The position numbers were made by a program, and so were the translations under genes. This document shows, piece after piece, positions 1 through 64,000 of a stretch of DNA of 64,000 nt (position 1 is the first letter of the stretch; every line of letters begins with the position of its first letter). The stretch is from a virus. Lineage: Duplodnaviria > Heunggongvirae > Uroviricota > Caudoviricetes. The DNA lies in the IMG/VR virus record IMGVR_UViG_3300020714_000006. One strand, given 5' to 3'. The notes beneath the pieces were generated by a model. The model was not told the DNA's origin. It saw nothing but the letters and a program-made list of their open reading frames with translations, and did no database searches.

Positions 1-1364
1 CAGTTGTAATTGATATTGGTTTTACTAAAGACGTTGCAGCACAATATTATTCAGAAGAAATTGATGAAAGTGAACTAACAGAATTATTTGATAATCCATT
101 GCCATTTGAGTGGACAACTAAACTACCAAATGATAGATACGTAGCAAAATTTATGGTAGGGCATCATGAATATAGATTTTCTGCACATATGTTTCCATAT
201 GATGACTTGATGGGTGCTGAAATTGCATTCTGTATGATGGACAACGGTAAGTGTAGAACTGATAATACCGGAACAGGTAATGCCAACCAGATATATGCTA
301 CCGTAATTGAATTGATAAAACAAGTAGCAGATGCTGCAAATTTATCTAGAATAGCATATGATGCTGCTGATGATAAACGTAAGAGTATATACCCTACCTT
401 AATTAAGAAAGCATTACCAGGATGGGAGTTATCAGAACACGAAGATGACTACTACTATTACGATAAACCAATTAAAGAAGAACTTAATGAAGGTATAAGT
501 TCAGTATTATACCATTATACTAGATTACATACTGCTGTTAAAATATTAAATGAAAATCGGTTTATATTGACTTCTAGTATTGGTAATAGATCTGAAGAAA
601 AATTGATGCCAAAAGGTTACCCATATTACCTAAGCACTACAAGAACAAAAATGGGTGGATATCATCATACACCATATAATGGTGAGGTTATATTTAATTT
701 AGATGGTGATTGGTATAACAAACGATATAAAGGTAATTCTGTTGATTATTGGGGTGATAGACATAATGACTACGGTAGAGTAAGTGAAGCTGAAGATAGA
801 ATTTTTAGTAAAACACCAACTATTCCAACAACTGGTATTACATCTATTCATGTATACTTAACACTAGATAAACAGTTACAGTTTTATACTGAAGACGTAA
901 GACTATTATTCAGACTAGCAAAAACAAAAGGTATTCCAATATCATTATATAATGATCCTAAAGCATGGTTATTACAAGATCCAAAACGTGTTATTAGTAT
1001 TTCTTCTATATTGTCATCATTAAAAACTAATGATAAAAAACCAAAACCTTATAGAGGTCAAAGTAGATTTCAACCAATGAAAGAAATACTAGAATTGATA
1101 TATAAAAATTCTACTAGTCAATTAAGTAAAAATGCTGACAAATTAGTCTACAATCTACGATATTACAATGACACTATAAGTGGGTTAGAAACTGATATGT
1201 TTAATGCACGTAAACCATCGGATAGTGAACGTCCTTTTTTGGATAACTTAATCAAAGCTATGCGTGCTAATGGTTGGAATACCACTGCTGATATGGGTAA
1301 TGCATTAAAAGATAAATGGACAGAAATTCAGAAAAAAGAATATGAAATAAACAAGAAGGTATAA
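1..1364 (+). CDS. Hypothetical protein, 5'-partial. The reading frame is open back to the window edge; the first in-window ATG is at 99.
   Basis: Frame 3 has no stop between nt 3 and the ATG at 99, so the gene very likely starts upstream of the window. The 421-aa in-window part has no recognisable motif. Confidence 0.5.
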   Translation, partial: VVIDIGFTKDVAAQYYSEEIDESELTELFDNPLPFEWTTKLPNDRYVAKFMVGHHEYRFSAHMFPYDDLMGAEIAFCMMDNGKCRTDNTGTGNANQIYATVIELIKQVADAANLSRIAYDAADDKRKSIYPTLIKKALPGWELSEHEDDYYYYDKPIKEELNEGISSVLYHYTRLHTAVKILNENRFILTSSIGNRSEEKLMPKGYPYYLSTTRTKMGGYHHTPYNGEVIFNLDGDWYNKRYKGNSVDYWGDRHNDYGRVSEAEDRIFSKTPTIPTTGITSIHVYLTLDKQLQFYTEDVRLLFRLAKTKGIPISLYNDPKAWLLQDPKRVISISSILSSLKTNDKKPKPYRGQSRFQPMKEILELIYKNSTSQLSKNADKLVYNLRYYNDTISGLETDMFNARKPSDSERPFLDNLIKAMRANGWNTTADMGNALKDKWTEIQKKEYEINKKV

Positions 1365-1450
1365 TGAATAAAATTGAAATCTATTGATAAATAGATATAG
1401 GTCGCGGGATTGCAGTCCCCACCTATTCTAAAGCCTTGGAGGTCATCAGC

Positions 1451-2119
1451 ATGAATATTTATCAACCTTATACGTATCTATTAAAATTTAAACCAACTGG
1501 GCAAGTTTATTATGGAGTTTCGTATATTAATCATTATAGAGGAAAAGCACATCCATCTCAATTATGGAATACCTACTTTTCATCATCTAAATATGTTAAA
1601 GAATTAATAAAAATTTATGGACAGGAAATGTTTGATGTGCAAGTTAGAAAAGTATTTGTATGTAGAGAAGATGCAATTAAATGGGAACATAAAGTTTTAA
1701 AAAATTTGATGCAAAAAACAATCCAATGTGGCTCAATAAAAGTAATGGTGGAAAACAATTTATATCTCAATTTGGTAGAATTGTCACAGATGAAACCCGA
1801 AAGAAAATAGGACTTGCAAATACCGGAAAACTAAACAAAAAGAAGGGAACAACACTTTCAGACGAAACTAGGAAAAAGATGTCAATAGCATCTACCGGAA
1901 GAAAACATTCAGATGAAACAAAGAGAAAGATATCTGAGTTCAATAAAGGAAAACATCAGGGTGATAAAAATCCATTTTATGGTAAAAAATCATACACCCG
2001 AATCAATTGCAAAAATGTCAGAATCTCACAAAGGACACATTCCATGGAATAAAGGAAAGCCTGCACCACTAATTTGTCGTGTTATAGATAAAAAAGAGAT
2101 GTCTGTGTTAAAGGTGTAA
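1451..2119 (+). pseudogene. GIY-YIG homing endonuclease (I-TevI-like, with NUMOD3-type repeats) interrupted by two frameshifts.
   Basis: N-terminal YQPYTYLLKF..GQVYYGVSY motif followed by repeats SDETRKKMS, SDETKRKIS and TPESIAKMSESHKGH. The three ORF pieces (1436-1810, 1726-2052, 1913-2119) alternate between frames 2, 1 and 2. They rejoin sensibly across the A6 runs at 1713-1718 and 1984-1989. The sequence NPMWLNKSNGGKQF parallels SPYWLNKNNGGNKF of the intact paralog at 32479-33444. Confidence 0.6.
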
Positions 2120-2211
2120 AAGACATCCAGAAAATTAAAAAAATGTCCTCATTGTAATTTTTCAAGTAGAGGGTTACGATGGGGAAATAACTGTGATAAT
2201 TGTGTATATAA

Positions 2212-2741
2212 AAATGGCGAAACTTATGAGTAAAATAGAAAATAGAATAGAAATATATGTAGATTTAGATGAAGTAGTAGCAAACTTTATGGGATATGCT
2301 CGCAAGTTCTTTGACAAACAACTTAAAGACGGTGATAAACTACTAGTGGATGAATGGAACAAATTAAGTAGTAATCCACACCTATTTAGAGATCTTGAAG
2401 TTAAAGATAACGCATACGAATTAATCGATTGGTTGAAAAAGTATCAACAAGAAACTGGATCAGAACTATATTTTCTAACTGCTATTCCATCAAAGAACAC
2501 AGTGAAATTTGCTGCACAAGATAAAGTGTATTGGTGTAATAAATATTTTCCAGATATTCCAGTTATAATTGGTCCGTATAGCCATGATAAACATTTACAA
2601 TGCAGTGGCAATCATTGTATACTGTTAGATGATAGATTAGATAACTGTACACAATGGCGCGAAGTCGGTGGCCGTGCTCATCAATATAAAACTTGGGAAC
2701 AATGTAAAATTTGGTTAGAGCAAGAACTATTGAATAAATAG
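2212..2741 (+). CDS. HAD-superfamily 5'(3')-deoxyribonucleotidase-like protein.
   Basis: HAD motif I (YVDLDEVVANF, DxDxV), then LTAIPSKN and DDRLDN motifs. The likely start is the ATG at 2212 (MAKLMSK) inside the tracked ORF 2193-2741. Confidence 0.5.
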
Positions 2742-2746
2742 AATTT

Positions 2747-2855
2747 AAAATTGCTTATTAATTAATTTATATGATAAATAAGTAATATTAAAGGAATAAA
2801 AAATTGCTTATTAATTAATTTATATGATAAATAAGTAATATTAAAGGAATAAAAA
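2747..2855 (+). repeat. Perfect tandem duplication of a 53-bp unit ending at the start codon of 2856.
   Basis: ttgcttattaattaatttatatgataaataagtaatattaaaggaataaaaaa occurs at 2751-2803 and again at 2804-2856. Each copy carries an AAGGA RBS and a GATAAATA motif. Confidence 0.9.
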
Positions 2856-3092
2856 ATGGCAACACAGATAGGAAATGGAAACGTTCTTTTTGGTGATGGT
2901 AGTTCACAAACTTCGGCAACACCTACCGGAAATCCAGCAACTGGGCTTGGATTTGTCTATGAAAATTCACAATCTGTAACACAAAATTACACAATGACTA
3001 GTGGTAAATCAGGTATGTCAACTGGTCCAATTACTTTTGGACCGGGAATAACAGTTACGATTCCTAGTGGCTCAAGATGGATAGTATTATAA
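2856..3092 (+). CDS. Small Gly/Ser/Thr-rich protein, probably fibre-associated structural.
   Basis: Its composition resembles the downstream fibre proteins and it sits at the head of the fibre cluster. Confidence 0.4.
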   Translation: MATQIGNGNVLFGDGSSQTSATPTGNPATGLGFVYENSQSVTQNYTMTSGKSGMSTGPITFGPGITVTIPSGSRWIVL

Positions 3093-3102
3093 AGGATAAC
3101 AT

Positions 3103-4371
3103 ATGGCAATTATAAACGCAAGTAATACTAGTGGATTAGTTCAAACTGGTGATGCTAGTGGAGTACTTGCCCTTCAAACTGGCGGAACTACTGCGGTCAC
3201 TATAGATGCTTCAGGCAACGTGGGGATTGGGACGAGTAGTCCTACACAAAAGCTAGATGTCACAGGAAACATCAACACTTCAGGTTCATTAAATAGCATC
3301 AACACTTTTGGATTCAAAAACAGAATTATCAATGGTGGCATGGCTATAGACCAGCGTAATGCTGGGGCGCAGATAACAGCAGCTAACTTGGCTCCCAGCG
3401 CATACATGGTTGACCGTTGGTCATACTCTGCTTCACAGGCCGCAAAATTTACGGCGCAGCAAAATGCTGGGGCTGTAACAACTCCAGTTGGGTTCCCAAA
3501 TTATCTTGGCATGACAGTTGCTTCGGCATTTACCGTTGGCGCGGGTGATTGGTTTTGTATTGGTCAATCAGTAGAAGGGTTTAATTTTGCAGACTTGGCA
3601 TGGGGGACGGCAAGCGCAAAAACCGTAACTCTTTCATTTGTTGTTTATAGCTCTTTAACAGGTACATTCGGGGGCGCACTTCGCAACAACGCAACGAACC
3701 GTTCATATCCATTTACATATTCAATACCGACAGCAAACACTTGGACCACAATATCGGTGACCATTGCTGGCGATACAAGCGGAACTTGGGTTGGGGCGAC
3801 AAACGGACTTGGTGTTTCTCTCTTTTTCGGTCTTGGCGTAGGTACTACTTACAGTGGCACGGCAGGAGCTTGGGCGGCAACAAACTATATATCAGTTACT
3901 GGCGCAGTTTCCGTAGTCGGCACATCAGGTGCTACGTTCTACATCACAGGTGTTCAACTTGAGAAAGGATCAACCGCCACGAGCTTTGACTATAGGCCGT
4001 ATGGGACTGAGTTGGCGTTGTGTCAGAGATATTTTGAAAAGTCTTTTAATGTAAGTGTAGCCCCCGCCAACGGTACAACGGCTACGACTTTAATTGATAA
4101 TGCTGGTTGTTTTGCTAGCATGGCAATAAATGGCCAAGTTGATGGTGGGTTTATATCGTTTAAAGTATCAAAGAGGGCAGTCCCTACTTTAACTATTTAT
4201 GGAAATAATAGTGGGTATTGGAACTATTATAGTGGTGGAGCATCTTTATGGGGGGCAAATGCGTATTCCCCTGGTACTTTGGGTGAAAATGGACATGCTT
4301 TTTCGCAACAAGTTGTAAATGCCATAGCTATTGCTGTTAGAGGGCATTGGACTGCTTCAGCGGAGCTATAA
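3103..4371 (+). CDS. Tail fibre protein.
   Basis: AAGGA RBS. Carries the [21 protein letters not shown] module shared with neighbouring fibre genes and has Thr/Ser/Gly/Asn-rich beta-type composition. Confidence 0.6.
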   Translation: MAIINASNTSGLVQTGDASGVLALQTGGTTAVTIDASGNVGIGTSSPTQKLDVTGNINTSGSLNSINTFGFKNRIINGGMAIDQRNAGAQITAANLAPSAYMVDRWSYSASQAAKFTAQQNAGAVTTPVGFPNYLGMTVASAFTVGAGDWFCIGQSVEGFNFADLAWGTASAKTVTLSFVVYSSLTGTFGGALRNNATNRSYPFTYSIPTANTWTTISVTIAGDTSGTWVGATNGLGVSLFFGLGVGTTYSGTAGAWAATNYISVTGAVSVVGTSGATFYITGVQLEKGSTATSFDYRPYGTELALCQRYFEKSFNVSVAPANGTTATTLIDNAGCFASMAINGQVDGGFISFKVSKRAVPTLTIYGNNSGYWNYYSGGASLWGANAYSPGTLGENGHAFSQQVVNAIAIAVRGHWTASAEL

Positions 4372-4374
4372 AAA

Positions 4375-4743
4375 ATGTACAAACTAACTAACAACACATC
4401 AATAATCCGCATAGAAGATAACGCTTGTATCCCAAACGATCCAACCAACACCGATTACCAAGCCTACCTAGCGTGGCTAGAAGAGGGCAACACACCCGAA
4501 CCTGCTGATATACCACCTGTAGTTATACCCAACATCTCAATGCGACAAGCGAGATTAGCACTATTAGCTGATGGCTTACTTGATGATATTGAAGCTGCTA
4601 TGTCTACACCTGAGTATAAAATTTGGTGGGAATATTCAACGGTTGTTGAGCGTAATAATCCGCTTGTTGAGCAAGTGCTAGCAATCCTCGGCAAAAGTGA
4701 TGCTGAGATAGATCAAATGTTTATAGGAGCATCACAGTTATGA
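4375..4743 (+). CDS. Hypothetical protein in the fibre cluster.
   Basis: ORF with a GGAG RBS that overlaps the next gene by ATGA. Confidence 0.4.
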
Positions 4744-6353
4744 GTTCTATCGTAGTTGCTGGAGATACCAGCGGTTCAATCACATTACAAGCGCCTGCAG
4801 TAGCAGGGAGTACGGTTTTAACTTTGCCCACAACTTCAGCAACTTTAATCACGGACAGCTCGGGAATATTGAACATAGGCTCAGGTCAAGTCTATAAAGA
4901 TGCTTCAGGCAACGTGGGGATTGGGGTTATACCTAGCCCAGCCCAGGGAGGGTTATTACAATTAGGTAACACATCACAATATGGTTTTCAAGGGCCAATA
5001 GGTTATTTAAACGCAAATATATACTTTGGAACTGGGGCTTTTAGGTACTCAATAACAGGCGCAGCTTCGTCATATCAACAAAATTCAGGGTATCATATTT
5101 GGAGTTACGCGGCTTCAGGTACAGCCAATGCAGCGGTTTCTTTAACAGAAGCTATGCGCATCGACTCCTCCGGCAACGTGGGGATTGGGACGAGTAGTCC
5201 TAGCACTTACGCTGGAAAAGTAGTTTCTTACAATAATACAAATGGTTTAGCGTCATTTACAGCGTTGTCTGGTTTAGCGGCTACCAGTGTTATAGAAATA
5301 CAAGATGGTGCAGCAACTCCAAACAGATGGTGGTTATTATCTGGATTAGGAACAACAACAGATGGAACTTTTTCTATTTATGATAAAAGGCAAAGTGTTT
5401 CAAGATTAGCCATCGACTCCAGCGGCAACGTGGGGATTGGGACTACACCATCAGGAACATACAAACTTGAAGTAACAGGAGCTATAGGTAGTTCAACCAC
5501 CATAAATGCAACAACCGGATATAAGGTTGCAGGTGCAGCTACATCAGGACAATATCTACGAGGTAATGGCACTAACTTTGTATCTTCTGCCATACAAGCA
5601 GCTGATGTACCCACACTTAATCAAAATACTACAGGCAATGCCGCCAATGTGACGGGAACTGTTGCCGTAGGTAACGGTGGAACTGGGTCAACAACATTGC
5701 CCACTAATAACGTGCTACTAGGTAACGGCACATCAGCATTACAAGCGGTCGCCCCAAGTACATCGGGCAACGTATTAACATCAAATGGGACAACATGGCA
5801 ATCAATCGCGCCAAGTGGTGGCGGTGGCGGTTTCACCAGTATGGTCGTCTTCACAGCATCAGGTACATGGACTATTCCTGCTGGCATTACTAAGGCGAAA
5901 GTGACTATCCAAGGGGCTGGCGGTGGTGGTGGTGGTGGTTTTGGTTATGAAAACGGCGGCGGCGGCGGTGCGACTATAAAATATGTAACTGGATTGACTC
6001 CAGGTGGAACTGTTGTTTGTACGATTGGCGCTGGTGGCTCTGGTGCCGTCGCTTGTGGTGCGAATGGTGGTGCGGGCGGGACTACATCTTTTGGCGCTTA
6101 TTGCTCTGTAACTGGCGGAGGAGCAGGGCTTTCGTCAGGAGTCACAGGGTCAGGAGGCGTAGGAACAGGCGGGAATTGGAACCTTACTGGATCAGGTTTA
6201 TTTTCAGGTTATTATATCAACACACCGCCCTCTTTATCCTATATTTCTGATGGCACTGTGGCACGAGGTAGTGGTGGCGTTGCTGGTAATTATTGTGGAG
6301 TACCTACACCAGCTACTGCTGGAATGTCAGGTTTTATCATGATTGAATATTAA
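4740..6353 (+). CDS. Tail fibre protein with three SGNVGIGT modules and a Gly-rich C-terminal region.
   Basis: AGGAG RBS. The modules [27 protein letters not shown] and [14 protein letters not shown] are present, followed by poly-Gly stretches ([18 protein letters not shown]). Confidence 0.6.
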
Positions 6354-6366
6354 GGAGAAAATATAA

Positions 6367-6618
6367 ATGAAAGCATTAATAAGCCCTATTGAACCTGTAA
6401 ACAATTCTGACGGCACAACGGGCTATCGAGTTGCACAAGTTGAAGAAATAACTTTTGATGTAGCTGAACCATTATATTGGCTTGACTGCGATGCCAACGT
6501 GATAGCAGATATTTACTATTTTGATACTACATCTAATAATATATTAATTAAGCCTGTTATTGCTCATACTAATGTATCAAACACACAACCAATATCAACT
6601 GGAACACAAGCATTCTAA
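6367..6618 (+). CDS. Hypothetical protein.
   Basis: ORF with a GGAG RBS. Confidence 0.4.
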   Translation: MKALISPIEPVNNSDGTTGYRVAQVEEITFDVAEPLYWLDCDANVIADIYYFDTTSNNILIKPVIAHTNVSNTQPISTGTQAF

Positions 6619-6902
6619 TGGATATTTTGATACTGCCCCCAGCGCATAGCCTAACTTATGACGGTGCAACACTAAACATTTATCACGCCAACAAGGGTGA
6701 GGGATTGCCGCATCATGTTCACACGTTTAGTCACGCAACCATGTGTCATTCAGGGTCAATCATTGTCCGTAAGGAGGGCAAAGAAATGATAGTTACTAAA
6801 GAAACTCAACCTATAAATCTTACTGCTAATGAATGGCATGAAATTGAAGCATTAGAAGATAATACAGTGTTCTGTAATATGTTCTCTGAAGGAAAATATT
6901 AA
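6618..6902 (+). CDS. Small cupin-fold protein.
   Basis: LPHHVHTFSHATMCHSGSIIV resembles the cupin G(x)5HxH(x)n signature. Confidence 0.4.
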   Translation: MDILILPPAHSLTYDGATLNIYHANKGEGLPHHVHTFSHATMCHSGSIIVRKEGKEMIVTKETQPINLTANEWHEIEALEDNTVFCNMFSEGKY

Positions 6903-7082
6903 GGGCATGGTGATGAGTATGCTAGATAAACTTGAAGCTTCAGCTAGAGCCGCGTCATGTATTTCATATTTAACTAGCGTGGGGTTAGTGACTGGAAGTC
7001 TCTGGGAGTTTTTAAACACTAACGCCGCTGGCTTTGGTGCAGAAAAACTAAAAGAGTTACTTGCTCTTGTGAAGAGTAAATA

Positions 7083-7496
7083 ATGACTAACGAAAAAATG
7101 AAATTAGCTTTTGAGAGAATGGCTGGCATACCTGATGCTTGGACTAACCCAACACTTATGCAATCTCGTAATGGATTTTTTGCTACATCTGATAAAATAT
7201 TTAAAGAAAATATTCAAAATATTAACAATGCATTAGAAATTGTTTCTAACATAGGTGGTAAAACATTTGATTGGACCGATGACTATATTACCGAAAAAGG
7301 CGGTGTAGATGGTTATTTTGTTAATAAATCAGACTTTGGAGTAATAGCGCAAGATGTTCAATCAGTATTTCCACTAGCAGTAAGAACAAGAACTGATGGA
7401 ACATTAGCAGTAGATTATATAAAGCTTTGTGCATTAGCATTTGCTGCAATTAGAGAATTAAAAAATGAAGTTGATAATTTAAGGAAAACAATATGA
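7083..7496 (+). CDS. Short fibre or spike protein carrying an intramolecular chaperone (peptidase S74-like) domain.
   Basis: TSDKIFKENI matches the S-D-x-x-x-K-E-N-I autoproteolysis motif, and the C-terminal helical segment matches the C-terminus of 7680-8852. Confidence 0.55.
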   Translation: MTNEKMKLAFERMAGIPDAWTNPTLMQSRNGFFATSDKIFKENIQNINNALEIVSNIGGKTFDWTDDYITEKGGVDGYFVNKSDFGVIAQDVQSVFPLAVRTRTDGTLAVDYIKLCALAFAAIRELKNEVDNLRKTI

Positions 7497-7679
7497 TATT
7501 AAATGGATCTAATGGAATAAGTGGATTACCAGTCCCATTAGCACTTAGTCAAGGTGGAACAGGATGTTGACTATCACTGGTTGGAGCAAAACTGAAGCAA
7601 GATTAGTAAAAGCAATCCAAGAACTCAAAGCCATCATCGACACGCAAAACGCTCGTATAGAAGCACTGGAGGCTAAATA

Positions 7680-8852
7680 ATGGCTATCACGCTAAATGGA
7701 ACAACTGGAATCACAACTCCAGGTTTATTAAATACAGGTACAGAAACTATTGTTGACCTTACAACATCGGGCAATACAATACTAGGTGATGCTTCAACAG
7801 ATACTCTCAATGTAGGTAATGGTGGTATTGTCAAAGATGCGTCAGGCAACGTGGGGATTGGGACGAGTTCGCCAACAACAAAACTTACAGTCGCAGGTGC
7901 AATAACTATCACGGGTGGATTTGCGCTCAGAGGCTCATATAGTGCTGGTGCAATAAACTCAAACTTTGCGGCTGGAGATGGAGCTTTAACATCAAACACC
8001 ACAGGCTACTCCAACACAGCTAGTGGGTTGGGCGCACTCCAGTACAACACCACAGGCTACTTCAACACAGCTAGTGGGGTGGGCGCACTCAACAACAACA
8101 CCACAGGCATCTCCAACACAGCTAGTGGGTTGGGCGCACTCCAGTTCAACACCACGGGCAACTACAACACAGCTAGTGGGCAGAACGCACTCAACGCCAA
8201 CACCACAGGCTACTCCAACACAGCTAGTGGGTTGGGCACACTCCAGTACAACACCACAGGCTACAACAACACAGCTAGTGGGCAGAACGCACTCTATACC
8301 AACACCACAGGCAGCTACAACACAGCCAGTGGGTGGAATGCGCTCCTATCAAACACCACAGGCAACTACAACACAGCTAGTGGGGCGGGCGCACTCAACA
8401 GCAACACCACGGGGTCAGGGAACTCAGCGTTTAATCCAATAAATTCAGCAGGTACTTATGCACCTGTGTTTAACCCAACCGTAGAAAACAATCGGTTCTG
8501 TATGGGTTCAACTGGGGTGACTAATGCCTATATTCAAGTCGCTTGGACAGTCGTATCTGACGCACGTGATAAAACGAATTTTGCTCCAGTCCCCCACGGC
8601 TTAGAGTTTGTTAATCAACTTAAACCTACTGCCTATCAGTTTAAGGAAAATAGAGAAACTGATATACCAACTGGTATTGTTAGATATGGTTTTAAGGCAC
8701 AGGATATACTTGCTTTGGAAGGTGACACTCCTGTCATCATTGACAATGAGGATTTAGATAAACTTAGATTCAACTCTGATAGTCTTATCCCTGTATTGGT
8801 CAATGCAATCAAAGAACTCACTGCTCGTCTTGAGCTTTTGGAAGGAAAATAA
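7680..8852 (+). CDS. Tail fibre protein with 20-aa tandem repeats and a C-terminal intramolecular chaperone (S74) domain.
   Basis: GGAGG RBS. Has an N-terminal [11 protein letters not shown] module, about seven copies of NTTGYSNTASGLGALQY, and a C-terminal VSDARDKTNF...LEFVNQLKP..IPVLVNAIKEL sequence typical of the endosialidase/T5 pb1-type chaperone. Confidence 0.7.
   Translation: MAITLNGTTGITTPGLLNTGTETIVDLTTSGNTILGDASTDTLNVGNGGIVKDASGNVGIGTSSPTTKLTVAGAITITGGFALRGSYSAGAINSNFAAGDGALTSNTTGYSNTASGLGALQYNTTGYFNTASGVGALNNNTTGISNTASGLGALQFNTTGNYNTASGQNALNANTTGYSNTASGLGTLQYNTTGYNNTASGQNALYTNTTGSYNTASGWNALLSNTTGNYNTASGAGALNSNTTGSGNSAFNPINSAGTYAPVFNPTVENNRFCMGSTGVTNAYIQVAWTVVSDARDKTNFAPVPHGLEFVNQLKPTAYQFKENRETDIPTGIVRYGFKAQDILALEGDTPVIIDNEDLDKLRFNSDSLIPVLVNAIKELTARLELLEGK
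7996..8420 (+). repeat. In-frame tandem repeat with a 60-nt period, about seven copies, inside fibre gene 7680-8852.
   Basis: aacaccacaggctactccaacacagctagtgggttgggcgcactccagtacaac recurs with few substitutions. Confidence 0.9.
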
Positions 8853-9054
8853 AATGAATGAAATCACACCAGCACAACAATATACATCAACTATGGACTC
8901 AGTAAACCTAATTAATGGTGTTAAGCCTGCGATGATGACTGATGTGGAATGGGCAGATTGTATCAAAAGAAACAAAGAACACATTGAAATTATGTTAGCT
9001 AAAGATTTCTGGACAACTGAAGATTTAACTCCTTTCAAGGACGCTGTGAAATGA
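8803..9054 (+). CDS. Hypothetical protein.
   Basis: ORF immediately downstream of the fibre gene. Confidence 0.35.
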   Translation: MQSKNSLLVLSFWKENKMNEITPAQQYTSTMDSVNLINGVKPAMMTDVEWADCIKRNKEHIEIMLAKDFWTTEDLTPFKDAVK

Positions 9055-9380
9055 TTACAAACACTTGGAACATCACAGCACTAAATTGCAACCCTGATGT
9101 AAATGGTATGCTTGATTATGTTGTGACGGCTCATTGGACTCTCAGCGCAACTGATGGTACTTACACAGGCTCAGTTTACGGTACAGCATCTTTTGAAGTT
9201 GATCCTGATAAGCCTGACTATACACCTTATGCTGACTTAACTTTAGATGAAGTTATTGCTTGGACCAAAGCAGCATTGGGTGAAGAACAAGTAGCATCAT
9301 ATGAAGCAAACGTAGCAAGTCAAATTGAATCTCAAATAAATCCAACAATCGTAACTCCACCATTACCTTGGACTGTATAA
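9051..9380 (+). CDS. Hypothetical protein.
   Basis: ORF overlapping its upstream neighbour by ATGA. Confidence 0.4.
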   Translation: MITNTWNITALNCNPDVNGMLDYVVTAHWTLSATDGTYTGSVYGTASFEVDPDKPDYTPYADLTLDEVIAWTKAALGEEQVASYEANVASQIESQINPTIVTPPLPWTV

Positions 9381-9531
9381 TGATAAACTTAAATTTAACA
9401 GTACAAGAAATAAACTTAATCCTACAAGCACTAGGTCAAGCACCATATATTCAAGTAGCAGAGTTAGTGGAAAAAATAAAAGCACAAGCTGTGCCTCAAG
9501 TCAAGGCGTTGCCAAAAGAAGAAACTCCAGA

Positions 9532-9750
9532 ATGAAAATCGACTGGACTTCAGCATCAACTAAAGGTATAGATGAGACTGAGTCTGACGCTATTGACGGT
9601 TGGTGGGAAACACCTACTGGTGCTGAGTTTGGTGCAGAATATCCAGATTTTAGACTATACTTAGATGGGGTTGTTAAAAATGATCAACAACAAATCCAAG
9701 ATTATATCGATGCTTGTCTAGCAGTTAAAGCAAAATATCCAAAGACATAA
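9532..9750 (+). CDS. Hypothetical acidic protein.
   Basis: ORF followed directly by a terminator. Confidence 0.4.
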   Translation: MKIDWTSASTKGIDETESDAIDGWWETPTGAEFGAEYPDFRLYLDGVVKNDQQQIQDYIDACLAVKAKYPKT

Positions 9751-9756
9751 ATAAAA

Positions 9757-9795
9757 AACCCCTGAAGTAGATTAGGCTACTATAGGGGTTTTAAT
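9757..9795 (+). terminator. Intrinsic terminator.
   Basis: Stem cccct(9759-63) pairs with agggg(9784-88), with an inner gtag/ctac pair, followed by a TTTTAATTT run. Confidence 0.6.
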
Positions 9796-10180
9796 TTATA
9801 ATACATTCCACCAAATCGGAACTGAACCAGTCCCAACTATCATGAAATAACATAATGTTACAAATAATGATAATCCAATAAATGCAGTTAAATTTTCAAA
9901 GGTTATCAAATCTTTCATAGGCATCCTCCTTCAAATAATTGTAAATAAAAATATGGTTACTGATGATACAAATACTACACTACAAATCGCTACAACTAAG
10001 GTGTTTACATCTATATGTGGATATTTCATTTTTTCCTCCCATACATATAATATATAGCTTTATTATACACCAGTTTATACAAAAAATCAATTAAAAACAC
10101 ATACTTATAAGGAAAAACACTATCAATAAATAGTAAACAATTATAGATATAATACTTCTATTGTAGTTTAATATAAAACA

Positions 10181-10209
10181 TTGACATATAATTTCAATAA
10201 TGGTATAAT
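10181..10209 (+). promoter_or_regulatory. Sigma70 consensus promoter.
   Basis: TTGACA(10181-86), a 17-nt spacer, then TATAAT(10204-09). Confidence 0.7.
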
Positions 10210-10242
10210 AATATACATAATGTTATAACTGTGAGTGAATTA

Positions 10243-12063
10243 ATGAAAAAGAAGAAAAATAAAATAGCAAAACCAAAACAAATTGATGCTAATCAATTAA
10301 GAAACACTGCTGTAGCAATGCATCAACAAAACAAATTAATAGAAGCAGAAAAATTATACAAACAGCTATTAACTATATTACCAAATGATACTACTTGTTG
10401 GACTAATTTAGGAACACTAGAATACCAACGTGGCAACTTTAAAAATGCAATTCAATTCATTGATAAATCATTAAAGATAGATCCAAACCAACCATTTGCA
10501 CATAACAATCGTGGCAACATTCTTAAAGATCTTAATCTAGTCAATGAAGCATTAGAAAGTTATAGCAATGGTATAGCAATCAATGATAAACTTCCAGAAC
10601 TCTTATACAACCGTGCTATTACATTACATGAATTAGGCAGAGTTGATGAAGCATTGGAATCATACACCAAAACTATAGAAATTGATAATAATAATATCAA
10701 AGCATATATAAATCTTGGTAACATTCTTCATGAATTAAACAGATCACACGAAGCTATAGCAAACTATAATAAAGTAAAAGAACTACAACCAGATTTTGCA
10801 TTAGCTTATGCAAATTGTGGCATTGTTTACCAACATATCAATGATGACGAAAAAGCATTAGAGAACTATACCAAAGCTACCGCAATTGAACCTATGTCAT
10901 CAGTATATTCTAATCGTGGTAATATCTATCAAAATCAACATAAACTATTAGAAGCAATAGAAGAATATGAAAAAGCAATCAAAATAGATCCAACATTTCA
11001 TACTGCACACGGTAACAAAGCTAATGCCCTATTATCAGTAAGAAGACTAGAAGAAGCTGAGAAATCATATAATACAGCATTAACTATTGAACCAGACTTT
11101 GCTGATGCACTTTGGAATAAATCTATACTTCTATTATTATATGGACAATATGAAGAAGGTTTCAAATTGTTTGAAAATAGATGGCGTTCTGCACTTAAGA
11201 ACTATTATCGTAGATATGATAAACCATTGTGGAACGGACAATCATTACAAGATAAAACTATTTACATATACCCAGAACAAGGATTTGGTGACTTTATACA
11301 ATTTTGTAGATACCTACCAATGTTTGATAACATGAATTGTAAAGTAATAGTAGAAGTTCCAATACTGCTTCGAGATCTAGTGAAAACAATAAAATGCAAT
11401 GCAACATTTCTAGATTCTGAAACATTTGACAAAACTATACCATTTGATTATCATTGTCCTATAATGAGTCTACCAGGTGGATTTAAAACCACATTAGATA
11501 CTATACCAGCTGATATGCCATACTTATATCCAGTTGAATCTAAACAAAAGTACTGGGCAGATAAATTAGGACCAAAAACAAAAACAAGAGTGGGATTAGT
11601 ATGGTCTGGTGGATTTAGACCAGAACAACCAGAAACCTGGGCAGCTAACAGTAGAAGAAATATTAAATTAGCAAATCTAGAATGCTTTAAAGATATAGAT
11701 GTAGAATTCTATAGTATTCAAAAGGGCGCAACACCTGAAAAAGAATTAACAGATTTGGTTGCACAGAATTGGGATGGTCCAGTTATTACTAGTTATACCG
11801 ATGAATTAATAGACTTTGCTGATACCGCTGCTTTCATAAGCAACTTGGATTTAGTAATATCAGTTGACACATCTACTGCCCATGTAGCAGCTGCTATCGG
11901 TAAACCAGTATGGATATTTAATAGATTTGATGCTTGTTGGCGATGGTTACTTAACAGAACTGATAGTCCATGGTATCCAACTGTTACCTTGTTCAATCAA
12001 AAAGTTACCAATGAATGGGATGAAGTTATACAAGAAATACACGAGAAACTTAAAACATTATGA
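10243..12063 (+). CDS. TPR-repeat protein with a C-terminal glycosyltransferase family 9 (heptosyltransferase)-like domain.
   Basis: About eight TPR units (A..Y..A repeats) at the N-terminus. The C-terminal half has PEQGFGDFIQFCRY and VDTSTAHVAAAIGKPVWIF, which resemble GT9 motifs. The tracked ORF starts at GTG 10231; the ATG at 10243 (MKKKKNK) is more likely. Confidence 0.55.
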   Translation: MKKKKNKIAKPKQIDANQLRNTAVAMHQQNKLIEAEKLYKQLLTILPNDTTCWTNLGTLEYQRGNFKNAIQFIDKSLKIDPNQPFAHNNRGNILKDLNLVNEALESYSNGIAINDKLPELLYNRAITLHELGRVDEALESYTKTIEIDNNNIKAYINLGNILHELNRSHEAIANYNKVKELQPDFALAYANCGIVYQHINDDEKALENYTKATAIEPMSSVYSNRGNIYQNQHKLLEAIEEYEKAIKIDPTFHTAHGNKANALLSVRRLEEAEKSYNTALTIEPDFADALWNKSILLLLYGQYEEGFKLFENRWRSALKNYYRRYDKPLWNGQSLQDKTIYIYPEQGFGDFIQFCRYLPMFDNMNCKVIVEVPILLRDLVKTIKCNATFLDSETFDKTIPFDYHCPIMSLPGGFKTTLDTIPADMPYLYPVESKQKYWADKLGPKTKTRVGLVWSGGFRPEQPETWAANSRRNIKLANLECFKDIDVEFYSIQKGATPEKELTDLVAQNWDGPVITSYTDELIDFADTAAFISNLDLVISVDTSTAHVAAAIGKPVWIFNRFDACWRWLLNRTDSPWYPTVTLFNQKVTNEWDEVIQEIHEKLKTL

Positions 12064-12308
12064 CACAGAATACATTACCAGATTTATATAACATATCAGT
12101 TGAAGAACTTCCAGAAGACATTAAAGAAAAGTTATATGATATGCTATTTGATAATGAATATAACAATTATGAGGAATTCGATGATTTAATAAAAAAGGAA
12201 CTTGATGAATATTTGTATAGCTTTACGTCTGCTTTATATTTAGAAGGGTACCAATTAACATTTAAATCTGAAGCTCATTATACCTTTTTCCTACTCAAAT
12301 GGATGTAA
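12060..12308 (+). CDS. WFxLRW-family small protein (divergent member).
   Basis: C-terminus FKSEAHYTFFLLKWM, with an ATGA overlap to the upstream gene. Confidence 0.5.
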   Translation: MTQNTLPDLYNISVEELPEDIKEKLYDMLFDNEYNNYEEFDDLIKKELDEYLYSFTSALYLEGYQLTFKSEAHYTFFLLKWM

Positions 12309-12309
12309 T

Positions 12310-12546
12310 ATGTATAAAGTAATGATACCAGAAACAAACAAAATTGGTTACGAATGGACTAAGTTACATTTAATGAAGGCGTGGTGCAAAGAAACATATG
12401 GATATGCTAAGGTAGATAACAAATATATATGGCGTAGTAGAATGGAATATCATGTTGATTGGGGGAAGAATTCGGTTGATAAAATTGCGTGCTTCTATTT
12501 CCAAAAAGAAGAACACGCTACATGGTTTGTTTTACGATGGACTTGA
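12310..12546 (+). CDS. WFxLRW-family small protein.
   Basis: C-terminus FQKEEHATWFVLRWT. Confidence 0.6.
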   Translation: MYKVMIPETNKIGYEWTKLHLMKAWCKETYGYAKVDNKYIWRSRMEYHVDWGKNSVDKIACFYFQKEEHATWFVLRWT

Positions 12547-12752
12547 ATACTGCCGTAGTTGATTTAGAAAAATATGATAAGTTTAGATATAGAGATATCA
12601 ATTCATATAATGGATTTGCCAGATTAAATGCTACCTATATTTTTAAAAAGAAGTTCAAGATTACCGGTGAACGATTTGTAGCATTTAATGAATTAGAACT
12701 AACATTTGAAACTGAACAAGCCAAAACTTGGTTCTTATTAAACTTGCATTAA
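12489..12752 (+). CDS. WFxLRW-family small protein. The start is probably the ATG at 12542, overlapping the upstream stop.
   Basis: C-terminus FETEQAKTWFLLNLH. Confidence 0.5.
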   Translation: MLLFPKRRTRYMVCFTMDLNTAVVDLEKYDKFRYRDINSYNGFARLNATYIFKKKFKITGERFVAFNELELTFETEQAKTWFLLNLH

Positions 12753-13183
12753 TGTTTTGATACTTTATAAAAAGCAAGATTACCAGTCACATCATGATGC
12801 ATTTTCCAAGTTGGTAATAATATTTTGGCTAATCTGCTATATAACGATTGTCTATTTGAATCTTCGGCAGAAAAAATAACACTGTTGACTTCATGTGTAT
12901 TTAAAAAATCTTTCATTATAGATACAACAGTTGAGAATACAGATTTTTCACTACCAGTACCAGTTTTGCTATAAACCTTTTTACCTTTTACTATTTGATA
13001 AAATGCAATCTTCCACGATTCACCATAATTAAATGCATCAAAACCATATTTAAGTTTCTTTGAAAAGAATCTGCCAGGTTGAACTATTACAAATTCCGCT
13101 ACTGCTGATTTATTATCATTAACAATCCATTTATATGGAACAGTTGAATCAAATGATTCACTTAGTATTTCAATTATCTTCAT
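12749..13183 (-). CDS. Hypothetical protein on the opposite strand inside the plus-strand array.
   Basis: 144-aa ORF beginning MKIIEIL. Confidence 0.45.
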   Translation of the reverse strand: MKIIEILSESFDSTVPYKWIVNDNKSAVAEFVIVQPGRFFSKKLKYGFDAFNYGESWKIAFYQIVKGKKVYSKTGTGSEKSVFSTVVSIMKDFLNTHEVNSVIFSAEDSNRQSLYSRLAKILLPTWKMHHDVTGNLAFYKVSKH

Positions 13184-13213
13184 TAATATTTCTCCGATAG
13201 TGTATTTATTGGT

Positions 13214-13242
13214 CTTGACAAATATTAGTAATTAACATATAA
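13214..13242 (+). promoter_or_regulatory. Sigma70 consensus promoter.
   Basis: TTGACA(13214-19), a 17-nt spacer, then TATAAT(13237-42). Confidence 0.7.
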
Positions 13243-13250
13243 TAAAGAAT

Positions 13251-13457
13251 ATGAATACTATAACATTAAACCAAAAACAAACTAGAATTTTCTGGAGTGA
13301 CATTGTTTTTAACAAACAAGTAACTATACACTCTATTGACAAATACATTTATGACACATATAATATCACTAAACGTAGATGGACAACCCATAGAACGTTA
13401 GAACTAACTTTTGAAGATGAAAAATATATATCCCTCTTTCTTGTGAGGTGGTCATGA
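13251..13457 (+). CDS. WFxLRW-family small protein.
   Basis: C-terminus FEDEKYISLFLVRWS. Confidence 0.55.
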   Translation: MNTITLNQKQTRIFWSDIVFNKQVTIHSIDKYIYDTYNITKRRWTTHRTLELTFEDEKYISLFLVRWS

Positions 13458-13660
13458 ACGAAAAAGAAAATACATTTAATATATTAGCTAATAAACCATT
13501 ATTAATTACTAGTTCATTATGCTACGTTGGTATACATAGTTGGAGTAAATGGAACGACCCACACACACGAGCAGTTGCCGGATATCAAACTATATTTGAG
13601 ACAATTCAAGAAAAAACTTGTAGACATTGTAATTTAAGAAAATATAAGAAGTTTAAGTAG
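13448..13660 (+). CDS. Hypothetical small protein.
   Basis: ORF overlapping its upstream neighbour. Confidence 0.35.
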   Translation: MVMNEKENTFNILANKPLLITSSLCYVGIHSWSKWNDPHTRAVAGYQTIFETIQEKTCRHCNLRKYKKFK

Positions 13661-13730
13661 AGGGTTTAATGAAAATAGTTCAAATTCTAGAAGAAGATGA
13701 TATACTACACCAACTGATTATTGTAGACCA

Positions 13731-14111
13731 TTGATTTTAACTACATTTTCACCACAAAGTGATGTTTATTCATTTTATAATACCTATTCTGGTACACCAG
13801 AGAACAATGCAAAATGGATAAGAGTAGACCAAAAGTTTGGTGACTTCTGGTTTGGTAAGCCGGTAAAAGAATTAGTTATGGTGAACCCATATGAATTTAT
13901 TCGTGGTGAAATACCTAAAAGCCATTTCTATGGTAAAACACGTAAAGATATAGAAAACGAGTATGATGAATATTTAAGTTCTAATGCAATGCCATACGGA
14001 AAATACCAAGAATATACTTTTGCAGAAATAAAAGCGTATGATATATCTTATTTTTCATGGGCTACTGATAAAGAAATAATAAAGGTTATTGATTATGATA
14101 ATAAAGACTAA
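13731..14111 (+). CDS. Hypothetical protein.
   Basis: 126-aa ORF. Confidence 0.4.
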   Translation: MILTTFSPQSDVYSFYNTYSGTPENNAKWIRVDQKFGDFWFGKPVKELVMVNPYEFIRGEIPKSHFYGKTRKDIENEYDEYLSSNAMPYGKYQEYTFAEIKAYDISYFSWATDKEIIKVIDYDNKD

Positions 14112-14334
14112 GGTTATTAATGGTTCATACTTCCCTTTCTTAGCAGAAATGCGTGAGATCGAAGATAACGATTATATTGTTATCAGACAATGGTGTATAG
14201 ACCAATTTGGAATACCATCTAAAGCTGGCAGAGGGTTAGATACAACTGCAAGATGGTTGGAACCAATTTTTAGTAATGGTTTTAGATTTAAGAACGAAGC
14301 AGACCGTGTTTGGTTTGTAATGAGGTGGACATGA
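14089..14334 (+). CDS. WFxLRW-family small protein.
   Basis: C-terminus FKNEADRVWFVMRWT. The codons gaggtgg of RW plus ATGA serve the next gene. Confidence 0.6.
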   Translation: MIMIIKTKVINGSYFPFLAEMREIEDNDYIVIRQWCIDQFGIPSKAGRGLDTTARWLEPIFSNGFRFKNEADRVWFVMRWT

Positions 14335-14555
14335 AAATAGAGAAACTTGATAACAATCCTTACCCATATATTATTAGATTTAGAACCAACTGTGCTCTGA
14401 CACAATGGGAAGAAATGTATAATTGGTGCACAGAAACGTTTGGCACCGCATACGCAACAGAAGGTATCTGGATTAAACAATTGAATGGCATACGATTCAA
14501 ACATAAAGAACATGCTACCTGGTTTGTTTTACGATGGTCTGGTAATGACATATAA
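14310..14555 (+). CDS. WFxLRW-family small protein. The true start is probably the ATG at 14331.
   Basis: Contains WCTETFG and the C-terminus FKHKEHATWFVLRWSGNDI. Confidence 0.6.
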   Translation: MVCNEVDMKIEKLDNNPYPYIIRFRTNCALTQWEEMYNWCTETFGTAYATEGIWIKQLNGIRFKHKEHATWFVLRWSGNDI

Positions 14556-14751
14556 TATAATATTAAATTCAGAACAAACTAAAAAGTTTTGGAAAGAAGT
14601 CTGTGAGAAAGTAAATTGGGAAATGAGTGAGCTTGACCAGTACTTATATGACAAGTATACTATTGTAAAACGAACATGGCAATCTAATCGAACTTTACGT
14701 CTAACATTAGAAGATGAGAAATATATAACTTGGTTTAGCTTATACTTATGA
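14485..14751 (+). CDS. WFxLRW-family small protein (divergent).
   Basis: C-terminus LEDEKYITWFSLYL. Confidence 0.5.
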   Translation: MAYDSNIKNMLPGLFYDGLVMTYNIILNSEQTKKFWKEVCEKVNWEMSELDQYLYDKYTIVKRTWQSNRTLRLTLEDEKYITWFSLYL

Positions 14752-15020
14752 ATGATTGTGAATTATATTTAAATGAAGAAATGTGGGAAAGATTAAGAAC
14801 ATATCTTAATTACCTTGATCCTACTGATGAAATTATGTATTCTAACGGAAATCATAGACAACAATGGAAACGAGAAATTAAGAAACATTTTAAAGGAAAA
14901 TACTATGAACATACTAAGGCATCAAGTCGTAAATTTTGGGGTTATATAATGTTTGATAAACCAGAACATAAAACATGGTTTATTATCAAAATATCAGCAG
15001 AGGAAATGTATGATCATTGA
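14748..15020 (+). CDS. WFxLRW-family small protein (divergent).
   Basis: C-terminus FDKPEHKTWFIIKIS. Confidence 0.5.
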   Translation: MNDCELYLNEEMWERLRTYLNYLDPTDEIMYSNGNHRQQWKREIKKHFKGKYYEHTKASSRKFWGYIMFDKPEHKTWFIIKISAEEMYDH

Positions 15021-15249
15021 AAAACCAGGATATGTATTTACTTATAGTATTCAATTTGATTGGTTGTATCCTCATTTAGGGGAAATTTATGAATGGTGTG
15101 AAGATACTTTTGGTGAAGCATTTAATAACTCAGTTCATCAAGCAGTACATAATCCAGCAAAATGGACTAAACAAAGGGGTGGTGTAAGGTTTACAAAATT
15201 AGAACACGCTGAATGGTTTGTGTTACGGTGGAGTGGTATTGACATATAA
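14953..15249 (+). CDS. WFxLRW-family small protein.
   Basis: Contains YEWCEDTFGEAF and the C-terminus FTKLEHAEWFVLRWSGIDI. Confidence 0.6.
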   Translation: MINQNIKHGLLSKYQQRKCMIIEKPGYVFTYSIQFDWLYPHLGEIYEWCEDTFGEAFNNSVHQAVHNPAKWTKQRGGVRFTKLEHAEWFVLRWSGIDI

Positions 15250-15295
15250 TACAAAACACTGTATAATACAGAATAATTAAAATATAAGGAATATT

Positions 15296-15805
15296 ATGAA
15301 TAAAGAAAAATACGTATTTTTTTGGGGCGGAGTTTTCAGCCAATGGTACAAATCTAACTTTACTTTAGATGGAATTACATTTAATACTGCTGAGCAGTTC
15401 ATGATGTATCAAAGGGCCATGCTTTTTGAAGATACCGACATTGCTAAACAAATTTTAAAATGCAATGATCCTAAGAAACAGAAAGAATTAGGAAGAAAAG
15501 TAAAGAACTTTGAAATGTCAAAATGGAATGAACATTGTCTTCAATATGTATTCCGTGGTAATCATGCCAAATTTGACCAAAACAAACGATTATATGATAT
15601 GCTAATGAATACTGCTCCTGCACTATTAGTTGAAGCATCACCATTTGATCGGGTATGGGGGATAGGATTAGATGAGAAAGCTGCCAGTAAAACACCTGAA
15701 AGTGAATGGCCAGGCACAAATTGGTTGGGTAAAACATTGACAAATCTTCGTGATCACTTTGAGCATGAGGAATTAATTGAACAATGGGAAAAAACTAATG
15801 AATAA
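15296..15805 (+). CDS. NADAR (YbiA/DUF1768) domain protein.
   Basis: FFWGGVFSQWY, AEQFMMYQRAMLF and especially NTAPALLVEASPFDRVWGIGLD..GTNWLGKTLTNLR match the YbiA-type LLATAPAKLVE..D..WGDG..G.N.LG..L..LR core. Confidence 0.75.
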   Translation: MNKEKYVFFWGGVFSQWYKSNFTLDGITFNTAEQFMMYQRAMLFEDTDIAKQILKCNDPKKQKELGRKVKNFEMSKWNEHCLQYVFRGNHAKFDQNKRLYDMLMNTAPALLVEASPFDRVWGIGLDEKAASKTPESEWPGTNWLGKTLTNLRDHFEHEELIEQWEKTNE

Positions 15806-16049
15806 ACTAATGCTACCATGTGGTGGAACTGCATACTTTGATTATGATAGTGGGTGTAGTTATATATGTTCAACTTGTTATGCTACTATTGGTAGTATCG
15901 GTCAATCACAATCATGTAAAGATGCTGCTCAAATGTATGAGAATTGGCAAGCACTCGGTGGTGGTGGATGGGATTACAAGTTAGGTAAGCCAGAAAAATC
16001 ATTAGATGGTGTTGAATATGATTTCAATCCAGATGATTATTTAAGTTGA
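15777..16049 (+). CDS. Small Cys-rich protein.
   Basis: ORF with C..C...C...C spacing. Confidence 0.4.
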   Translation: MNNGKKLMNKLMLPCGGTAYFDYDSGCSYICSTCYATIGSIGQSQSCKDAAQMYENWQALGGGGWDYKLGKPEKSLDGVEYDFNPDDYLS

Positions 16050-16610
16050 TTAATAGAAATTTGGATTACCAATATATAAAATCATAGGCATTAATGTATT
16101 CTGGTGTTCTTTTAAATAAGTTTCATTGGATTCCATAATAGTAATAGATGTTGGTCCAGCATGACCAGCATCGCTACTAGCATATATCCATTCTGCTCTA
16201 ATTTTGTCTATATCTGGATAATCTCCATTTTGATCCACCACAGTAAATCTTTTAGAATTACGTTGTAAAAATCGTAATAGCCACTGTAATCCTTCACTGG
16301 TCAATTGCTCATTTGATGAAAATATTACTTTTTTACCTAATACCCCAGTAATAAATGCAATTAGTGCAGTAATTCCACCAACTATATTAGCCCGATTACG
16401 CATTCCATGTAAAAAATCACCAGACATTAAAATGTAAACTGTGATTTTATCTCCTTTACTAAAGAAGTATAATGTAGCTTCACCTGATATGAACTTGTGA
16501 ACATCTTCACCATCAATGGTACCAATCTTTTTGCTATGTAATAGAATTTGGTCATCTGGCATGGTTAAATCTAATGCAGAATGTGCGTAATCAATTTCAA
16601 AAATTTTCAT
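16050..16610 (-). CDS. Hypothetical protein on the minus strand.
   Basis: 186-aa ORF beginning MKIFEI, with a hydrophobic segment in the middle. Confidence 0.45.
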   Translation of the reverse strand: MKIFEIDYAHSALDLTMPDDQILLHSKKIGTIDGEDVHKFISGEATLYFFSKGDKITVYILMSGDFLHGMRNRANIVGGITALIAFITGVLGKKVIFSSNEQLTSEGLQWLLRFLQRNSKRFTVVDQNGDYPDIDKIRAEWIYASSDAGHAGPTSITIMESNETYLKEHQNTLMPMILYIGNPNFY

Positions 16611-16625
16611 ATATGTATTTAGTAG

Positions 16626-16654
16626 TTGACAGTCTCAAAAAAATATACTATAAT
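16626..16654 (+). promoter_or_regulatory. Sigma70 consensus promoter.
   Basis: TTGACA(16626-31), a 17-nt spacer, then TATAAT(16649-54). Confidence 0.7.
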
Positions 16655-16816
16655 ATAATCTCAATAACAAACTTAGGAAATATAAATGGTTATCGGTGTA
16701 ATTGATATAATTGGTGATGTAATTGGAACTTTGATATTAGCAGGAACTATTTGGTTCTTCTATCCAACGCTAAAAAATATGTTTAACGAAATTAGAAACT
16801 CATATAAGGATTAAAA

Positions 16817-17083
16817 ATGAAAAGATATAATGGTGCACACGGATACCCAGATATGGTTGAGGCAAATGACGGACATTGGGTAACGTATGAATCATATTCG
16901 TTAGCATTACTAGATGCTAATAAAAGTTCTGAAAGATATTGGGCATCAACTTGTACTAGTGATGATAAGATTAGGGCAGAATATGAAAATCAATTAGCAA
17001 AACAACAAACTATTATAACAGTATTATCTGCTATACTGTTTGTATTGGGTATGGGTGCTATATTTACATTTATAGGTGGTTAA
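16817..17083 (+). CDS. Small protein with a C-terminal transmembrane helix.
   Basis: ORF with a hydrophobic C-terminus. Confidence 0.4.
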   Translation: MKRYNGAHGYPDMVEANDGHWVTYESYSLALLDANKSSERYWASTCTSDDKIRAEYENQLAKQQTIITVLSAILFVLGMGAIFTFIGG

Positions 17084-17262
17084 ATGAAAAAGTTATATGT
17101 TGGTATGTTTGATGTTGTATTAGCAGTAATGGTTATCTCATTCTTTGTATTTGTTGATTCAATTATAATTTTAATTGGATTTGCTGCTATTATGTACTTA
17201 GTTGTAGAACACTATTTAATTATGCGTAGTTGCTACTTATCTAGCAGCAAGTAGGTAGTAAA

Positions 17263-17496
17263 ATGATAGAATATAAAGTAAAAGTTTGTGATGATAGAAC
17301 GGAATGGTATTTAAATGACCAATTACATCGAGAAGATGGCCCTGCTACTGAATGGGCTAATGGTCGTAAAAGATGGTTTTTAAATGACAAAGAATATACC
17401 GAAGAAGAATTCCTCAAATCGACTCAACCAGCTAAAGAACTAACTATTGCTGAAATTGAAACATTACTTGGACATCGTGTTAAGGTAGTAAAATAA
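17263..17496 (+). CDS. MORN-like repeat protein.
   Basis: Repeats of the form W(Y/F)LNxxxHREDGPAxEW. Confidence 0.6.
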   Translation: MIEYKVKVCDDRTEWYLNDQLHREDGPATEWANGRKRWFLNDKEYTEEEFLKSTQPAKELTIAEIETLLGHRVKVVK

Positions 17497-17855
17497 TGGA
17501 TAAAGTATACCTAATAGAAACAGATAAACCATTTTCATGTATACCAGGAAACATTACTAGAACTATGTATTCTGTAGATGGCAAATACCACAGAGAAGAT
17601 GGCCCTGCTATAGAATGGGTTTATGGTAATGGTGAATGGTATGGTGAAGAATGGTATTTAAATGGCCAAAAACATCGACTAGATGGTCCAGCTATATTGT
17701 GGTATAATGGTGAAAAACAGTGGTGGGTAAATGGCGATTTACATCGAGAAGATGGACCTGCTATTATATGGGAAGATGGTTCTAAAGAATGGTGGTTAAA
17801 TGATAAAGAATACACCGAAAAAAAGTTTAATAAAATAATAAATGCGAAAGTTTGA
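17496..17855 (+). CDS. MORN-like repeat protein whose 3' end appears to be displaced by an insertion.
   Basis: Four HR(E/L)DGPA repeats. The protein ends YTEKKFNKIINAKV, where its paralog continues EEEFL..VKVVK. Confidence 0.6.
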   Translation: MDKVYLIETDKPFSCIPGNITRTMYSVDGKYHREDGPAIEWVYGNGEWYGEEWYLNGQKHRLDGPAILWYNGEKQWWVNGDLHREDGPAIIWEDGSKEWWLNDKEYTEKKFNKIINAKV

Positions 17856-17880
17856 CATTTGATAAAACCGATAGTATAAT
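17852..17880 (+). promoter_or_regulatory. Sigma70 consensus promoter.
   Basis: TTGACA(17852-57), a 17-nt spacer, then TATAAT(17875-80). It shares a 22-nt core, ccgatagtataatatacacata, with the promoter at 24864. Confidence 0.7.
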
Positions 17881-17908
17881 ATACACATACTAACAAAGAG
17901 GGTAGACA

Positions 17909-18238
17909 ATGAATACTAAAATATATTTTTTATGGGAATATGAGTGGCATTACGGAACACTTTTGAAAGAAAATGCAAAAAGTTATAAGATTTTCTTTCC
18001 AGGTAGCGGTATGCTTTCTGCACATGAAAGACATGTACCTAAAGAAAATTGTGCATTACCAGGTGAGAGTGTTTGTGTAGTATGGCAAAAATGGACATCT
18101 GCTCGTGGTAGTTATCGGGTTGAACGTGAGTTATATCCACATCGTCGTATCTTAGCAGAGAACGTTGCTAGTGCTGGCCATTTTAGAGGCGAGCGTGGTC
18201 GTGTATGGGAAACCGCACATGGTGTCGAACAAGTTTAA
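17909..18238 (+). CDS. Hypothetical protein, probable cargo of a small insertion.
   Basis: Has its own promoter and an AGAGGG RBS. The 3' third is visibly GC-richer than its surroundings. Confidence 0.45.
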   Translation: MNTKIYFLWEYEWHYGTLLKENAKSYKIFFPGSGMLSAHERHVPKENCALPGESVCVVWQKWTSARGSYRVERELYPHRRILAENVASAGHFRGERGRVWETAHGVEQV

Positions 18239-18250
18239 CCATCTTATTAA

Positions 18251-18312
18251 ACAACTGAGGAATAAAACAATGACAAAACAACTGAGGAATAAAACAATGA
18301 CAAAACAATGGC
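18251..18312 (+). repeat. 27-bp direct repeat, just over two copies.
   Basis: acaactgaggaataaaacaatgacaaa occurs at 18251-77 and 18278-304, followed by a partial third copy. Confidence 0.85.
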
Positions 18313-18315
18313 CAA

Positions 18316-18420
18316 CAAGCTACCGAAGAAGAATTTTTAGAAGCCACACAACCAGCCAAAGAACTAACCATAGCTGAAATAGAAGCATTGTTAGGGCATC
18401 GTGTAAAGGTAGTGAAATAA
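18316..18420 (+). pseudogene. Orphan 3' fragment of a MORN-repeat gene, a duplicate of the 3' end of 17263-17496.
   Basis: Translates to QATEEEFLEATQPAKELTIAEIEALLGHRVKVVK* with no in-frame start. Compare the paralog tail YTEEEFLKSTQPAKELTIAEIETLLGHRVKVVK. Confidence 0.6.
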
Positions 18421-18423
18421 GAT

Positions 18424-18452
18424 TTGACAATTATTGAAACCATTGCTATAAT
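18424..18452 (+). promoter_or_regulatory. Sigma70 consensus promoter.
   Basis: TTGACA(18424-29), a 17-nt spacer, then TATAAT(18447-52). Confidence 0.7.
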
Positions 18453-18473
18453 CTAATCTTACTAAACGATAAT

Positions 18474-18725
18474 ATGAAACTTGAAGAAAGATATCCAGAT
18501 TTAGATACTAGAATTACGAAAATATGTAAAATGCTTTTTGAAAATGGTTATACGGATTTTGCAAAAGTGATGTGGAGAATGTCTAGTGGAACTAGGAGTA
18601 AAGCATTTGATATTGCTAATCAAATGGTAGCTCGTTATGGGTATGAACCAATGTCAATAGAAGATTTTGACGATGCCTGTGCAGAAATTACAGGTGGTTG
18701 CGAAGTAGAATGGGATAACGAATGA
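18474..18725 (+). CDS. Hypothetical protein.
   Basis: ORF downstream of a promoter. Confidence 0.45.
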   Translation: MKLEERYPDLDTRITKICKMLFENGYTDFAKVMWRMSSGTRSKAFDIANQMVARYGYEPMSIEDFDDACAEITGGCEVEWDNE

Positions 18726-18894
18726 ACACACTATTAGATGATGAAACATATACAATTGAAGCACGTCTTGAGGCTGCTAAGATATTATTGGAAATGAAAG
18801 ATAAACAAATTAAACAACTTGAAGATATGTTAGCTGAAAACAGATCTACACAATCTTGGATTGATCAAGCCACTTATAACACAACGAGTTTACT

Positions 18895-19128
18895 ATGAAC
18901 GTAAAAATGATAAGAGAACTGGCATTTGATTGTTATACTGGTAAACATCATGAATTTGATGAGATACTATTTGCCGAGATGATTGTTAAAGAATTCATTA
19001 CAATTTGTAAATCAACAGTAAACGATGAGCAAGACTATGAAGATATGGATGAGTATGAAAAGGGTTGGGCTGATTCTGCTGATCGTATTATTGAGCTATC
19101 AATAAAACATTTTGGAGTCGAAGAATGA
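18895..19128 (+). CDS. Small protein of the FAEMIVKEC..HFGV paralog family.
   Basis: Shares FAEMIVKEF.ICK and a C-terminal KHFGVEE with the other family members. Confidence 0.5.
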   Translation: MNVKMIRELAFDCYTGKHHEFDEILFAEMIVKEFITICKSTVNDEQDYEDMDEYEKGWADSADRIIELSIKHFGVEE

Positions 19129-19391
19129 ACGAGAAAATTAGAGAACTTGCTGAACAGTCTGGTTTCTTTCCAGTTCCTGATGAAATGGAATGGGATTGGG
19201 ACTATAGAGCAGAAAATGCTCGTTATGAAAGGTTTGCCGAGATGATTGTAAAACAATGTATGAAAATTTGTGAGGATCAAGCTAGTCTACAATATGATGC
19301 ATATAGGTTTGATTTTGTAGAACATGATACAAGTGAAACTGCAAGTCAGTGTGCAACACAGATTAAAGAACACTTTGGAGTAAACGAATGA
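19125..19391 (+). CDS. FAEMIVKEC..HFGV-family protein.
   Basis: Contains RFAEMIVKQCMKIC and ends KEHFGVNE. Overlaps its neighbour by ATGA. Confidence 0.5.
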   Translation: MNEKIRELAEQSGFFPVPDEMEWDWDYRAENARYERFAEMIVKQCMKICEDQASLQYDAYRFDFVEHDTSETASQCATQIKEHFGVNE

Positions 19392-19618
19392 ATGAAAGAA
19401 TTAAAGAAATTGCATTAGAATCTTGGGCATATGTATCCTATAATGATGCTCCTAAAGGTATATTAAAAAGAGATTGGTATGACCAGAAATTTGCTGAGTT
19501 GATTGTAAATGAATGTGTAGCAGAAGCAAAAGATGATTGTGCTGGTTGGTCAGAACGCGACCAGTGTCTTGTGATGCAGGTCATGGACAGGATTAAACAA
19601 CATTTTGGAATAAGATAA
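19388..19618 (+). CDS. FAEMIVKEC..HFGV-family protein.
   Basis: Contains KFAELIVNECV and ends KQHFGIR. Confidence 0.5.
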   Translation: MNERIKEIALESWAYVSYNDAPKGILKRDWYDQKFAELIVNECVAEAKDDCAGWSERDQCLVMQVMDRIKQHFGIR

Positions 19619-19809
19619 TGGTAAAAGTAATTTCAACAGAACCACATCCTAGTGTTGTTAAACAAACAGTTTGTAAAAATTGTGGAGCTATGTTAGAATA
19701 CGTTCCAGCAGATATACAAACGCGAAAAGAAAGCGACTATACTGGTGGCGTAGATACTATAAGATTTATTAGTTGTCCTCCTTGTGGTCATAAAAATACA
19801 GTAAAATAG
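19618..19809 (+). CDS. Zn-ribbon protein.
   Basis: CKNCG...CPPCGH. Confidence 0.45.
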   Translation: MVKVISTEPHPSVVKQTVCKNCGAMLEYVPADIQTRKESDYTGGVDTIRFISCPPCGHKNTVK

Positions 19810-19816
19810 GATTAAA

Positions 19817-20017
19817 ATGATTAATAAAATGTGTGCATGTCTGGGTCCGATGTATAACGAACCATATTGTCCATGTAAAATGGTAGATCAAAATTTAGAA
19901 CGAAGTGATGAATATAAAGAATACATGCTACCTGAAAATGTAGAAAAACGTAATGCAGAATTAAAAATTCAACTTGAAAACTGCATGGAGATAATGAAAA
20001 ATTCACGAAAAGATTAA
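19817..20017 (+). CDS. Small Cys-rich protein.
   Basis: CACLGP..CPCK. Confidence 0.4.
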   Translation: MINKMCACLGPMYNEPYCPCKMVDQNLERSDEYKEYMLPENVEKRNAELKIQLENCMEIMKNSRKD

Positions 20018-20041
20018 AGAAAATCTGAAAAATGACTATAA

Positions 20042-20227
20042 TTGAACAACATAACGAAAACGATAATGATTAAAATTTTACAATTCTTATGGCACGGATG
20101 CTGGCACAACTGGGAACTCAGTAGCACTGGCGCAAAATCTATTGATGGTAGACCTAACGGATTATACTATATTTATAAATGCTCTAAATGTAGTAGAATA
20201 GAAGAACGCGGAAAAAACAGTTGGTGA
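20042..20227 (+). CDS. Small Zn-ribbon-like protein.
   Basis: HGCWHNW...CSKCSR. Confidence 0.4.
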   Translation: MNNITKTIMIKILQFLWHGCWHNWELSSTGAKSIDGRPNGLYYIYKCSKCSRIEERGKNSW

Positions 20228-20228
20228 T

Positions 20229-20567
20229 ATGAATCTTAAACAACTTTATGATATTATAGAACGGCAGATGATTCTTTGTGAGCAAAGACATCAAGATCCA
20301 GCTGAAATTAGAGTTTGCATTCCAATTCAAACGGCAAAAGCAATCGGTGGTACACCATGTGCAAATGTCAAACAAGCTAATAAAGGGTTTGATTGGGATG
20401 ATAATAAATTTATGTTATATCCAGAAATAGATTTGAGCTTGACAGATCACGATTATCTTGCTATAATGCGTAAAGAAGCTGAAGAAATCGGCTGGACATC
20501 ATACGAAGTCGGCAATCTTAAACGTGAAGTTAAACGGTTAACGAAACTATTGGAGGATAAAGAATGA
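20229..20567 (+). CDS. Hypothetical protein.
   Basis: ORF. Confidence 0.4.
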   Translation: MNLKQLYDIIERQMILCEQRHQDPAEIRVCIPIQTAKAIGGTPCANVKQANKGFDWDDNKFMLYPEIDLSLTDHDYLAIMRKEAEEIGWTSYEVGNLKREVKRLTKLLEDKE

Positions 20568-20788
20568 AAAAAGCAGAACAAACAGAAATCATAAAGACAA
20601 TTAGAGATAGAGATATCGTTCTTGCAATCGAAAATGCATTAAACTACGGTCCTCCACACGATACCTTATTTTTAGCAGCTTTAACTGAAATAACAGAGTT
20701 GCGTCAACAGATTATTGAATTGGGTGGGACATTACCAATGGCACAAACATTGGATGGACGTCCAAATTATCAGAAATTATATTTATGA
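20564..20788 (+). CDS. Hypothetical protein.
   Basis: ORF with an ATGA overlap. Confidence 0.4.
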   Translation: MKKAEQTEIIKTIRDRDIVLAIENALNYGPPHDTLFLAALTEITELRQQIIELGGTLPMAQTLDGRPNYQKLYL

Positions 20789-20830
20789 ACAATTTTTTAT
20801 TATTAAGTAAACCAACAAGAGGAAACTAAT

Positions 20831-20994
20831 ATGACGATTTATTAGTAATTGGTACATTTTTGGTTGGAGTTTTTATTGGTGGATTTTTATTCCATATGTT
20901 AATAATACGTACTTATGAACTTGAACGAAAATTTGTTATAGAGGTATATGATAAAGCTACTGGACAACTTACTATGGATGAACATCCAATTTAG
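20831..20994 (+). pseudogene. Small membrane protein, paralog of the N-terminus of 36927-37274, with a -1 frameshift in a T run.
   Basis: MTIY in frame 0 is followed by TAG TAA. Frame 2 then reads VIGTFLVGVFIGGFLFHMLIIRTYELERKF, matching the paralog MMILLVIGAFLFGMFIGGFLWNKIIMRAY. The shift is at the TTT run 20838-40. Confidence 0.5.
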
Positions 20995-21032
20995 ATTTAT
21001 GATAATAGTTAAAAATTATTAAAGGATAAAGA

Positions 21033-21239
21033 ATGACTAAAACAAGAATAGATAATAATGTTAATCATGGGTATAAAAATACTCCAAATGAAGTTAGCAG
21101 ATTAAGTTCAAACAATCCAATTTTAGAAAATAATAAAGAAATTACAGAAGAAACTATGCAATCATTGATTGATAGATGTACTGCACTGACTGAAAAAACA
21201 ATGCAATATTTTGCTGATAGTAAGTATGAAAATAAGTGA
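21033..21239 (+). CDS. Hypothetical protein.
   Basis: ORF. Confidence 0.4.
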   Translation: MTKTRIDNNVNHGYKNTPNEVSRLSSNNPILENNKEITEETMQSLIDRCTALTEKTMQYFADSKYENK

Positions 21240-21513
21240 AGTAGTAATACATCAACATAAAAAAACTTGGGAGATTTTGAAGAACGAACAATTAGTTAAT
21301 CAAATGTATGAACTGTATGAAATATTTTTGCATAATACTAAAAATTTTTCAATACAAGCAACTGAAATCTTTGATGAATATAAAATAACTGATCTCATAA
21401 TTGACTATAACAGTTATAAAAAAGAATTATTAGAAATATTTACTACAAAAGACCAAGTAATTAAACTTATTGATAGAATAATTAGCTATTTGGAATATAA
21501 TGAATTAAATTAA
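21211..21513 (+). CDS. Hypothetical protein, paralog of 31264-31551.
   Basis: Shared tail motif KITDLIIDY...QVIKLIDRIISYLEYNELN. Confidence 0.5.
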   Translation: MLIVSMKISEVVIHQHKKTWEILKNEQLVNQMYELYEIFLHNTKNFSIQATEIFDEYKITDLIIDYNSYKKELLEIFTTKDQVIKLIDRIISYLEYNELN

Positions 21514-22063
21514 AGAAACTATTAGAGAATAGAGAATAAAGAATGAATAAAGAATTAGTTTTACTAGTGAGTGGTATTGTTTTAATTGTGTTTGGAAGCG
21601 TGTTCGGTGCAATTGTATATCATAATCATACAAAATATGAATGTGTTAAATTCGCCATAGAAAAAAATATTTCATCAACAGAAGCCAAATCGTTGTGTGA
21701 TATAATAAGATGATCGATATGACACCAATCTACTTTACAATGCTAGATTATAGTAATAATCCAGAAAATCATTTATCAGGTCAATTGATATTTATTTTTG
21801 GTCTAGTACTAGTCGTAGGAATTTTATGGATGATGAAAATAATAAAAGATCTAAAATGAAATGAAAAAATACCTAAACATATTTAGTTTACGAAAATAAA
21901 GAAGGATGAAGATGAATGAGTATAAAGCGTATTATATAGCATACGAAAACCGTATAGTTGCTGGGCCGTTTCAGTCAGTTGAAGCTGCTGTCGATGGTAA
22001 GAAAAAACTTAATCCTAATCCTGCGTTAATAGTAGTAAAATCAACAATATTGTGTGAGGAAGT

Positions 22064-22291
22064 ATGAACGAAAACATTGAAAACTTGAAGAAACAATGTT
22101 ATATTAGTATTGTTGACAGAGATGGCGATATGGAATATAATATGCAAAAATTTGCTGAGTTGATTGTAAAAGAATGTTATCAAATCTGTAAGGATAATCT
22201 TATAGCTGGTGATGACTATGGCGAATTAAATTATAATGATGGTGTTATGGATTGTGGTATTATGATTATGCATCATTTTGGAGTCAAATAA
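22064..22291 (+). CDS. FAEMIVKEC..HFGV-family protein.
   Basis: Contains KFAELIVKECYQICKDN and ends HHFGVK. Confidence 0.5.
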   Translation: MNENIENLKKQCYISIVDRDGDMEYNMQKFAELIVKECYQICKDNLIAGDDYGELNYNDGVMDCGIMIMHHFGVK

Positions 22292-22488
22292 TGAGCAACA
22301 TGATTGGTAATTTGTTATATGTGGCGATTTGTGTGCTATTTCTATATTCAATAGTAATATTAATGCTTCAAATGTCACCATTTATTTCAATTAAAACATT
22401 TGTTAGTTATGAATCAATTATTTTTGGAATACTTAAGGTATTGTTAACTATAGTTGGAATGTTGAGTTTATTGTGGGTATGGAAATAG
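22252..22488 (+). CDS. Small membrane protein.
   Basis: Two hydrophobic helices. Confidence 0.4.
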   Translation: MWYYDYASFWSQIMSNMIGNLLYVAICVLFLYSIVILMLQMSPFISIKTFVSYESIIFGILKVLLTIVGMLSLLWVWK

Positions 22489-22778
22489 GAGCCAAAATGC
22501 CGGAAGATAATTCATCAGAATACTATAATAAAAGAGTTCCAGAGTTAGACAAATTAATAAAGAAAATACAACGTGAGATAAAGAATAAAACAGCAGGTGT
22601 TAACAGACCATCGATACAGTATTGGGCAACAATTGATCCAAAAACAAGATTACCTATTATAAATTTTAAGGGTGAGATTGATACAACATTGCCAAATAGT
22701 AGCATTGATGAATTAACGATTTTACATGATTTGATATTAAAATACGGAAAGGATATAACACGTGAACGAACTAATTAA
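22473..22778 (+). CDS. Hypothetical protein.
   Basis: ORF. Confidence 0.4.
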   Translation: MGMEIGAKMPEDNSSEYYNKRVPELDKLIKKIQREIKNKTAGVNRPSIQYWATIDPKTRLPIINFKGEIDTTLPNSSIDELTILHDLILKYGKDITRERTN

Positions 22779-23043
22779 CGATATAATGCAACAAGCTAAA
22801 ATGTATCATGCCGATAGCAATGGCAATTTAGATGTTGTATATGAACATATTATAAGAGCAACCATCAAAAAATGTATTCATGAAGTATCACAATATAATT
22901 CTTTTTCCTTACACGATGGCATCACACCTGACCTAACAGTAGAACAACGTGAGGAAATTGCTTATATAAAAGGAATAGATCAAGGGTACAATGATGCTGT
23001 TCAACAAATTGCAGATGGACTTAGAAACATAATTGGTGTATAA
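22762..23043 (+). CDS. Hypothetical protein, possibly a distant HFGV-family member.
   Basis: ORF ending NIIGV. Confidence 0.35.
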   Translation: MNELINDIMQQAKMYHADSNGNLDVVYEHIIRATIKKCIHEVSQYNSFSLHDGITPDLTVEQREEIAYIKGIDQGYNDAVQQIADGLRNIIGV

Positions 23044-23237
23044 TGAACAACCAAGATTTAGAATTTATACAAGCAGTTTCTGACTGGCGTCTTAATAAAC
23101 CAAAAAAAGAAATAGCTGCCTGGTGGTGGGAAGAACTTACCAGTGATGGATGGGTTGAATGTGCTGATACAGATAAACCACCAGAAAATGAATATAGAAG
23201 AAATATAACTCCATTAATTAAATTGATAAAAGAATAA
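23043..23237 (+). CDS. Hypothetical protein.
   Basis: ORF. Confidence 0.35.
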   Translation: MNNQDLEFIQAVSDWRLNKPKKEIAAWWWEELTSDGWVECADTDKPPENEYRRNITPLIKLIKE

Positions 23238-23241
23238 CAAA

Positions 23242-23559
23242 ATGAATGATATTATTATAGAACGACCAACACAATTGGTACAAGAACCGGTTGCTTGGAT
23301 GTATGATTGGGATGATGAACATGGCCGAACCCGTATTAATCTATTAACTACAGATCCAGAGCATAGTCATTTACAAACGGCTTTTAATATTACACCACTC
23401 TATTCATCACCACAAACACCAAAACAAGAGCCTTTGAGTGATCGTGAAATTCTTAAAAATACGCCACATTTGGCAAATTTTGAAAGAACTGGTGTATATG
23501 GCTGTTTAATGTTCGAATATGGAGTTAGATTTGCTGAAAAACATCACGATATTAAATGA
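23242..23559 (+). CDS. Hypothetical protein.
   Basis: ORF. Confidence 0.4.
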   Translation: MNDIIIERPTQLVQEPVAWMYDWDDEHGRTRINLLTTDPEHSHLQTAFNITPLYSSPQTPKQEPLSDREILKNTPHLANFERTGVYGCLMFEYGVRFAEKHHDIK

Positions 23560-23803
23560 GATGAGTGCAGAACGAGAACTATTAAGAAAAATTATGGATT
23601 CAGGTTTGTTAAATATGGATTTAAGCATAGAAGTAGAAAAACTACTTGACCAACCTGAACCAGAACCTGTTGTTAGAGTTCATAGCATACACGCGGACGG
23701 TGAAACATTACCTGTATATATTCTGGGTGAGGTATTATCTAATGAACCTAATATTTGGGATTTACCTATAAAATATGATGATCTTCTCTACTTAAAAGGA
23801 TAA
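23519..23803 (+). CDS. Hypothetical protein.
   Basis: ORF. Confidence 0.35.
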   Translation: MELDLLKNITILNEMSAERELLRKIMDSGLLNMDLSIEVEKLLDQPEPEPVVRVHSIHADGETLPVYILGEVLSNEPNIWDLPIKYDDLLYLKG

Positions 23804-23806
23804 CAC

Positions 23807-24208
23807 ATGAAAATTAAAAGAAATTCACTGATATATAAAATTGCAGAATTTGGAGATCCATCTGTTGGAATGTACGGAAATACATGTGATTTTATAAACA
23901 GCCTTATTACTGGAATTGCAAGTTTTAGTATTATGTCCTTTGCTGTAGGGTGTATGATATTTTCAATTTATCATACAATTTGCTATTTTATAGATCCATC
24001 TATTGGATTTCGACCATCAACAGACATATCTAGTGTGATTATGGTTATGGGTTTGTTATTTAATGGAATTGTTCTATTATTTGGATCTTTTGGATTGTAT
24101 ATGGAGTATAGATGGAACCATCGGGCACTAACAAAATCACCATCTAAGATTACTTTACTTTGGCGTTCATTTCGTGATAAGATATGCGTAAAAATTGAAT
24201 ATGAATAA
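23807..24208 (+). CDS. Membrane protein.
   Basis: Three or four hydrophobic helices. Confidence 0.45.
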   Translation: MKIKRNSLIYKIAEFGDPSVGMYGNTCDFINSLITGIASFSIMSFAVGCMIFSIYHTICYFIDPSIGFRPSTDISSVIMVMGLLFNGIVLLFGSFGLYMEYRWNHRALTKSPSKITLLWRSFRDKICVKIEYE

Positions 24209-24241
24209 CCAAACTCATTTTTAAGAAATTTAGGAATTAAT

Positions 24242-24475
24242 ATGACAACATCATTATGTAATTGGTTTTTCTTATTTGTAATGTTTATTGGTCCAGTATT
24301 ATGTATTGTTGCAATGCTTATAATTGGACTAATTGATTCGTTTAAACGCAAAGATACTGAAAACATAGAACAACGTTCAGTAAAACAATGGCGTGAAAAT
24401 AATTTAAGAGCTCAACACGAAATGAGAAAAGATTCTGGATGGTATGTATACGATGACAAACAAAGAAAAAGATGA
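24242..24475 (+). CDS. Small membrane protein.
   Basis: N-terminal transmembrane helix. Confidence 0.4.
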   Translation: MTTSLCNWFFLFVMFIGPVLCIVAMLIIGLIDSFKRKDTENIEQRSVKQWRENNLRAQHEMRKDSGWYVYDDKQRKR

Positions 24476-24664
24476 AAGAATTGAAGAACTAGAAGATTGG
24501 AAAATGAGATTTAATTGGAACCTACACGGTGAAGTTGAATCATGGGGAGATTGGGAAACAGCATATCCTATTGATGCTGCTGAATTAGAAGAATTAAAAA
24601 GGTTGACAAACCGAAATAATGGTAGTATACTACACACATAAACTAAACTATTGAGGAATTTAAA

Positions 24665-24859
24665 ATGTATATGAGAGAATATTACCTTGTTGTAACACCG
24701 GACGAACAATACGCCCACTTAGAATATGTTGAAGGACCAATGTCTAAAGAACTTGCCATGGAAAAGGCTTTTAATAAAAACACATATGATCGTTACGAGG
24801 GTGGGAGATATGATGTTGTTGTAAAAATTATTCAAGGGCTTGAATATATCGAAGAATAA
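24665..24859 (+). CDS. Hypothetical protein.
   Basis: ORF with a GAGG RBS. Confidence 0.4.
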   Translation: MYMREYYLVVTPDEQYAHLEYVEGPMSKELAMEKAFNKNTYDRYEGGRYDVVVKIIQGLEYIEE

Positions 24860-24863
24860 GGGG

Positions 24864-24892
24864 TTGACAAAAGGTAAGACCGATAGTATAAT
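24864..24892 (+). promoter_or_regulatory. Sigma70 consensus promoter.
   Basis: TTGACA(24864-69), a 17-nt spacer, then TATAAT(24887-92). The core is identical to that of the 17852 promoter. Confidence 0.7.
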
Positions 24893-24926
24893 ATACACAT
24901 AATTTAAAACAACTAGGAGCAACTCA

Positions 24927-25181
24927 ATGAGTTCACATAAAATAGAATATGTCAAATATATTAAAATTTCATATACTATTCCTTTACATTCAAGTAAAGG
25001 AAATTTTATAGCTGATGTAACCGATTCAAAAGAATTCAAAACTGCACATCACGCCGCAAGATGGTATGCCCAAAAATGGTCAAATAAGAGATGGAGACAT
25101 TTGCCATATAATCCCGATGATGGTAAACAAGCTGTTGTCGAACGCAGAGTTAAAAAGATTTTTAAAAAATACTTACCATAG
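24927..25181 (+). CDS. Hypothetical basic protein.
   Basis: ORF downstream of a promoter, with an AGGAG RBS. Confidence 0.45.
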   Translation: MSSHKIEYVKYIKISYTIPLHSSKGNFIADVTDSKEFKTAHHAARWYAQKWSNKRWRHLPYNPDDGKQAVVERRVKKIFKKYLP

Positions 25182-25192
25182 GAAATATCATA

Positions 25193-25585
25193 ATGACTTA
25201 TACAACAACACCATTAGCATCTTATGATACTCTTAATAACCATGTCGGGTTTTATGTTACAATAGGTGTAGCTTTTGTGATATTAGCGGTATATAGAAAA
25301 GATGATTTCGCATGGATTTCAATAAGTATTTGGGTTATAATTACTGCTATAGTTAGTTGGAATTCTGGTGAAATTAGAGTATATAAAAACAATCCAGTTA
25401 TTGGGCATTTGGTTAGATTTGAACCAGAAGTATGGGATGAAGAACACCATGGACCAAAAAATCAGGTGTCTCATACTACTGAAAGAAAAATGTATGTGGT
25501 ATACCAAGTAGATGGCAATGAAGTAATATTCGATGCCAATAAAGGTGAACCATATCCACAAACAGCAACACTTTATCAAAATTAA
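25193..25585 (+). CDS. Membrane protein with two transmembrane helices.
   Basis: Hydrophobic helices at about residues 20-35 and 45-65. Confidence 0.45.
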   Translation: MTYTTTPLASYDTLNNHVGFYVTIGVAFVILAVYRKDDFAWISISIWVIITAIVSWNSGEIRVYKNNPVIGHLVRFEPEVWDEEHHGPKNQVSHTTERKMYVVYQVDGNEVIFDANKGEPYPQTATLYQN

Positions 25586-25600
25586 ACAATAGAGATTAAA

Positions 25601-26665
25601 ATGACATATTATATTAAGCAAGGCGACATCTTTAAACCTAGTTCAGAAGCATCTTTAGACATTCGTAATGAATTACCAGTTGGTAATTATACAATTGGTA
25701 AAGATATGTATGATAACTTCTTTTTTCAAACAGTTGATTCATTTACATTACCTAATAAACGCTATGGTGATAATACCAAATATAGTGAACGTATCTTTAA
25801 TACTTTCGTAAAAAGAGAAAATGCAACTGGTGTTCTATTAACTGGTGAAAAAGGATCTGGTAAAAGTCTATTAGCTAAATGCCTTTCTAGCAAAGCAGCT
25901 GAGAATAATATTCCAACTATTATTATCAATGCACCTTGGCATGGTGATGGATTTAATAACCTAATTCAAAGCATCCAACAACCATGTGTTATATTGTTTG
26001 ATGAGTTTGAAAAAGTATATGATTCACAACAACAAGAAGCAGTTCTTACACTATTAGATGGTACATTCCCATCTAAGAAATTGTTTGTGCTAACTTGTAA
26101 TGATCAGTGGCGTATTGATAGCAATATGCGTAATCGTCCAGGTCGTATTTTTTATTCTATTGAATTTAAAGGTCTATCTGTGGAATTCATTAAAGAATAC
26201 TGTGAAGATAAGTTAGAGAATAAAACACATATCGAAACTTTATGTAAAGTATCAACACTTTACGAGCAATTTAACTTTGATATGCTTCAAGGAATTGTGG
26301 AAGATATGAATCGATATGATGAAAGTCCACAAGAGGCATTGCAATTATTAAATGCTAAACCAGAGTACAGTAATAAAATGTCATTTACTTGTGCTATGTC
26401 ATTAAATGGTAGATGGTTGGAACAAAAAGAATTCTACTCTAATGGCTGGCAGGGCAATCCATTGTCTTCTCGTAAAAGCATTGAATATCTTAGAGTTGAC
26501 GAAGATGGTGATGAATTCTGGGATAATTATGAACAGTTTGAACATAATGATTTAATTAATGTTGATGCAACCGCTGGTACTTTTACATTTAAAAATAACA
26601 ACGGTAATGTTTTAATCTTGACTAAAAAAACTTATGCGAAACATAATTTCTTTGATGCATTCTAA
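25601..26665 (+). CDS. AAA+ ATPase.
   Basis: Walker A LLTGEKGSGKS, Walker B VILFDEFE, sensor TCN and an Arg finger in RNRPGRIF. Confidence 0.7.
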   Translation: MTYYIKQGDIFKPSSEASLDIRNELPVGNYTIGKDMYDNFFFQTVDSFTLPNKRYGDNTKYSERIFNTFVKRENATGVLLTGEKGSGKSLLAKCLSSKAAENNIPTIIINAPWHGDGFNNLIQSIQQPCVILFDEFEKVYDSQQQEAVLTLLDGTFPSKKLFVLTCNDQWRIDSNMRNRPGRIFYSIEFKGLSVEFIKEYCEDKLENKTHIETLCKVSTLYEQFNFDMLQGIVEDMNRYDESPQEALQLLNAKPEYSNKMSFTCAMSLNGRWLEQKEFYSNGWQGNPLSSRKSIEYLRVDEDGDEFWDNYEQFEHNDLINVDATAGTFTFKNNNGNVLILTKKTYAKHNFFDAF

Positions 26666-26903
26666 GTTAATGAACAACGATAATTCTTGGGGATGGTTAG
26701 TTGTATTACTACTAGTATTTACTGGCCATCCATTAGCATTGGTGATATTATGACCGCATTATTTATGTTTAGATGTTTTTATACTTAATATTTGGAATGA
26801 TATTACATGATATTGACTTAAAACTATTTCTTGCTGCACTTGGAATCCTTATGCTAATTTCAGTTGTAACATATGTTGAAGGATATATTGAAGGGTATAG
26901 CTC

Positions 26904-27350
26904 ATGAAAATATTTGAAATAATTGCAGACAAACTCTCAAAGTCATATATTTTTGAAATGGCATTTGATAGGAAAGATGTTGAAGCGAGGATTACATCAA
27001 TTGCTGATCCAATTGTTGAACACTTAGTTAAAGCTTTAAAATGGGAGGATCCAGTTAATTATGAAAAACATTTAGGTGATATAAACAATTGGTTATTTCA
27101 AATTCAACGATTGAAAATGAAAAACAATAAAAAACCAACTCAACATGATTATTATACTTGGATGTTTACTGATGTAGCACAAGACGAATTAACAATTAGT
27201 AGATTTGTCAAAGGATTACATAGATATCACCATCTACCAATAATTAAAACTGATGATGAAGTTTTTAATATAATTAAGAATATTTTATACCAATTAAGTT
27301 ATGATTTGGCATTGAATAAATTTGATGATATAAATCATTATTTGAAATAG
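26904..27350 (+). CDS. Hypothetical protein.
   Basis: ORF. Confidence 0.4.
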   Translation: MKIFEIIADKLSKSYIFEMAFDRKDVEARITSIADPIVEHLVKALKWEDPVNYEKHLGDINNWLFQIQRLKMKNNKKPTQHDYYTWMFTDVAQDELTISRFVKGLHRYHHLPIIKTDDEVFNIIKNILYQLSYDLALNKFDDINHYLK

Positions 27351-27358
27351 AAAACAAA

Positions 27359-27544
27359 ATGAAAATTTGTAAACGAAATGAAAAATGGAAATCCTTCAGC
27401 GACTACATCTACAAAACTGTTGCATGGAGTGATGATGAATTACCATATTGTCCGATATGTGGAATGTGTTCATATGATTCAGATTATAGTAAAACACACG
27501 ATTATTTTAAATTAAATGAAGGAATTGAAAAATATGAATTTTAA
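27359..27544 (+). CDS. Small Cys-containing protein.
   Basis: CPICGMC. Confidence 0.35.
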   Translation: MKICKRNEKWKSFSDYIYKTVAWSDDELPYCPICGMCSYDSDYSKTHDYFKLNEGIEKYEF

Positions 27545-27698
27545 TATATACACAGTACTAAGACTAATTTTATGTGGTGCCTTTGGGTTCCTAAGTGGAT
27601 TTTGGTTAACATTACCACATGCAATAATTTTAATTTTGTTGGCAATAGTGATTTCTGCAATAGCAATGTATGAAGGGGAAGCAAGTGTCAGAAGGTAA
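27516..27698 (+). CDS. Small membrane protein.
   Basis: Two transmembrane helices. Confidence 0.4.
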   Translation: MKELKNMNFNIYTVLRLILCGAFGFLSGFWLTLPHAIILILLAIVISAIAMYEGEASVRR

Positions 27699-27699
27699 T

Positions 27700-27864
27700 A
27701 TGTCTACAATTACAATAGATTTACCAGATGAAATACTATTTCAACTAATGTTGTTAGCTCACGAACGTGATATCACATTGAATAAATTAATAGAAAGCAT
27801 TCTGCGTGAATATATTGATAGAATAGAACCATCTGAAGCAGATAATCAATTGACAGGTTGTTAA
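27700..27864 (+). CDS. Ribbon-helix-helix (CopG/Arc-like) DNA-binding protein.
   Basis: MSTITIDLPDEILFQLMLLAHERDITLNKLIESILREYI fits a beta-strand plus two-helix RHH fold. The tracked ORF 27670-27864 has an upstream alternative start. Confidence 0.55.
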   Translation: MSTITIDLPDEILFQLMLLAHERDITLNKLIESILREYIDRIEPSEADNQLTGC

Positions 27865-27878
27865 CAACCTGTTATAAT
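27850..27878 (+). promoter_or_regulatory. Sigma70 consensus promoter whose spacer is a perfect 20-bp palindrome (candidate operator).
   Basis: TTGACA(27850-55), the palindrome acaggttgttaacaacctgt(27853-72), then TATAAT(27873-78). The RHH gene's stop codon lies inside the palindrome. Confidence 0.65.
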
Positions 27879-27906
27879 AGAATTTTTAATTTAAACAGAG
27901 AATAAT

Positions 27907-28185
27907 ATGAAAATCAAAACTAGAGTTAAATTTTCGGACAAAGGCCATTTATTAGTTGATGTACCATATAAACATGGTAATGTAACTTGGGCATTGAACT
28001 TCCATAGAAATCATTTTGACTGGATCCTTTTTAATAAACCAGACAAGTATAGTCCAACTAGAGTTACATTGGATCATCACAGTATTTTGAATGGTAAGAA
28101 ATTACGTTCACAAATGATTTCAAAGGCAGCTGCCTCTCATCAATATGGTGTTTTAGACAAAATCAAGGCTACCATTAAGGGGTAA
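27907..28185 (+). CDS. Hypothetical protein downstream of the operator promoter.
   Basis: ORF. Confidence 0.45.
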   Translation: MKIKTRVKFSDKGHLLVDVPYKHGNVTWALNFHRNHFDWILFNKPDKYSPTRVTLDHHSILNGKKLRSQMISKAAASHQYGVLDKIKATIKG

Positions 28186-28430
28186 CTATGAAAAAAATAA
28201 AAGATACAATCATTGCCATTACATTGGTAGTGGTTGGATTGACCTTTGCATTTTTAATAGGTATCGGTGCATATGAAACCCTTACCAAAATAAGATTATT
28301 ATTACAATGAACATAATATTATATACCATTTTAACGTGCTTGGCTGCTGCAATAATTCATTACGATTTGTATGTAGTATTTGCAATGCCAATAATATTAT
28401 AAAAGTTATATCATTTTAAACGGAGAGAAG

Positions 28431-28652
28431 ATGAAAGAGAAAATTAAGGAAATAGCTCAACAAGCTGGATTAGTAGCAGATAACAATATATTTAGATTAG
28501 AACACTTTGCTGAATTAATTGCAATGGATGTTATATCCATTATCACAAGTCAGCAAAGTGATACCGAATTCTTAGATGATTGGGATTATGGATATGATGC
28601 AGCCTTGGATAAAACTGAAAATGACTTAAGAAAATATTTTGGAGTTGATTAA
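28431..28652 (+). CDS. FAEMIVKEC..HFGV-family protein.
   Basis: Contains HFAELIAMDV and ends RKYFGVD. Confidence 0.45.
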   Translation: MKEKIKEIAQQAGLVADNNIFRLEHFAELIAMDVISIITSQQSDTEFLDDWDYGYDAALDKTENDLRKYFGVD

Positions 28653-28704
28653 TGCGAAAACCTAACAGTAATTATAATTACTGTTAGGGAATTATATAAG
28701 TTTA

Positions 28705-29292
28705 TTATAATTTTAATTTTTTAAGATTAAATGGGAGGCGTCCTGGAACACATTCTTCTGGACAGGATGAGCTTAAGAAAGAACGTTGTCCATTATTATA
28801 CCATTTATAATTTTCTCGTGACTTAGTTCTTTGGGCAATTGCATCAGCCGGTTGTTGTTTTCCACGTTTTACTGCTGCATTATTTTCTTTATGTTCCGCA
28901 GTTTGTGGTCCATAACGTTGCCCTTTCTTAACAGATGCCATATGCTGTTTGTATTCTGCAGTGCGAACTTTTCCAGAATTAGCAATTGATAATTTTTTAA
29001 TAGTTTCAATAGAATGCTTACCACTATGACCAGCTTCTTCTTTAAGATTAGCCCATTCAGTGCTTTCAACTACATTCCATAAATTACTATAATATAAACC
29101 CCATTCTTCAATTTCGCTCATGCTTTGACATTCTTTGAGAATTATTGTTTCAACATCATATCCATGTTTTTTGATGTGTAATTTCCATTTAACTCCAGAA
29201 CCTTTATAATTGTATGGGTCTGGTTTAGTTGTCATTCCTAAATATTTAAGGCCGGTTTTTCTATGTGTTTTTTGGTATAGATAAATAATCAT
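28705..29292 (-). CDS. GIY-YIG-like (Seg-type) homing endonuclease.
   Basis: N-terminal IIYLYQKTHRKTGLKYLGMTT..YKGSGVKWKLHIKKHG, a basic C-terminal half, and a CPEEC cluster. Confidence 0.6.
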   Translation of the reverse strand: MIIYLYQKTHRKTGLKYLGMTTKPDPYNYKGSGVKWKLHIKKHGYDVETIILKECQSMSEIEEWGLYYSNLWNVVESTEWANLKEEAGHSGKHSIETIKKLSIANSGKVRTAEYKQHMASVKKGQRYGPQTAEHKENNAAVKRGKQQPADAIAQRTKSRENYKWYNNGQRSFLSSSCPEECVPGRLPFNLKKLKL

Positions 29293-29426
29293 GTTGATAC
29301 TCCATATAGTATTAAAGTAGATGGGAAGTCCAATTCCGCGATCTACACTTATTTATCATTTTCTTCTTGACATTTATACTTCATTATAATATAATATACT
29401 CTTATAAACTATAAAATATTAAAAAT

Positions 29427-29930
29427 ATGAATGATAAACCATTATGCATAATGCTTGTAGGTATTCCAGGTAGTGGAAAATCCTATTTTAACCAATATTC
29501 ATTATATGAAATGTTCCCGCAATTATCACATGATAATACTGTATTTGTGAGCACAGACAAGTATATTGAACAATACGCAACTCAACACAATAAAACTTAT
29601 AATGAGGTGTTTCAAGAACAAATTAAACCAGCCACTAAAAATATGTATGACATGGTAGAAGATGCAGTTAATAATAATAAAAACATATCATGGGACCAAA
29701 CAAATACCAGTGTTAAAACAAGATCATTTAAAATTAAAGCAGTTCCTGATACCTATGAGAAAATTGCTGTCATGTTTATGACACCAGAAGATAAAGAACA
29801 CGCTAGACGATTAGCATCACGACCTGGTAAGAATATACCAGATGAAATAATGGCTAATATGAAAGCACAATTAGAAATTCCAACCGAAAAGGAAGGATTT
29901 GATAATATTATTTTTGTAGATAACAAATAG
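29427..29930 (+). CDS. P-loop kinase (polynucleotide-kinase/AAA_33-like).
   Basis: Walker A IMLVGIPGSGKSYF, a downstream Asp, and an RRLASRPG lid-like motif. Confidence 0.5.
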   Translation: MNDKPLCIMLVGIPGSGKSYFNQYSLYEMFPQLSHDNTVFVSTDKYIEQYATQHNKTYNEVFQEQIKPATKNMYDMVEDAVNNNKNISWDQTNTSVKTRSFKIKAVPDTYEKIAVMFMTPEDKEHARRLASRPGKNIPDEIMANMKAQLEIPTEKEGFDNIIFVDNK

Positions 29931-29941
29931 AAGGAATAAAA

Positions 29942-30172
29942 ATGCCAAAGAAAATCGAAGCGTTAACAGTACCAACTTTTGCTGATGTGGAAAAAGATGG
30001 GGATTGGTATCATATACTAATACCAGATCATGAAGTGTGTGAAGCACAACTTATAAGATGGGATTTTAATTATGATCTATGGCAATCGTTAATAATCCCA
30101 AATGATAGCAGAGATGAGGCATTTTGTTATTTTATGTATGAAGATGGTATAAGATTTTCTGATACATTTTAA
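29942..30172 (+). CDS. Hypothetical protein.
   Basis: ORF. Confidence 0.4.
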   Translation: MPKKIEALTVPTFADVEKDGDWYHILIPDHEVCEAQLIRWDFNYDLWQSLIIPNDSRDEAFCYFMYEDGIRFSDTF

Positions 30173-30180
30173 GGAATATA

Positions 30181-30444
30181 ATGAGCAATCATATTTATTG
30201 GGTTGAAGTCCTTGAAAGAGAACCAGGTACCTTAGATAGCAAACAAGTTTTAAATGAATATCCATTCCCAGAGGTACCATTTGAACCATTTGGGTTTGAC
30301 TTGGAACTGTTCAAAGAACAACTTAACAAAATTGAAAATAGGCACCAACGGCTTGCTTCACAGAACAGATTTAACTTTATTACTGAACGATGGCATCCAA
30401 ATAATTTTCTTAGAGTTGTAAGAAAACCTTGGAAATATGCTTGA
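30181..30444 (+). CDS. Hypothetical protein.
   Basis: ORF. Confidence 0.4.
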   Translation: MSNHIYWVEVLEREPGTLDSKQVLNEYPFPEVPFEPFGFDLELFKEQLNKIENRHQRLASQNRFNFITERWHPNNFLRVVRKPWKYA

Positions 30445-30469
30445 CAAACTATACAATAACCAGTATAAT
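30441..30469 (+). promoter_or_regulatory. Sigma70 consensus promoter.
   Basis: TTGACA(30441-46), a 17-nt spacer, then TATAAT(30464-69). Confidence 0.7.
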
Positions 30470-30486
30470 ATAATCTTTAATTACAC

Positions 30487-30688
30487 AGGAACATGCATGA
30501 GCACATTTTATAAAATAGTTTTATCAATAGTTGTAATTTTTATACAACTATTCTTTATAGCACCTTGGTTGGTTTCACAACCATCTGATACTACTGTAAT
30601 AACTGGTTTTGTTGATTTAATTTTATTGATTCCACAAGGATGGCTATTGGGTAAATGGATTGGTTTAACATTCGATAAGGAACAATAA
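30487..30688 (+). CDS. Small membrane protein. The start is probably the ATG at 30487, inside the tracked ORF 30437-30688.
   Basis: Two transmembrane helices. Confidence 0.4.
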
Positions 30689-31068
30689 TGGACTTTACGA
30701 TAGAACAATATTTAGACACCATTGATTACAAAATTGGTGATGGATCTAAATTTATGTGGTCTTGTTTTGGACCAAAAGCATATCAATATACATATGCCGC
30801 AATAAACTTTACAAGCTATGTCTTCGAATTAAATATGATTTTTGATACAGAAACTAGAATTGTATATGTAGTTGAGTTTTGTGTTGTTGAAGGCGATAAA
30901 GTATACAAATGTTTCAATCCAGAATTTAAAGAAGCATACGATACAGAAGAAAAAATCAAGAATGAAAGCCTTGGGTTTGAGCCTATTGAATATGAAGATT
31001 ATACTGATAGAACACATGAGTTTAAAAATTTAGTAAACAGTTATTTTAACAAAATAGAGATTGTGTAA
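30688..31068 (+). CDS. Hypothetical protein.
   Basis: ORF. Confidence 0.4.
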   Translation: MDFTIEQYLDTIDYKIGDGSKFMWSCFGPKAYQYTYAAINFTSYVFELNMIFDTETRIVYVVEFCVVEGDKVYKCFNPEFKEAYDTEEKIKNESLGFEPIEYEDYTDRTHEFKNLVNSYFNKIEIV

Positions 31069-31289
31069 TGTGTACACCCAAAGAAAAAGCAGAAATTGAC
31101 AAAGAAGTCCACGAATGGTGGTCTAGAAATCAAGATGTTGTAGAAAAAATCAATAATTCAATGAACATGGTTGAAATCAATTCTGATATAACAATTGACA
31201 ATTTTTCAGACACTATAGATAAGTTAATTCAAAAATCAGAGAGATACCATAAGGAATTTTTAGATGAAATTAAAGGAAATAATACTTAA
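31068..31289 (+). CDS. Hypothetical protein.
   Basis: ORF. Confidence 0.4.
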   Translation: MCTPKEKAEIDKEVHEWWSRNQDVVEKINNSMNMVEINSDITIDNFSDTIDKLIQKSERYHKEFLDEIKGNNT

Positions 31290-31551
31290 GCCAGAATTAA
31301 TAAATTGGGACATATTGAAGAACCCAGAAATTGCAAAACCGGTATATAAATTATTTAAATATTACAAAGATATTTCTCATAAGTTTTCAATTCCATCTAC
31401 CGATTTATATAACAACTATCAAATAACAGATATAATAATTGATTTACATAAAATTAAACATGATGCATTATTTATATTTTCAAATACAGATCAAATTATT
31501 AAAGTGATAGATAGACTAATTAGTTATTTTGAATATAATGAATTATCATAA
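31264..31551 (+). CDS. Hypothetical protein, paralog of 21211-21513.
   Basis: Shared tail motif QITDIIIDLHKIKHDALFIFSNTDQIIKVIDRLISYFEYNELS. Confidence 0.5.
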   Translation: MKLKEIILKPELINWDILKNPEIAKPVYKLFKYYKDISHKFSIPSTDLYNNYQITDIIIDLHKIKHDALFIFSNTDQIIKVIDRLISYFEYNELS

Positions 31552-31576
31552 TTTTTAACAAAACAGAGAGTAAAAC

Positions 31577-32431
31577 ATGAAGAAAATTTTAGCAGTATTA
31601 GCATTTGCATTTTTAATAACCGGTTGCAGTGATGTTCCGTCTGGATACGTTGGTATTAAGGTAAATCTTCTTGGTTCTGAAAAAGGGGTAGATCTACAAG
31701 AGTTAGGGACCGGTCGATATTGGATTGGTATTAATGAAAAATTATATACATTTCCGGTATTTTCACAGAACCAAGTTTGGACAAAAGATAGTAATGAAGG
31801 AAGTCCAAACGATGACAGTGTGACCTTTAATACTGAAGAAGGGCTTTCTGTTAACACCGACATTGGTATATCTTATAGTATAGATCCAAAGCGGGTATCT
31901 CTAATCTTTCAAAAATATAGAAAAGGTATAGATGAAATTACTTCTATATACATGAGAAGCATGGTGCGTGATGCATTAGTAGCAGAAGCATCTTCTAGGT
32001 CAATGGAAAGTATTTATGGTAGAGGAAAAACTGATTTTATAGCTGCTGTCCAACACCGGGTTATATCACAAACAGAACCACTTGGTATAATTGTAGAGAA
32101 GATTTATTTAATTGGTGAGTTAAGATTGCCACAAAGTGTTATTTCTTCGATAAATGCAAAAATTGAAGCCACACAGAAGACAGCACAAAGAGAAAATGAG
32201 GTTGCCCAGTCGAAAGCAGAGGCCGATAAATTAGAGCAAACCGCTAGAGGGGAAGCAAATTCAAAATTGCTTTTAGCAGAAGCGGAAGCCAAAGCTATTA
32301 AAATAAAAGGTGATGCTCTATCAGCTAATCCAAAATTGGTAGAATTATCAGCAGTAGAAAAATGGAACGGGGTTTTACCACAATATATGATGGGTTCGAC
32401 AACACCATTTATAAATATGTCTTCAAAATAG
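31577..32431 (+). CDS. SPFH/band-7 (prohibitin/HflKC-like) domain lipoprotein.
   Basis: Signal peptide with an LITGCS lipobox, an SPFH core (GYVGIKV...DSVTFNTEEGLSVNTDIGISYSIDP), and an Ala/Glu-rich coiled-coil C-terminus. Confidence 0.6.
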   Translation: MKKILAVLAFAFLITGCSDVPSGYVGIKVNLLGSEKGVDLQELGTGRYWIGINEKLYTFPVFSQNQVWTKDSNEGSPNDDSVTFNTEEGLSVNTDIGISYSIDPKRVSLIFQKYRKGIDEITSIYMRSMVRDALVAEASSRSMESIYGRGKTDFIAAVQHRVISQTEPLGIIVEKIYLIGELRLPQSVISSINAKIEATQKTAQRENEVAQSKAEADKLEQTARGEANSKLLLAEAEAKAIKIKGDALSANPKLVELSAVEKWNGVLPQYMMGSTTPFINMSSK

Positions 32432-32438
32432 GTTTAAC

Positions 32439-32467
32439 TACATCCAGACGGTTACCGTCTGGATGTA
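32439..32467. terminator. 13-bp perfect inverted repeat, a probable bidirectional terminator.
   Basis: tacatccagacgg tta ccgtctggatgta, lying between convergent genes. Confidence 0.6.
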
Positions 32468-32478
32468 CTATCAAAAAA

Positions 32479-33444
32479 TTATTTTGGATGATTGCGATTA
32501 TAAGTTTCTTTATATTTTAATCTTGACTGCAGTTTTTGTTCGGCGGTCCTACCACTTTTTGTTTGTTTTTCTTTCCGTTTTCGTTCATTCTCCTGTTCAG
32601 GAGTTCTAGCAGCATGAGAATTTTTTAGTTTTAGTGTTATTACTAATTTTTCTTCTGGTGTTTTAGCATCAAATGTAGCTTTGCGCTTTGCTATAATATC
32701 TAATTTTTCTTCTAACGGTTTTGCCTCGATGGTTGCTTTAAGTGTTGTTTTTTGTTTTTCTATTTGAGTTTGTTTTTCTTCAGGTGACCTAGCATTCTTT
32801 GTTTTCCATTCTTTTTGTTTAGTTTCCAATTTTTCTTCTGATGTTCTATTAATTTTAGCTAATCTTTGTTTTTCTTTCGTTGCTAATTTTTCCTCTGGAG
32901 ATTTTGCATCTTCTGTAGCTTTTTTCTTTGCATTGACCAATAATCTTTCTGCTGGGGTTCTTGAAGTTTTTGCTAGTCGTTGCTTTTCTTTAATTGTATA
33001 GTTTTCTTCTGCACTTCTAGCTGCTTCTGTAGCTTTTTTCTTTTCTGCAATTAATGTTTTTTCATACAAACATTTAGCCTTTCTAGTTATTGCAGTTTTT
33101 GCAATAGAATCTTCAGTAGCATGAAATTTATTACCACCGTTATTTTTATTAAGCCAATATGGACTTTTCGCTGCATTAATTCTTGTTAAGAACTTATGTT
33201 CCCAAGCGACTGTATCTTTTCTAGTTTTAAATATTTTTCGTATTTGAACAGAAAATAATTCCTTGCCATGTAGAGCAATTAGATTTTTTATTTCTTTTGA
33301 TGATGTAAAATATGTCACCCAAAACTCAGTTGGATTTGCCACATTTTTTCTACTATTTGCATACCTACATCCGTAATAACGTTGGCCGGTTATTAGAAAT
33401 GTTATGCAATATGTATACGGGACATAAATAAGTTTGTTGGTCAT
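32479..33444 (-). CDS. GIY-YIG homing endonuclease with about eight tandem DNA-binding repeat modules.
   Basis: N-terminal YVPYTYCITFLITGQRYYGCRYANS, followed by repeats of the form TPEEKLxxKEKQRLAKxxRT. Confidence 0.7.
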   Translation of the reverse strand: MTNKLIYVPYTYCITFLITGQRYYGCRYANSRKNVANPTEFWVTYFTSSKEIKNLIALHGKELFSVQIRKIFKTRKDTVAWEHKFLTRINAAKSPYWLNKNNGGNKFHATEDSIAKTAITRKAKCLYEKTLIAEKKKATEAARSAEENYTIKEKQRLAKTSRTPAERLLVNAKKKATEDAKSPEEKLATKEKQRLAKINRTSEEKLETKQKEWKTKNARSPEEKQTQIEKQKTTLKATIEAKPLEEKLDIIAKRKATFDAKTPEEKLVITLKLKNSHAARTPEQENERKRKEKQTKSGRTAEQKLQSRLKYKETYNRNHPK

Positions 33445-33571
33445 AATTGTTTCCTTAAATAATTGTTAGAATGATTAATGCTTATGGGAATTTGCCGTTC
33501 CGCGATAAGCAACCGATTTTCTCAATCGATGTATTTATTTATATAAAAAACTAATTTACGTCGTTTCTTTC

Positions 33572-33600
33572 TTGTAATAGCACAAAAAATGTGTTATAAT
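33572..33600 (+). promoter_or_regulatory. Sigma70 consensus promoter.
   Basis: TTGTAA(33572-77), a 17-nt spacer, then TATAAT(33595-600). Confidence 0.6.
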
Positions 33601-33606
33601 ATTTCA

Positions 33607-33646
33607 AATAATTTAATTTTTATACCCTCTTCGGAGGGCTTTTCTG
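33607..33646 (+). ncRNA. Candidate short transcript or leader: the promoter is followed at about +25 by a GC-clamped hairpin and a U-rich tract.
   Basis: ccctcttcggaggg(33625-38) followed by cttttctg. This could be an sRNA or an attenuator for the gene at 33659. Confidence 0.35.
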
Positions 33647-33658
33647 CGTGGTGAAGAA

Positions 33659-33965
33659 ATGATAGACATAAATGAATACGTAATACATACAAAAAAAATC
33701 TATATTTGGTAATAACCAAGCAGTCTTCAAATTCCCAAATGGATACGGCGCATCATTAATCCAAGGACCAACAACATATGGTGGTGATGAAGGATTATTT
33801 GAACTAGGTGTGTTGATATTTAGTGATGCCGGATGGGAGTTATGCTATACCACATCAATAGCAGATGATGTTATTGGTAATTTAAATGAAGATGATGTAG
33901 TAGAAATATTAAATAAGATTTATAAATTAAACAAGAGAATAACAAATGAAAATATCCAGGACTGA
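33659..33965 (+). pseudogene. Small protein gene split by a frameshift in an A8 run.
   Basis: MIDINEYVIHTKK(33659..) runs into a stop. The +2 frame continues SIFGNNQAVFKFPNGYG...NENIQD* with no ATG of its own. The junction is at the A8 run 33691-33698. Confidence 0.45.
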
Positions 33966-34137
33966 ATTAAACAAGATACAAGAAACATTAAACAAATTTC
34001 CAGATGTACAGGAATTTAAAATTATTAAAGAAGGTAGTAGTGGTATTGGGAACATATTAAGTATTATGTTTAACCAAGAAGTAAACGGTGTAATGGCAGC
34101 AGTGCAAATAGAAATATCTGGTGTGGAGGATTGGTAG
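33946..34137 (+). CDS. Hypothetical protein.
   Basis: ORF. Confidence 0.4.
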   Translation: MKISRTELNKIQETLNKFPDVQEFKIIKEGSSGIGNILSIMFNQEVNGVMAAVQIEISGVEDW

Positions 34138-34320
34138 TTGTTTATATTGATCTTGATTACCTCACTTAAAGCACAGTTCCATCATCAGATTGAATTACAC
34201 ACTATACAAGGCTTGAAAACTGAAAACCAATGCCAGACCATAGGTAAGAAATTATCAGACGAATTTAAGCATTTAAATGCCGATATGGATGTAAAAATAA
34301 TGTGTGAAGAAGGTAAATAG
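34138..34320 (+). CDS. Hypothetical protein.
   Basis: ORF. Confidence 0.35.
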   Translation: MFILILITSLKAQFHHQIELHTIQGLKTENQCQTIGKKLSDEFKHLNADMDVKIMCEEGK

Positions 34321-34329
34321 CCAGACAAA

Positions 34330-34358
34330 AGAAAGCCCGCATTTAGCGGGCTTTTTAT
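34330..34358. terminator. Bidirectional intrinsic terminator.
   Basis: agcccgc attta gcgggct, flanked by an A run and a T run, between convergent genes. Confidence 0.7.
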
Positions 34359-34369
34359 TGCTTAAAATA

Positions 34370-34663
34370 TTAATTCATCTCAATTGACAACAATGCCATT
34401 GAAAGTAAAGCTTCATTCTTAACACAGATCCAATAAATTCTTTTAGAGTAATGACCTTTACTCTCTACAGTTTCCCATTTACCGGCATATTTAATATGAC
34501 TAGCCATGCACCAAATATACCTAGTAGGACGTGGGTACCGTTCTTCTAAATAATTTTTAATGTTCATGTAATTAGAAATTCCTTCACCTGCACCAAATCT
34601 TACAGCGTGGGTAAATCCATGCTTAAATGCCCTATTTCTTCTATCTAACTTTACTATCTTCAT
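34370..34663 (-). CDS. Hypothetical protein, the last gene of the minus-strand array.
   Basis: ORF lacking the WFxLRW tail. Confidence 0.4.
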   Translation of the reverse strand: MKIVKLDRRNRAFKHGFTHAVRFGAGEGISNYMNIKNYLEERYPRPTRYIWCMASHIKYAGKWETVESKGHYSKRIYWICVKNEALLSMALLSIEMN

Positions 34664-34857
34664 TTACTCCACCTCATTAAGAACCAATTACGATCTTCTT
34701 CATTTTCAAACCAAAATACGCCAGATTTGTGTGTCCAACGTGTACCACGATTACCAAATGATGATTTCATCCACGCTGCTTGTTCTTTGACAATAGACGA
34801 CAAACAGCAATGTTTAATCCAATAATTATACTTCATCCCCATCTCAATAAAAACCAA
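34660..34857 (-). CDS. WFxLRW-family small protein.
   Basis: C-terminus FENEEDRNWFLMRWSK. Confidence 0.6.
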   Translation of the reverse strand: MVFIEMGMKYNYWIKHCCLSSIVKEQAAWMKSSFGNRGTRWTHKSGVFWFENEEDRNWFLMRWSK

Positions 34858-35111
34858 TTCATATCTTCTCTATTTTTAAAATGAAAATGAGTTCCTGCTA
34901 CGAGCACACGGTCTCTTCCAAAATTATGACACCAGTCATGAATTGGTGGCAAATAGGTTTCATGCCAACCAGAACCTGGTTGATATAAATCATACCAATT
35001 AATGCTATAGATATCACACAATGAAAAAATAAGCCCATATTCATACTCTCTATCTAAAAAAGAAAATCTGTGAAACGTATATTCTTTCATGACCACCTCA
35101 ATACAAACCAA
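34833..35111 (-). CDS. WFxLRW-family small protein.
   Basis: Contains HDWCHNFG and the C-terminus FKNREDMNWFLLRWG. Confidence 0.6.
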   Translation of the reverse strand: MVCIEVVMKEYTFHRFSFLDREYEYGLIFSLCDIYSINWYDLYQPGSGWHETYLPPIHDWCHNFGRDRVLVAGTHFHFKNREDMNWFLLRWG

Positions 35112-35314
35112 TTATAATGCGCTTCACTTTCAAATGTAAGATATGTTTTTTCTAATGTTGCGTGAAATGGTTCTAACTCTTTATTGATATTATCAATTCT
35201 AGCAATTCTATCAACATGTAATAATCCAACTAAACTCTTACTCTTAAGAACAGTCTCTTGGTAAAAGTTCAACCACCCTGGAACAGTTATATAATTCTTT
35301 CTAATCTTTTTCAT
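35087..35314 (-). CDS. WFxLRW-family small protein.
   Basis: C-terminus FESEAHYNWFVLRWS. Confidence 0.6.
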   Translation of the reverse strand: MKKIRKNYITVPGWLNFYQETVLKSKSLVGLLHVDRIARIDNINKELEPFHATLEKTYLTFESEAHYNWFVLRWS

Positions 35315-35540
35315 GTCCCCACCTTAAAATAAACCAAGTATAATCTGCATCACTTAATGAATATTGATATGTCCCAGGCACCCATTTTGCCGACTTGTAT
35401 CCAATACTATGTAAAAACATCTCGCCACCTTCTCTGGATGTATTTCCAATTCTACTAGAGAAGTGATTACTAAATAATTTTCGAAGTTCTGGATATGAAA
35501 CTATTCGTATTGTTTTCATGAAAACCTCAATATAAACCAA
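35301..35540 (-). CDS. WFxLRW-family small protein.
   Basis: C-terminus DADYTWFILRWGHEKD. Confidence 0.6.
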   Translation of the reverse strand: MVYIEVFMKTIRIVSYPELRKLFSNHFSSRIGNTSREGGEMFLHSIGYKSAKWVPGTYQYSLSDADYTWFILRWGHEKD

Positions 35541-35734
35541 TTACGGTCTGCTTCATTTTTAAATTTAAATACATTACCGTAATTGGTGCTAGTATAAATC
35601 CAACTACTGGATTTATTCAAGTTTTGTGGTTTACCCCATTGTTCTTCACACCATTTATACATTTCTTTACGTTTCTTAAAATCTTCATCCGTTAAGACAA
35701 TATGAAATGTATATAATTCTTCATCAATATACAT
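35516..35734 (-). CDS. WFxLRW-family small protein.
   Basis: Contains YKWCEEQWG and the C-terminus FKNEADRNWFILRFS. Confidence 0.6.
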   Translation of the reverse strand: MYIDEELYTFHIVLTDEDFKKRKEMYKWCEEQWGKPQNLNKSSSWIYTSTNYGNVFKFKNEADRNWFILRFS

Positions 35735-35739
35735 TATGA

Positions 35740-36030
35740 TTATTTCCTATAAATATTATTACCATTCATGAATTGGACCATAACAAATTCTTCTTCTGTA
35801 TATTGTTTGCCATTTAAAAACCATGCTTTATACCCATTTGGGTATTCAACAGCAGGGCCATCCAGTCTATGTCTTTTGCCATTTAACCACCATTCTTTAT
35901 GACCAGTTATACCTTCATATGCTGGACCATCTTCTCGGTGTAATCGGCCATTTAATCGCCATGATTTAGTACCGTCTGGATATTCATATTGTTTTGGTTG
36001 TGTTTTCATGACCACCTCAATAAAAACCAA
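35740..36030 (-). CDS. MORN-like repeat protein embedded in the array.
   Basis: LHREDGPAYE, HRLDGPAVEY and YTEEEF. The real start is the internal ATG that forms an ATGA with the upstream stop. Confidence 0.55.
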   Translation of the reverse strand: MVFIEVVMKTQPKQYEYPDGTKSWRLNGRLHREDGPAYEGITGHKEWWLNGKRHRLDGPAVEYPNGYKAWFLNGKQYTEEEFVMVQFMNGNNIYRK

Positions 36031-36254
36031 TTTGCATATGCTTCGTTTCTAAATTTAACTTGAATTGTGCCAATAGTTGTTAGATAGAATGCCCATTCCT
36101 GGTCTTTAAGATAATAAGAATATCCACCGTTCTCTAAACCACCAAAACTTTCAACCAGCCAGTTGTATACCTGATTGGCATTTGATGGAACTTTTATTTC
36201 AATACAATAAAGTTTTTGACCAAGTAAGTCTGTGCTGCATCTAATATTGTTCAT
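36006..36254 (-). CDS. WFxLRW-family small protein.
   Basis: C-terminus FRNEAYANWFLLRWS*. Its last codons (ttgaggtgg tca TGA) provide a GAGGTGG Shine-Dalgarno and an ATGA start for the next gene. Confidence 0.65.
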   Translation of the reverse strand: MNNIRCSTDLLGQKLYCIEIKVPSNANQVYNWLVESFGGLENGGYSYYLKDQEWAFYLTTIGTIQVKFRNEAYANWFLLRWS

Positions 36255-36480
36255 TTGACCACCTTAACATAAACCAATTACGATCTTCCTCCGTTAAAAA
36301 TCTAATGCTAGGATAATCAAATTCTGTATTTACTACATGCCATTTTATTCCATGTTCACCAAATGTATCAGTACACCAATCAATATATTCACTTAATAAG
36401 AAACGTTCGTTATTTTCTAAATCTATAAGATATATAAAAACTTCATTAAATGCTTTCACGACCACCTCAATACAAACCAA
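36241..36480 (-). CDS. WFxLRW-family small protein.
   Basis: Contains IDWCTDTFGEHG and the C-terminus EEDRNWFMLRWSNEQY. Confidence 0.6.
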   Translation of the reverse strand: MVCIEVVVKAFNEVFIYLIDLENNERFLLSEYIDWCTDTFGEHGIKWHVVNTEFDYPSIRFLTEEDRNWFMLRWSNEQY

Positions 36481-36791
36481 TTACGATCTTCTTCACGTAA
36501 GAAACAAAACAAATCACAATCATAGGATTCACGATAATCATGAACCCATCGTTCATATTGTTCACCAAAAGTTTCTTCACACCATTCCCATAATGCTTCT
36601 GCCCAATCTACATTTTCTTGCAATGTAGATTCTATTTTCAATCTATCATCATAGTATAAATTAACCTGCCAGACAAATTCTTCTTTATAAAGTTCCATTT
36701 TAACTCCACTTAAAAATAAACCAGGTCTTGTGTTCTGGTTTTTTAAATGTAATTTTAAATCCATCATACAAATTACCACCAATAGTTGCAT
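36456..36791 (-). CDS. WFxLRW-family small protein.
   Basis: Contains WEWCEETFGEQYE and the C-terminus REEDRNWFVLRWS. Confidence 0.6.
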   Translation of the reverse strand: MQLLVVICMMDLKLHLKNQNTRPGLFLSGVKMELYKEEFVWQVNLYYDDRLKIESTLQENVDWAEALWEWCEETFGEQYERWVHDYRESYDCDLFCFLREEDRNWFVLRWS

Positions 36792-36927
36792 TAAATTCTG
36801 AATTTAACATAGTATCTAACTCTACACTATTGACAATTTTATAATGTTTAACATAATGTTTAATAAAATTTATCCAATATAACGGACACCTGTGTAGTTC
36901 GCCTGGTAATTGAATTACATTATCCAT
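36700..36927 (-). CDS. WFxLRW-family small protein.
   Basis: C-terminus FKKPEHKTWFIFKWS. Confidence 0.55.
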   Translation of the reverse strand: MDNVIQLPGELHRCPLYWINFIKHYVKHYKIVNSVELDTMLNSEFNATIGGNLYDGFKITFKKPEHKTWFIFKWS

Positions 36928-37274
36928 TATGCTACCGTATATTCAATATCATCTGGTAATTCAAAATGAAAATTAAACTTTGGAAAACGTTCATGTGCAA
37001 CCTCTAATGCTTCGTCTACTGATTCACCTTGTGATACAAATGTCCCACATTCTTTAAACCACATCATAATTTGATTACCATGTTTCTCAACTTCTAATTC
37101 TACATACTCATATCCCTCATCACTTTCAACAGTATATGATCTAGTAGCGTTGTCAAATAACTCTATAACTGATTTTGGATCTCGTGCATAAGCACGCATT
37201 ATTATTTTATTCCATAAAAATCCACCAATAAACATGCCAAACAAAAATGCACCAATTACTAATAAAATCATCAT
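36927..37274 (-). CDS. Protein with an N-terminal transmembrane helix. It is a paralog of the frameshifted 20831-20994.
   Basis: MMILLVIGAFLFGMFIGGFLWNKIIMRAY. Confidence 0.45.
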   Translation of the reverse strand: MMILLVIGAFLFGMFIGGFLWNKIIMRAYARDPKSVIELFDNATRSYTVESDEGYEYVELEVEKHGNQIMMWFKECGTFVSQGESVDEALEVAHERFPKFNFHFELPDDIEYTVA

Positions 37275-37275
37275 A

Positions 37276-37725
37276 TTATTTTCCTCTTGTTAGTTTACTT
37301 AATAATAAAAAATTGTCATAACTTTGTTGTAAAGCTGGGTTCTCTAATATTTCTTCAGCTTCTTTAATCATTTCTGAAACACCAGCTCTCACAGCTTCCA
37401 TTATAGTAGAAGTTTTCAATCTACACAAGTCTTCCCCATAGACTTCTCTCATACGGTCCCATGCTTCTTTTTGTTCTTGTGTATATGGTGGTATTTCTGG
37501 AGTATAAGTCAACTTATCTACAATAATAGCAGCAATGCGGTCTTCTGCATAACTTCCAGCAGCAATCATTGGTGCAAATGCTGGTTCAATGTTATATCGT
37601 CTAGATCTAGACCCTGGTTTGCATACTGTTAGATGAGTGCCTTCTGGCCAAGAATCGTTAAATTCATTGTCATATTCACGTGCAGGAATATATTTTCTGC
37701 CTTTTTTGATAAAATAAGTAGTCAT
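37276..37725 (-). CDS. Hypothetical protein.
   Basis: 149-aa ORF with no family motif. Confidence 0.4.
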   Translation of the reverse strand: MTTYFIKKGRKYIPAREYDNEFNDSWPEGTHLTVCKPGSRSRRYNIEPAFAPMIAAGSYAEDRIAAIIVDKLTYTPEIPPYTQEQKEAWDRMREVYGEDLCRLKTSTIMEAVRAGVSEMIKEAEEILENPALQQSYDNFLLLSKLTRGK

Positions 37726-37778
37726 TGATGGTTCCTGTAATCGTTAAAGTTCTATTATAACAATTACAGGAATAGATG

Positions 37779-38042
37779 TCAAGTAGAAAACTTGATTGTG
37801 TAGAATGTGTAATCTGATGGTTTAATATAAGCTGTTATATAATATTCGTATCCAAGGGTATATGGATGGTAATGTTTAACTACCTCTATATGTATACAAT
37901 GATTACTAACCCATTGTCCTTCTTCAGAATTTAGCCAAATATCTAATATTTCATTCTGTGTCGGTGATGTCATATATATTACCACTCTATGAAATATTTT
38001 TCTTTCATACACGGAGTCGTTAAATATCTTAAAATTATCCAT
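37779..38042 (-). CDS. WFxLRW-family small protein (divergent).
   Basis: C-terminus YTFYTIKFST. Confidence 0.45.
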   Translation of the reverse strand: MDNFKIFNDSVYERKIFHRVVIYMTSPTQNEILDIWLNSEEGQWVSNHCIHIEVVKHYHPYTLGYEYYITAYIKPSDYTFYTIKFST

Positions 38043-38045
38043 GTA

Positions 38046-38231
38046 TTATCCCCACTTTAACAAATACCAAGTAAAATCTGATTCATTTCTAAAGTAGATA
38101 TAGTTTTGAAACTGAAACCATCGGTTGGTATCAACTTTAAATTGTTCAGTACACCAGGTAACTTGGTCCCATCGTGTACTATTACAACTAGATAGCAGTA
38201 CACCATAATAATCGTGTAATTCTTCAGACAT
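38046..38231 (-). CDS. WFxLRW-family small protein.
   Basis: Contains VTWCTEQF and the C-terminus FRNESDFTWYLLKWG. Confidence 0.55.
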   Translation of the reverse strand: MSEELHDYYGVLLSSCNSTRWDQVTWCTEQFKVDTNRWFQFQNYIYFRNESDFTWYLLKWG

Positions 38232-38505
38232 TTTTATAATTGGTACTAGTTTCTTCTTTGTCCCACTTTAAAACAGCCCATGTATATTTTGCTTTTGCTT
38301 CTTCTTCATTGTCATATTTCCAACCAAACTTATTGATTCTATTTTGACTATTCAATATAGAATCATATTCTGTCATCTTATCTGCCGCTGTCCAAAACCG
38401 GTGTCTTAAATTTAAATCTATTTGATAATATTTTTGTTTTCTTACAGAATGTTCAGATAGCGAAAATTTATCAGATTTGTTTAATAATTTATGGCTATTT
38501 CTCAT
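38224..38505 (-). CDS. WFxLRW-family small protein (divergent).
   Basis: C-terminus EEAKAKYTWAVLKWDKEETSTNYKNV. Confidence 0.45.
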   Translation of the reverse strand: MRNSHKLLNKSDKFSLSEHSVRKQKYYQIDLNLRHRFWTAADKMTEYDSILNSQNRINKFGWKYDNEEEAKAKYTWAVLKWDKEETSTNYKNV

Positions 38506-38512
38506 TATTCTC

Positions 38513-38743
38513 TTATTTTTCTTCTTTTTTAGGAACTCTTTCAGACCATCTTAATAAAAAGAAATCACGATGGCCTTCATTTTTAAATGACCATAACCTA
38601 TCAGTCATAAAAATTCCACAATTAGAGCTTTCACTCCAATCAATCATTTCATCGCGTAAATCATCATTCATTTCATCACGGTCAAATGATAGACCTGGTA
38701 GTTTGAACATTCCCACGGATACGTGCTTCATATAACTCTCCAC
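38513..38743 (-). CDS. WFxLRW-family small protein.
   Basis: C-terminus FKNEGHRDFFLLRWSERVPKKEEK. Confidence 0.55.
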   Translation of the reverse strand: MESYMKHVSVGMFKLPGLSFDRDEMNDDLRDEMIDWSESSNCGIFMTDRLWSFKNEGHRDFFLLRWSERVPKKEEK

Positions 38744-38785
38744 ATAAAATTAAAAATAATATTGTATAATAAAACTGGTTAAATG

Positions 38786-39121
38786 TCAACTCAAAAATTC
38801 ACTATACTTTAATAAGAAAAAAGTTCTCTTTGGCTCACTATAAAAATCTAAGTGTATCATATTGGAATAATACCCTCTAGATGGTTGAATCATATAAGTT
38901 TCATCTACAATTTTATTAGCATATTGTTTCATGAATTCATCGTACATTGGATTTTCTATCCATGTACGATGCGACCTTGATGTAAATCCCAAAACTTTCT
39001 TAGTTTTTTCTCTTATGGCTAGAACACTTTTTGGATAATCTTTATACATTTCTATTAATAAATTATGCCATTGCATCTCTGATATTATTACTGGTTTCAT
39101 TGCCACCTCATTAAGAACCAT
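38786..39121 (-). CDS. WFxLRW-family small protein (divergent).
   Basis: C-terminus YSEPKRTFFLLKYSEFLS. Confidence 0.45.
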   Translation of the reverse strand: MVLNEVAMKPVIISEMQWHNLLIEMYKDYPKSVLAIREKTKKVLGFTSRSHRTWIENPMYDEFMKQYANKIVDETYMIQPSRGYYSNMIHLDFYSEPKRTFFLLKYSEFLS

Positions 39122-39309
39122 TGATAATGCGCTGTACTTTCAAATGTGAGAACACGATCTTGATATATTGCATTAAATTTTTGTAATTCAGCATTACGAA
39201 TTTCCAACCACAGTTCTTCATCATTCCCAGACATGCTATCACAATGATCACGAAGATTCAATATTACGGTGTCTGGCATATAACTGATACTTATTTTTAC
39301 TTCATCCAT
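39097..39309 (-). CDS. WFxLRW-family small protein.
   Basis: C-terminus FESTAHYQWFLMRWQ. Confidence 0.55.
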   Translation of the reverse strand: MDEVKISISYMPDTVILNLRDHCDSMSGNDEELWLEIRNAELQKFNAIYQDRVLTFESTAHYQWFLMRWQ

Positions 39310-39560
39310 TTTAATCTAAACCATGTCATTTGGGCACGTTTTAATTTCCTAGCATCAAATTCTACATACCATTCTGTCTCACGACCGTAATCATTCCAGT
39401 GATACCGTTTAATCATTGCCCAACCTTTGCCAGTTATATAGTCGGTAGACCAAAATTTGTGGTCATCTATTGGTCCAAAATGTTTTATTAACCATTCTTG
39501 AAGTTCTGTGTATTCAGGACTATCATATTCTATTAAATCTTTAACTTGTTTTCTAAGCAC
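39297..39560 (-). CDS. WFxLRW-family small protein.
   Basis: C-terminus RKLKRAQMTWFRLKWMK. Confidence 0.5.
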   Translation of the reverse strand: MLRKQVKDLIEYDSPEYTELQEWLIKHFGPIDDHKFWSTDYITGKGWAMIKRYHWNDYGRETEWYVEFDARKLKRAQMTWFRLKWMK

Positions 39561-39897
39561 TGTGTTTTATCAAATAAAATGTTAAATATTCATTATCCAA
39601 AATAGCCATATCAGTTGGATATCTATTGTGTTCGCCTTTGTACCATGTATTGGTATTCGCATTTAAGATTTGTATCTTAACCATCTTTGGATTGAGTTTT
39701 ATAACTTTTGCTACTTCTAATCTATTATAGACACTAACAGCTACAAAATCACCAACTTTGATCTTACGACCGATTATATCAAAATGAACTAGTTCCTTTT
39801 TAGGGGTTCTCTTCTTCTCTGTCATATACTTCCCATGTATTATTTTCATAGTCCCAATGTCTTGTATCATAAACTGTATATTCCAGAGTATAACCAA
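39553..39897 (-). CDS. Hypothetical protein, a possible distant family member.
   Basis: C-terminus YLTFYLIKHSA. Confidence 0.35.
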   Translation of the reverse strand: MVILWNIQFMIQDIGTMKIIHGKYMTEKKRTPKKELVHFDIIGRKIKVGDFVAVSVYNRLEVAKVIKLNPKMVKIQILNANTNTWYKGEHNRYPTDMAILDNEYLTFYLIKHSA

Positions 39898-40090
39898 ACA
39901 ACCCTAATTTAGTATTCAACCCTGCGTGGTCACAGTTAATACTTAAACAAAACTCGATATTAATAATTTGATCTGTGCGATATAGATTAAGTTCCCATGC
40001 TTTATGGGTTGTAAGTAACCCATTTGTCCCCCAAATCAAATTCCAAGTATTAGACCAAGGATTTGAAATTAAAAAATTAAAAGTTATCAT
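39800..40090 (-). CDS. Hypothetical protein.
   Basis: ORF. Confidence 0.35.
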   Translation of the reverse strand: MITFNFLISNPWSNTWNLIWGTNGLLTTHKAWELNLYRTDQIINIEFCLSINCDHAGLNTKLGLFGYTLEYTVYDTRHWDYENNTWEVYDREEENP

Positions 40091-40447
40091 TTATATCACC
40101 AAACAAAATGCAAGATAGCCAATATAACACAAATGATGAAAAAGCTGGTCAAGACCGATATGACACCAAAATTGTTTATCATTCATATCACGATTACCAT
40201 AATTCATTTTAATCCAATCGATATGGTAATGTAAAATTATATCAATTATACCAATAAATAATGCTTGGTTGAATGGAACTATGAATAAGAAAATAGCATA
40301 AGTTAAAAGACCATGTTTAACACTATGCCCTACACCAATCATATTACCATATATGCCTTTTGTCTGAACTTCATCTTGCGATTGATTCATGAAATCCACA
40401 TGGTAATGTTTTAATTGTAAAAATACAAGGACTAATAATATGTCCAT
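40091..40447 (-). CDS. Membrane protein with about four transmembrane helices.
   Basis: Hydrophobic helices with HYH motifs (HYHVDF, HYHIDW). Confidence 0.45.
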   Translation of the reverse strand: MDILLVLVFLQLKHYHVDFMNQSQDEVQTKGIYGNMIGVGHSVKHGLLTYAIFLFIVPFNQALFIGIIDIILHYHIDWIKMNYGNRDMNDKQFWCHIGLDQLFHHLCYIGYLAFCLVI

Positions 40448-40483
40448 AAAAATCTCCGAATTTAAATTATTAGTATACTACAG

Positions 40484-40819
40484 TTATTTGTTATTGTCAA
40501 GGTTTTCTTCAGCTTGACATATTTGTTTAACCATATTGTAATTGTTCTTGGCATTTAATAATGCTGGATACTTTTCAAGTATATCCTTTTCATTCATCTC
40601 TTCTATCATCTTTTGTTTAGCCCATTCTAATATTTGTACTGCTTCAAATGATAAATCTACCGCAGCATCTCCTTGTAATTCGTACCACGCGGTACCAGAA
40701 TTATATTCTACTCTACCATTTTTATACCTCATTTGACCACATTCTGCTAATGGGTCTAAATTGGATGAGTTAAAATTATAAGATGTTAGATATCGCCCTG
40801 TTGTTATTTTATTGATCAT
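40484..40819 (-). CDS. Hypothetical protein.
   Basis: ORF. Confidence 0.4.
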   Translation of the reverse strand: MINKITTGRYLTSYNFNSSNLDPLAECGQMRYKNGRVEYNSGTAWYELQGDAAVDLSFEAVQILEWAKQKMIEEMNEKDILEKYPALLNAKNNYNMVKQICQAEENLDNNK

Positions 40820-40988
40820 AGTTCTTTCACGTTAAATTTTAATAGTAAAAATGTTAAATCTGAATCATTTGTCAGTCTAAGATCCACTAAATTTTTTAAA
40901 TCCCACCGAGTGCCATAGCCACCCCAATTATTATTGATATACCAAATTACTTCCATTGGGTCTTCAAATTTCCAAATTGGTATTGATA

Positions 40989-41234
40989 TCATATTCCAAA
41001 CTTAATCCTAAATAACATATACTTTTGTTCATTTACAATTATGTAGTTTGCAGTAATATACCCATCTATTGTTATAGATATTCCATATGTTTTTTCAATA
41101 TATTCAGACAAATCTGCAAATTTCTTATGACATTCTGTAGATGCAATAGTTCTAATTATTTGATAAAACTTATCACGTTTTATACGTTCTTCGGCTAATT
41201 TTGGATCCATTATTTCCACCTTAATATAAACCAA
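40989..41234 (-). CDS. Hypothetical protein, a possible distant family member.
   Basis: C-terminus KYMLFRIKFGI. Confidence 0.35.
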   Translation of the reverse strand: MVYIKVEIMDPKLAEERIKRDKFYQIIRTIASTECHKKFADLSEYIEKTYGISITIDGYITANYIIVNEQKYMLFRIKFGI

Positions 41235-41443
41235 GTGTACACATCTTCTCTAAGATCATAGCAATTTTCTTCCTGCCAATAATCCTTAAATCTACGGTTT
41301 GCAGTATACCGCCATCCATCTGATTGGTTAATAATCCAATCGTTTATCTCTGGTCTATTAGATCTAATCGTATACCATTTTTCATTTAAATCTTGGACAA
41401 CCCGAACATTTTCATATGGTTTTGTAAATGCAGATGGAACCAA
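41210..41443 (-). CDS. WFxLRW-family small protein.
   Basis: C-terminus DLREDVYTWFILRWK. Confidence 0.55.
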   Translation of the reverse strand: MVPSAFTKPYENVRVVQDLNEKWYTIRSNRPEINDWIINQSDGWRYTANRRFKDYWQEENCYDLREDVYTWFILRWK

Positions 41444-41479
41444 AATATGATTAAAAAAAGATTTCAGAACACAAATTTT

Positions 41480-41701
41480 TCATTCTGAACACCATCTTAA
41501 TGCAAACATTGTTGAATCAATATCACGATATAACGTTAAAACACCACCTTGCATATTAAATTTCATTTTACGTTCTCGAAGCCATTCTGCTACATTATTC
41601 CATTCTACTGTTGTTAGACCTTTTTCGTTATTACTTAATAAAAAGCTATTATTTTCAAATGGCATTTTACGTATTCTCATCCCCACCTCAATGCAAACCA
41701 A
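41480..41701 (-). CDS. WFxLRW-family small protein.
   Basis: C-terminus RDIDSTMFALRWCSE. Confidence 0.5.
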   Translation of the reverse strand: MVCIEVGMRIRKMPFENNSFLLSNNEKGLTTVEWNNVAEWLRERKMKFNMQGGVLTLYRDIDSTMFALRWCSE

Positions 41702-41958
41702 TTACGGTCTGCTTCATCCTTTATTAAAATTCTTTCAGATCCAAGCCAACACCATTTAGGATTTACTTCACCCATACATGCTATTTCCTCATATTCATAG
41801 TATTCACAACTTGGTCCAAACTGTTCCCAACACCATTGGCGGATATCACGTACTCTAGCCATATTTTCTGATTTATTATAATGATACATTAACGCCATAT
41901 AGGTAAAATATGAATTACCATTGTGTCTACCATCCATCTTTTGTATTTTTATTTTCAT
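41677..41958 (-). CDS. WFxLRW-family small protein, the first gene of the minus-strand array.
   Basis: Contains IRQWCWEQFGP and the C-terminus IKDEADRNWFALRWG. Confidence 0.6.
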   Translation of the reverse strand: MKIKIQKMDGRHNGNSYFTYMALMYHYNKSENMARVRDIRQWCWEQFGPSCEYYEYEEIACMGEVNPKWCWLGSERILIKDEADRNWFALRWG

Positions 41959-41985
41959 AATTTAATCTAAATTTAGTAAATGTCC

Positions 41986-42014
41986 ATTATATTACAAATG
42001 ATGTTGAATGTCAA
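41986..42014 (-). promoter_or_regulatory. Sigma70 consensus promoter on the minus strand, driving the minus-strand array.
   Basis: The reverse complement reads TTGACA(42014-42009), a 17-nt spacer, then TATAAT(41991-41986). Confidence 0.65.
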
Positions 42015-42021
42015 TAAATAA

Positions 42022-42840
42022 ATGATGAGAATACTAGTTACCGGCGCCAACGGGTTCATTGGACGAAATATGCTTGAATGGTTAGCACAAGAAGAATTCT
42101 GGGATGTTGAAATCTGGAACTGGGATCCAAATAACTATCCTGATGTACGACGATATAAATGGGTTATCCACTTAGGAGCGGTTACCGATACTAGTGATAA
42201 AGATGTTGATACCATTATACACAAAAACTATGAGTTTAGTCAATGGCTTTTTCAAGAATGCAATAAAAATAAAGTTCATTTGCAATATGCGAGTACACAT
42301 GATGTATATGGAACTAATAAGAATTTTAGTGAATTTGCACCTTGTCATCCACATACCCCATATGCTTGGTCAAAATACTTATTTGATAGATGGGTTTTTC
42401 AACAAGAACACAGTGTTTATGTCCAAGGATTCAGGTACTTCAATGTATATGGAAAATATATGTATACCAAGGGAAGTCGTGCAGATATTATGTATAAATG
42501 GAGAGAAGAAGCAAAGTCAACTGGAACTATAAAAGTATGGAATAATGCAGAACACATAAAACGCGATTGGGTATGGGTTGGTGATGTTTGTAGATTACAT
42601 ATTGATTTTATTAAACAAGTCAATGGATCTGGAATCTGGAATGTTGGGACTGGGTTATCACACTCGTATTTTGACATCGCTACTGAAATAGCAGAACAAG
42701 AAGATGCTGTTATAGAATTTGTAGAAGCTGGTACTACAGAAAGATATGATGTAAAGGCAGATTTGAAACATCTTAAAGCAACTATTGGAAAACGTAAATG
42801 GTTGAATATATATGAATGGATTGATAGACGAAATGGATAA
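42022..42840 (+). CDS. hldD: ADP-L-glycero-D-manno-heptose 6-epimerase-like SDR.
   Basis: ILVTGANGFIGRN Rossmann motif, YASTHDVYG, YAWSKYLFDRW (the YxxxK motif), GFRYFNVYG, KRDWVWVGDV and GIWNVGTG closely parallel HldD/RfaD motifs. Confidence 0.8.
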   Translation: MMRILVTGANGFIGRNMLEWLAQEEFWDVEIWNWDPNNYPDVRRYKWVIHLGAVTDTSDKDVDTIIHKNYEFSQWLFQECNKNKVHLQYASTHDVYGTNKNFSEFAPCHPHTPYAWSKYLFDRWVFQQEHSVYVQGFRYFNVYGKYMYTKGSRADIMYKWREEAKSTGTIKVWNNAEHIKRDWVWVGDVCRLHIDFIKQVNGSGIWNVGTGLSHSYFDIATEIAEQEDAVIEFVEAGTTERYDVKADLKHLKATIGKRKWLNIYEWIDRRNG

Positions 42841-42864
42841 ATATATGATTAGAAGGATTAAATC

Positions 42865-43218
42865 ATGAGAGCAAATGAATTTTTAAAAGAAGCAAAACTT
42901 GGTGTAGAAGCTAAACGAGCAATGCGTGAGGGAAGTCGTCCAGGACGTGGGCACAAACCGGAAGCATGTTATAATATGGATGAAGAATTTGAATTGGATG
43001 AAGCTGGAAAAACACCAAAATCAGTTTGCTTAAGTAAAAAAACTGACAAAGAATTAGGTGCTAGTCAACTTTCATCTTGTAAAGCACAAGGTTTAAGAAA
43101 ACGTGATACAAAACGTAAGTTTAAAACTGGTGGAAGTGATGTACCAAAAAGTATTAAAGGGAAGAAAGTACGTAGCTCAGATTATGGTGGCCCGTTGCCA
43201 AAATGGAAAGGTAACTAA
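42865..43218 (+). CDS. Basic protein, possibly an internal virion or ejection protein.
   Basis: Lys/Arg-rich ORF upstream of a lysozyme-like gene. Confidence 0.35.
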   Translation: MRANEFLKEAKLGVEAKRAMREGSRPGRGHKPEACYNMDEEFELDEAGKTPKSVCLSKKTDKELGASQLSSCKAQGLRKRDTKRKFKTGGSDVPKSIKGKKVRSSDYGGPLPKWKGN

Positions 43219-43796
43219 TGAGATTCCAAGAATTCAAGGTATTAAAAGAATTAGCAAGTCCACTGAGTATTATATCACAGGCTGCTGATCTCGCTACTAA
43301 ATATTCAAACCCATTTTCTGCATTAGGGATTAGTAGTGGAAATGATACTAGTGGTAATACTGCTAGTAATCTTCCAGGTGACCAAAATATTAAAATTGGG
43401 TCAGGTGGTACAGGGTCTATAAATAAAAATGAAGTATCATCATATTTAAAATCAAAAATGGATGATAACCATAGATTAGGTATTTTAGCCAATATAGAAG
43501 GTGAGTCACATTTTCAACCAGGAGTATTAGGTGATAAAAATACAAGTGGTGGATTATTTCAACATCATAATGAGAGATTTACTAATATGGTAAATTACGT
43601 TGGAAGTGATTGGGCTACTGATTGGAAAAATCAAATTGATTTTGCATTATCAGAACCAGAAGGTAAACAATATTTGGCAACTAGATTTAGGACACCAGAA
43701 CAGGCAACTGAATGGTGGGTTAGAAATTTTGAAAGACCAAAATATGCAACATCTGATACAAATAAACGTATTGGTTATTTAAAAAATTTTGGATAA
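43218..43796 (+). CDS. Phage tail lysozyme-like protein.
   Basis: NIEGESHFQPGVLGD...SGGLFQHHNERFTNMVNY..W resembles the phage tail lysozyme domain. Confidence 0.45.
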   Translation: MRFQEFKVLKELASPLSIISQAADLATKYSNPFSALGISSGNDTSGNTASNLPGDQNIKIGSGGTGSINKNEVSSYLKSKMDDNHRLGILANIEGESHFQPGVLGDKNTSGGLFQHHNERFTNMVNYVGSDWATDWKNQIDFALSEPEGKQYLATRFRTPEQATEWWVRNFERPKYATSDTNKRIGYLKNFG

Positions 43797-43819
43797 CATT
43801 ATACTAAGTTAAATACCTA

Positions 43820-44389
43820 ATGAATTTAGGTAATATAGTAGGTAATTTAATAATAGCACCACCATCAGTCAAAGGCAACTTTTGGTATAAAACAGTTATA
43901 ATGATAGTTGAACATTATAATTATGGAAGTATAGGTCTAGTCCTTAATAAACGTAGTAATCTAACTATTAATGAGTTGGGTGAAAAAGTAGGACTAGACT
44001 TTGATATACCAGGATTTGTTTATAATGGTGGACCAATTAGTCCCAATAGTCTTTCATTGATACATTCAAATGAATGGGAGTGTAAAAATACATTAAGAAT
44101 CAATGATAACTTTTCATTAAGTTCATCAGATAAGATTCTGCCAAGACTTGCCAATGGTGACTTTCCAAATAAATGGAGATTGATGTTTGGGATGTGTGGA
44201 TGGGCCAATGACCAACTGCGCTCAGAAATATCGGGAACTCCACCGTATAATCATACCAATAGTTGGTGTACAGCTTCAAGCGACATTGATTTGGTATTTG
44301 ACCAAGATCAAAAAACACAATGGCAAAATGCGTTAGAAAAATCCGCAGAAGATTTTGCAAAATCAATTGAATTTAAAAGTAAAATATAA
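43820..44389 (+). CDS. yqgE: YqgE/AlgH (UPF0301/DUF179) family protein.
   Basis: GNLIIAPPSVKGNFWYKTVIMIVEHYNYGSIGLVLNKRS..VYNGGPIS..LSLIHS....GWANDQLRSE follows the YqgE pattern. Confidence 0.65.
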   Translation: MNLGNIVGNLIIAPPSVKGNFWYKTVIMIVEHYNYGSIGLVLNKRSNLTINELGEKVGLDFDIPGFVYNGGPISPNSLSLIHSNEWECKNTLRINDNFSLSSSDKILPRLANGDFPNKWRLMFGMCGWANDQLRSEISGTPPYNHTNSWCTASSDIDLVFDQDQKTQWQNALEKSAEDFAKSIEFKSKI

Positions 44390-44400
44390 GATTACAGATT

Positions 44401-44913
44401 ATGGATTGTTTATTACTAAATGCATCAGGAATGCCTGTTAGTATAATGCCACTCAGCACTATATCATGGCAGGATTCAATAAAATATATGGTTTTAGAAA
44501 AAGCCGATGTTGTGCTGTGGCACGACAATTGGACCATTCGCTCTGCAAATTGGAAAACTAATGTCCCAGCTGTTCTAATGCTCCGTGAATATTTAAAACC
44601 AAAAACTACAGTAAAATTTAGTCGGGCAAGTTTACTGGTAAGAGATGATGGAATATGTCAATACTGCGGAACTACACTTAATTTAAAAACTGCTACAATA
44701 GATCACGTTATCCCATCATCAAAAGGTGGAAGAACTAGTTGGAATAATTGTGCACTGTCATGTTCAAAATGTAATTCGGAAAAGGGAAATTCCTATCCAT
44801 GGAAGAGCCCATATAATACTCCTTATAAACCTGATTATTTTGAATTAGTAAACAAACGTAAGAAATTTGGTTTTGAAGTTAAACATAAGGAATGGTTACA
44901 TTATATTTTTTAA
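44401..44913 (+). CDS. HNH endonuclease.
   Basis: CQYCG...[27 protein letters not shown]. Confidence 0.75.
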
Positions 44914-45690
44914 CGTATCTGATACAGTTTCTGGTGTCCTAAGCCAGAAAGTATATCCAGCAAACTTTCCTTTTTGTATAATTTCCCCATCATACTTGTT
45001 AATAAGACAATAAATATTTCGTGCTTTAGCACCTATATTTGATGCAAAATCTGGTAGTGATATAAAAACATTAATATTTCCTTTTGGATCTTTTACAATT
45101 AATTTTTTACATTGTTCTCTAGTTTTTTCGTTTCCAATTTTACCGTGTAGTGCCAATTTATTTCTTTCATCGGAATTTAAAAACCGTTTGGATTGTGCAT
45201 TAGAGCAAGTAGCTTTATATATATCCGACATAAATTTTCCTTTATTTTTTGATGGTCTTCCTTTCATAGCTAATGATAATTTTAGATTTTTTCTGCCTGT
45301 ATTAGCAAGTCTTGTTTTTTCCACTGCTTCTCTAGGCATTATTCTTCCTGTACATATTTTGGACATATGTATTTTATATTCTTCGGTATGTTTATATCCA
45401 TGAGCACCTTCACCACCATCAGTTAGATTTCTTAAAATACCAGTTCCATTATTTTTCCTACCATACCATCGAATTACTCTACGTTCAATTGCAAATGCTC
45501 CAATACTACTTAAATTTGATTCAATAATAACTATTCGTTTTTTATCAGTTGGGACTTTTACAGTATGGTCATTTGAGAAAGCTCGATAACCAGTTCCCTT
45601 GCCAATATAGTAAGGGGTTCCATCTTTTTTACGAAGATATGCGTATACATAAAATCTAAAAATAGGATCGTTGTTTGTATAAATATTCAT
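44896..45690 (-). CDS. GIY-YIG homing endonuclease (I-TevI-like).
   Basis: [33 protein letters not shown] plus NUMOD-type repeats ([21 protein letters not shown]). It converges on the HNH gene with an 18-nt overlap. Confidence 0.75.
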
Positions 45691-45773
45691 GTTGATACTC
45701 CTTCAAAGTATTAAAGTAGTTAGATGTTGACGCATCGTGAACTACATCTTTATTTATTAAAATTATTAAAATT

Positions 45774-46184
45774 ATGAAAAATATACTTTGGAAAATAGCA
45801 GGATTTATCTTACTAGGATTGGCATATATCGGAGTAATCACCCCAGGGGTCCCCTTTAGCATTTTTATCGTGGGTGCTGCATATTGCTTTTCTAAAAGCA
45901 GTCCTAATATGCATAATTGGATTTATAATCATAAATTATTTGGTCCATTTATTACTAATTGGACACATTATAAGGTATTTCCAATCAAAGCAAAATACCT
46001 CATGGTAGGAATGATGGCTAGTAGTCTAATAATAATGTGGTTTACTACACATAATGAAAAAGCAGTGTTATATGCTGGCATTACAATGTTTCTAGTCGTG
46101 ATATGGGGATGGCGATATCCAGGAAGTATAAAAGAATATGATAATAGAATAGAATTACACAAAAAGATAGGGTGGTTTGTTTAA
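45774..46184 (+). CDS. ybaN: YbaN/DUF454 family inner-membrane protein.
   Basis: GFILLGLAYIGVITPGVPFSIFIVGAAYCFSKSSP....F closely parallels E. coli YbaN. Confidence 0.75.
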   Translation: MKNILWKIAGFILLGLAYIGVITPGVPFSIFIVGAAYCFSKSSPNMHNWIYNHKLFGPFITNWTHYKVFPIKAKYLMVGMMASSLIIMWFTTHNEKAVLYAGITMFLVVIWGWRYPGSIKEYDNRIELHKKIGWFV

Positions 46185-46219
46185 ATAACATAAATATTCA
46201 ATAACCTCAAAGGATTTTT

Positions 46220-46933
46220 ATGAAATATATTTTATTACTATTACTAATGGTAGTTGCACCAGTACACGCTGGGGTAATCAATGACCAATGTCCACAACTA
46301 ACTGTAAATGGAACACCATTATATCAACCACATCCAGGTGACCAAGAAATTTGTCATTTGAACTATGCAGTGATTCATAGATGTGATGTCAAAGCACCAG
46401 TAGCAGTGTTCGAACATCTATCTATGGATGATATGACAGGTCCAGCTAAAAGGAAAGACAACTTCCATCCAGATCCATCTGTTGCGCCACAATGTTCTGC
46501 AACATTAGCTGATTATGCTACTGTTGGTAACAAGTATGATCGAGGACATATGTCCCCAGCTAAGAATAATACACAAAATGATGCTGTTATGAGTGAAAGT
46601 TTTAATTTGTCTAATATGGTTCCACAAGTTGCCAATAATAATAGAGGAATTTGGAAATCACTTGAAACTATTGAACGGCAATGGGCTATGACACCAGGTA
46701 CTGATTTTTATATTATATCAGGTGGAATTTATGACCCAGGACATTTTGTAACTGGGAATGGATTAGGAATTCCAACTCGATTATATAAGATCATAGTTGA
46801 AAAGAATAGTAGAACAGTTAAAGCATATTTAATGCCAAATGCGCCATTACCAGTAGCAGATTTACCAAAATACGAAGTACCAATGGCTGCAGTTGAAGAA
46901 GCAACTCAAATGAAATTTGAGTTGGGTCAGTAA
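46220..46933 (+). CDS. Secreted DNA/RNA non-specific endonuclease (Serratia NucA/EndoG family).
   Basis: Signal peptide MKYILLLLLMVVAPVHA and the catalytic motif YDRGHMSPA (DRGH), with an N..N region downstream. Confidence 0.75.
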   Translation: MKYILLLLLMVVAPVHAGVINDQCPQLTVNGTPLYQPHPGDQEICHLNYAVIHRCDVKAPVAVFEHLSMDDMTGPAKRKDNFHPDPSVAPQCSATLADYATVGNKYDRGHMSPAKNNTQNDAVMSESFNLSNMVPQVANNNRGIWKSLETIERQWAMTPGTDFYIISGGIYDPGHFVTGNGLGIPTRLYKIIVEKNSRTVKAYLMPNAPLPVADLPKYEVPMAAVEEATQMKFELGQ

Positions 46934-46968
46934 CTCTGATAAATATTAGATATTCCAGGAGAATTAAA

Positions 46969-47337
46969 ATGAAAAGAATGTTAGTGTTAGTAGCAGTGAT
47001 ATCATTAGTAGGTTGTGCGTATATTCCAAGCAAATGGGATGGAAATGAAGCAAAAGCTATAATTGATATTGAAATGTCAGCAAAGTATTTTGATTGTGCT
47101 AATGTAAAAAGCCAAATCAATGACTTAAATAAACAAGTTGAATGGTTTAATACCTATTCAGTATCACGTGGTTCAAATGATATAGTAGCATTATTTGAAG
47201 AACTACACAAGACAGTTGCAGAATTTAAAGAACGTAGTGACCGTGGTAAGGTTAGTCCTATGTATTGCTCTTTAAAAAAGAAAATTATAGAGCAACAAAG
47301 CGACATCATTGCCCGCGCAGTGCAAAAAAGATTTTAA
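46969..47337 (+). CDS. Lipoprotein.
   Basis: Signal peptide with a LVGCAY lipobox. Confidence 0.5.
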   Translation: MKRMLVLVAVISLVGCAYIPSKWDGNEAKAIIDIEMSAKYFDCANVKSQINDLNKQVEWFNTYSVSRGSNDIVALFEELHKTVAEFKERSDRGKVSPMYCSLKKKIIEQQSDIIARAVQKRF

Positions 47338-47581
47338 GGAGAATAAAATGAGTTTATTAAGTGATATAATTAATAGTGGTCAACAATGGGCCATCGATAG
47401 AGCTAATTATGCCGTCCAAGTTTCAGAAGCAGTTGCATCTGGTCAATTGAGTGCTGAAGAAGGAAAAGAAATTTTAGCAGATCTAATTAGCACAGAAAAA
47501 CTAGAAGAATCAGCTAATAATGCTCAACTTAGAGCAGCATTGGTAGAATTAGTTACAATCGCCGCTAAAGCTATGGCTTAA
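47309..47581 (+). CDS. Hypothetical protein. The start is probably MSLLSD at 47348.
   Basis: ORF with a GGAG RBS ahead of the internal ATG. Confidence 0.4.
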   Translation: MPAQCKKDFKENKMSLLSDIINSGQQWAIDRANYAVQVSEAVASGQLSAEEGKEILADLISTEKLEESANNAQLRAALVELVTIAAKAMA

Positions 47582-47866
47582 TACTGCAGTTAACGCATTT
47601 ATTAAGTCTTCAATCAGTAATTCTTTATCAGTGAACGGATCAGATACCCATATAGTTTCTATAAATTCTTTGCCATGTTTTTTATAGTGTTTCTTCCAAT
47701 ATGTGCCGGACCCTAGATACTTATAAGGATCAGATTCTGTAGTTTTACCAAAATATTTAAGACCTGTTATTGAATGTTTTTTAATATAAAGATATGTTGG
47801 TGGTATTTCTGTATAAATACACATGCTGATGTCCTCCATAGACGTTAGAGTAGTTGGGAACGTCAA
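47549..47866 (-). CDS. Truncated Seg-type GIY-YIG homing endonuclease (nuclease domain only, 105 aa).
   Basis: YLYIKKHSITGLKYFGKTTESDPYKYLGSGTYWKKHYKKHG parallels 28705 and 63156, but the C-terminal DNA-binding half is missing. Confidence 0.55.
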   Translation of the reverse strand: MTFPTTLTSMEDISMCIYTEIPPTYLYIKKHSITGLKYFGKTTESDPYKYLGSGTYWKKHYKKHGKEFIETIWVSDPFTDKELLIEDLINALTAVLSHSFSGDCN

Positions 47867-47887
47867 TTCCGTGAACTACATCTTTAT

Positions 47888-49096
47888 TTATCTCGAATAC
47901 CTTTTCATTACGATAGTCAACGTTTCAACAAGATCGGAAATCATACCATCGGTGTGGTTCGGAGTAGGGGCGAACCTCAATCGTTCAGTACCAACTTCAA
48001 CTGTAGGAAAATTTATGGCTTGAACGTAAATGTTATAATCATTTAACAAAATATCACTTATCTCTTTGGCTTTCTTTGCATCACCAATTATTACTGGAAC
48101 AATGTGGGTTTTTCCATCCATCACTGGTATATTGTATTCTCTCATAAGAAATCTTAATTTATTCGCACGTTCTTTAATTTTCTCTCTTATTTCATTATGA
48201 TCTTTTAAATATTTCACAGCAGCCAATGCACCAGCACATATTACTGGACTTAGTGATGTTGAGAATATAAACCCAGCCGCAATACTTCTGATTGCATCTA
48301 CTACGATGGCATCAGCAGCAATATATCCACCCTGAACTCCATATGCCTTACCTAATGTTCCATTAACAATATCAACTCGATCTTGTAATCCAAGTTCTTC
48401 TAATAATCCAGCACCAGTTGGACCTATTACGCCTATGGAGTGGACTTCATCAAGATATGTTATGGCATTATACATATCAGCTAAATCACAAATTTCTTTA
48501 ATATGGCTAATATCACCATCCATACTGTATACACTTTCAAACACTATACAAGGAGTATTCCCATTTTCAACTGCTTTCTTTAAACAACTTTCTAAATCTT
48601 CTAAATCATTATGTCTGAATATTTGTTTTGGTGCTCTACTATAACTCATACCAACAATTAGACTATTATGATTTTTGCTATCACTAATAAATTCAATATT
48701 GTTAATGATCTTAGATAATGAAATCAATGATGACTCATTTGCCACATATGCTGAAGTAAATAACAATGCTTTTTCTTTCTTATGTAATGATGCCAATTCA
48801 TGTTCAAGTGCAACGTGGTAATGGCTAGTACCAGATATATTTCTAGTACCACCAGACCCAGCACCAGTCATATCTAATGCTGTTCTCATTGCATCTAATA
48901 CTACTTTAGACTGACCCATGCCCAAATAATCATTTGAACACCAATTGACAATGTTCTTAATAGCATATGGGCCATACCATATTGCATTAGGAAATTTACC
49001 TTGTTCTCGCAGTATGTCATTGAAAACACGATACTTTCCATTATCTTTTAAATTTTGTATTAAATTGTTGAAAGGAGTTTTATTAATCATTTCCAT
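47888..49096 (-). CDS. hemA: 5-aminolevulinate synthase (ALAS, alpha-oxoamine synthase family).
   Basis: KYRVFNDILREQGKFPNA, VNWCSNDYLGMGQ, GAGSGGTRNISGT, FESVYSMDGD, the PLP lysine in NGTLGKAYG, and FIFSTSL are collinear with bacterial and mitochondrial ALAS. Confidence 0.92.
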   Translation of the reverse strand: MEMINKTPFNNLIQNLKDNGKYRVFNDILREQGKFPNAIWYGPYAIKNIVNWCSNDYLGMGQSKVVLDAMRTALDMTGAGSGGTRNISGTSHYHVALEHELASLHKKEKALLFTSAYVANESSLISLSKIINNIEFISDSKNHNSLIVGMSYSRAPKQIFRHNDLEDLESCLKKAVENGNTPCIVFESVYSMDGDISHIKEICDLADMYNAITYLDEVHSIGVIGPTGAGLLEELGLQDRVDIVNGTLGKAYGVQGGYIAADAIVVDAIRSIAAGFIFSTSLSPVICAGALAAVKYLKDHNEIREKIKERANKLRFLMREYNIPVMDGKTHIVPVIIGDAKKAKEISDILLNDYNIYVQAINFPTVEVGTERLRFAPTPNHTDGMISDLVETLTIVMKRYSR

Positions 49097-49128
49097 ATTT
49101 ACCTAAATAGATAATAGAGGAAAAATTT

Positions 49129-49386
49129 ATGGCAGCCAACGGAATTTCAACATTATCTACCAAACAAGCTAAGCAAGAACAAAAACTTGCAATTGCTGAA
49201 GCAAAGCGTCAAGGCAAAACTGTAGCAGTTGATGGAACTATTACAGGTAGTTTAGACAATACTAAAAACTATTACAGACCATTACATACATTGGCAATAA
49301 ACAATTTACCAACAAAGTATAGTGGCAACAATGTAGTAGACAACCCAAATGTTGGTGGGTTAGTTCAAGGCCGTCCCTGGATATAG
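49129..49386 (+). CDS. Hypothetical protein.
   Basis: ORF with an AGAGG RBS. Confidence 0.4.
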   Translation: MAANGISTLSTKQAKQEQKLAIAEAKRQGKTVAVDGTITGSLDNTKNYYRPLHTLAINNLPTKYSGNNVVDNPNVGGLVQGRPWI

Positions 49387-49396
49387 GAATTAAAAA

Positions 49397-49717
49397 ATGA
49401 AAATGAGTGATATTTTACATAGCATAGCAGATATGCTAGATCAAAAAGATGGTGGTTTAGAAGCACCGGAAAATACAGAAAAATCAGCAGATGATTTTCA
49501 ACATGATGTCGATGACGGTGCGGAAAGTGGTGATAAAGATGCCAATATTGGTAATTTTATCCCACCATTACAAACAAAGCTTGAAATTCTTAAAAAATCT
49601 GCTGGAATGGATAACGCATTTAATCAAGATGATGAATTAAATGATATTAAAAAACTTTCAGGTGTTAAACCTATTGCAATTCAATTTGCAAGTGAAGATA
49701 ATGATATTGTAGGATAA
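49397..49717 (+). CDS. Acidic hypothetical protein.
   Basis: ORF. Confidence 0.4.
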   Translation: MKMSDILHSIADMLDQKDGGLEAPENTEKSADDFQHDVDDGAESGDKDANIGNFIPPLQTKLEILKKSAGMDNAFNQDDELNDIKKLSGVKPIAIQFASEDNDIVG

Positions 49718-49721
49718 CATA

Positions 49722-52406
49722 ATGTCAATAAGAAAAATTAGAGCAGGACGTATTCCAACTATTTCAGCAAATGAATATATTGGTGAACGTGGAACTATAT
49801 TTTGGAATGAAGATACTGGTGAACTACGCTTAAGTGATGGCATTACACCAGGTGGAAATACAGTTATTGTTGGATTTGCGTCCGAGCAAATAGCAGGAAG
49901 TGTAAAACCAGGTGGTGGATTTACTGTTTCAGCCGATGCAACACTTAGTTTGAATGTTGGATCAATGTTTGAATTAGATATAAACAATGTATTTCAGCTT
50001 AAACCTGCCACTTCTTCACAATTGGGTGGCATTAAAGCAGGTCCTGGTATCGAAATTGCATCCGATGGCACGTTACTTATTGATAGCGCTGGTCTAAGTT
50101 TTAGTTTTGGTGATTTTTATGCATCAGGAAATAATTTTTCAACTGTTAATTTAAATGAAGATGTGAACATCGTATCAAATGGTACTGGAACTGTTAACAT
50201 AGTTGGTAATTTTTCAGTTTATAAAACAGACGATACGGTAGCAGGTGCTGAAGCGGTAAGTCCGATTTTTCATATTAGTGGAGATGGACAAATACAAATG
50301 TTAGTTCCATCTGCAGACCAAAATACTGGTGCATTAGAAATAGTTGGTTCATTAGATGGTGTCTATCAAATTCCAGTTAATACAGGTGTAATGCTACATA
50401 TAACAGGTATACCACCCCAAGGAGGAATAGCTACACCGAGTCGTTTATATAACGATGCCCAAGGTTCATATGCATTATATGCTGGAAGAAGATATAATGG
50501 AACAGCGGTGTCACCATTGCCTGTATTAGCAAATGAACCACTTGTAAGATATGCTGGGGTTGGCTATGCTAGTGGTGGTTGGCCAGGATTTGGGCCAGCT
50601 AGAATGGAAATTAATGCTGGTGAAAATTTAACTAATACTAATCAAGGTGGATATTTAACATTCTATGCTACACCAAATGGTCAAATTGCAAGTACAAATA
50701 ATACTAAATTAGTTGCTAGAATGGATACTACCAGCGGTATTGTATCATCTAAATTAAATGTTGTAAATTATACCGTTATCAATGGGCATTTAAATGCAGT
50801 TCCTCTGGTTATTAACGTATCTGGTGCAAGTGGAACAGCAGGAACTGCTACATTAACTTTTTCAACACAACCATTCCCACCATTCTTGGTAGGTGGAAAA
50901 ATTACTGTTTCTAGTATGAATCCAGCAGGATACAATGCGAATTCGGTGACAGTTACTGCATGTACAACGACATCAGTAAGCTATAGTAATGCCACTACCG
51001 CAACATTTGTTGCTGGGGGAATTATAACTGGATTGGATACTATTGTTCTTAATTCTGGATTGGTTGGTGCAATTGATAATATTAACATCGGAACATCAAC
51101 TCCTGGCACTGGTGCTTTTTCTGCATTATCTGCATCAAATGTCTCATCATCTACTGGAGTAGTTTCACTAGGAACATTTGCTGGCTCATTCACCGATGGC
51201 GTAATCATCGATTATGCAAATAGCATAGGTCGTATTAGTGTAGGAGACAATGATGGAATTACATTTTATAAAAGTGCAAATACAACTAGAGCAGCATTAC
51301 TAGCAATAAATTCAAATGGAAATTTAACATTATCTGGAAATACATTAACTATATCAAATGCAACATGCTATATAGTTAATACAACTGCAACAACTGTTAA
51401 TTTTGCTGGTGCAGCTACCACATTGAACATTGGAAATTCTAGTGGCACTACTACAATATCTGGTAATTTATCTGTTTCTAATACCATATCTGGTAGTGTT
51501 AGTGGCAACGCTGGAACTGCGACTAAACTGGCAACAACAACTAACATAAATGGAGTTAGTTTTGATGGATCGTTGTCTTCATACACATTAACAGCTGCAG
51601 CAGGAACCTTAACAGGAACTACCTTAAATTCAACCATAGTAAATAGTAGTTTAACAAGTGTTGGAGCATTAACTAGTGGTAGTATAGGTTCTGGATTTAC
51701 TGCAATACCTAACTCAGCGTTAGCACATAATAGTACAACTATAGGTACTACTGCGATTAGTTTAGGTAGTTCAAGTACAACATTAAGTGGTATGTCTAGT
51801 ATAACATTTGCTGGTGCAACTAGCGGAACTTCATTATTACAATCTCAAGCAATCGCTGCAACAACAACATTTACTTTACCATCAACTACCGGTACATTAA
51901 TAGGTACAGGCGATACTGGCACAGTATCTAATTCTATGCTATCACATAGCACAATTTCTGGAGTTGCTTTAGGTAATAACTTAAATTCTTTAACAACAGG
52001 ATTTGGATTACAATTATCTTCAGGAACAACATATAATGGTAGTTCATCTCTTACATTAAATAAATATTACACAATAACTGGACCAGTATCTATAGTATCT
52101 AATGCTTATGCGTTAGACTTAGGAACAGCAAATGGTGTTGTTATTTTAGATAACGCTGGTGCTGCATTTACTATTACTATTTCTAATCCGCTAGCAGGTA
52201 GAAATATTCGTGTATTAGTTACATCATTAAAAGGAAATCCAGTAATTACTATTAGTGGATTATCTGCGTCAAATAGTAGTAATGGAACACTTACATTCAC
52301 TTCAAATTATGGTCCAGGTACTACTACATTTGCATTAATTGAATTCATTTGTACCTCTAGTGCTCTGTCTGGGGTTTATATGAATATATCTGGTGGGGCT
52401 AAATAA
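49722..52406 (+). CDS. Large tail fibre or structural protein (894 aa).
   Basis: Very Thr/Ser/Gly/Asn-rich beta composition; the tracked ORFs on the complementary strand inside it are not called as genes. Confidence 0.6.
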   Translation: MSIRKIRAGRIPTISANEYIGERGTIFWNEDTGELRLSDGITPGGNTVIVGFASEQIAGSVKPGGGFTVSADATLSLNVGSMFELDINNVFQLKPATSSQLGGIKAGPGIEIASDGTLLIDSAGLSFSFGDFYASGNNFSTVNLNEDVNIVSNGTGTVNIVGNFSVYKTDDTVAGAEAVSPIFHISGDGQIQMLVPSADQNTGALEIVGSLDGVYQIPVNTGVMLHITGIPPQGGIATPSRLYNDAQGSYALYAGRRYNGTAVSPLPVLANEPLVRYAGVGYASGGWPGFGPARMEINAGENLTNTNQGGYLTFYATPNGQIASTNNTKLVARMDTTSGIVSSKLNVVNYTVINGHLNAVPLVINVSGASGTAGTATLTFSTQPFPPFLVGGKITVSSMNPAGYNANSVTVTACTTTSVSYSNATTATFVAGGIITGLDTIVLNSGLVGAIDNINIGTSTPGTGAFSALSASNVSSSTGVVSLGTFAGSFTDGVIIDYANSIGRISVGDNDGITFYKSANTTRAALLAINSNGNLTLSGNTLTISNATCYIVNTTATTVNFAGAATTLNIGNSSGTTTISGNLSVSNTISGSVSGNAGTATKLATTTNINGVSFDGSLSSYTLTAAAGTLTGTTLNSTIVNSSLTSVGALTSGSIGSGFTAIPNSALAHNSTTIGTTAISLGSSSTTLSGMSSITFAGATSGTSLLQSQAIAATTTFTLPSTTGTLIGTGDTGTVSNSMLSHSTISGVALGNNLNSLTTGFGLQLSSGTTYNGSSSLTLNKYYTITGPVSIVSNAYALDLGTANGVVILDNAGAAFTITISNPLAGRNIRVLVTSLKGNPVITISGLSASNSSNGTLTFTSNYGPGTTTFALIEFICTSSALSGVYMNISGGAK

Positions 52407-52813
52407 TGAAAATAAGAGAAATAATTAACGAAGGGTTAGCGCAAGATAAAGCAAATTTAATAATTAAAAAATTTATACAGTTTGCACAAGACCATTTAGA
52501 GTTAGCTGAATTACCTTCTATTTCTCTAAACACTAATTCACACATAAGTATTGAACATAAATCATTTGGTGGATATAGTCCATCTGATAAAAGTATTAAT
52601 GTTATGATGTCTAATAGACATATACAAGACGTGCTTCGTACAATTGCACATGAACTTACGCATTATAAACAAGATCTAAATGGTGAATTAAATGCGGATA
52701 GTGGCAAAGATGGTAGCCCACAAGAAAATTCTGCAAATTCTACTGCAGCTATAATCCTTAGAAAGTGGGGTAAATTACACCCAGAATTATTTGGATATGA
52801 GGCTATAGAATGA
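52406..52813 (+). CDS. HExxH-motif protein, possibly a Zn-metallopeptidase or fibre assembly factor.
   Basis: HELTHY motif; ATGA overlap with the fibre gene. Confidence 0.4.
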   Translation: MKIREIINEGLAQDKANLIIKKFIQFAQDHLELAELPSISLNTNSHISIEHKSFGGYSPSDKSINVMMSNRHIQDVLRTIAHELTHYKQDLNGELNADSGKDGSPQENSANSTAAIILRKWGKLHPELFGYEAIE

Positions 52814-52840
52814 AAAAAGGCCCGTTAAGGGCCTTTTACT
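52812..52840. terminator. Bidirectional intrinsic terminator.
   Basis: An A6 run, then ggccc gttaa gggcc, then a T4 run. Confidence 0.7.
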
Positions 52841-53088
52841 TATTTCTTACCTACAAATTCATTCATGCTATTTGCAATATCAAGAACTTTTTCAATGGTT
52901 GGAAAATCTGGTCTGTCTGGTGGAATAGTAAATCTATCTAGTTGTTCTAGCATCAAATATAGTTCATACTCTCTAAATCGTGCATTAAAATCACTTATTG
53001 CTAAATCTTTAGACATTGCTAGTATATCAGTTCTGATATCATAACCCGTTTTACCACTTGTTTTTACTTCCCTGCTTTGTAATGACAT
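52840..53088 (-). CDS. Hypothetical protein.
   Basis: ORF on the minus strand. Confidence 0.4.
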   Translation of the reverse strand: MSLQSREVKTSGKTGYDIRTDILAMSKDLAISDFNARFREYELYLMLEQLDRFTIPPDRPDFPTIEKVLDIANSMNEFVGKK

Positions 53089-53177
53089 AATATTCTCCTT
53101 GTGTTCTTTAATTAAATAGTAAAAATGATATTATAGTATATTTTGTTATGGTTGTCAAGTCTCTATAAATAATTTAA

Positions 53178-54458
53178 ATGAAAACAATAATTAAATCAAG
53201 TCAACATAATATCAAATTTGCTAATATTGGTAAACAACTGATATTAAAAGAATTCATTACCGAATATGATCGGGTATTGTGGTGGTTTGTTGATTATTTA
53301 TGGAATAATAAAATCATTTGGGGCAATAATAGAACTTTAGATATCAAAAATAATAAATTAGATGTTCCAAGTTTTATTTCTACCACTGATATCGATTTAA
53401 TTACCGATCTTTCAGCAAGGGCAATTAAATTAGCGTCAGGGGAAGCTCTGGCAATTATCAAAAGTAGAACAGAAAAACGAAGAAAACAATTATTTGTTCT
53501 CGCTAAACAAATGCGTGCTGGTGATAAATCTATTTCAAAATTACAATCAAAAATTGATAGTAATCCATTATCAAAACCAACACGAAATAGCAATAATTTA
53601 GTAGCAAATTTGGATAGTAATTGCTGTAAATATATCCCAGATACCACTGGTATCTTTGATGGATGGCTGAAATTATCATCACTTGGTAAAAGGTATGGAC
53701 ATATTTATATACCAATTAAAACAACAAGGCATTCAAATCAATTAGCCAAGAAAGGTTATAAAATGATTACTAGTTGGCAGATTTCTACTAACACTTTATA
53801 TTCCAGATGGGAAACTACACGAGAGAAATCAACTGGTAGTAAAATCATTGGTGCAGACCAAGGATATGTTACTTGCTTATCATTAAGTGATGGACAAACA
53901 ACTAGTGCTGATATGCATGGTCATGATTTACATAGTATAATCAATAAGTTATCATATAAAAAGAAAGGCAGTAATGGCTTTAAACGAGTACAGGAACACC
54001 GAACAAATTATATCAATTGGTCCATAAATCAATTGGATTTATCAAATATAAAAGAACTCAGATTAGAAAAGTTATTTCAAATGAGAAAAGGTTCTAATAT
54101 GGGAAGAAATTTAAGTCATTGGACTTATACACAAATCAATGCACAGATAATGAAGCGATGTGAAGAACTGGGTGTCCCAGTAATCGAGCAATCGGCTAGT
54201 TATAGAAGTCAAAGATGTAGTGATTGTGGATGGACCCAAAAATCAAATAGGAAGGGAAAGGAGTTTATATGCAATCAATGTGGCGTATGCCATGATGCCG
54301 ATATAAATGGCGCCCTAAATCATGAAGCCGACTTATATCGGCTCCCTGTTGGTTTTTGGCAGAACAAATTTAATATCAAGGGGTTCTATTGGACTTCTAG
54401 AATGGTATTAGATTTATCTGGTGCGGAGCTTATAGTCCCGCATGTACAAAATGTATGA
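53178..54458 (+). CDS. tnpB: TnpB (IS200/IS605 OrfB-family RuvC-like nuclease), stand-alone.
   Basis: RuvC-I motif IGADQG, a Zn finger (CSDCGW...CNQCGVC) and RuvC-III motif DADINGALN. No tnpA is adjacent. Confidence 0.85.
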   Translation: MKTIIKSSQHNIKFANIGKQLILKEFITEYDRVLWWFVDYLWNNKIIWGNNRTLDIKNNKLDVPSFISTTDIDLITDLSARAIKLASGEALAIIKSRTEKRRKQLFVLAKQMRAGDKSISKLQSKIDSNPLSKPTRNSNNLVANLDSNCCKYIPDTTGIFDGWLKLSSLGKRYGHIYIPIKTTRHSNQLAKKGYKMITSWQISTNTLYSRWETTREKSTGSKIIGADQGYVTCLSLSDGQTTSADMHGHDLHSIINKLSYKKKGSNGFKRVQEHRTNYINWSINQLDLSNIKELRLEKLFQMRKGSNMGRNLSHWTYTQINAQIMKRCEELGVPVIEQSASYRSQRCSDCGWTQKSNRKGKEFICNQCGVCHDADINGALNHEADLYRLPVGFWQNKFNIKGFYWTSRMVLDLSGAELIVPHVQNV

Positions 54459-54559
54459 TTTATACAAACTGTATGTCTGTGAATATATATTATACTAAAT
54501 TATATAAAAATAGTCAAGATAATTTAATAATAAAATAAATACAGTATAAGGAACATCGG

Positions 54560-54814
54560 ATGAAAAAATCAACTCGCTCCATACTACAAGAATTAAGTGA
54601 AATTGGATTAAGTAGAGATACTAATCTAATAATAGAAAGTCGTGCTTCTAATATAATACAAAGTGCGATAAATCTAATTGAACTAATTAAAGAAAACTAC
54701 GATCCAGAAATCTCTGATGATTTAGAACGTAGATTCATCAATAGTATTAAATCAGGTGATACAACTAAATTCAAAAGGGGCCTTAAAAAACTACAAGAAA
54801 GTAAGAAAATTTAA
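54560..54814 (+). CDS. Hypothetical protein.
   Basis: ORF with a GGAAC RBS. Confidence 0.4.
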   Translation: MKKSTRSILQELSEIGLSRDTNLIIESRASNIIQSAINLIELIKENYDPEISDDLERRFINSIKSGDTTKFKRGLKKLQESKKI

Positions 54815-54879
54815 CTTTTTTGATAAATAATATTATAAACCTACAGAGTGTGGGTTGAAAAGCATATAGGAGAAAGATT

Positions 54880-55332
54880 ATGCCATCATTATTAGGAACA
54901 ACAGGCATCGACGGAACAGTGAACACTGGCGTTGCTGCTAATTATTTAAAAACAAAACCAACTACACAACTTGGTACTCGTGCATTAGTATTTTTAAACA
55001 TCACTTTGAGTGGTTCAGGTGCACCAGACTTAACTAAACAATCTGGTTCATCAGGTACTTATACTGACCCACAAAGTTATTTAACTACTCTAGTGCGTAC
55101 AGTTCAGGGTTATGCTGAAATTTATGCAATCGGTACACCAACTGCAACTGATATTACTATTGCTATCGCTAGCAACACTGCTAATGATTCAGCTGATGGT
55201 AGTAACGTTTCTGATAGTTCTTGGGGTGATATCGAAGTAGCAGTATGGACTGCACTAGGTTCTTGGAATTCACCAATAGGAACTAACGTTGTAGCTTCAG
55301 CTAAAAGCTTATCAGGTGCTACATTGGTTTAA
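54880..55332 (+). CDS. Candidate abundant virion protein.
   Basis: AGGAGAAAG RBS, Gly/Thr/Ser/Ala-rich, and followed by a strong terminator. Confidence 0.4.
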   Translation: MPSLLGTTGIDGTVNTGVAANYLKTKPTTQLGTRALVFLNITLSGSGAPDLTKQSGSSGTYTDPQSYLTTLVRTVQGYAEIYAIGTPTATDITIAIASNTANDSADGSNVSDSSWGDIEVAVWTALGSWNSPIGTNVVASAKSLSGATLV

Positions 55333-55352
55333 TAACTAGTTTAAATTAGATT

Positions 55353-55388
55353 AAAAAGCCTCGATTTATTCGGGGCTTTTTTTTGTCT
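55353..55388 (+). terminator. Strong intrinsic terminator.
   Basis: gcctcg atttatt cggggc followed by T8. Confidence 0.8.
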
Positions 55389-55817
55389 GCTAAATATAAG
55401 ATGATTTATAATTTATATACACTTGTAGATATCACACATACTGGACAATACCGTGCTGAACCTGGTAAGGAAGCTGCTCGATGGAAAGAACAAAACTTCA
55501 ATACCATCATCCAAACATTGGGTATTCGTTCTAATGTTTTCTATAGTATCAACCCAACTCTAGTAGAAGTAAAAGGAAAAGTTGTTGGGTTTAATACCAA
55601 TGATATTATAAGAGTATGGAGATTTGATTTTGAATCTGAACGTGATTTTGTTTATGAAAAAGACGGTGATCCTGTTGGATTTCTTAAAGATGACTTTAAT
55701 TTAGTTCCATATATCAATGGGTTAGATGAACTAATGGAACAAAAGTATGCAGTATTTGTGACTGAAGGTAAAGGTAAGAATATAGTTTTTAACCATTTTC
55801 CGATAAATACACTATAA
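55383..55817 (+). CDS. Hypothetical protein.
   Basis: ORF. Confidence 0.4.
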   Translation: MSAKYKMIYNLYTLVDITHTGQYRAEPGKEAARWKEQNFNTIIQTLGIRSNVFYSINPTLVEVKGKVVGFNTNDIIRVWRFDFESERDFVYEKDGDPVGFLKDDFNLVPYINGLDELMEQKYAVFVTEGKGKNIVFNHFPINTL

Positions 55818-55823
55818 CCTCAT

Positions 55824-56084
55824 TTGGGAGTCACAATGGAGAACGGAATGTCACTAAAACCAACTGATATTGAAAAAGAAAACTTAGAGAGTCACGTAGA
55901 ATTATGTGCATTACGTTATCAAAATTTAGAATCAAGATTACATACAATTGAAACTAAAGTAGAAGTATTAGCTGAAAAAATAGAAGAAAGTAAAGGCAGT
56001 ATGAGCAAAGTCATCATAGGTGCAACTGCTACTATTATAGCTGGTATTCTCTCAACTATTGTTACTATATTAATAAAATTCTAA
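55824..56084 (+). CDS. Small protein with a C-terminal transmembrane helix.
   Basis: Coiled-coil N-terminus and a hydrophobic tail. Confidence 0.4.
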   Translation: MGVTMENGMSLKPTDIEKENLESHVELCALRYQNLESRLHTIETKVEVLAEKIEESKGSMSKVIIGATATIIAGILSTIVTILIKF

Positions 56085-56085
56085 T

Positions 56086-57285
56086 ATGTCAATTTCAGAA
56101 GCACCAGTTGCAGCATTTACAGTAAACAATACATTAAACCCAATTCTATGGGATAATGATGAATTACGTTTAGATATTAGATACAAATTGCTATCTATTG
56201 CTAAACACTTTGCAGATACTTTAAAAGTTAAACATCTTAACTTAACTGATGTAACAATCAGTGGTTCAAATGCTAGTTTTGGTTATTCTGAATATTCTGA
56301 TGTTGATTTACATTTAGTAGTTGATATGCCAAATGATGAAGAATTAGAAGATTACTATAATGCAAAAAAGAATGAGTTTAATAACAAATATGATATTAAA
56401 TTAAAGAGCATACCAGTAGAAGTATATGTACAAAATAGTACACAACCACATCACTCGGCTGGTATATACAGTGTCCTAGATAATAAATGGATACATAAAC
56501 CATCTAAAGTAGTTCCAAAAGCAACTCCACAAGAAGTTAAAAATAAAGCACGAAATTATTCATCAAAAATTAATCAAGCACTTAGATCAAAAGATTTAGA
56601 TGAAGCAAAAGCAGCCATGGATGATCTTAAAAGATTAAGACAAGCTGGATTAGAAATGGGGTGTGAAGAATCTGTAGAAAACTTAGCGTTCAAGCTATTA
56701 AGATCTCGTGGAAAAATAGATAAGCTAAGAAATCACATAGACAAATTACAAAGTGCTGAACTCAGCCTTGGAGAACAAATGAAAATCAACGATATAGTAA
56801 AAGAAGATGGAACACATGCTGTTGTAACTAATTACCAACCAGGTAAATTAGTTTCGGTAACAATGCCAGATGGTACCCAAATTCAAAAAGATTTAACAAA
56901 AGACCCTACTGCAATTGGTAAAGATGCGCAAGGTAATCCTGTATTTAACTTAACAGGTCAGCAAGGTTCTGCCGGTGCTATGCAAACAACTGAAAAACCA
57001 ATTACAACTGGTTCACAGATTAGTATCAATACAAATCCATCACAAATGATGGGAATGGGTGAAACTAGTGAAGAAGAATTAGAAGATGACGATTTAGTTG
57101 ATTCTAATAATGAAATTGGTGGTGATCCAACTGATAACTTTATAGATGGTATAATAGATAAAAGATTTGAAAGAGGTGCTCGTGGTAGCATGAGTAGTAA
57201 ACAAACTGGTTCATTTGGGCCAGTATCTGGTTTAAAAGAGTCCGACGAACTTTATAAATGGTTAACCATTGCTGGTATAAAATGA
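56086..57285 (+). CDS. Protein with an N-terminal Pol-beta-type nucleotidyltransferase fold motif.
   Basis: ISGSNASFGYSEYSDVDLHLVVD fits the G[SG]x(9-13)DxD pattern. This is followed by a coiled-coil segment and an acidic S/T/G-rich tail. Confidence 0.45.
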   Translation: MSISEAPVAAFTVNNTLNPILWDNDELRLDIRYKLLSIAKHFADTLKVKHLNLTDVTISGSNASFGYSEYSDVDLHLVVDMPNDEELEDYYNAKKNEFNNKYDIKLKSIPVEVYVQNSTQPHHSAGIYSVLDNKWIHKPSKVVPKATPQEVKNKARNYSSKINQALRSKDLDEAKAAMDDLKRLRQAGLEMGCEESVENLAFKLLRSRGKIDKLRNHIDKLQSAELSLGEQMKINDIVKEDGTHAVVTNYQPGKLVSVTMPDGTQIQKDLTKDPTAIGKDAQGNPVFNLTGQQGSAGAMQTTEKPITTGSQISINTNPSQMMGMGETSEEELEDDDLVDSNNEIGGDPTDNFIDGIIDKRFERGARGSMSSKQTGSFGPVSGLKESDELYKWLTIAGIK

Positions 57286-57497
57286 AAATCGAAGAATTAT
57301 TAGAAAATATGGAAATCTGGACAACTAATGAAGAAGCCAAGATTTTAAAAAAACTTAAATCGCCAGTAAAATTAAATACACTTAATGAACACGATAAAGT
57401 TAAAGTAGAATATATGATTAGAAAAGGTCTAGTTGAAAAAACTGGGTTTACTGACCCAACAGTGGTAGCAAATGAAAAATTCAAAAAAGACAATTAG
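57258..57497 (+). CDS. Hypothetical protein.
   Basis: ORF. Confidence 0.35.
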   Translation: MVNHCWYKMKIEELLENMEIWTTNEEAKILKKLKSPVKLNTLNEHDKVKVEYMIRKGLVEKTGFTDPTVVANEKFKKDN

Positions 57498-57909
57498 AGA
57501 ACTAGCTCAATATTTTGATCAAGAACTACAAACAAAATTACCAATATCAATTTTGCCTAATGGTATGTTGATATATAAAGATTATCTGGTTAAACAACTT
57601 CCTAATAATAAATGGGGAGTGTTTAATATAAACAGTAAAGATTTAAAAGATCAGTTTCATTTGAAAAGTTGTGCCCTTATAGCTGCCAAAGCATATAATC
57701 ACAGATACTTTTACAAATGTAATGAAATTAAGGACTTGGATAACAGTTATTGGGCAAATTATAGCGATGTTATAGTATATAAAAGTATTATCAACAAAGT
57801 CACAGATGACCAGTATCCAATACTATTAACTAGATTAGAAGAAAGTGATTACAGAGCCAACAAAGTTAAGAATAAGATTTCTAAGTTGTTTAAACACACT
57901 TTTGTATAA
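57472..57909 (+). CDS. Hypothetical protein.
   Basis: ORF. Confidence 0.4.
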   Translation: MKNSKKTIRELAQYFDQELQTKLPISILPNGMLIYKDYLVKQLPNNKWGVFNINSKDLKDQFHLKSCALIAAKAYNHRYFYKCNEIKDLDNSYWANYSDVIVYKSIINKVTDDQYPILLTRLEESDYRANKVKNKISKLFKHTFV

Positions 57910-57942
57910 ATACATTATAAATTATGTTTAAGGAATATTAAC

Positions 57943-58890
57943 ATGCAACTAAAAGAATTATCACAACCAGTAACTAGCAAACAATTGAACGAAAGTTTAG
58001 CTAAAACCTTTGGTTACAAATTAAAATTAGAACAATTTAATGACGTTCAATTGGGTGATGTGAGGAATAAATTACGTACTGAACTTAGCCAAATGGAATT
58101 ATCAGAAAGCTATGACAACATCTTAGAAAATGCAAAGTATCAAAAAACCAAAGCATTACTAGATGTAGTAAATCAAGCACTTTCTGAAAGAGCAGAAGAA
58201 GCTGAGTTAGCTGAAAATACTGTATCAACTAGACAAGTAAGTCAAGAAGCTATGATTTCTGCAATTCGTCATCGTGCTGAAAAAATGTCAGTACCAGAAA
58301 GCTGGATTAAAACTGCTATCAAAAGAATTCAATTAGGTGAATCTGATAGACAAGAATTGGCTGCTGAATTAACTTTACGTTATGATTTATCTGAATCACA
58401 AGCAAGCTGGATGTTATTAGAAGGCGAAGAACAAAAGGCAGAAAATATTTTATCAACTAAAGATATGGTTAGTAAAGTTACTAACTGGATCGAAGATACT
58501 GCTGCAATGAAGGCTGATCAATTATTAGAATTACTTGACTCTATAAGAGCAGAACAAGGCAGTGACGTAGCAGGGCAATTTAATGAAGTGGTTCAATCAG
58601 CATTAGATGGATTATATACAGCATTGGTATCAAGCCGTGAAGGATTGTCTAAAGGATTGGCAATTGTTTCTGGCGAACAAATTGAAACAATGGGTGGTGC
58701 ACCAGGTTCTGATGTAACAGCTGGAATGGGCGGTATGGAAGTACCAGAAATGCCAGGAGCTGAGGGTGGTGTCCCAGGTGAAGAAGGTGGTGAATTACCT
58801 CCTCCAGCATCAGAAGCAGACCGTATGAAACGTGAAAGCGTTGAATATAGTCGTCGTCTAGGAATGTTGCTTACCTCAAAAAAAAAGTAA
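57943..58890 (+). CDS. Scaffolding-like protein.
   Basis: Acidic, strongly helical composition with a Gly/Pro/Glu-rich C-terminus. It is preceded by a TATAAATA motif at 57906. Confidence 0.4.
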   Translation: MQLKELSQPVTSKQLNESLAKTFGYKLKLEQFNDVQLGDVRNKLRTELSQMELSESYDNILENAKYQKTKALLDVVNQALSERAEEAELAENTVSTRQVSQEAMISAIRHRAEKMSVPESWIKTAIKRIQLGESDRQELAAELTLRYDLSESQASWMLLEGEEQKAENILSTKDMVSKVTNWIEDTAAMKADQLLELLDSIRAEQGSDVAGQFNEVVQSALDGLYTALVSSREGLSKGLAIVSGEQIETMGGAPGSDVTAGMGGMEVPEMPGAEGGVPGEEGGELPPPASEADRMKRESVEYSRRLGMLLTSKKK

Positions 58891-58895
58891 ATCTT

Positions 58896-59252
58896 TTGCG
58901 TGAGTTTGCTGATCCATTAGTAGATACTCTATCAAACTATCAAGCACAGGCAGATCATTCTGGACAAACTATAACCATACCGTGGGAAGCTATTAATAAA
59001 GTTATCACACGGTATGGATCACCAGCAATCGATGAAAAATCATTTAGTAAACAATACAATAGCGAACAAGAACAAGGTCTCTCTGTATTAAATAATATTG
59101 TTGATGGGAACAAAGACAGTTTTGACCAATATGGAATTAGATTAGTTCCAACTAATCAACCAGCAGACCAAGTAAATAATCAACAAGTAATAGATCAATC
59201 ACATAGCACAGTTAGTTCAACTGCAATGAGCCAACTTAAAAGGCAAAAATAA
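58896..59252 (+). CDS. Hypothetical protein.
   Basis: ORF. Confidence 0.4.
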   Translation: MREFADPLVDTLSNYQAQADHSGQTITIPWEAINKVITRYGSPAIDEKSFSKQYNSEQEQGLSVLNNIVDGNKDSFDQYGIRLVPTNQPADQVNNQQVIDQSHSTVSSTAMSQLKRQK

Positions 59253-59262
59253 AACTTTACAA

Positions 59263-59306
59263 AGTCCTATTAAAGTGGTATAATACTATTTTAATAGGAC
59301 TATTTT
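59263..59306 (+). terminator. 12-bp stem hairpin terminator whose loop contains an extended -10 element.
   Basis: agtcctattaaa [gtggtataatactat] tttaataggact, followed by ATTTT. Confidence 0.6.
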
Positions 59307-59328
59307 ATAATAGGCAACGGATAGGCAA

Positions 59329-60066
59329 ATGACATTATTAACAAATACACCACTAACTCCCCCACCATTCATTGAACGTTTTCAATATAAAAATTGTAAA
59401 CAGACCAATGACCCAATATCCAAAAAACGTGTTTATCAAACACCTGATGGAGAATTATTACCAAGTGTAACAACTATTCTAAGTGCGACCAAGGATATGA
59501 CTCATTTGAACGAGTGGAGATCCAGAGTTGATCATGATAAAGCACAACAAATCACAACCGAAGCAGCTGGAATTGGAACTTGTCTTCATACTAATTTAGA
59601 AAAGTTCATTTGTGGCTTACCACGACAACCTGGAAACAATCTCATCCATGTTAAAGCACACAAAATGGCTAATATTATTATTAAAGAAGGTCTTAAGAAA
59701 ATAGATGAAGTATGGGCTATGGAACAGAGTCTGTATTTTCCAGGATTGTATTCCGGCACCACCGACTTAGTTGCCGTATATAATGGAAAACCTAGTATTT
59801 GTGATTACAAACAATCAAATCGTTTAAAAAAATTAGAGCATATAGAAGATTATTTTTTACAGTTGCTGTTTTACATAACAGCACACAATAAAGTATATGG
59901 AACTGATATTAAAGAAGGGCATATTTTTATGTGCACAAGGGGTGATGATCCATATAAAGTCGGTGGAGAAATGTACCAACAATTTGATTTAGATAGTTCA
60001 AATTGGAATGAATACGAAGATAAAATGTGGACTAAATTAGAGAAGTATTATTTATCTGATAAATAA
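59329..60066 (+). CDS. PD-(D/E)xK family nuclease (phage exonuclease / Cas4-like fold).
   Basis: LPSVTTIL...H..E... GTTDLVAVYNGKPSICDYKQS fits the D..(D/E)xK motif order. Confidence 0.5.
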   Translation: MTLLTNTPLTPPPFIERFQYKNCKQTNDPISKKRVYQTPDGELLPSVTTILSATKDMTHLNEWRSRVDHDKAQQITTEAAGIGTCLHTNLEKFICGLPRQPGNNLIHVKAHKMANIIIKEGLKKIDEVWAMEQSLYFPGLYSGTTDLVAVYNGKPSICDYKQSNRLKKLEHIEDYFLQLLFYITAHNKVYGTDIKEGHIFMCTRGDDPYKVGGEMYQQFDLDSSNWNEYEDKMWTKLEKYYLSDK

Positions 60067-60084
60067 AAGAAATGGAGAGTTAAG

Positions 60085-60471
60085 ATGACACTTACAGTAA
60101 CAAGAATAAATGGTTCAAAAACCTTAATTAATACAGTTTACAATAATAACTGCAATTTATATAAAATCATAGTTCAGGACGCAACACCAACTGTTGTTAA
60201 TTTACAAAATGAAACAAGTGATTTAAAAATCAATGGTGCAATAGAAGCAATTGTTGATGAAATAAATCCATTAGCATATTATGTCCCAAATGCAACCGCT
60301 GGTATTATACATGTTGTTATGGATAAATCTATTAATGATTATGCTGAACTTCAACTTAGAATTCAACGTCTAGGAACATTGAAAACTACAATAATCTCAT
60401 CAGGTGCAACAGAAAATGTTACTATAAGTGGCACAACTGTTACACTAGCAACATCATTTGTAGTAGCTTAA
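60085..60471 (+). CDS. Small virion or structural protein.
   Basis: ORF with a GGAGAG RBS and a terminator downstream. Confidence 0.4.
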   Translation: MTLTVTRINGSKTLINTVYNNNCNLYKIIVQDATPTVVNLQNETSDLKINGAIEAIVDEINPLAYYVPNATAGIIHVVMDKSINDYAELQLRIQRLGTLKTTIISSGATENVTISGTTVTLATSFVVA

Positions 60472-60478
60472 TCACAAT

Positions 60479-60506
60479 AAGCCCTAGTAACATAGGGCTT
60501 TTCCTA
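60479..60506 (+). terminator. Intrinsic terminator.
   Basis: gccctag taaca tagggc followed by TTTTCC. Confidence 0.65.
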
Positions 60507-60545
60507 CCCACTTTTGCATAAATAAGACTATAAGAGGATTTATTT

Positions 60546-62930
60546 ATGGCAGTAGTAAGCATCAGTCGAATACAACAACGTCGCGGAAAAGCGAATAGCG
60601 GCACCGGATTACCACAATTAGCAAGTGGTGAGTTTGGTTGGGCAGTTGATACACAAGAACTTTACATTGGTAATGGTTCTGTATCAGAAGGGGCCCCAGC
60701 AGTTGGAAATACACGAATTTTAACACAACTTGATATAGATAAAATAACTTCTCCATCTAGTATCTTTGGTCAATTAGCGTATGTCTATAAATCAAGTGGT
60801 GCAATTAGCAATTATTCTTATTTAGAAGGTAGTGGATATACTGATAACGTATATGCAGATATCCCATTAAATTGGATATCTGGTGGTAATCAACCAATTG
60901 CAAACCCAATAGCAAATATAACTGTCACTAATGGTGTTGTTACATCTGTTGTATTATTATTTTCTGGAATCGGAACATCAATCAATGCAATATTTGATGA
61001 TAATGGTGTATTAGGACCTGGATCAGGATTTCAATTACGTGTAACAAGTGTAATTAATAGCACTGGAACATTGATAACACAAGCAGTAAAAAGAACTATT
61101 CAATCTAGATTAGATGACCAGGTTAATTCTAAAGATTTTGGAACAGTTGGTGATGGAGCAGTTGATGATACACAATTTCTTCAAAATTCTATAAATCAAT
61201 TATTTTATAATTCTCCACAATCAGCAACATCATCAATAACTGGTATATTATCTATTAATAACAACGTGGTTTTATGTGCGGCAACTACCGATATGGTAGG
61301 TGCAGTAGTAACTGGAACGGGTATACCATATGGAACTTCAATAGTTAGTGTTAATGTTGGAATTAGTTTTACAATGACTGATGTCGCGTCTGCAAATGGT
61401 TCACAAACATTAACCCTTGCATTGATCCCATCACATAATGTTGATTATAATACCGCTGATAGAGTTATATTAGAGATTCCACCAGGAACATATCGTATTA
61501 CTAATACTCTGTATATTCCAAGTTATGCTACAATAGTAGGTGCGGGAAATTCTAGCACTATATTATATTTTGATCCTAATCTGGCCGTTACTGCAACTAT
61601 TACATCTGGCTCATTCATTCTTAATACTATTGCTGCTGATATTTCAATGTCTGGCGCATCAGTCACAGGACCAGGAATCCCATTGAATACTACAGTAGTA
61701 TCAGTTAACCCTGGATATTCAGTTACATTATCTGCAGCTGCAACTGCTGACGAAATTTTGCAAGTGTTTCAAATAATTTTATCAGCATCTACCCCTGTTA
61801 TTCAATATATCAATGATATATCATCAATTGGGGCACCAGGAAATATTGAACAAACTACTTATATAAACCAACCAAGATTTATTACACTTAAAAATATAAA
61901 AATAACCACAGCATTAGGATCACAAATATGTGTACAATTAGATTCTGCAAGAAATTGTTTTTTTGAAAATGTGGCAATATCAGGTAATTGGAATGAAGTA
62001 TTTGATGAAAATAGCATCGGTATAAAACTTAATGCATTAAGTCAATTAGTTACATGTCAAGATAACATATTTAATAATATTTCTATTAATGGTTTTGGAT
62101 ATGGTATTTATTCTGATAGTGATATTGCAAATAACGTGTTTTCAACCGGCTATATGACTGATGTTAAGTTTGGGATTGCATTGGGGTTAAATACCGATGG
62201 AATAACAGTCGGTAAACAATATGGACCAACTACTACAAAAATTACTAAATTTAATTTTAATAATGTAAAACATCAAGCAATAGTTCTTGGGTTATGTGCA
62301 CATAATACCATTAGTGATATTAATCTAGTAAATGTTGGCAACGATGGTGGGTCATCAACTTCTCCATTATATCCACAAATATATATTAATAGCTATAATA
62401 ATATAGTTGAACGTGTTACGTCAGACAGAACTGAATTGTTATCATCACCATCTGTACTTACACAATATATACCAAGTGTTTCTGGTAAAGTATCTTTTAC
62501 AGCATTTGGTGGGTTTCAAAAGTCAACAATGTTGCAATCAGCTAATCCGTTATCATTATTTAAGTTACCAATGCCAACTAATATTAATGGTATTGCATCA
62601 GGTGCTATAAATTATAAAATTAACTATGTCTATACTAGCACTACTAACCACTATGTAAGAAGTGGTACTTTACATATTACATTAAATGTTACGTCATATT
62701 ACGTTTCTGGGGTATCTAATTATTCTAATATCGAAGTGTATGATGAATACAACTACACTGGATTAGAAGACTTTAATAGATCATTAACATTTAGTGCCAA
62801 ATTAGTTACATCAACCGGGTCTGTTGCTGCAATAGGAACTGCACCATACAATATTATAATAACTTACACTAATACCTTAACCGCCGATAGTGGAACATTA
62901 ACTTGCTCTTACAGTTATAATATATTATAA
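60546..62930 (+). CDS. Tailspike/depolymerase with a right-handed beta-helix (pectate lyase 3-like) domain.
   Basis: DFGTVGDGAVDDTQFLQNSINQ matches the N-terminal signature of pectate-lyase-fold tailspikes. The protein is a long Asn/Thr/Ser/Gly/Ile-rich beta sequence. Confidence 0.7.
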   Translation: MAVVSISRIQQRRGKANSGTGLPQLASGEFGWAVDTQELYIGNGSVSEGAPAVGNTRILTQLDIDKITSPSSIFGQLAYVYKSSGAISNYSYLEGSGYTDNVYADIPLNWISGGNQPIANPIANITVTNGVVTSVVLLFSGIGTSINAIFDDNGVLGPGSGFQLRVTSVINSTGTLITQAVKRTIQSRLDDQVNSKDFGTVGDGAVDDTQFLQNSINQLFYNSPQSATSSITGILSINNNVVLCAATTDMVGAVVTGTGIPYGTSIVSVNVGISFTMTDVASANGSQTLTLALIPSHNVDYNTADRVILEIPPGTYRITNTLYIPSYATIVGAGNSSTILYFDPNLAVTATITSGSFILNTIAADISMSGASVTGPGIPLNTTVVSVNPGYSVTLSAAATADEILQVFQIILSASTPVIQYINDISSIGAPGNIEQTTYINQPRFITLKNIKITTALGSQICVQLDSARNCFFENVAISGNWNEVFDENSIGIKLNALSQLVTCQDNIFNNISINGFGYGIYSDSDIANNVFSTGYMTDVKFGIALGLNTDGITVGKQYGPTTTKITKFNFNNVKHQAIVLGLCAHNTISDINLVNVGNDGGSSTSPLYPQIYINSYNNIVERVTSDRTELLSSPSVLTQYIPSVSGKVSFTAFGGFQKSTMLQSANPLSLFKLPMPTNINGIASGAINYKINYVYTSTTNHYVRSGTLHITLNVTSYYVSGVSNYSNIEVYDEYNYTGLEDFNRSLTFSAKLVTSTGSVAAIGTAPYNIIITYTNTLTADSGTLTCSYSYNIL

Positions 62931-62936
62931 CTTTTA

Positions 62937-62965
62937 CTTGACTTATCAATCTAACAGGTGTATAA
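62937..62965 (+). promoter_or_regulatory. Sigma70-like promoter overlapped by an imperfect palindrome.
   Basis: TTGACT(62937-42), a 17-nt spacer, then TATAAT(62960-65). The inverted repeat tctaacaggtg...cacttgttaga flanks the -10 element. Confidence 0.55.
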
Positions 62966-63155
62966 TATCACTTGTTAGATTGAACAAATACACCAATTTA
63001 AATCATCATTTAACCACAATAATACGTGATATAACAATCACTTATTAATTTTTTTTGTCTTAATATGTCATCAATAAATACTACCTAACAAATAAATTAA
63101 ATAACCGAAAGTAATATGTTTAACAATAGATAAATATAGGTTTAGGAAAATTAAA

Positions 63156-64000
63156 ATGTATTATCTTTATTTAAAAACTCATAATAACACCGGGCTCAAA
63201 TATCTCGGAAAAACAACACAAGATCCATTTTCTTATGCAGGGTCTGGTAAATACTGGATTAGACATTTAAAAAAACATGGTGATTATGTTACTACAGAAA
63301 TATTAGCAGAATGTAAAACAATAGAAGAATTTAAAATAATTGCAACCCATTATTCAACTTTATTAGATATTGTTAAATCAAAAGAGTTTGCCAATTTGGT
63401 GCCAGAAACTGGGGATGGTGGGAATACCTCTGATTCTGAAAACTATAAAAAATACTTTGCAGAACATAAACATTCTGAAGTATTCAGTGAACGCGGCAAG
63501 CGGTCTAGGGTAACAGCAAAAGAGAATGGAACAGATATTGTAAGAACAGAAAAATATAAGAAAACTGTTAATTCATCACAATGGAAAGAAACAATTGGCA
63601 ATGAAAAAATAAAAAAATGTAATGAAAATAGAGATCATAAAAAAGCCGGAGCTAACATATCAATGGCTAAACAATCTGCTGAATGGAAAAAAACAATAGG
63701 AAAACAAGCGACTGAAAAAAGACTTCAATCAACTGATTGGAAAAAACTAGCACAATCGGTATCTGCTACTAGAAACAGTCAAGAATGGAAAGATACTATT
63801 GGTAAAAAAGCTATTCAAAAAACATCAATAACAAAAAGTAATCCAGAGTGGAAAAACACTATTGGAAAAGATAGTAGTAAAAAACGAACAGATACTATTA
63901 GTAGTTCAGCTTGGAAGGAACAAAATTATATATGTTGCATACATTGCAATAAATTATTAGATCCGTGTAATTATAAAAGATGGCATGGGGATAAATGCAA
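63156..64000 (+). CDS. Seg-type GIY-YIG homing endonuclease, 3'-partial (the ORF is open to the window end).
   Basis: MYYLYLKTHNNTGLKYLGKTTQDPFSYAGSGKYWIRHLKKHG, then six or more WKxTIGK repeat modules, with no stop codon before position 64000. Confidence 0.65.
   Translation, partial: MYYLYLKTHNNTGLKYLGKTTQDPFSYAGSGKYWIRHLKKHGDYVTTEILAECKTIEEFKIIATHYSTLLDIVKSKEFANLVPETGDGGNTSDSENYKKYFAEHKHSEVFSERGKRSRVTAKENGTDIVRTEKYKKTVNSSQWKETIGNEKIKKCNENRDHKKAGANISMAKQSAEWKKTIGKQATEKRLQSTDWKKLAQSVSATRNSQEWKDTIGKKAIQKTSITKSNPEWKNTIGKDSSKKRTDTISSSAWKEQNYICCIHCNKLLDPCNYKRWHGDKC

What the first reader, a model, noticed from the sequence alone, without database searches (positions are those of the whole stretch)
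12060..41958. Two oppositely oriented arrays of about 30 paralogous Trp-rich mini-proteins (WFxLRW family) flanking the 19-kb early region
A plus-strand array of at least 9 genes (12060-15249) and a minus-strand array of at least 20 genes (34660-41958) encode 65-110 aa proteins. These proteins share a mid-region motif, (Y/I)xWCxExFG, and a C-terminal motif, F(K/E)xE(A/E)(D/H)RNWFxLRW(S/G), while the rest of each protein is hypervariable. I cannot place the family in any characterised protein family from memory. This copy number and diversification, in a phage region otherwise made of early and accessory genes, suggests an expanded host-interaction family. Candidate roles are anti-defence decoys or inhibitors, or packaged internal proteins. 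The inverted arrangement also provides dozens of short inverted microhomologies such as gaagatcgtaattggtt, which could mediate inversion of the intervening segment.
Basis: seen in the sequence. Interest (0 to 1): 0.88.

Follow-up and report, generated by a model that had tools for sequence, protein, structure and literature searches.

The report
Early arrays of novel phage mini-proteins
A large uncultured phage starts its two early transcription units with arrays of about two dozen related, tryptophan-rich 60-100 aa proteins from a widespread but undescribed family, probably a toolkit for taking over or disarming the host, though no function has been tested.

Summary
The arrays are real, but smaller and less uniform than described. 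A C-terminal-module HMM finds 22 firm members (8 on +, 14 on -) and about 5 marginal ones. All lie within 12054-15249 and 34660-41961, and none elsewhere in the 64 kb. Only 13 carry the full domain with WCxExFG. The others share only the last ~30 residues, and at least 14 unrelated small genes are interspersed.

The family has no Pfam, PHROG, NCBIfam or PDB-sequence match and no hit in 50,697 deposited phages. It has 1,725 cluster representatives in metagenomes and forms arrays of up to ~36 copies in other large phage contigs. AlphaFold gives a confident beta-beta-alpha-beta-beta-alpha fold with only generic structural neighbours.

Both arrays head convergent units driven by perfect sigma-70 promoters (16 in the window, 0.08 expected). 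Genes are translationally coupled: the C-terminal Arg-Trp is encoded AGG-TGG, which is the next gene's Shine-Dalgarno.

Orthologues are syntenic in related phages and under purifying selection. Relatives elsewhere fuse the module to the most conserved block of the T4-type capsid protein.

An early host-takeover or counter-defence role is the best inference, but it is untested. The proposed inversion is not supported.

The parts
12060..15249 (+). Plus-strand array: 8 firm and 1 marginal family members. It also holds 3 unrelated genes (12749-13183 on the - strand, 13448-13660, 13731-14111).
34660..41958 (-). Minus-strand array: 14 firm and 4 marginal family members, interspersed with about 10 unrelated small genes.
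   Evidence: syntenic with arrays in L006/L004/L012
12060..12308 (+). Member, 82 aa, C-terminal-module type (...LTFKSEAHYTFFLLKWM).
   Evidence: E 2e-8
12310..12546 (+). Member, 78 aa, full-domain type. Arg-Trp is encoded CGA TGG.
   Evidence: E 4.5e-10
12537..12752 (+). Member, 71 aa, divergent C-terminal-module type (...TWFLLNLH).
   Evidence: E 7e-5
13251..13457 (+). Member, 68 aa, C-terminal-module type. It ends AGG TGG TCA TGA.
   Evidence: E 3.6e-4; E 1.2e-6
14095..14334 (+). Member, 79 aa, full-domain type.
   Evidence: E 3e-11; start taken from the gene call in L001
14331..14555 (+). Member, 74 aa, full-domain type. This is the protein whose structure was predicted. It is identical to P0001.
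14512..14751 (+). Marginal member (...EDEKYITWFSLYL).
   Evidence: E 0.039; E 0.11
14748..15020 (+). Member, 90 aa, divergent, with a C-terminal extension (...HKTWFIIKISAEEMYDH).
   Evidence: E 2e-4
15010..15249 (+). Member, 79 aa, full-domain type. Last gene of the plus array. Arg-Trp is encoded CGG TGG and no coupled downstream gene follows.
41677..41958 (-). Member, 93 aa, full-domain type. First gene of the minus array.
   Evidence: E 5e-12
41210..41680 (-). Two marginal members (41480-41680 and 41210-41443).
   Evidence: E 0.011 and 0.031; orthologues in L028/L006
39097..39309 (-). Member, 70 aa, C-terminal-module type.
   Evidence: E 3.5e-8
38786..39100 (-). Member, 104 aa, divergent (...RTFFLLKYSEFLS).
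   Evidence: E 4.8e-4
38513..38731 (-). Member, 72 aa, full-domain type with a C-terminal tail. The orthologue in L006 is 83% identical, with dN/dS 0.07.
38046..38231 (-). Member, 61 aa, full-domain type.
36700..36927 (-). Member, 75 aa, C-terminal-module type.
   Evidence: E 7e-9
36456..36698 (-). Member, 80 aa, full-domain type, very acidic (pI 4.2).
   Evidence: orthologue P0005
36241..36459 (-). Member, 72 aa, full-domain type. GTG start overlaps the upstream stop.
36006..36254 (-). Member, 82 aa, full-domain type.
35516..35734 (-). Member, 72 aa, full-domain type.
35301..35519 (-). Member, 72 aa, C-terminal-module type.
   Evidence: E 4e-8
35087..35314 (-). Member, 75 aa, C-terminal-module type. 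Structure predicted: beta-alpha-alpha-beta-beta-alpha.
34833..35090 (-). Member, 85 aa, full-domain type.
34660..34836 (-). Member, 58 aa, full-domain type. Last family member of the minus array.
   Evidence: E 1e-14
41986..42014 (-). Perfect sigma-70 consensus promoter (TTGACA-17-TATAAT) heading the minus array.
37754..37782 (-). Perfect sigma-70 consensus promoter inside the minus array. Near-perfect (11/12) ones lie at 40472-40500 and 38761-38789.
10181..10209 (+). Perfect sigma-70 promoter upstream of the TPR-glycosyltransferase gene (10231-12063). That gene's stop overlaps the first plus-array gene as ATGA.
13215..13243 (+). Perfect sigma-70 promoter inside the plus array. Further ones lie at 13336-13364 and 15239-15267.
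34332..34354 (-). Intrinsic-terminator-like hairpin (9-bp stem, 6 GC pairs, then a T-run) where the two convergent early units meet.

Best explanation
Shown:
- The window comes from a large uncultured tailed phage. An identical protein sits on a 306-kb contig.
- Its accessory region is organised as two convergent transcription units driven by perfect host-type sigma-70 promoters.
- Each unit begins with a polycistronic array. Together the arrays encode 22 firm (about 27 plausible) paralogues of a previously undescribed family of 58-104 aa proteins.
- The family's shared unit is a C-terminal beta-strand plus helix ending W-F-x-L-(R/K)-W.
- Thirteen members have a complete beta-beta-alpha-beta-beta-alpha domain. 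The others have a helical N-terminal variant of it.
- Genes are translationally coupled. The Arg-Trp of the motif is encoded AGG-TGG, so (G)AGGTGG serves as the Shine-Dalgarno of the next gene, and the next ATG usually overlaps the stop as ATGA.
- Each paralogue has positional orthologues in related phages and is under purifying selection.

Inferred:
- The proteins are made in the first minutes of infection by unmodified host RNA polymerase.
- They act as a repertoire of small stoichiometric binders. The aromatic core is a constant scaffold.
- The variable surface or N-terminal half (pI 4.1 to 9.6) lets each paralogue engage a different host target, or possibly a target from a competing phage.
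- The overall role would be host takeover and counter-defence.
- Array size changes by whole-gene gain and loss through recombination between the near-identical gene junctions.
For: Family reality and census:
- HMM hits are confined to the two arrays, and the reversed-sequence control is clean.

Fold:
- Both subtypes fold with confidence: pLDDT 89 and 86.

Protein-level selection:
- Codon positions 1 and 2 are more conserved than position 3 at the motif residues.
- R is encoded by AGG, AGA, CGA, CGG and CGT, and K substitutes for it.
- Orthologue dN/dS is 0.07-0.42.
- Gene-by-gene synteny holds with L006/L004/L012.

Early expression:
- 16 perfect TTGACA-17-TATAAT sites against 0.08 expected; 15 of them lie at 10.2-42.0 kb and are co-oriented with the genes.
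- A terminator lies at the convergence point.
- Perfect promoters also sit at array heads in other phages.

Translational coupling:
- In the window, the motif Arg is AGG in 12/17 cases against 16/221 in long ORFs (P about 1e-10).
- In other loci it is 117/165 against 171/2248.
- It is 77% when an ATG follows within 8 nt and 39% otherwise (P 4e-4).
- 148/187 genes stop one codon after the Trp.

Expansion and diversity:
- Up to about 36 copies in 11 kb (L022), and 1,725 cluster representatives.
- Whole-gene indels occur between close relatives.
- pI ranges from 4.1 to 9.6.

Context:
- The neighbours fit a T4-type plastic accessory region: Seg-like GIY-YIG endonucleases, NADAR, a kinase.

Literature:
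- Phage accessory genes of this kind mostly antagonise host defences (bioRxiv 10.1101/2023.04.06.535777).
- A Seg endonuclease can amplify anti-defence loci (PMC13096335).
Against: - There is no functional evidence of any kind and no homology to any known anti-defence or host-shutoff protein.
- The family was not found in any of 50,697 deposited phages or in PHROGs, so nothing can be transferred from cultured systems.
- Orthologues evolve under purifying selection and keep their positions. That is not the signature of a fast arms race.
- Five of six consecutive residues of the last helix are conserved. This could mean a shared partner, fitting the adaptor model, rather than a pure scaffold role.
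- Early timing is inferred from promoter sequence only.
Confidence: 0.5

Rival explanations
1. Adaptor family with a common handle. The invariant C-terminal helix (W-F-x-L-R-W) would be an exposed docking surface for one shared partner, such as a host hub (RNA polymerase, ribosome/EF-Tu, a protease) or a phage protein. The variable N-terminal half would bring different cargo or targets to that partner. This resembles viral multigene families that pair a variable head with a conserved C-terminal docking motif.
For: - The only element shared by all members is the last ~30 residues.
- Five of six consecutive helix residues are conserved, which is more than one buried face needs.
- The module is found at the C-terminus behind many unrelated N-terminal pieces. 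These include a capsid-protein block, a P-loop fragment, a fibre-type motif and a second copy of the module.
Against: - In both AlphaFold models the helix is an integral part of the fold packed on the sheet, so conservation may simply reflect the hydrophobic core of a very small domain.
- Part of the conservation of Arg-Trp is a ribosome-binding-site constraint.
- No partner is known.
Confidence: 0.17
2. Packaged or capsid-targeted proteins. Members would be incorporated into the prohead and delivered with the DNA, like the T4 internal proteins, to act immediately in the next host.
For: - In related phages, at least 24 distinct relatives carry the module behind the N-terminal part of a T4-type major capsid protein.
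Against: - The window has no such fusion.
- Window members start directly with the first beta-strand and share no N-terminal targeting or cleavage motif.
- They sit behind consensus early promoters, not in late or structural operons.
- The fusions themselves lie inside the same kind of array, downstream of a perfect sigma-70 promoter (L004).
- Short fusion variants keep only the conserved ~25-aa capsid block, not the propeptide.
Confidence: 0.07
3. The conserved element is essentially a DNA- or RNA-level cassette junction (ribosome-binding site plus overlapping start, and a recombination substrate). The encoded peptides would be incidental or selfish filler.
For: - The junction consensus TGGTTT-nnn-TTG-AGG-TGG-TCA-TGA recurs.
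- AGG is strongly over-used at the motif Arg.
- Array content differs between close relatives by whole genes.
Against: - Third codon positions are the least conserved at the motif residues.
- The residue type is kept with other codons and where no gene follows.
- Conservation extends over ~30 to ~65 residues that fold confidently.
- dN/dS is below 0.5 and orthologues are positionally conserved at 40-85% identity.
Confidence: 0.04
4. The inverted arrays serve as recombination substrates that invert the intervening 19-kb early segment.
For: Oppositely oriented paralogues give inverted matches such as 14273-14337 against 35513-35577 (65 nt, 82%).
Against: - The matches are short and imperfect.
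- Every contig read keeps the same array-to-NADAR junction. That is 24 contigs read for P0001, shown as 3 places plus 21 similar places.
- Related phages keep the same convergent layout: epimerase, then array, then a Band_7/AAA_33/AAA block on the other strand.
- Inversion would turn the promoters and genes of one block against the other.
Confidence: 0.03

Closest known systems
Early accessory ('hyperplastic') regions of T4-type phages and host-takeover modules such as that of Bacillus phage SPO1 (from general knowledge), and phage accessory genes in general (Silas et al., bioRxiv 10.1101/2023.04.06.535777)
   Same: - Dense runs of small, mostly dispensable genes behind strong host-type early promoters.
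- Seg-type homing endonucleases as neighbours.
- Gene content varies between close relatives.
- The presumed role is host takeover and counter-defence.
   Different: - Here one paralogous family is repeated 22-27 times (up to about 36 in other phages). Those known regions are collections of unrelated ORFans.
- Genes are tightly translationally coupled through a motif-encoded Shine-Dalgarno.
- There is no sequence similarity to any T4 or SPO1 early protein (PHROGs negative).
T4 internal proteins (IPI/IPII/IPIII), a polymorphic locus with a conserved capsid-targeting sequence (from general knowledge)
   Same: - Small, highly diversified proteins of T4-type phages that share one short conserved terminal segment.
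- At least one (IPI*) is an anti-restriction factor.
   Different: - In the IPs the conserved segment is an N-terminal targeting peptide that the prohead protease removes.
- Here it is a C-terminal structural module, and no N-terminal signal is shared.
- The genes are early.
- Packaging was not tested.
PCD/DCoH-like two-layer beta-beta-alpha-beta-beta-alpha sandwiches (PDB 2ebb, 1uso, 4low)
   Different: - Sequence identity is 7-10%.
- No Pfam match to the pterin dehydratase family.
Tandem arrays of diversified small immunity proteins in polymorphic-toxin loci, and their viral recruits (SUKH and others; PMC3113570, PMC3482391)
   Same: Many paralogous small binder proteins in head-to-tail arrays, each presumed to neutralise a different partner. 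Such arrays also occur in DNA viruses.
   Different: - No homology.
- Those arrays sit next to toxin genes in cellular genomes, whereas these are early phage operons.
- This is an analogy of logic only.
Gol region of T4 gp23, the EF-Tu-binding trigger of the Lit abortive-infection protease (review PMC3014915)
   Same: The capsid-protein block fused to the module in relatives aligns with T4 gp23 residues 75-131 (E 3e-10). That span includes VRRAIPNLIAFDICGVQPMNSPTGQVF. The review describes Gol as the most conserved region of gp23.
   Different: - This applies to relatives in other phages, not to any gene in this window.
- Binding to EF-Tu or to any sensor is untested.
- The exact Gol residue numbers are from my memory, not from the text retrieved.

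Membership tests
Any curated protein family (Pfam-A, PHROGs v4, NCBIfam 20) | Significant match to a family profile HMM | tested here: not met
   - Ten members against Pfam: nothing above a curated cut-off, best E 0.012 to an unrelated family.
- PHROGs: best E 0.015, unknown function.
- NCBIfam: 0 of 13 members matched.
Any protein with a solved structure | Sequence-profile match to PDB chains | tested here: not met
   The A1 profile against 177,635 PDB sequences gave a best E of 0.18, to unrelated proteins.
Pterin-4a-carbinolamine dehydratase / DCoH | Fold: beta-beta-alpha-beta-beta-alpha sandwich | tested here: inconclusive
Pterin-4a-carbinolamine dehydratase / DCoH | Sequence membership (Pfam pterin dehydratase profile, catalytic His motif) | tested here: not met
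   No Pfam hit at E <= 1. No conserved His in alignment A1.
T4-type internal proteins | Shared N-terminal capsid-targeting sequence ending in a prohead-protease site | tested here: not met
   N-termini are not conserved among members (alignments A1, A2).
T4-type internal proteins | Presence in the virion | not testable with these tools
   Needs virion proteomics.
Early (host sigma-70-dependent) phage transcription unit | Consensus -35/-10 promoters co-oriented with the genes, and a terminator at the end | tested here: met
   - 16 perfect sites against 0.08 expected.
- Promoters at 42014 and 37782 on - and at 10181, 13215, 13336 and 15239 on +.
- Terminator at 34354-34332.
- Actual timing was not measured.
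Translationally coupled operon | Overlapping stop/start (ATGA) with a Shine-Dalgarno inside the upstream coding sequence at functional spacing | tested here: met
   - GAGGTGG lies about 5 nt (from GAGG) before the ATG.
- ATGA-type overlap occurs in 96/187 members of other loci and in most window junctions.
- AGG enrichment gives P 5e-79.
Gp23 major capsid protein family (PF07068) - for the fused relatives only | Match to the Gp23 profile | tested here: met
   - The N-terminal 87 aa of P0034 matches PF07068 positions 3-41 (E 6e-11) and phrog_138 major head protein (E 4e-12).
- tblastn to 2,039 phage records, with major capsid/head protein annotated under most of the listed matches.
- Only a fragment of the capsid protein is present.
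- No window gene has it.
Known anti-defence protein families | Homology to a characterised inhibitor, or a demonstrated inhibition phenotype | not tested
   - No dedicated anti-defence library was available.
- Pfam and PHROGs (negative) would cover the well-known ones.
- A phenotype needs experiments.

The most novel reading that the evidence does not exclude
The module would be a carrier that displays, early in infection, short conserved blocks of the phage's own late or essential proteins. The firm case is the ~25-residue 'lPmIrKvmP.lIa.qi.GVQPM' block of the T4-type major capsid protein, which corresponds to the Gol/EF-Tu-binding region that triggers the Lit abortive-infection protease in E. 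coli. Weaker cases are a KaiC/DnaB-like P-loop fragment and a fibre-type motif.

In this reading, the fusions are decoys or competitive inhibitors. They would pre-occupy host sensors that recognise conserved phage proteins, or occupy EF-Tu itself, without activating them. The unfused paralogues of the arrays would form a broader anti-sensor repertoire built on the same scaffold. That would be a new class of counter-defence: phage-encoded mimics of its own molecular patterns.
Probability: 0.1. Interest if true: 0.9.

Novelty: new variant of a known kind. Interest (0 to 1): 0.62.

Why it matters
Most phage genes are small early ORFs of unknown function. Recent work shows that many of them are counter-defence factors.

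What this finding offers:
- A single family that is invisible to the annotation libraries searched (Pfam, PHROGs, NCBIfam), yet has at least 1,725 sequence clusters.
- Up to about 36 tandem copies per phage, so it occupies a noticeable share of the early coding capacity of a clade of large environmental phages.
- A concrete, foldable, clonable target: a 60-80 aa domain whose model is high-confidence.
- A natural series of variants for binder-target screens.
- A clean example of a protein motif (Arg-Trp) co-opted as the next gene's ribosome-binding site.
- Conserved fusions to the most conserved capsid-protein block. These give a testable entry point into how phages might manage host sensing of capsid proteins.

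Tried and rejected
1. Chance or non-coding ORFs: rejected, on the HMM census with a reversed control, the confident folds and dN/dS.
3. Cultured relatives: megablast of the minus array gave none. tblastn of one typical member (a database relative, P0009) gave none. A neighbouring ATPase is at most 50% identical to any deposited phage.
4. My memory-based identification of one fusion partner as large terminase was not supported: PHROG E 0.07 and no tblastn hit. A profile instead hits KaiC/DnaB-like P-loop ATPases marginally (E 0.0035). A 'PolB motif B' guess for P0182 had no support.
A degenerate DNA pattern returned 120 loci that are essentially all chance matches, with no HMM hit below 5e-4. 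This is uninformative.
6. dN/dS on close relatives: the contigs that carry 78-96% identical orthologues have no DNA on file, and L001-L003 are 100% identical to the window. Only diverged pairs with near-saturated dS could be used.
7. Uniformly acidic DNA-mimic idea: rejected, because pI spans 4.1-9.6.
8. Literature: no paper contains the motif strings, and no description of such a family was found.
9. Rfam and tRNA scans of the window: nothing.

Full report
**1. Observation**

ORF listing shows dense runs of 58-115 aa ORFs on the + strand at 12.06-15.25 kb and on the - strand at 34.4-41.96 kb. Many of them end in ...NWFxLRW(S/G).

I ran three censuses:
- An HMM from 13 obviously related members (alignment A1). 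It hits those 13 at E 1e-14 to 1e-26, and a second tier only through the C-terminus.
- A deeper HMM made from 211 database relatives. It gives 13 hits below 1e-12 and 6 more below 1e-4.
- A C-terminal-module HMM built from 345 sequences, none from this window. It gives 22 ORFs at E <= 5e-4, against a best reversed-sequence score of E 0.94.

All hits lie inside the two arrays, and nothing else in the 64 kb approaches significance. The count is 8 firm members on + (one more marginal) and 14 firm on - (four more marginal). About 14 unrelated small genes are interspersed.

The W-C-x-E-x-F-G motif is confined to the 13 full-domain members. The other group is related to them only over the last ~31 columns (hhalign 96%, E 2e-9). 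Members contain about 6% Trp and 12-25% aromatic residues (most 16-24%).

**2. Gene structure and dual coding**

The frequent 'MVCIEVVMK' N-termini in the ORF list are the preceding gene's WFxLRWS read in another frame. At nucleotide level most junctions read TTG AGG TGG TCA TGA. That spells Leu-Arg-Trp-Ser-stop, and at the same time GAGGTGG (a Shine-Dalgarno) followed by an ATG that overlaps the stop.

Use of AGG for the motif Arg:

| Comparison | Motif Arg = AGG | Reference | P |
|---|---|---|---|
| Window motif vs the window's long ORFs | 12/17 | 16/221 | about 1e-10 |
| 29 other loci vs long ORFs there | 117/165 | 171/2248 | 5e-79 |
| ATG within 8 nt vs no nearby ATG | 77% | 39% | 4e-4 |

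In addition, 148/187 genes stop exactly one codon after the Trp, and in 96/187 the next ATG overlaps as AGGTGGnnATGA.

The motif is also under protein-level selection:
- Arg is also encoded by AGA, CGA, CGG and CGT.
- Lys substitutes for Arg in 22-26 members.
- Codon positions 1 and 2 carry more information than position 3 at F, D/H, F, L and R.

The C-terminal Arg-Trp is therefore a protein motif whose codons have been recruited as the ribosome-binding site of the next gene. The arrays are translationally coupled operons.

**3. Transcription**

The pattern TTGACA-N17-TATAAT occurs 16 times in the window, against 0.08 expected from shuffles.
- Thirteen sites lie on the + strand between 10181 and 30441.
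- Two lie on the - strand, at 42014 (63 nt divergent region, directly upstream of the first minus-array gene) and at 37782.
- Near-perfect sites lie at 40500 and 38789 on the - strand.
- A strong hairpin with a T-run at 34354-34332 marks where the two blocks converge.

Perfect promoters are likewise found at the heads of arrays in other phages, for example L004 at 6513, L006 at 8782 and L029 at 8191.

The region from 10 to 42 kb is therefore two convergent units read by unmodified host sigma-70 RNA polymerase, and the family arrays are promoter-proximal. This supports 'early' from sequence only. Timing was not measured.

**4. What the protein is**

- There is no Pfam, PHROG, NCBIfam or PDB-sequence match.
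- AlphaFold2 on A1 gives pLDDT 89 and pTM 0.76, with topology beta-beta-alpha-beta-beta-alpha.
- A member of the C-terminal-only group gives pLDDT 86, with beta-alpha-alpha-beta-beta-alpha. The first strand and the alpha-beta-beta-alpha half are the same, and strand 2 is replaced by a helical insert.
- BFVD returns only uncharacterised proteins of uncultured phages.
- The conserved residues are mostly large aromatics plus the helix-1 cap (W-C-x-E-x-F-G), as expected for the core of a very small domain.
- Surfaces vary widely, with pI 4.1-9.6.

**5. Distribution and evolution**

- The word-indexed search found 65 relatives, all unnamed. The identical protein is on contigs up to 306 kb.
- The exhaustive profile search found 1,725 representatives (50% clusters) at E <= 1e-3. 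Nearly all are 54-130 aa, with the module at the C-terminus.
- In IMG/VR, 28 loci from contigs of 7.7-372 kb (GC 33-47%) carry arrays: about 36 members in 11 kb in L022, 19 in L012, and 17 each in L019 and L032.
- tblastn of one typical member (a database relative, P0009) finds nothing in 50,697 deposited phages.
- The minus array is collinear, gene by gene, with arrays in L006/L004/L012 at 40-85% identity.
- Eleven such orthologue pairs were analysed. Nine give dN/dS of 0.07-0.42, with dS near saturation, so the values are rough. In the other two, dS is fully saturated and no ratio could be computed.
- Close relatives differ by insertion or deletion of whole genes.

The paralogues are therefore old, individually maintained proteins. 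Array size changes by gene gain and loss, plausibly through recombination between the near-identical junctions (inference). Seg-like GIY-YIG endonuclease genes lie in the same region. A Seg endonuclease has been shown to drive segmental amplification of anti-defence loci in T6 (PMC13096335), which offers a possible amplification route. This is an analogy and was not tested.

**6. Fusions in relatives**

This is the only functional hint. Relatives of 100-165 aa carry the module behind unrelated N-terminal pieces.

*Capsid-protein block (firm).*
- At least 24 distinct sequences contain a '...lPmIrKvmP.lIa.qi.GVQPM.gpsG...' block. It starts 5 to 59 residues from the N-terminus.
- It matches Pfam Gp23 positions 3-41 (E 6e-11) and phrog_138 major head protein (E 4e-12).
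- It matches 2,039 phage records by tblastn, with major capsid/head protein annotated under most of the listed matches.
- It aligns with T4 gp23 residues 75-131 (E 3e-10).
- A review states that the Gol region of gp23 binds EF-Tu and activates the Lit abortive-infection protease. It also states that Gol is the most conserved region of gp23 in T4-related phages (PMC3014915).
- These fusion genes sit inside the same early-type arrays (L004).

*Other partners (weaker).*
- A Walker-A fragment resembles KaiC/DnaB-like ATPases (E 0.0035). It is not terminase, as I first guessed.
- A fibre-type 'G-x-(V/L)-R-(Y/F)-N...E...G..W' motif has moderate PHROG support and no PDB support.
- One protein has two modules in tandem (P0125).

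None of these fusions occurs in this window. However, the unrelated array gene 40484-40819 carries the fibre-type motif.

**7. Interpretation**

Shown:
- A real, large, undescribed protein family with a confident small alpha/beta fold.
- Arrayed in translationally coupled operons behind consensus host promoters.
- Conserved and syntenic across a clade of large uncultured phages.

Inferred (confidence about 0.5): an early-expressed repertoire of small binder proteins for host takeover and counter-defence. This is in line with what is known of phage accessory genes (bioRxiv 10.1101/2023.04.06.535777).

Alternatives:
- An adaptor family that uses the C-terminal helix as a common docking handle (0.17).
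- Packaged proteins (0.07).
- A DNA-level cassette junction with incidental peptides (0.04; largely refuted by the codon-position and dN/dS data).
- An inversion substrate (0.03).

The inversion idea is not supported. Inverted matches between the arrays are <= 65 nt at about 80%. All contigs read for this phage and its relatives keep the same junctions and the same convergent layout.

**8. Novelty and score**

The kind of thing (small early accessory genes in a plastic region of a large T4-type phage) is known. What is new:
- The family itself.
- The scale of its tandem expansion.
- The motif-encoded ribosome-binding site.
- The conserved fusions to the Gol-like capsid block.

I rate it a new variant of a known kind, with interest 0.62. 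The most novel reading that the evidence does not exclude is a scaffold that displays mimics of the phage's own conserved proteins to blunt host sensors. It has low probability (about 0.1) but would be of high interest.

Noticed in passing
window 10181-42014 (and 53130-53158): There are sixteen perfect TTGACA-N17-TATAAT promoters, against 0.08 expected. They define two convergent early blocks that meet at a terminator at 34332-34354.
   Followed up: yes
window 28705-29292 (-) and 32479-33444 (-): Two Seg-like GIY-YIG homing-endonuclease genes (phrog_314 for both; PF19835 SegE_GIY-YIG for the second only). They are oriented against the surrounding + strand early genes.
   Followed up: partly
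window 53178-54458 (+): A TnpB/Cas12f-like protein (PF07282 TNB domain; transposase PHROGs) encoded in the phage. A perfect sigma-70 promoter lies on the opposite strand just upstream (53130-53158).
   Followed up: no
window 20789-20978 (+) vs 37126-37316 (-); 17263-17855 (+) vs 35740-36030 (-): Other paralogue pairs are shared between the two convergent blocks. One is a small membrane-type protein whose 5' region, including the Shine-Dalgarno and start, is 94% identical over 52 nt. The other is a set of proteins made of MORN-like 'W..NGK.HR.DGPA' repeats.
   Followed up: no
window 12749-13183 (-): A DUF6934 gene (144 aa) lies on the opposite strand inside the plus array. It is conserved at the same place in relatives.
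   Followed up: partly
window 40484-40819 (-): This array gene lacks the family module but carries a fibre-type 'GQMRYKNGRVEYNSGTAWYEL' motif. The same motif forms the N-terminal piece of some module fusions elsewhere (P0203, P0107).
   Followed up: partly
L004 8001-8480; L006 9641-10138; L028 6730-7212; L032 11303-11719; proteins P0015-P0042 etc.: Conserved fusions join the most conserved block of the T4-type major capsid protein (aligned to T4 gp23 residues 75-131, the Gol/EF-Tu-binding region) to the family module. They are located inside early-type arrays of related phages.
   Followed up: partly
proteins P0055-P0060; L021 9991-10407: The module is fused to a Walker-A-containing fragment that resembles KaiC/DnaB-like ATPases (E 0.0035). 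A truncated P-loop like this cannot be an active enzyme.
   Followed up: partly
protein P0125 (141 aa): Two family modules in tandem within one polypeptide.
   Followed up: no
contigs of P0002 vs window 14751-15020: Close relatives carry 4-5 extra tandem genes (mostly 110-116 aa) inserted in the plus array that the window phage lacks. Array content is therefore fluid at short evolutionary distance.
   Followed up: no
window 60546-62930 (+): A 794-aa protein with an Mtd_N (major tropism determinant N-terminal) domain and a pectate-lyase-like domain. No reverse transcriptase was looked for.
   Followed up: no
window 10231-12063 (+): A 610-aa protein with TPR repeats (TPR Pfam hits). The glycosyltransferase-like C-terminal half is my own reading of the sequence, not a tool result. 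Its stop overlaps the first array gene as ATGA, so it is co-transcribed and coupled with the plus array from the promoter at 10181.
   Followed up: partly
whole window: Strong use of consensus sigma-70 promoters and GAGGTG Shine-Dalgarno sites suggests a host with canonical promoters and SD-led initiation. From general knowledge, this argues against Bacteroidota. The window has no tRNA genes and no Rfam families.
   Followed up: partly

What the first reader, a model, noticed from the sequence alone, without database searches (positions are those of the whole stretch)
27700..27878. RHH regulator gene terminates inside a perfect 20-bp palindrome that forms the spacer of a consensus promoter
The sequence TTGACA-ggttgttaacaacctgt-TATAAT has a 17-nt spacer that is almost entirely one palindrome, acaggttgttaacaacctgt. 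It starts 3 nt after the start of the RHH ORF's stop codon. This is a textbook operator position for repressing the downstream gene 27907-28185. A related half-site, TAACAGGTG, appears in an imperfect palindrome around the -10 element of the promoter at 62937-62978, ahead of the terminal GIY-YIG gene. This suggests a small regulon.
Basis: seen in the sequence. Interest (0 to 1): 0.58.

Follow-up and report, generated by a model that had tools for sequence, protein, structure and literature searches.

The report
Hairpin-in-promoter cassette after a small RHH gene
A consensus promoter in a large freshwater phage carries a perfect 20-bp palindrome between its two boxes, overlapping the end of a small ribbon-helix-helix gene, and it looks more like a known promoter/stem-loop cassette of T4-type phages than a dedicated repressor binding site.

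Summary
TTGACA(27850-55)-17 nt-TATAAT(27873-78) contains the perfect palindrome ACAGGTTGTTAACAACCTGT (27853-72). The 54-aa ORF 27700-27864 ends with its TAA at the dyad centre, and its predicted fold is ribbon-helix-helix.

The operator/regulon reading is not favoured:
- Relatives all keep the promoter over the gene's last codons (QLTG[C]*), but the palindrome is perfect in only some lineages.
- It is degenerate where the RHH protein is identical, or where the N-terminal strand is identical.
- The half-site does not recur in the 64 kb.
- The second site shares only ACAGGT, at a different spacing, and is really the conserved upstream region of nrdA.

Three other strong promoters in the window carry unrelated inverted repeats over their -10 boxes. 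Every non-Watson-Crick pair in these repeats is G·T on the sense strand, which points to RNA hairpins. This matches the PeSL (promoter-early stem-loop) cassettes of T4-type phages, where the hairpin sits in the spacer or over the -10. Gene insertions and deletions among relatives also fall at this junction.

Best reading (about 0.45): a PeSL-like promoter whose hairpin acts on read-through RNA from upstream. RHH operator: about 0.2. Modest interest.

The parts
27700..27864 (+). 54-aa ribbon-helix-helix protein gene. The last five codons (CAA TTG ACA GGT TGT = QLTGC) encode the -35 box and the left arm of the palindrome.
   Evidence: ORF and SD. RHH fold. Weak CopG/Arc profile hits. The tail QLTG(C)* is conserved in all relatives, and tail residues 48-51 have low pLDDT.
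27850..27878 (+). Consensus sigma-70-type promoter: TTGACA, 17 nt, TATAAT, with an extended -10 TG.
   Evidence: It is one of 16 perfect TTGACA-17-TATAAT sites in the window. It is conserved in every relative examined.
27853..27872 (.). Perfect 20-bp palindrome ACAGGTTGTTAACAACCTGT. It extends to 27851-27874 with one G·T pair. As RNA it is a 10-pair hairpin (one G·U) with a UUAA loop.
   Evidence: palindrome scan; -13 kcal/mol, z -3.7; pair list.
27862..27864 (+). TAA stop codon of the RHH gene, at the dyad centre, which is the hairpin loop.
27907..28185 (+). 92-aa ORFan, the first gene served by the promoter. It is replaced or preceded by a lipoprotein gene in some relatives.
   Evidence: no family. 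(insertions at this junction).
62938..62983 (+). Second promoter (TTGACT-17-TATAAT, 62938-62966), with a 15-nt inverted repeat at 62946-60/62969-83 whose loop is the -10.
   Evidence: Conserved upstream of nrdA in relatives.
59256..59301 (+). Third promoter (TTTACA-17-TATAAT), with a 19-nt inverted repeat at 59263-81/59283-301 over the -10. It has two G·T pairs and is followed by ATTTTAT.
37732..37782 (-). Fourth promoter (perfect consensus, 37782-37754 on the - strand), with a 15-nt inverted repeat at 37732-46/37758-72. The downstream arm contains the SD of the next gene.

Best explanation
The element is a composite promoter/stem-loop cassette of the PeSL type (promoter-early stem-loop, described in T4-type phages). 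It is packed so tightly that the last five codons and the stop codon of the upstream RHH gene supply the -35 box, the left arm and the loop.

On DNA it is a strong sigma-70-type early promoter for the next small gene. On RNA made from upstream promoters (the nearest is at 24864), the same sequence folds into a 10-pair hairpin exactly at the 3' end of the RHH message. There it most likely attenuates or terminates read-through, or protects the 3' end. Downstream genes would then depend on their own promoter.

The shared promoter sequence also serves as a junction for gene gain and loss. The adjacency of the RHH gene is a matter of packing, not of a dedicated repressor-operator pair.

Shown: the anatomy, its recurrence in the genome, the sense-strand G·U bias, and the variation among relatives. 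Inferred: that the hairpin acts on RNA, and what it does there.
For: 1. [quoted passage not shown] One such stem-loop reduced lacZ expression about as much as the rrnB T1 terminator (PMC2839356).
2. The window has 16 perfect TTGACA-17-TATAAT promoters. Of its 27 strongest inverted repeats, 5 overlap strong promoters, although promoter zones cover only 2.5% of the window, so about 0.7 are expected. Their sequences are unrelated: 27853, 37732, 59263 and 62946, plus the AT-rich 62911-62934 palindrome that flanks the 62938 promoter.
3. All 5 non-Watson-Crick pairs in the four main repeats are G·T on the transcribed strand. In relative L084, 3 of the 4 right-arm substitutions give G·U, and RNAfold still draws the hairpin.
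4. Relatives differ by gene insertions and deletions exactly at this junction. A lipoprotein gene lies directly after the promoter in L082/89/90/91/217, and two small upstream ORFs are lost in L090.
5. The identical RHH protein, or the same N-terminal strand, is found with and without the palindrome.
6. The lineage has T4-type traits: SegE-like endonucleases, a gp13 domain in a relative, and nrdA.
Against: - The hairpin has no U-run directly after it (UAUAAUAG...), and the terminator scan does not call it.
- Only about 4 of 30 strong promoters carry a hairpin, whereas PeSLs in RB49/phi1 are numerous and share a stem motif.
- Local folding energy of promoter regions as a whole is no better than background.
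- The G·U bias rests on few events (p about 0.03 under a transitions-only model). The right arm evolves at about the neutral rate, so selection for the hairpin is weak or lineage-specific.
- No transcript data exist.
Confidence: 0.45

Rival explanations
1. Repressor-operator pair. The RHH protein, made from upstream promoters, binds the 20-bp palindrome as a dimer of dimers and shuts off the promoter for the downstream genes.
For: The fold is RHH. A 20-bp perfect dyad filling the spacer is a classical operator position and a suitable size for an Arc/Mnt-type tetramer (established knowledge). The 29-bp core is identical in three sublineages whose flanks differ by about 15-25%. The gene and the site are physically fused. 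A second promoter has ACAGGT...ACYTGT arms, and that pattern is expected 0.07 times by chance.
Against: - The identical protein P0002 sits next to both a perfect and a degenerate palindrome. P0005 and P0006 share the same N-terminal strand, yet only one has the palindrome.
- The 67%-identical homologue has no palindrome.
- The half-site is not enriched.
- No palindrome was seen at the operon's own promoter at 24864.
- The 71 IMG/VR homologues show no recurring palindrome at the gene's 3' end.
- The predicted DNA-facing strand residues are T3, T5 and D7. The position equivalent to Arc R13 is mostly acidic across the family, while the invariant part is the helix-helix loop LAHERDIT.N.
- Spacing in site 2 differs by 2 bp.
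Confidence: 0.2
2. There is no selected function. A quasi-palindrome, seeded by the -35 ACA, the extended -10 TG and the TGT-TAA codons, was perfected by template-switch mutation or by chance. It is tolerated because only spacer length matters for the promoter.
For: Ten of the 20 positions (-35 ACA, extended -10 TG, TGT codon, TAA stop) are under other constraints, and the outer ACAG/CTGT pairs persist even in L084. The right arm changes at about the neutral rate in L084 (3 of 8) and is lost in L082 and L085.
Against: The remaining 6 free positions still match, which is about 1e-2 over all promoters. Strong inverted repeats are enriched at promoters in this genome. The mismatches show a sense-strand G·U bias.
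Confidence: 0.2
3. A DNA-level element for something other than the RHH: an operator for another phage or host dimeric regulator, or a supercoil-dependent cruciform that modulates the promoter.
For: Perfect dyad symmetry in the spacer. The outer frame T[G/A]ACAG-N12-CTGTTA is shared with the 28-bp palindrome at 28661-28688.
Against: No candidate regulator was identified. The 28661 palindrome belongs to an inserted endonuclease cassette that relatives lack. The G·T mismatches favour single-strand pairing. GIY-YIG enzymes use long asymmetric sites (established knowledge).
Confidence: 0.1

Closest known systems
PeSL (promoter-early stem-loop) cassettes of T4-type phages RB49/phi1, PST and nt-1 (Arbiol et al. 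2010, PMC2839356; Comeau et al. 2014, PMC4122927)
   Same: A consensus sigma-70 promoter with a stem-loop between the -35 and -10 or over the -10. G·T pairs occur in the stems. The cassettes sit between small ORFan genes, with an SD and start codon just downstream. Relatives differ by gene insertions and deletions at these junctions.
   Different: The upstream gene's stop codon lies inside the hairpin loop rather than in an AT-rich stretch upstream of the -35. The stems share no motif (no GGGG...CCCC-type consensus). Only a minority of promoters carry a stem. The host phage is a roughly 300-kb uncultured freshwater phage whose T4 relationship is only hinted at. Terminator activity and mini-circle formation are untested.
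Arc/Mnt (P22 immI) and CopG (pMV158) ribbon-helix-helix repressors with dyad operators overlapping promoters
   Same: A small RHH protein, with a dyad-symmetric site of about 20 bp inside a promoter.
   Different: The site is downstream of the gene, not at its own promoter. It is not co-conserved with the protein. The predicted reading strand carries an Asp where Arc has Arg. No binding data exist.
T4 hairpin/promoter arrangements at genes e, soc and I-TevI, where long transcripts hide the ribosome-binding site and transcripts starting inside the hairpin expose it (recalled from the T4 literature; not checked in the papers read here)
   Same: Applies to the sister element at 37732-37782(-). 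The downstream arm contains the SD, and the embedded promoter should start transcription inside the loop.
   Different: At 27853 the hairpin does not include the downstream SD, so this mechanism does not apply to the reported site.

Membership tests
Ribbon-helix-helix (CopG/Arc/MetJ) superfamily | N-terminal strand followed by two helices, with a fold match to solved RHH proteins | tested here: met
   AF2 model with pLDDT 82, helices at 10-22 and 27-42 and an extended N-terminus. The listed Foldseek PDB hits are RHH proteins, with the best at TM 0.7-0.89 and rmsd 1-2 Å, although E-values are weak (0.05-1) because the domain is short.
Ribbon-helix-helix (CopG/Arc/MetJ) superfamily | Sequence match above the curated Pfam threshold | tested here: not met
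   PF12441 scores 20.8 bits against a cut-off of 28. PF01402 scores 15.4 against 20.5. PHROG 582 'Arc-like repressor' has E 7e-4. A profile search of PDB sequences found no RHH protein.
RHH repressor with a cognate operator | Dyad-symmetric site overlapping a promoter | tested here: met
RHH repressor with a cognate operator | Operator co-conserved with the protein in relatives | tested here: not met
   The identical protein or identical N-terminal strand occurs with a perfect, a degenerate or no palindrome.
RHH repressor with a cognate operator | Specific binding of the protein to the site | not testable with these tools
   Needs an EMSA or footprint.
RHH repressor with a cognate operator | Further operator copies (regulon or autoregulation) | tested here: not met
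   Half-site count is 7 against 5.6 expected. The only other ACAGGT...ACYTGT site has different spacing. No inverted repeat overlaps the upstream promoters at 24603 and 24864.
PeSL promoter/stem-loop cassette | Strong sigma-70 consensus promoter | tested here: met
   12/12 match.
PeSL promoter/stem-loop cassette | Stable stem-loop between the -35 and -10 or overlapping a box | tested here: met
   -13 kcal/mol, z -3.7. The position matches the PeSL classes described in the paper.
PeSL promoter/stem-loop cassette | Repeated through an ORFan-rich region and associated with indels between close relatives | tested here: inconclusive
   Indels at the junction are seen, and promoter-embedded repeats are enriched. 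However, only about 4 of 30 promoters carry one, and the stems share no motif.
PeSL promoter/stem-loop cassette | Stem-loop terminates or attenuates upstream transcription | not testable with these tools
   No transcript data. There is no U-run, and the terminator scan does not call it.
PeSL promoter/stem-loop cassette | Host genome is a T4-type phage | tested here: inconclusive
   A SegE-type endonuclease, a gp13 domain and nrdA in a relative. No core-gene phylogeny was done, and there is no DNA match in GenBank phages.
Rho-independent terminator | G+C-rich stem directly followed by a U-run | tested here: not met
   Not listed. The stem is 40% GC and the tail is UAUAAUAG.
Type II toxin-antitoxin (RHH antitoxin) | Toxin gene co-transcribed and conserved next to the antitoxin | tested here: not met
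   A promoter separates the two genes. The neighbour has no family hit and is displaced by another gene in relatives.

The most novel reading that the evidence does not exclude
The RHH gene and the promoter behind it form one self-contained mobile regulatory module. The gene's last codons encode the operator for its own product inside the next promoter. Wherever the module lands, downstream genes are switched on early and then shut off by the RHH protein. The lineages with a decayed palindrome would have lost that control. The same RNA hairpin might also couple translation termination at the loop UAA to read-through.
Probability: 0.15. Interest if true: 0.5.

Novelty: new member of a known kind. 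Interest (0 to 1): 0.3.

Why it matters
If the PeSL reading is right, composite promoter/stem-loop cassettes extend beyond the cultured T4-type coliphages and vibriophages to an uncultured freshwater phage of about 300 kb. This example would be an extreme case of sequence economy: coding sequence, stop codon, -35 box, spacer and RNA hairpin all occupy the same 29 bp.

It is also a caution for annotation. A perfect palindrome next to a small DNA-binding-fold gene is not sufficient evidence of a repressor-operator pair. Here natural variants with the same protein but a broken palindrome provide ready-made controls for an experiment.

Tried and rejected
- blastn of the region and tblastn of the RHH protein against GenBank phages found no match. 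Only distant AAA-ATPase hits appeared.
- An exact search for the palindrome in IMG/VR gave 0 hits.
- IMG/VR searches with the neighbouring genes found no syntenic relatives. The RHH search there gave 71 distant homologues, none with a comparable palindrome at the 3' end and none with the window's neighbouring genes.
None was next to an RHH gene, so that scan was wasted.
- A profile search of PDB sequences did not find RHH proteins.
- Rfam gave no match in the window.
- The toxin-antitoxin reading was rejected because a promoter lies between the genes and the partner is not conserved.
- The homing-endonuclease target-site reading was rejected. The palindrome is present with and without the nearby endonuclease gene, and such enzymes use asymmetric sites.
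- The classical terminator reading was rejected because there is no U-run.
- A post-hoc motif T[AT]ACAG in four of the inverted repeats, and the shared frame TAACAG-N12-CTGTTA, were noted but not trusted. The motif was chosen after seeing the data, one repeat has the opposite orientation, and most extra matches lie in coding sequence.

Full report
**What is there**

The window is 33% G+C phage DNA. Identical copies lie on uncultured freshwater metagenome contigs of up to 305-334 kb. Nothing similar is present in GenBank phages.

Positions 27850-27878 read TTGACA-GGTTGTTAACAACCTGT-TATAAT. This is a 12/12 consensus promoter with an extended -10 TG. It is one of 16 perfect TTGACA-17-TATAAT sites in the 64 kb, 13 of them on the + strand among small ORFs at 10-31 kb.

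The 20 bp at 27853-27872 are a perfect palindrome. With one G·T pair the dyad extends to 27851-27874.

The upstream ORF is best read as 27700-27864: 54 aa, with the SD AGAAGG upstream, starting right after the stop codon of the preceding ORF. Its last codons, CAA TTG ACA GGT TGT TAA, supply the -35, the left arm and the loop. The stop codon therefore sits at the dyad centre.

**Is it more than chance?**

Perfect palindromes with arms of 10 or more are expected about 0.15 times per window, and three are seen. That estimate is generous to the finding. ACA belongs to the -35, TG to the extended -10, and TTAA results from the codons TGT+TAA. About six right-arm positions are free, which gives roughly 1e-2 across the 30 strong promoters. 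The palindrome is still unlikely to be accidental.

**The protein**

- Pfam hits to CopG_antitoxin and RHH_1 are below threshold. PHROG 582 'Arc-like repressor' has E 7e-4.
- A profile search of PDB sequences found nothing relevant.
- An AlphaFold model (pLDDT 82) shows an extended N-terminus plus two helices.
- The listed Foldseek PDB matches are RHH proteins (StnY, CopA, PutA, Arc, CopG, AmrZ), with the best at TM 0.7-0.89. The fold assignment holds.

The domain is widespread. 71 IMG/VR loci encode it, often as the C-terminal domain of 165-200-aa proteins, with an invariant LAHERDIT(L/F)N loop and a variable, often acidic, N-terminal strand. By alignment with Arc and CopG, from my own knowledge of those structures, the DNA-facing residues here would be T3, T5 and D7. 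None of those 71 loci has a comparable palindrome at the gene's end or shares neighbouring genes with the window.

**Relatives**

Closer homologues (67-91% identity) all end in QLTG(C)*. Their contigs show that the promoter overlapping the gene's end is conserved in every lineage, but the palindrome is not:

| State of the palindrome | Loci |
|---|---|
| Perfect | window, L081/83/92/93/215, L089, and L094 (which has a TATACT -10) |
| One central change that removes the stop codon | L217 |
| Four right-arm substitutions | L084, L216 |
| 2-bp deletion plus substitutions | L082/90/91 |
| Absent | L085-88 |

Two comparisons matter most:
- L081 and L082 encode the identical protein P0002, yet only L081 has the perfect palindrome.
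- P0005 (perfect palindrome) and P0006 (broken palindrome) have the same N-terminal strand.

L081 and L084 are equally distant from the window in the RHH gene (86-87% DNA identity). One keeps 8 of 8 non-coding right-arm bases and the other keeps 5 of 8. The arm therefore drifts at roughly the neutral rate. This argues against a required RHH operator.

**Regulon claim**

The half-site ACAGGTTGTT with up to one mismatch occurs 7 times against 5.6 expected.

The site at 62938-62983 is a real, strong inverted repeat: 15-nt arms, 14 of 15 paired, with the -10 in the loop. It shares only ACAGGT/ACYTGT with the first site, at N10 rather than N8 spacing. That pattern is expected 0.07 times by chance, but it was chosen after seeing the data.

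In relatives whose tail-fibre-like protein is 77% identical, the promoter, the core repeat (there a perfect CTAACAGGTG-N8-CACCTGTTAG) and about 140 nt of leader are conserved. The leader is about 92% conserved, more than the adjacent coding sequence. In those relatives this region precedes ribonucleotide reductase nrdA, not an endonuclease gene. The terminal ORF of the window starts at 63156. It is a paralogue of the 28705-29292 endonuclease-like ORF, which matches PHROG 314 'homing endonuclease'. It appears to be an insertion.

**A recurrent pattern**

Of the 27 strongest inverted repeats in the window, 5 overlap strong promoters. Promoter zones make up 2.5% of the sequence, so about 0.7 are expected.

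Besides 27853, three promoters have long repeats over their -10 boxes: 62946-83, 59263-301 and, on the - strand, 37732-72. Their sequences are unrelated.

All five non-Watson-Crick pairs in these four repeats are G·T on the sense strand. In L084, three of the four substitutions create G·U pairs, and the RNA hairpin is still predicted. This is a small sample, about p 0.03 if only transitions are considered, but it points to pairing in RNA rather than symmetric protein binding to duplex DNA.

At 37782(-), the downstream arm contains the SD of the next gene. Read-through RNA would hide that SD, while RNA started inside the loop would not.

**Comparison with known systems**

Arbiol et al. (PMC2839356) described PeSLs in T4-type phages. 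[quoted passage not shown] Their stems contain G-T pairs. One stem-loop reduced lacZ expression about as much as the rrnB T1 terminator. Recombination between PeSLs shuffles ORFan genes. Comeau et al. (PMC4122927) found that stem sequences differ between phage groups.

The present element fits in anatomy and in behaviour. A lipoprotein gene is inserted directly behind the promoter in several relatives, and two small ORFs are lost upstream in L090.

It differs in four ways:
- The upstream stop codon lies in the loop.
- The stems share no motif.
- Only a minority of promoters carry a stem.
- No U-run follows the hairpin, so the terminator scan does not call it.

T4-type affinity is only hinted at, by a SegE-like endonuclease, a gp13 domain and nrdA.

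**Verdict**

The most likely reading (about 0.45) is a PeSL-like promoter/hairpin cassette whose hairpin acts on read-through RNA from upstream promoters and whose promoter drives the next gene.

The rivals:
- RHH-operator reading, about 0.2. It remains possible and is easily tested, because natural broken-palindrome variants exist.
- A neutral quasi-palindrome, about 0.2.
- Another DNA-level role, about 0.1.

This is a new member of a known kind, of modest interest.

Noticed in passing
window 28661-28688: Perfect 28-bp palindrome CCTAACAGTAATTATAATTACTGTTAGG between convergent genes. It lies in a block of about 770 bp between the 73-aa gene and the kinase-like gene (about 28655-29426), together with an endonuclease-like ORF (28705-29292, - strand) and a perfect promoter (29367). 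Relatives L081/82/84 diverge from the window right after the 73-aa gene's stop codon and have no endonuclease ORF there. The palindrome shares the frame T[G/A]ACAG-N12-CTGTTA with the reported one.
   Followed up: partly
window 37732-37782 (- strand): Perfect consensus promoter with a 15-nt inverted repeat whose downstream arm holds the SD (ACAGGAAccatcaATG) of gene 37276-37725. Read-through RNA would mask the SD, and RNA started at the embedded promoter would not. This resembles a design I recall from phage T4, which I did not check in the literature here.
   Followed up: partly
window 59256-59301: Promoter TTTACA-17-TATAAT with a 19-nt inverted repeat (two G·T pairs) over the -10, followed by ATTTTAT. 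It sits directly after the stop codon of the upstream ORF.
   Followed up: partly
window 62967-63105; L218 4390-4530: About 140 nt of leader downstream of the 62938 promoter is more conserved (about 92%) than the adjacent tail-fibre coding sequence. In relatives it precedes nrdA. It contains a further inverted repeat at 63020-63047 (GTGAT...ATCAC). It may be a regulatory RNA or protein-binding region for ribonucleotide reductase expression. There is no Rfam match.
   Followed up: partly
window 62913-62932: AT-rich perfect 20-bp palindrome AGTTATAATATATTATAACT covering the stop codon of the 794-aa pectate-lyase-like tail-fibre gene, 5 nt upstream of the next -35.
   Followed up: no
IMG/VR loci L005-L009, L023-L027, L034-L038 and others: The RHH-like domain with invariant LAHERDIT(L/F)N is the C-terminal domain of 165-200-aa proteins in many aquatic phages. 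The N-terminal part has no Pfam or PHROG family. In L005/6/8/9/29 the gene is followed by a classical terminator whose T-run merges into a TTGACT promoter.
   Followed up: partly
window 53178-54458: A 426-aa ORF with a Cas12f1-like TNB domain and transposase PHROG hits (TnpB/OrfB-like). A perfect promoter on the opposite strand lies just upstream (53158-53130). Relatives carry an OrfB_IS605 gene near the tail-fibre gene.
   Followed up: no
window 32437-32469: A 33-bp near-perfect palindrome ACTACATCCAGACGGTTACCGTCTGGATGTACT between the Band_7 gene (31577-32431) and a convergent SegE-type GIY-YIG gene (32479-33444, - strand).
   Followed up: no
L217 681-709: A variant in which the stop codon TAA is AAA, at the palindrome centre, so the RHH ORF reads through the promoter for 17 more codons. 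It comes from a single contig of about 1.1 kb and may be an assembly or sequencing error.
   Followed up: no

Follow-up and report, generated by a model that had tools for sequence, protein, structure and literature searches.

On the minus strand of the window, by which is meant the whole 64,000-nt stretch of viral DNA analysed here (IMG/VR record IMGVR_UViG_3300020714_000006), a gene encoding an 82-aa protein (36254..36006) closes with the codons AAT TGG TTT TTA TTG AGG TGG TCA TGA (36030-36006), read as N W F L L R W S stop. The TGA stop is overlapped by an ATG (36009-36007) that opens a gene for an 89-aa MORN-like repeat protein (36009..35740). C-termini of the form W-F-x-(L/M)-R-W-(S/G/T/A) are shared by a family of small proteins encoded in two arrays, one on each strand (Table 1). 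The family was curated to about 30 members, which lie within 41958-34660 in the minus array and within 12060-15249 in the plus array. The window carries, in short, tandem arrays of small early-type genes of one divergent paralog family. The proteins are 58-111 aa long and are only 11-37% identical to the first sequence of the alignment, and alignment of the curated members gives the consensus W(C)..(T)FG.....W.....F.F..E.D..WF.LRW(S).

The window has a G+C content of 33%, encodes tail-fibre-like proteins, an exonuclease and further phage proteins, and contains no tRNA genes. Proteins identical to those of the window were found on metagenomic contigs of up to 334 kb, and the source is therefore a large, AT-rich, uncultured phage. 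A megablast search of the array against 50,697 phage records gave no match, so that no cultured relative exists within that collection. Two genes outside the arrays may be mentioned. A 426-aa protein with a Cas12f1-like TNB domain (TnpB-like) is encoded at 53178-54458 (plus strand), with a perfect promoter on the opposite strand at 53130-53158. A 321-aa protein at 32479-33444 (minus strand) has a homing-endonuclease-like N-terminal region (PHROG 314 and 447), and its long C-terminal half is rich in Lys and Glu and contains the repeated unit (A/T)(K/R)(S/T)PEEKL.

Scans of ten family members gave nothing above threshold in Pfam-A and nothing at E<=0.01 in PHROGs, and a tblastn search with a typical member found nothing at E<=1 among the 50,697 phage records. 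A full HMMER scan of 1.84 billion cluster representatives returned 1106 family clusters at E<=0.001, nearly all of them small proteins with a match reaching the C-terminus, as against only 4 proteins recovered by a word-indexed protein search with the family profile. Among the best 148 clusters, 57% stop one residue past (R/K)(W/F/Y), and this last residue, mostly Ser, has an NNA codon in 81 of 84 such clusters, which fits NNA-TGA overlaps. None of the cluster members looked up carried a name, and a full-text literature search for the family motif strings found no paper. The family is widespread and large, unnamed and unstudied. Four distant homologs from outside the window (P0018, P0040, P0041 and P0008) have a 26-38-aa N-terminal segment fused to the family domain. 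This segment matches positions 4-43 of Pfam Gp23 (major capsid protein), with scores above the gathering cut-off of 24.4 bits for P0018 (42.5 bits) and P0040 (28.2 bits) and below it for P0041 (21.4 bits) and P0008 (19.1 bits).

Perfect TTGACA-N17-TATAAT promoters occur 16 times in the window, against 0.08 expected. One of them had been placed by the first-pass annotation at 41986-42014, and a perfect copy was found exactly there, 27 nt upstream of the first ATG of the minus array (41958) and followed by a leader lacking a Shine-Dalgarno sequence. Further promoters are located inside the minus array (Table 1), and the plus array has promoters at 13215 and 15239. In the latter, the gene 15010-15249 supplies the -35 hexamer with its tail codons I-D-I; the ...TCTTGACAT... 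ending recurs in IMG/VR loci L005 and L006. Both arrays had been described as translationally coupled polycistrons. The sequence of the LRW junctions fits coupling, but only about half of the array junctions use the LRW Shine-Dalgarno, and the internal promoters of the minus array, together with the opposite-strand gene that interrupts the plus array, indicate several operons rather than one polycistron per array.

Table 1. Arrays, promoters, terminator and family junctions in the window
Feature	Position	Strand	Remarks
Minus-strand array	34370..41958	-	about 29 small genes, 21 of the F.xE.D..WF.LRW(S/G)-stop family; from ORF lists, curated starts, alignment and HMM scan
Plus-strand array	12060..15249	+	9 family members; interrupted by minus-strand gene 12749-13183
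Promoter, perfect TTGACA-N17-TATAAT	41986..42014	-	precedes first gene of minus array (ATG 41958)
Internal promoter, perfect	37754..37782	-	-35 hexamer contains TGA stop of family gene 38042..37779
Internal promoter, 11/12, TTGACA-17-TACAAT	38761..38789	-	-35 hexamer contains stop of gene 39100..38786
Internal promoter, 11/12, TTGACA-17-TATACT	40472..40500	-	precedes DUF3307 gene; strain breakpoint at 40503
Intrinsic-terminator-like hairpin	34332..34354	-	AAAGCCCGC...GCGGGCTTT then T run; after last gene of minus array
Junction TTG AGG TGG TCA TGA	36006..36020	-	next ATG 36009-36007 (ATGA); homology with L001 stops at 36008
Junction TTG AGG TGG GGA TGA	41677..41691	-	next ATG 41680
Junction TTA AGG TGG AAA TAA TG	41208..41224	-	ATG 41210, 1-nt stop overlap, 8 nt past Arg codon
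Junction ATG AGG TGG CAA TGA	39097..39111	-	next ATG 39100
Junction TTG AGG TGG TCG TGA	36456..36470	-	next start GTG 36459 (GTGA overlap); identical in L001
Junction TTA AGG TGG TCA AAT G	36252..36267	-	ATG 36254, 7 nt past Arg codon; genes overlap by 14 nt
Junction TTG AGG TTT TCA TGA	35516..35530	-	Trp replaced by Phe, AGG retained; next ATG 35519
Junction TTA AGG TGG GGA CAT G	35312..35327	-	ATG 35314, 7 nt past Arg codon; 14-nt overlap
Junction TTG AGG TGG TCA TGA	35087..35101	-	ATG 35090; left edge of gene replaced in L001
Junction TTG AGA TGG GGA TGA	34833..34847	-	only coupled AGA junction of the window
Junction ATG AGG TGG AGT AAA TGA	34660..34677	-	ATG 34663
Junction GTG AGG TGG TCA TGA	13443..13457	+	ATG 13454
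Junction ATG AGG TGG ACA TGA	14320..14334	+	ATG 14331

Codon choice at the junctions and the start of the next gene

The first-pass annotation proposed that the conserved tail codons of the family double as the ribosome-binding site and overlapping start of the next gene. The sequence arrangement was confirmed at 36006-36020 and at further junctions, and the four junctions quoted as examples are all present, except that the one at 34833 has AGA, not AGG, for Arg. Six copies of GAGGTGGNNATGA are present in the window, every one of them terminating a family gene, whereas shuffled sequences predict 0.01. A start 5-8 nt past the Arg codon is found in 13 of the window's 18 Arg-type family members, and at coupled junctions GAGGTGG or AAGGTGG lies inside the upstream gene, 5-8 nt before the start. 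These 13 coupled junctions use AGG (12) or AGA (one), and the next start is ATG (12) or GTG (one). Stop and start overlap by 4 nt in eight of them (seven ATGA and one GTGA); the other forms are a 4-nt overlap after a two-residue tail (two), a 1-nt TAATG overlap (one) and a 14-nt overlap (two). In the five members without a nearby start, Arg is encoded by CGA (two), AGA (two) or CGG (one).

Additional sequences came from four close strains (L001-L004, 92-97% identical) and from ten IMG/VR loci with divergent family arrays, the loci having been located with a tighter 12-sequence family alignment. An HMM of the window members found 254 family ORFs in these strain and IMG/VR sequences, with up to 47 of them in a single 11.6-kb locus. 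Codons were counted at 162 de-duplicated junctions from the window and the ten IMG/VR loci. Where a start lies 4-9 nt past the Arg codon, this codon is AGG in 71 of 80 junctions, as against 4 of 27 where there is no such start, or 4 of 31 if the count also takes in junctions having an ATG only within the motif. Fisher tests of coupled versus uncoupled junctions give p values of 2e-12 to 4e-14, which ignore kinship and overstate the count of independent events because paralogs and loci share phylogeny. In the window alone, AGG occurs in 12 of 13 coupled junctions and in none of 4-5 uncoupled ones (p about 0.001-0.002). The synonymous sites of the LRW codons are thus unusually fixed, so that the codon check proposed in the first reading of the sequence gives a positive result.

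Background codon usage is different. In the long genes of the window AGG accounts for 6.7% of Arg codons and AGA for 48%, while TTG accounts for 14% of Leu codons; among the remaining Arg codons of the family ORFs, AGG makes up 6-11%. A conserved Arg five codons upstream (DRNWF), used as a control, is AGG in 1 of 41 cases. In the profile of the 52 junctions with 5-nt spacing, the third base is G in 51 (98%) for the Arg codon and in 48 (92%) for the Leu, Met or Val codon before it. The third base of Phe, 7 nt upstream, follows normal usage (TTT 87%), and the remaining third positions are ordinary, so that the fixed synonymous positions in this profile are exactly the two that make GAGG. AGG is also retained in about 10 of 11 junctions of this spacing in which Trp is replaced by Phe or Tyr. 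Lys-type members (LKW) showed no clear dependence of AAG versus AAA on coupling. The coupled junctions that lack AGG all have AGA (9/9), and AGA followed by TGG makes an extra in-frame ATG, as it does at 34842 in the junction 34833..34847 of the minus strand. These nine junctions retain ATGA, and a strong Shine-Dalgarno is therefore not obligatory.

Uncoupled members, in which a long tail or a promoter comes next, retain L-R-W spelled with CGA, CGG, CGT, CGC or AGA. The ribosome-binding role therefore explains the spelling of the motif and not the motif, and L-R-W is under an amino-acid constraint of its own. The earlier suggestion that LRW is conserved partly as a regulatory signal applies to the choice of codons; it does not extend to the amino-acid motif, which is kept without coupling.

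Two further arrangements were noticed at gene ends. Where the motif is spelled AGA, AAA or CGA TGG (34842, 39309, 12537 and many IMG/VR junctions), A-TG-G forms an ATG inside the motif. The next ORF often begins at this ATG, which lacks a preceding Shine-Dalgarno sequence, and the tail codons may thereby supply a start by a second route. A second paralog family on the plus strand (18895-19128, 19125-19391, 19388-19618, 22064-22291 and 28431-28652) has proteins ending in (H/Y)FG(V/I)xx before the stop. Four of its five members have the tail codons TTT GGA GT(N), the fifth having GGA ATA, and this spelling puts GGAG 7 nt upstream of an ATG that shares bases with the stop (ATGA or TAATG). The C-terminal codons of this unrelated family therefore serve the same double purpose.

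The LRW junctions are best explained by ordinary translational coupling with an intragenic Shine-Dalgarno sequence, the tail codons of one gene being spelled for the start of the next, a reading to which we assign a probability of about 0.85. Where a gene lies directly downstream, the last codons are spelled (T/A/G)TG AGG TGG NNA TGA. The resulting GAGGTGG(TC) could pair over up to 9 bases with a canonical 3' end of 16S rRNA, and it sits 5-8 nt upstream of an ATG that shares bases with the stop codon (ATGA or TAATG). Initiation of the next gene at that ATG would then fall either to the ribosome that has just completed the upstream gene or to a newly recruited 30S subunit. This ribosome-binding role would fix two synonymous positions, with Arg as the rare AGG and the preceding Leu, Met or Val codon ending in G. 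The overlapping ATG is probably the start in use, and independent gene calls on related contigs begin at such ATGs; translation of the downstream gene would likewise depend on that of the upstream gene.

The consensus UUGAGGUGGUCAUGA is predicted to form a 9-bp duplex of -15.8 kcal/mol with an E. coli-type 16S 3' end, which is an assumed tail because phage and host are uncultured; the host presumably has a canonical anti-Shine-Dalgarno. Synonymous recoding to TTA AGA, preferred in this genome, gives a predicted duplex of -6.1 kcal/mol, and the ordinary ribosome-binding sites of the genome are predicted at -5.4 to -9.5 kcal/mol. Other window genes have AAGGA or GGAG at an equal aligned spacing, and 11 overlaps of 4 nt and nine of 1 nt occur outside the arrays, which argues that the arrangement is normal translational coupling. 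In published tests, gene pairs with ATGA were usually coupled, and removal of the intragenic Shine-Dalgarno reduced reinitiation in four of five E. coli pairs (PMC6728339); the behaviour of such coupled genes is known from measurements in both E. coli and Haloferax (Huber et al., 2019; PMC6728339). At the junctions of the window, too, co-directional genes have a stop/start overlap and a Shine-Dalgarno at functional distance. The coupling mechanism is already known. What appears to be new is a conserved protein motif that supplies the ribosome-binding signal across a whole family.

Strain breakpoints and competing explanations

It was also newly observed that whole-gene differences between close strains break inside the LRW junction. 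Homology between the window and L001 ends within the junction 36006-36020, where L001 has an extra 61-aa family member with TTATTGAGGTGGTCAT on both flanks. After this junction there is one MORN gene in the window and four in tandem in L001 (L001 8048-9343). Neither L001 nor L003 has the window gene 35519..35301. Each crossed over at a different point inside the junction, leaving the hybrid junctions ...TTGAGGTGGGGACATGAAAAAG in L001 and ...TTGAGGTTTTCATGAAAAAG in L003. In L001 an unrelated member takes the place of 35090..34833; the exchanged stretch begins with the ATGA at 35087 and ends at the following C-terminal motif, at about 34887. In two other lineages homology stops at the ATGA of a family junction, at 7822 for L008/L010 and at 6138 for L007/L008.

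Two side observations concern the same strains and genes. The MORN-like repeat genes (YxDGxKxWxLNGxxHRxDGPA), present at 35740-36009 (minus strand) and 17263-17855 (plus strand), vary in copy number. L001-L003 contain a gene for a 255-aa NUMOD3 homing endonuclease, absent from the window, on the opposite strand and adjoining the DUF3307 membrane-protein gene (window 40094-40503; L001 2654-3421); the left breakpoint, 40503, is at the 11/12 promoter at 40500.

The junction may be a recombination joint as well, a role that would add to ribosome binding and not replace it, and the case for this is about evenly balanced. Motif, Shine-Dalgarno and ATG together span about 15-25 nt and form the sole DNA-level stretch common to the divergent paralogs, and a crossover between two junctions would delete, insert or swap whole genes with frames and translation signals intact. 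The insertion in L001, the loss of 35519..35301, the replacement of 35090..34833 and the ends in L008/L010 and L007/L008 are all at junctions, and a precedent exists in the PeSL-mediated shuffling of T4-type phages (PMC2839356, PMC4122927). These are, however, a handful of events; selection would retain indels that end at gene boundaries under any mechanism, and the wobble positions outside the Shine-Dalgarno lack the extra conservation that would indicate selection for homology. The breakpoint role may be only a consequence of junction conservation, rather than a selected function. More speculatively, the junction could be regarded as a portable, self-contained linker and the arrays as a cassette-diversification system, a translational counterpart of PeSL kept partly by selection for plasticity.

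Movement of blocks bears on the codon evidence too. If the joint conservation of AGG and ATG were due only to copying of the block, through gene conversion or tandem duplication, selection for ribosome binding would not be needed. Since the junctions are recombination breakpoints, blocks do move, and AGG and a nearby ATG co-occur almost by block. This explanation is nevertheless improbable, as the paralogs are just 11-37% identical, the wobble positions beside the two fixed G's vary at normal frequencies, and AGG survives in front of TTT or TAT and in members whose final codon is TCA, GGA, ACA, GCA or CAA. The AT-biased usage (AGA 48%, AGG 7%) should moreover erode an unselected AGG, and apparent orthologs from different lineages retain AGG although the codons next to it change, as in the DLREDVY..RW members, where TTA, TTG, ATG or CTG precedes it. 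Even so, the junction block (Shine-Dalgarno plus ATG) could in part have been passed on or disseminated as one piece through duplication and recombination.

Several ORFs downstream of family genes can be extended to begin with MV(C/F/Y)IEV(V/F)MK, which the first-pass annotation took for the upstream motif read in the downstream frame. This was correct, and gene calls on related contigs use the ATG. The MVxIEV reading opens at a TTG to which the codon preceding Trp contributes its last base and TGG its TG. It is very unlikely that this TTG, or the occasional ATG, opening MVxIEVVMK is the true start and that the downstream proteins carry a 7-residue extension. The ORFs do open from the upstream TTG, and at 39121 the upstream codon is ATG, but the upstream codons lack a Shine-Dalgarno, and a very strong one lies 5-8 nt ahead of the internal ATG. 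The extension is the conserved upstream motif in another frame and is missing from genes of this kind that come after a non-family gene, and the stored gene calls take the ATG.

A strong internal Shine-Dalgarno-like sequence beside a TGA stop recalls prfB, and RF2-type programmed frameshifting at such an element by the stop would fuse adjacent paralogs; this was rejected on sequence grounds as scarcely credible, because the step from the upstream to the downstream frame is -1 and no X XXY YYZ slippery heptamer is present, the spacing from Shine-Dalgarno to stop is unlike that of prfB, the 7-14-nt overlaps and the TAATG form do not fit, and the sole candidate for a fused array, the 1052-aa P0006 with 13 matched stretches, is an unrelated repetitive low-complexity protein.

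Significance and relation to known systems

Under translational coupling with an intragenic Shine-Dalgarno, the preferred reading, the junctions would provide a clean natural example of coding sequence that carries a second, regulatory layer. The rare AGG, which makes up about 7% of Arg codons, is kept at about 90% where a downstream start depends on it, and elsewhere it drifts to common codons. The pattern helps to predict gene starts in phage metagenomes, where simple extension of ORFs produces false MVxIEV N-termini, and it calls for care when the codons of tightly packed phage operons are optimised. That the same short sequence is linked to gains and losses of genes among strains suggests a way in which large phages renew their arrays of small accessory genes. 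A large unnamed family combined with cassette-like turnover at the junction is worth pursuing.

At the level of the protein, the candidate likeness is to DCoH/pterin-4a-carbinolamine dehydratase and concerns only the fold of the family protein (beta-beta-alpha-beta-beta-alpha). At the level of the junction, the closest likeness is to the termination-reinitiation pairs of Huber et al. (2019; PMC6728339), in which co-directional genes also have a stop/start overlap of 4 or 1 nt and a Shine-Dalgarno in the 3' end of the upstream gene, 5-8 nt before the start. Unlike in those pairs, the signal here comes from one protein motif, in dozens of paralogs per genome and more than 1000 public clusters; the predicted duplex, of 9 bp and -15.8 kcal/mol, is exceptionally long, and the coupling is a prediction from sequence.

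The 16 perfect promoters of the window resemble the early-gene layout of T4-type phages, in which modular shuffling mediated by PeSL is known (PMC2839356, published in 2010; Comeau et al., 2014, PMC4122927). As in the PeSL systems, arrays of small orphan early genes stand under consensus sigma-70-like promoters, gene boundaries repeatedly carry a short conserved regulatory sequence, and the repeated element bounds insertions, deletions and replacements between close relatives. No promoter was found within the LRW junction, the perfect promoters being elsewhere in the arrays, and no stem-loop terminator was found at the junctions, the terminator scan giving one convincing hairpin, at the array end (34354-34332). 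Mini-circles are a feature of PeSL. The two elements also differ in kind: PeSL, at about 100 bp, is an intergenic cassette that combines promoter and terminator, whereas the element repeated here is about 15-25 nt long, intragenic and translational.
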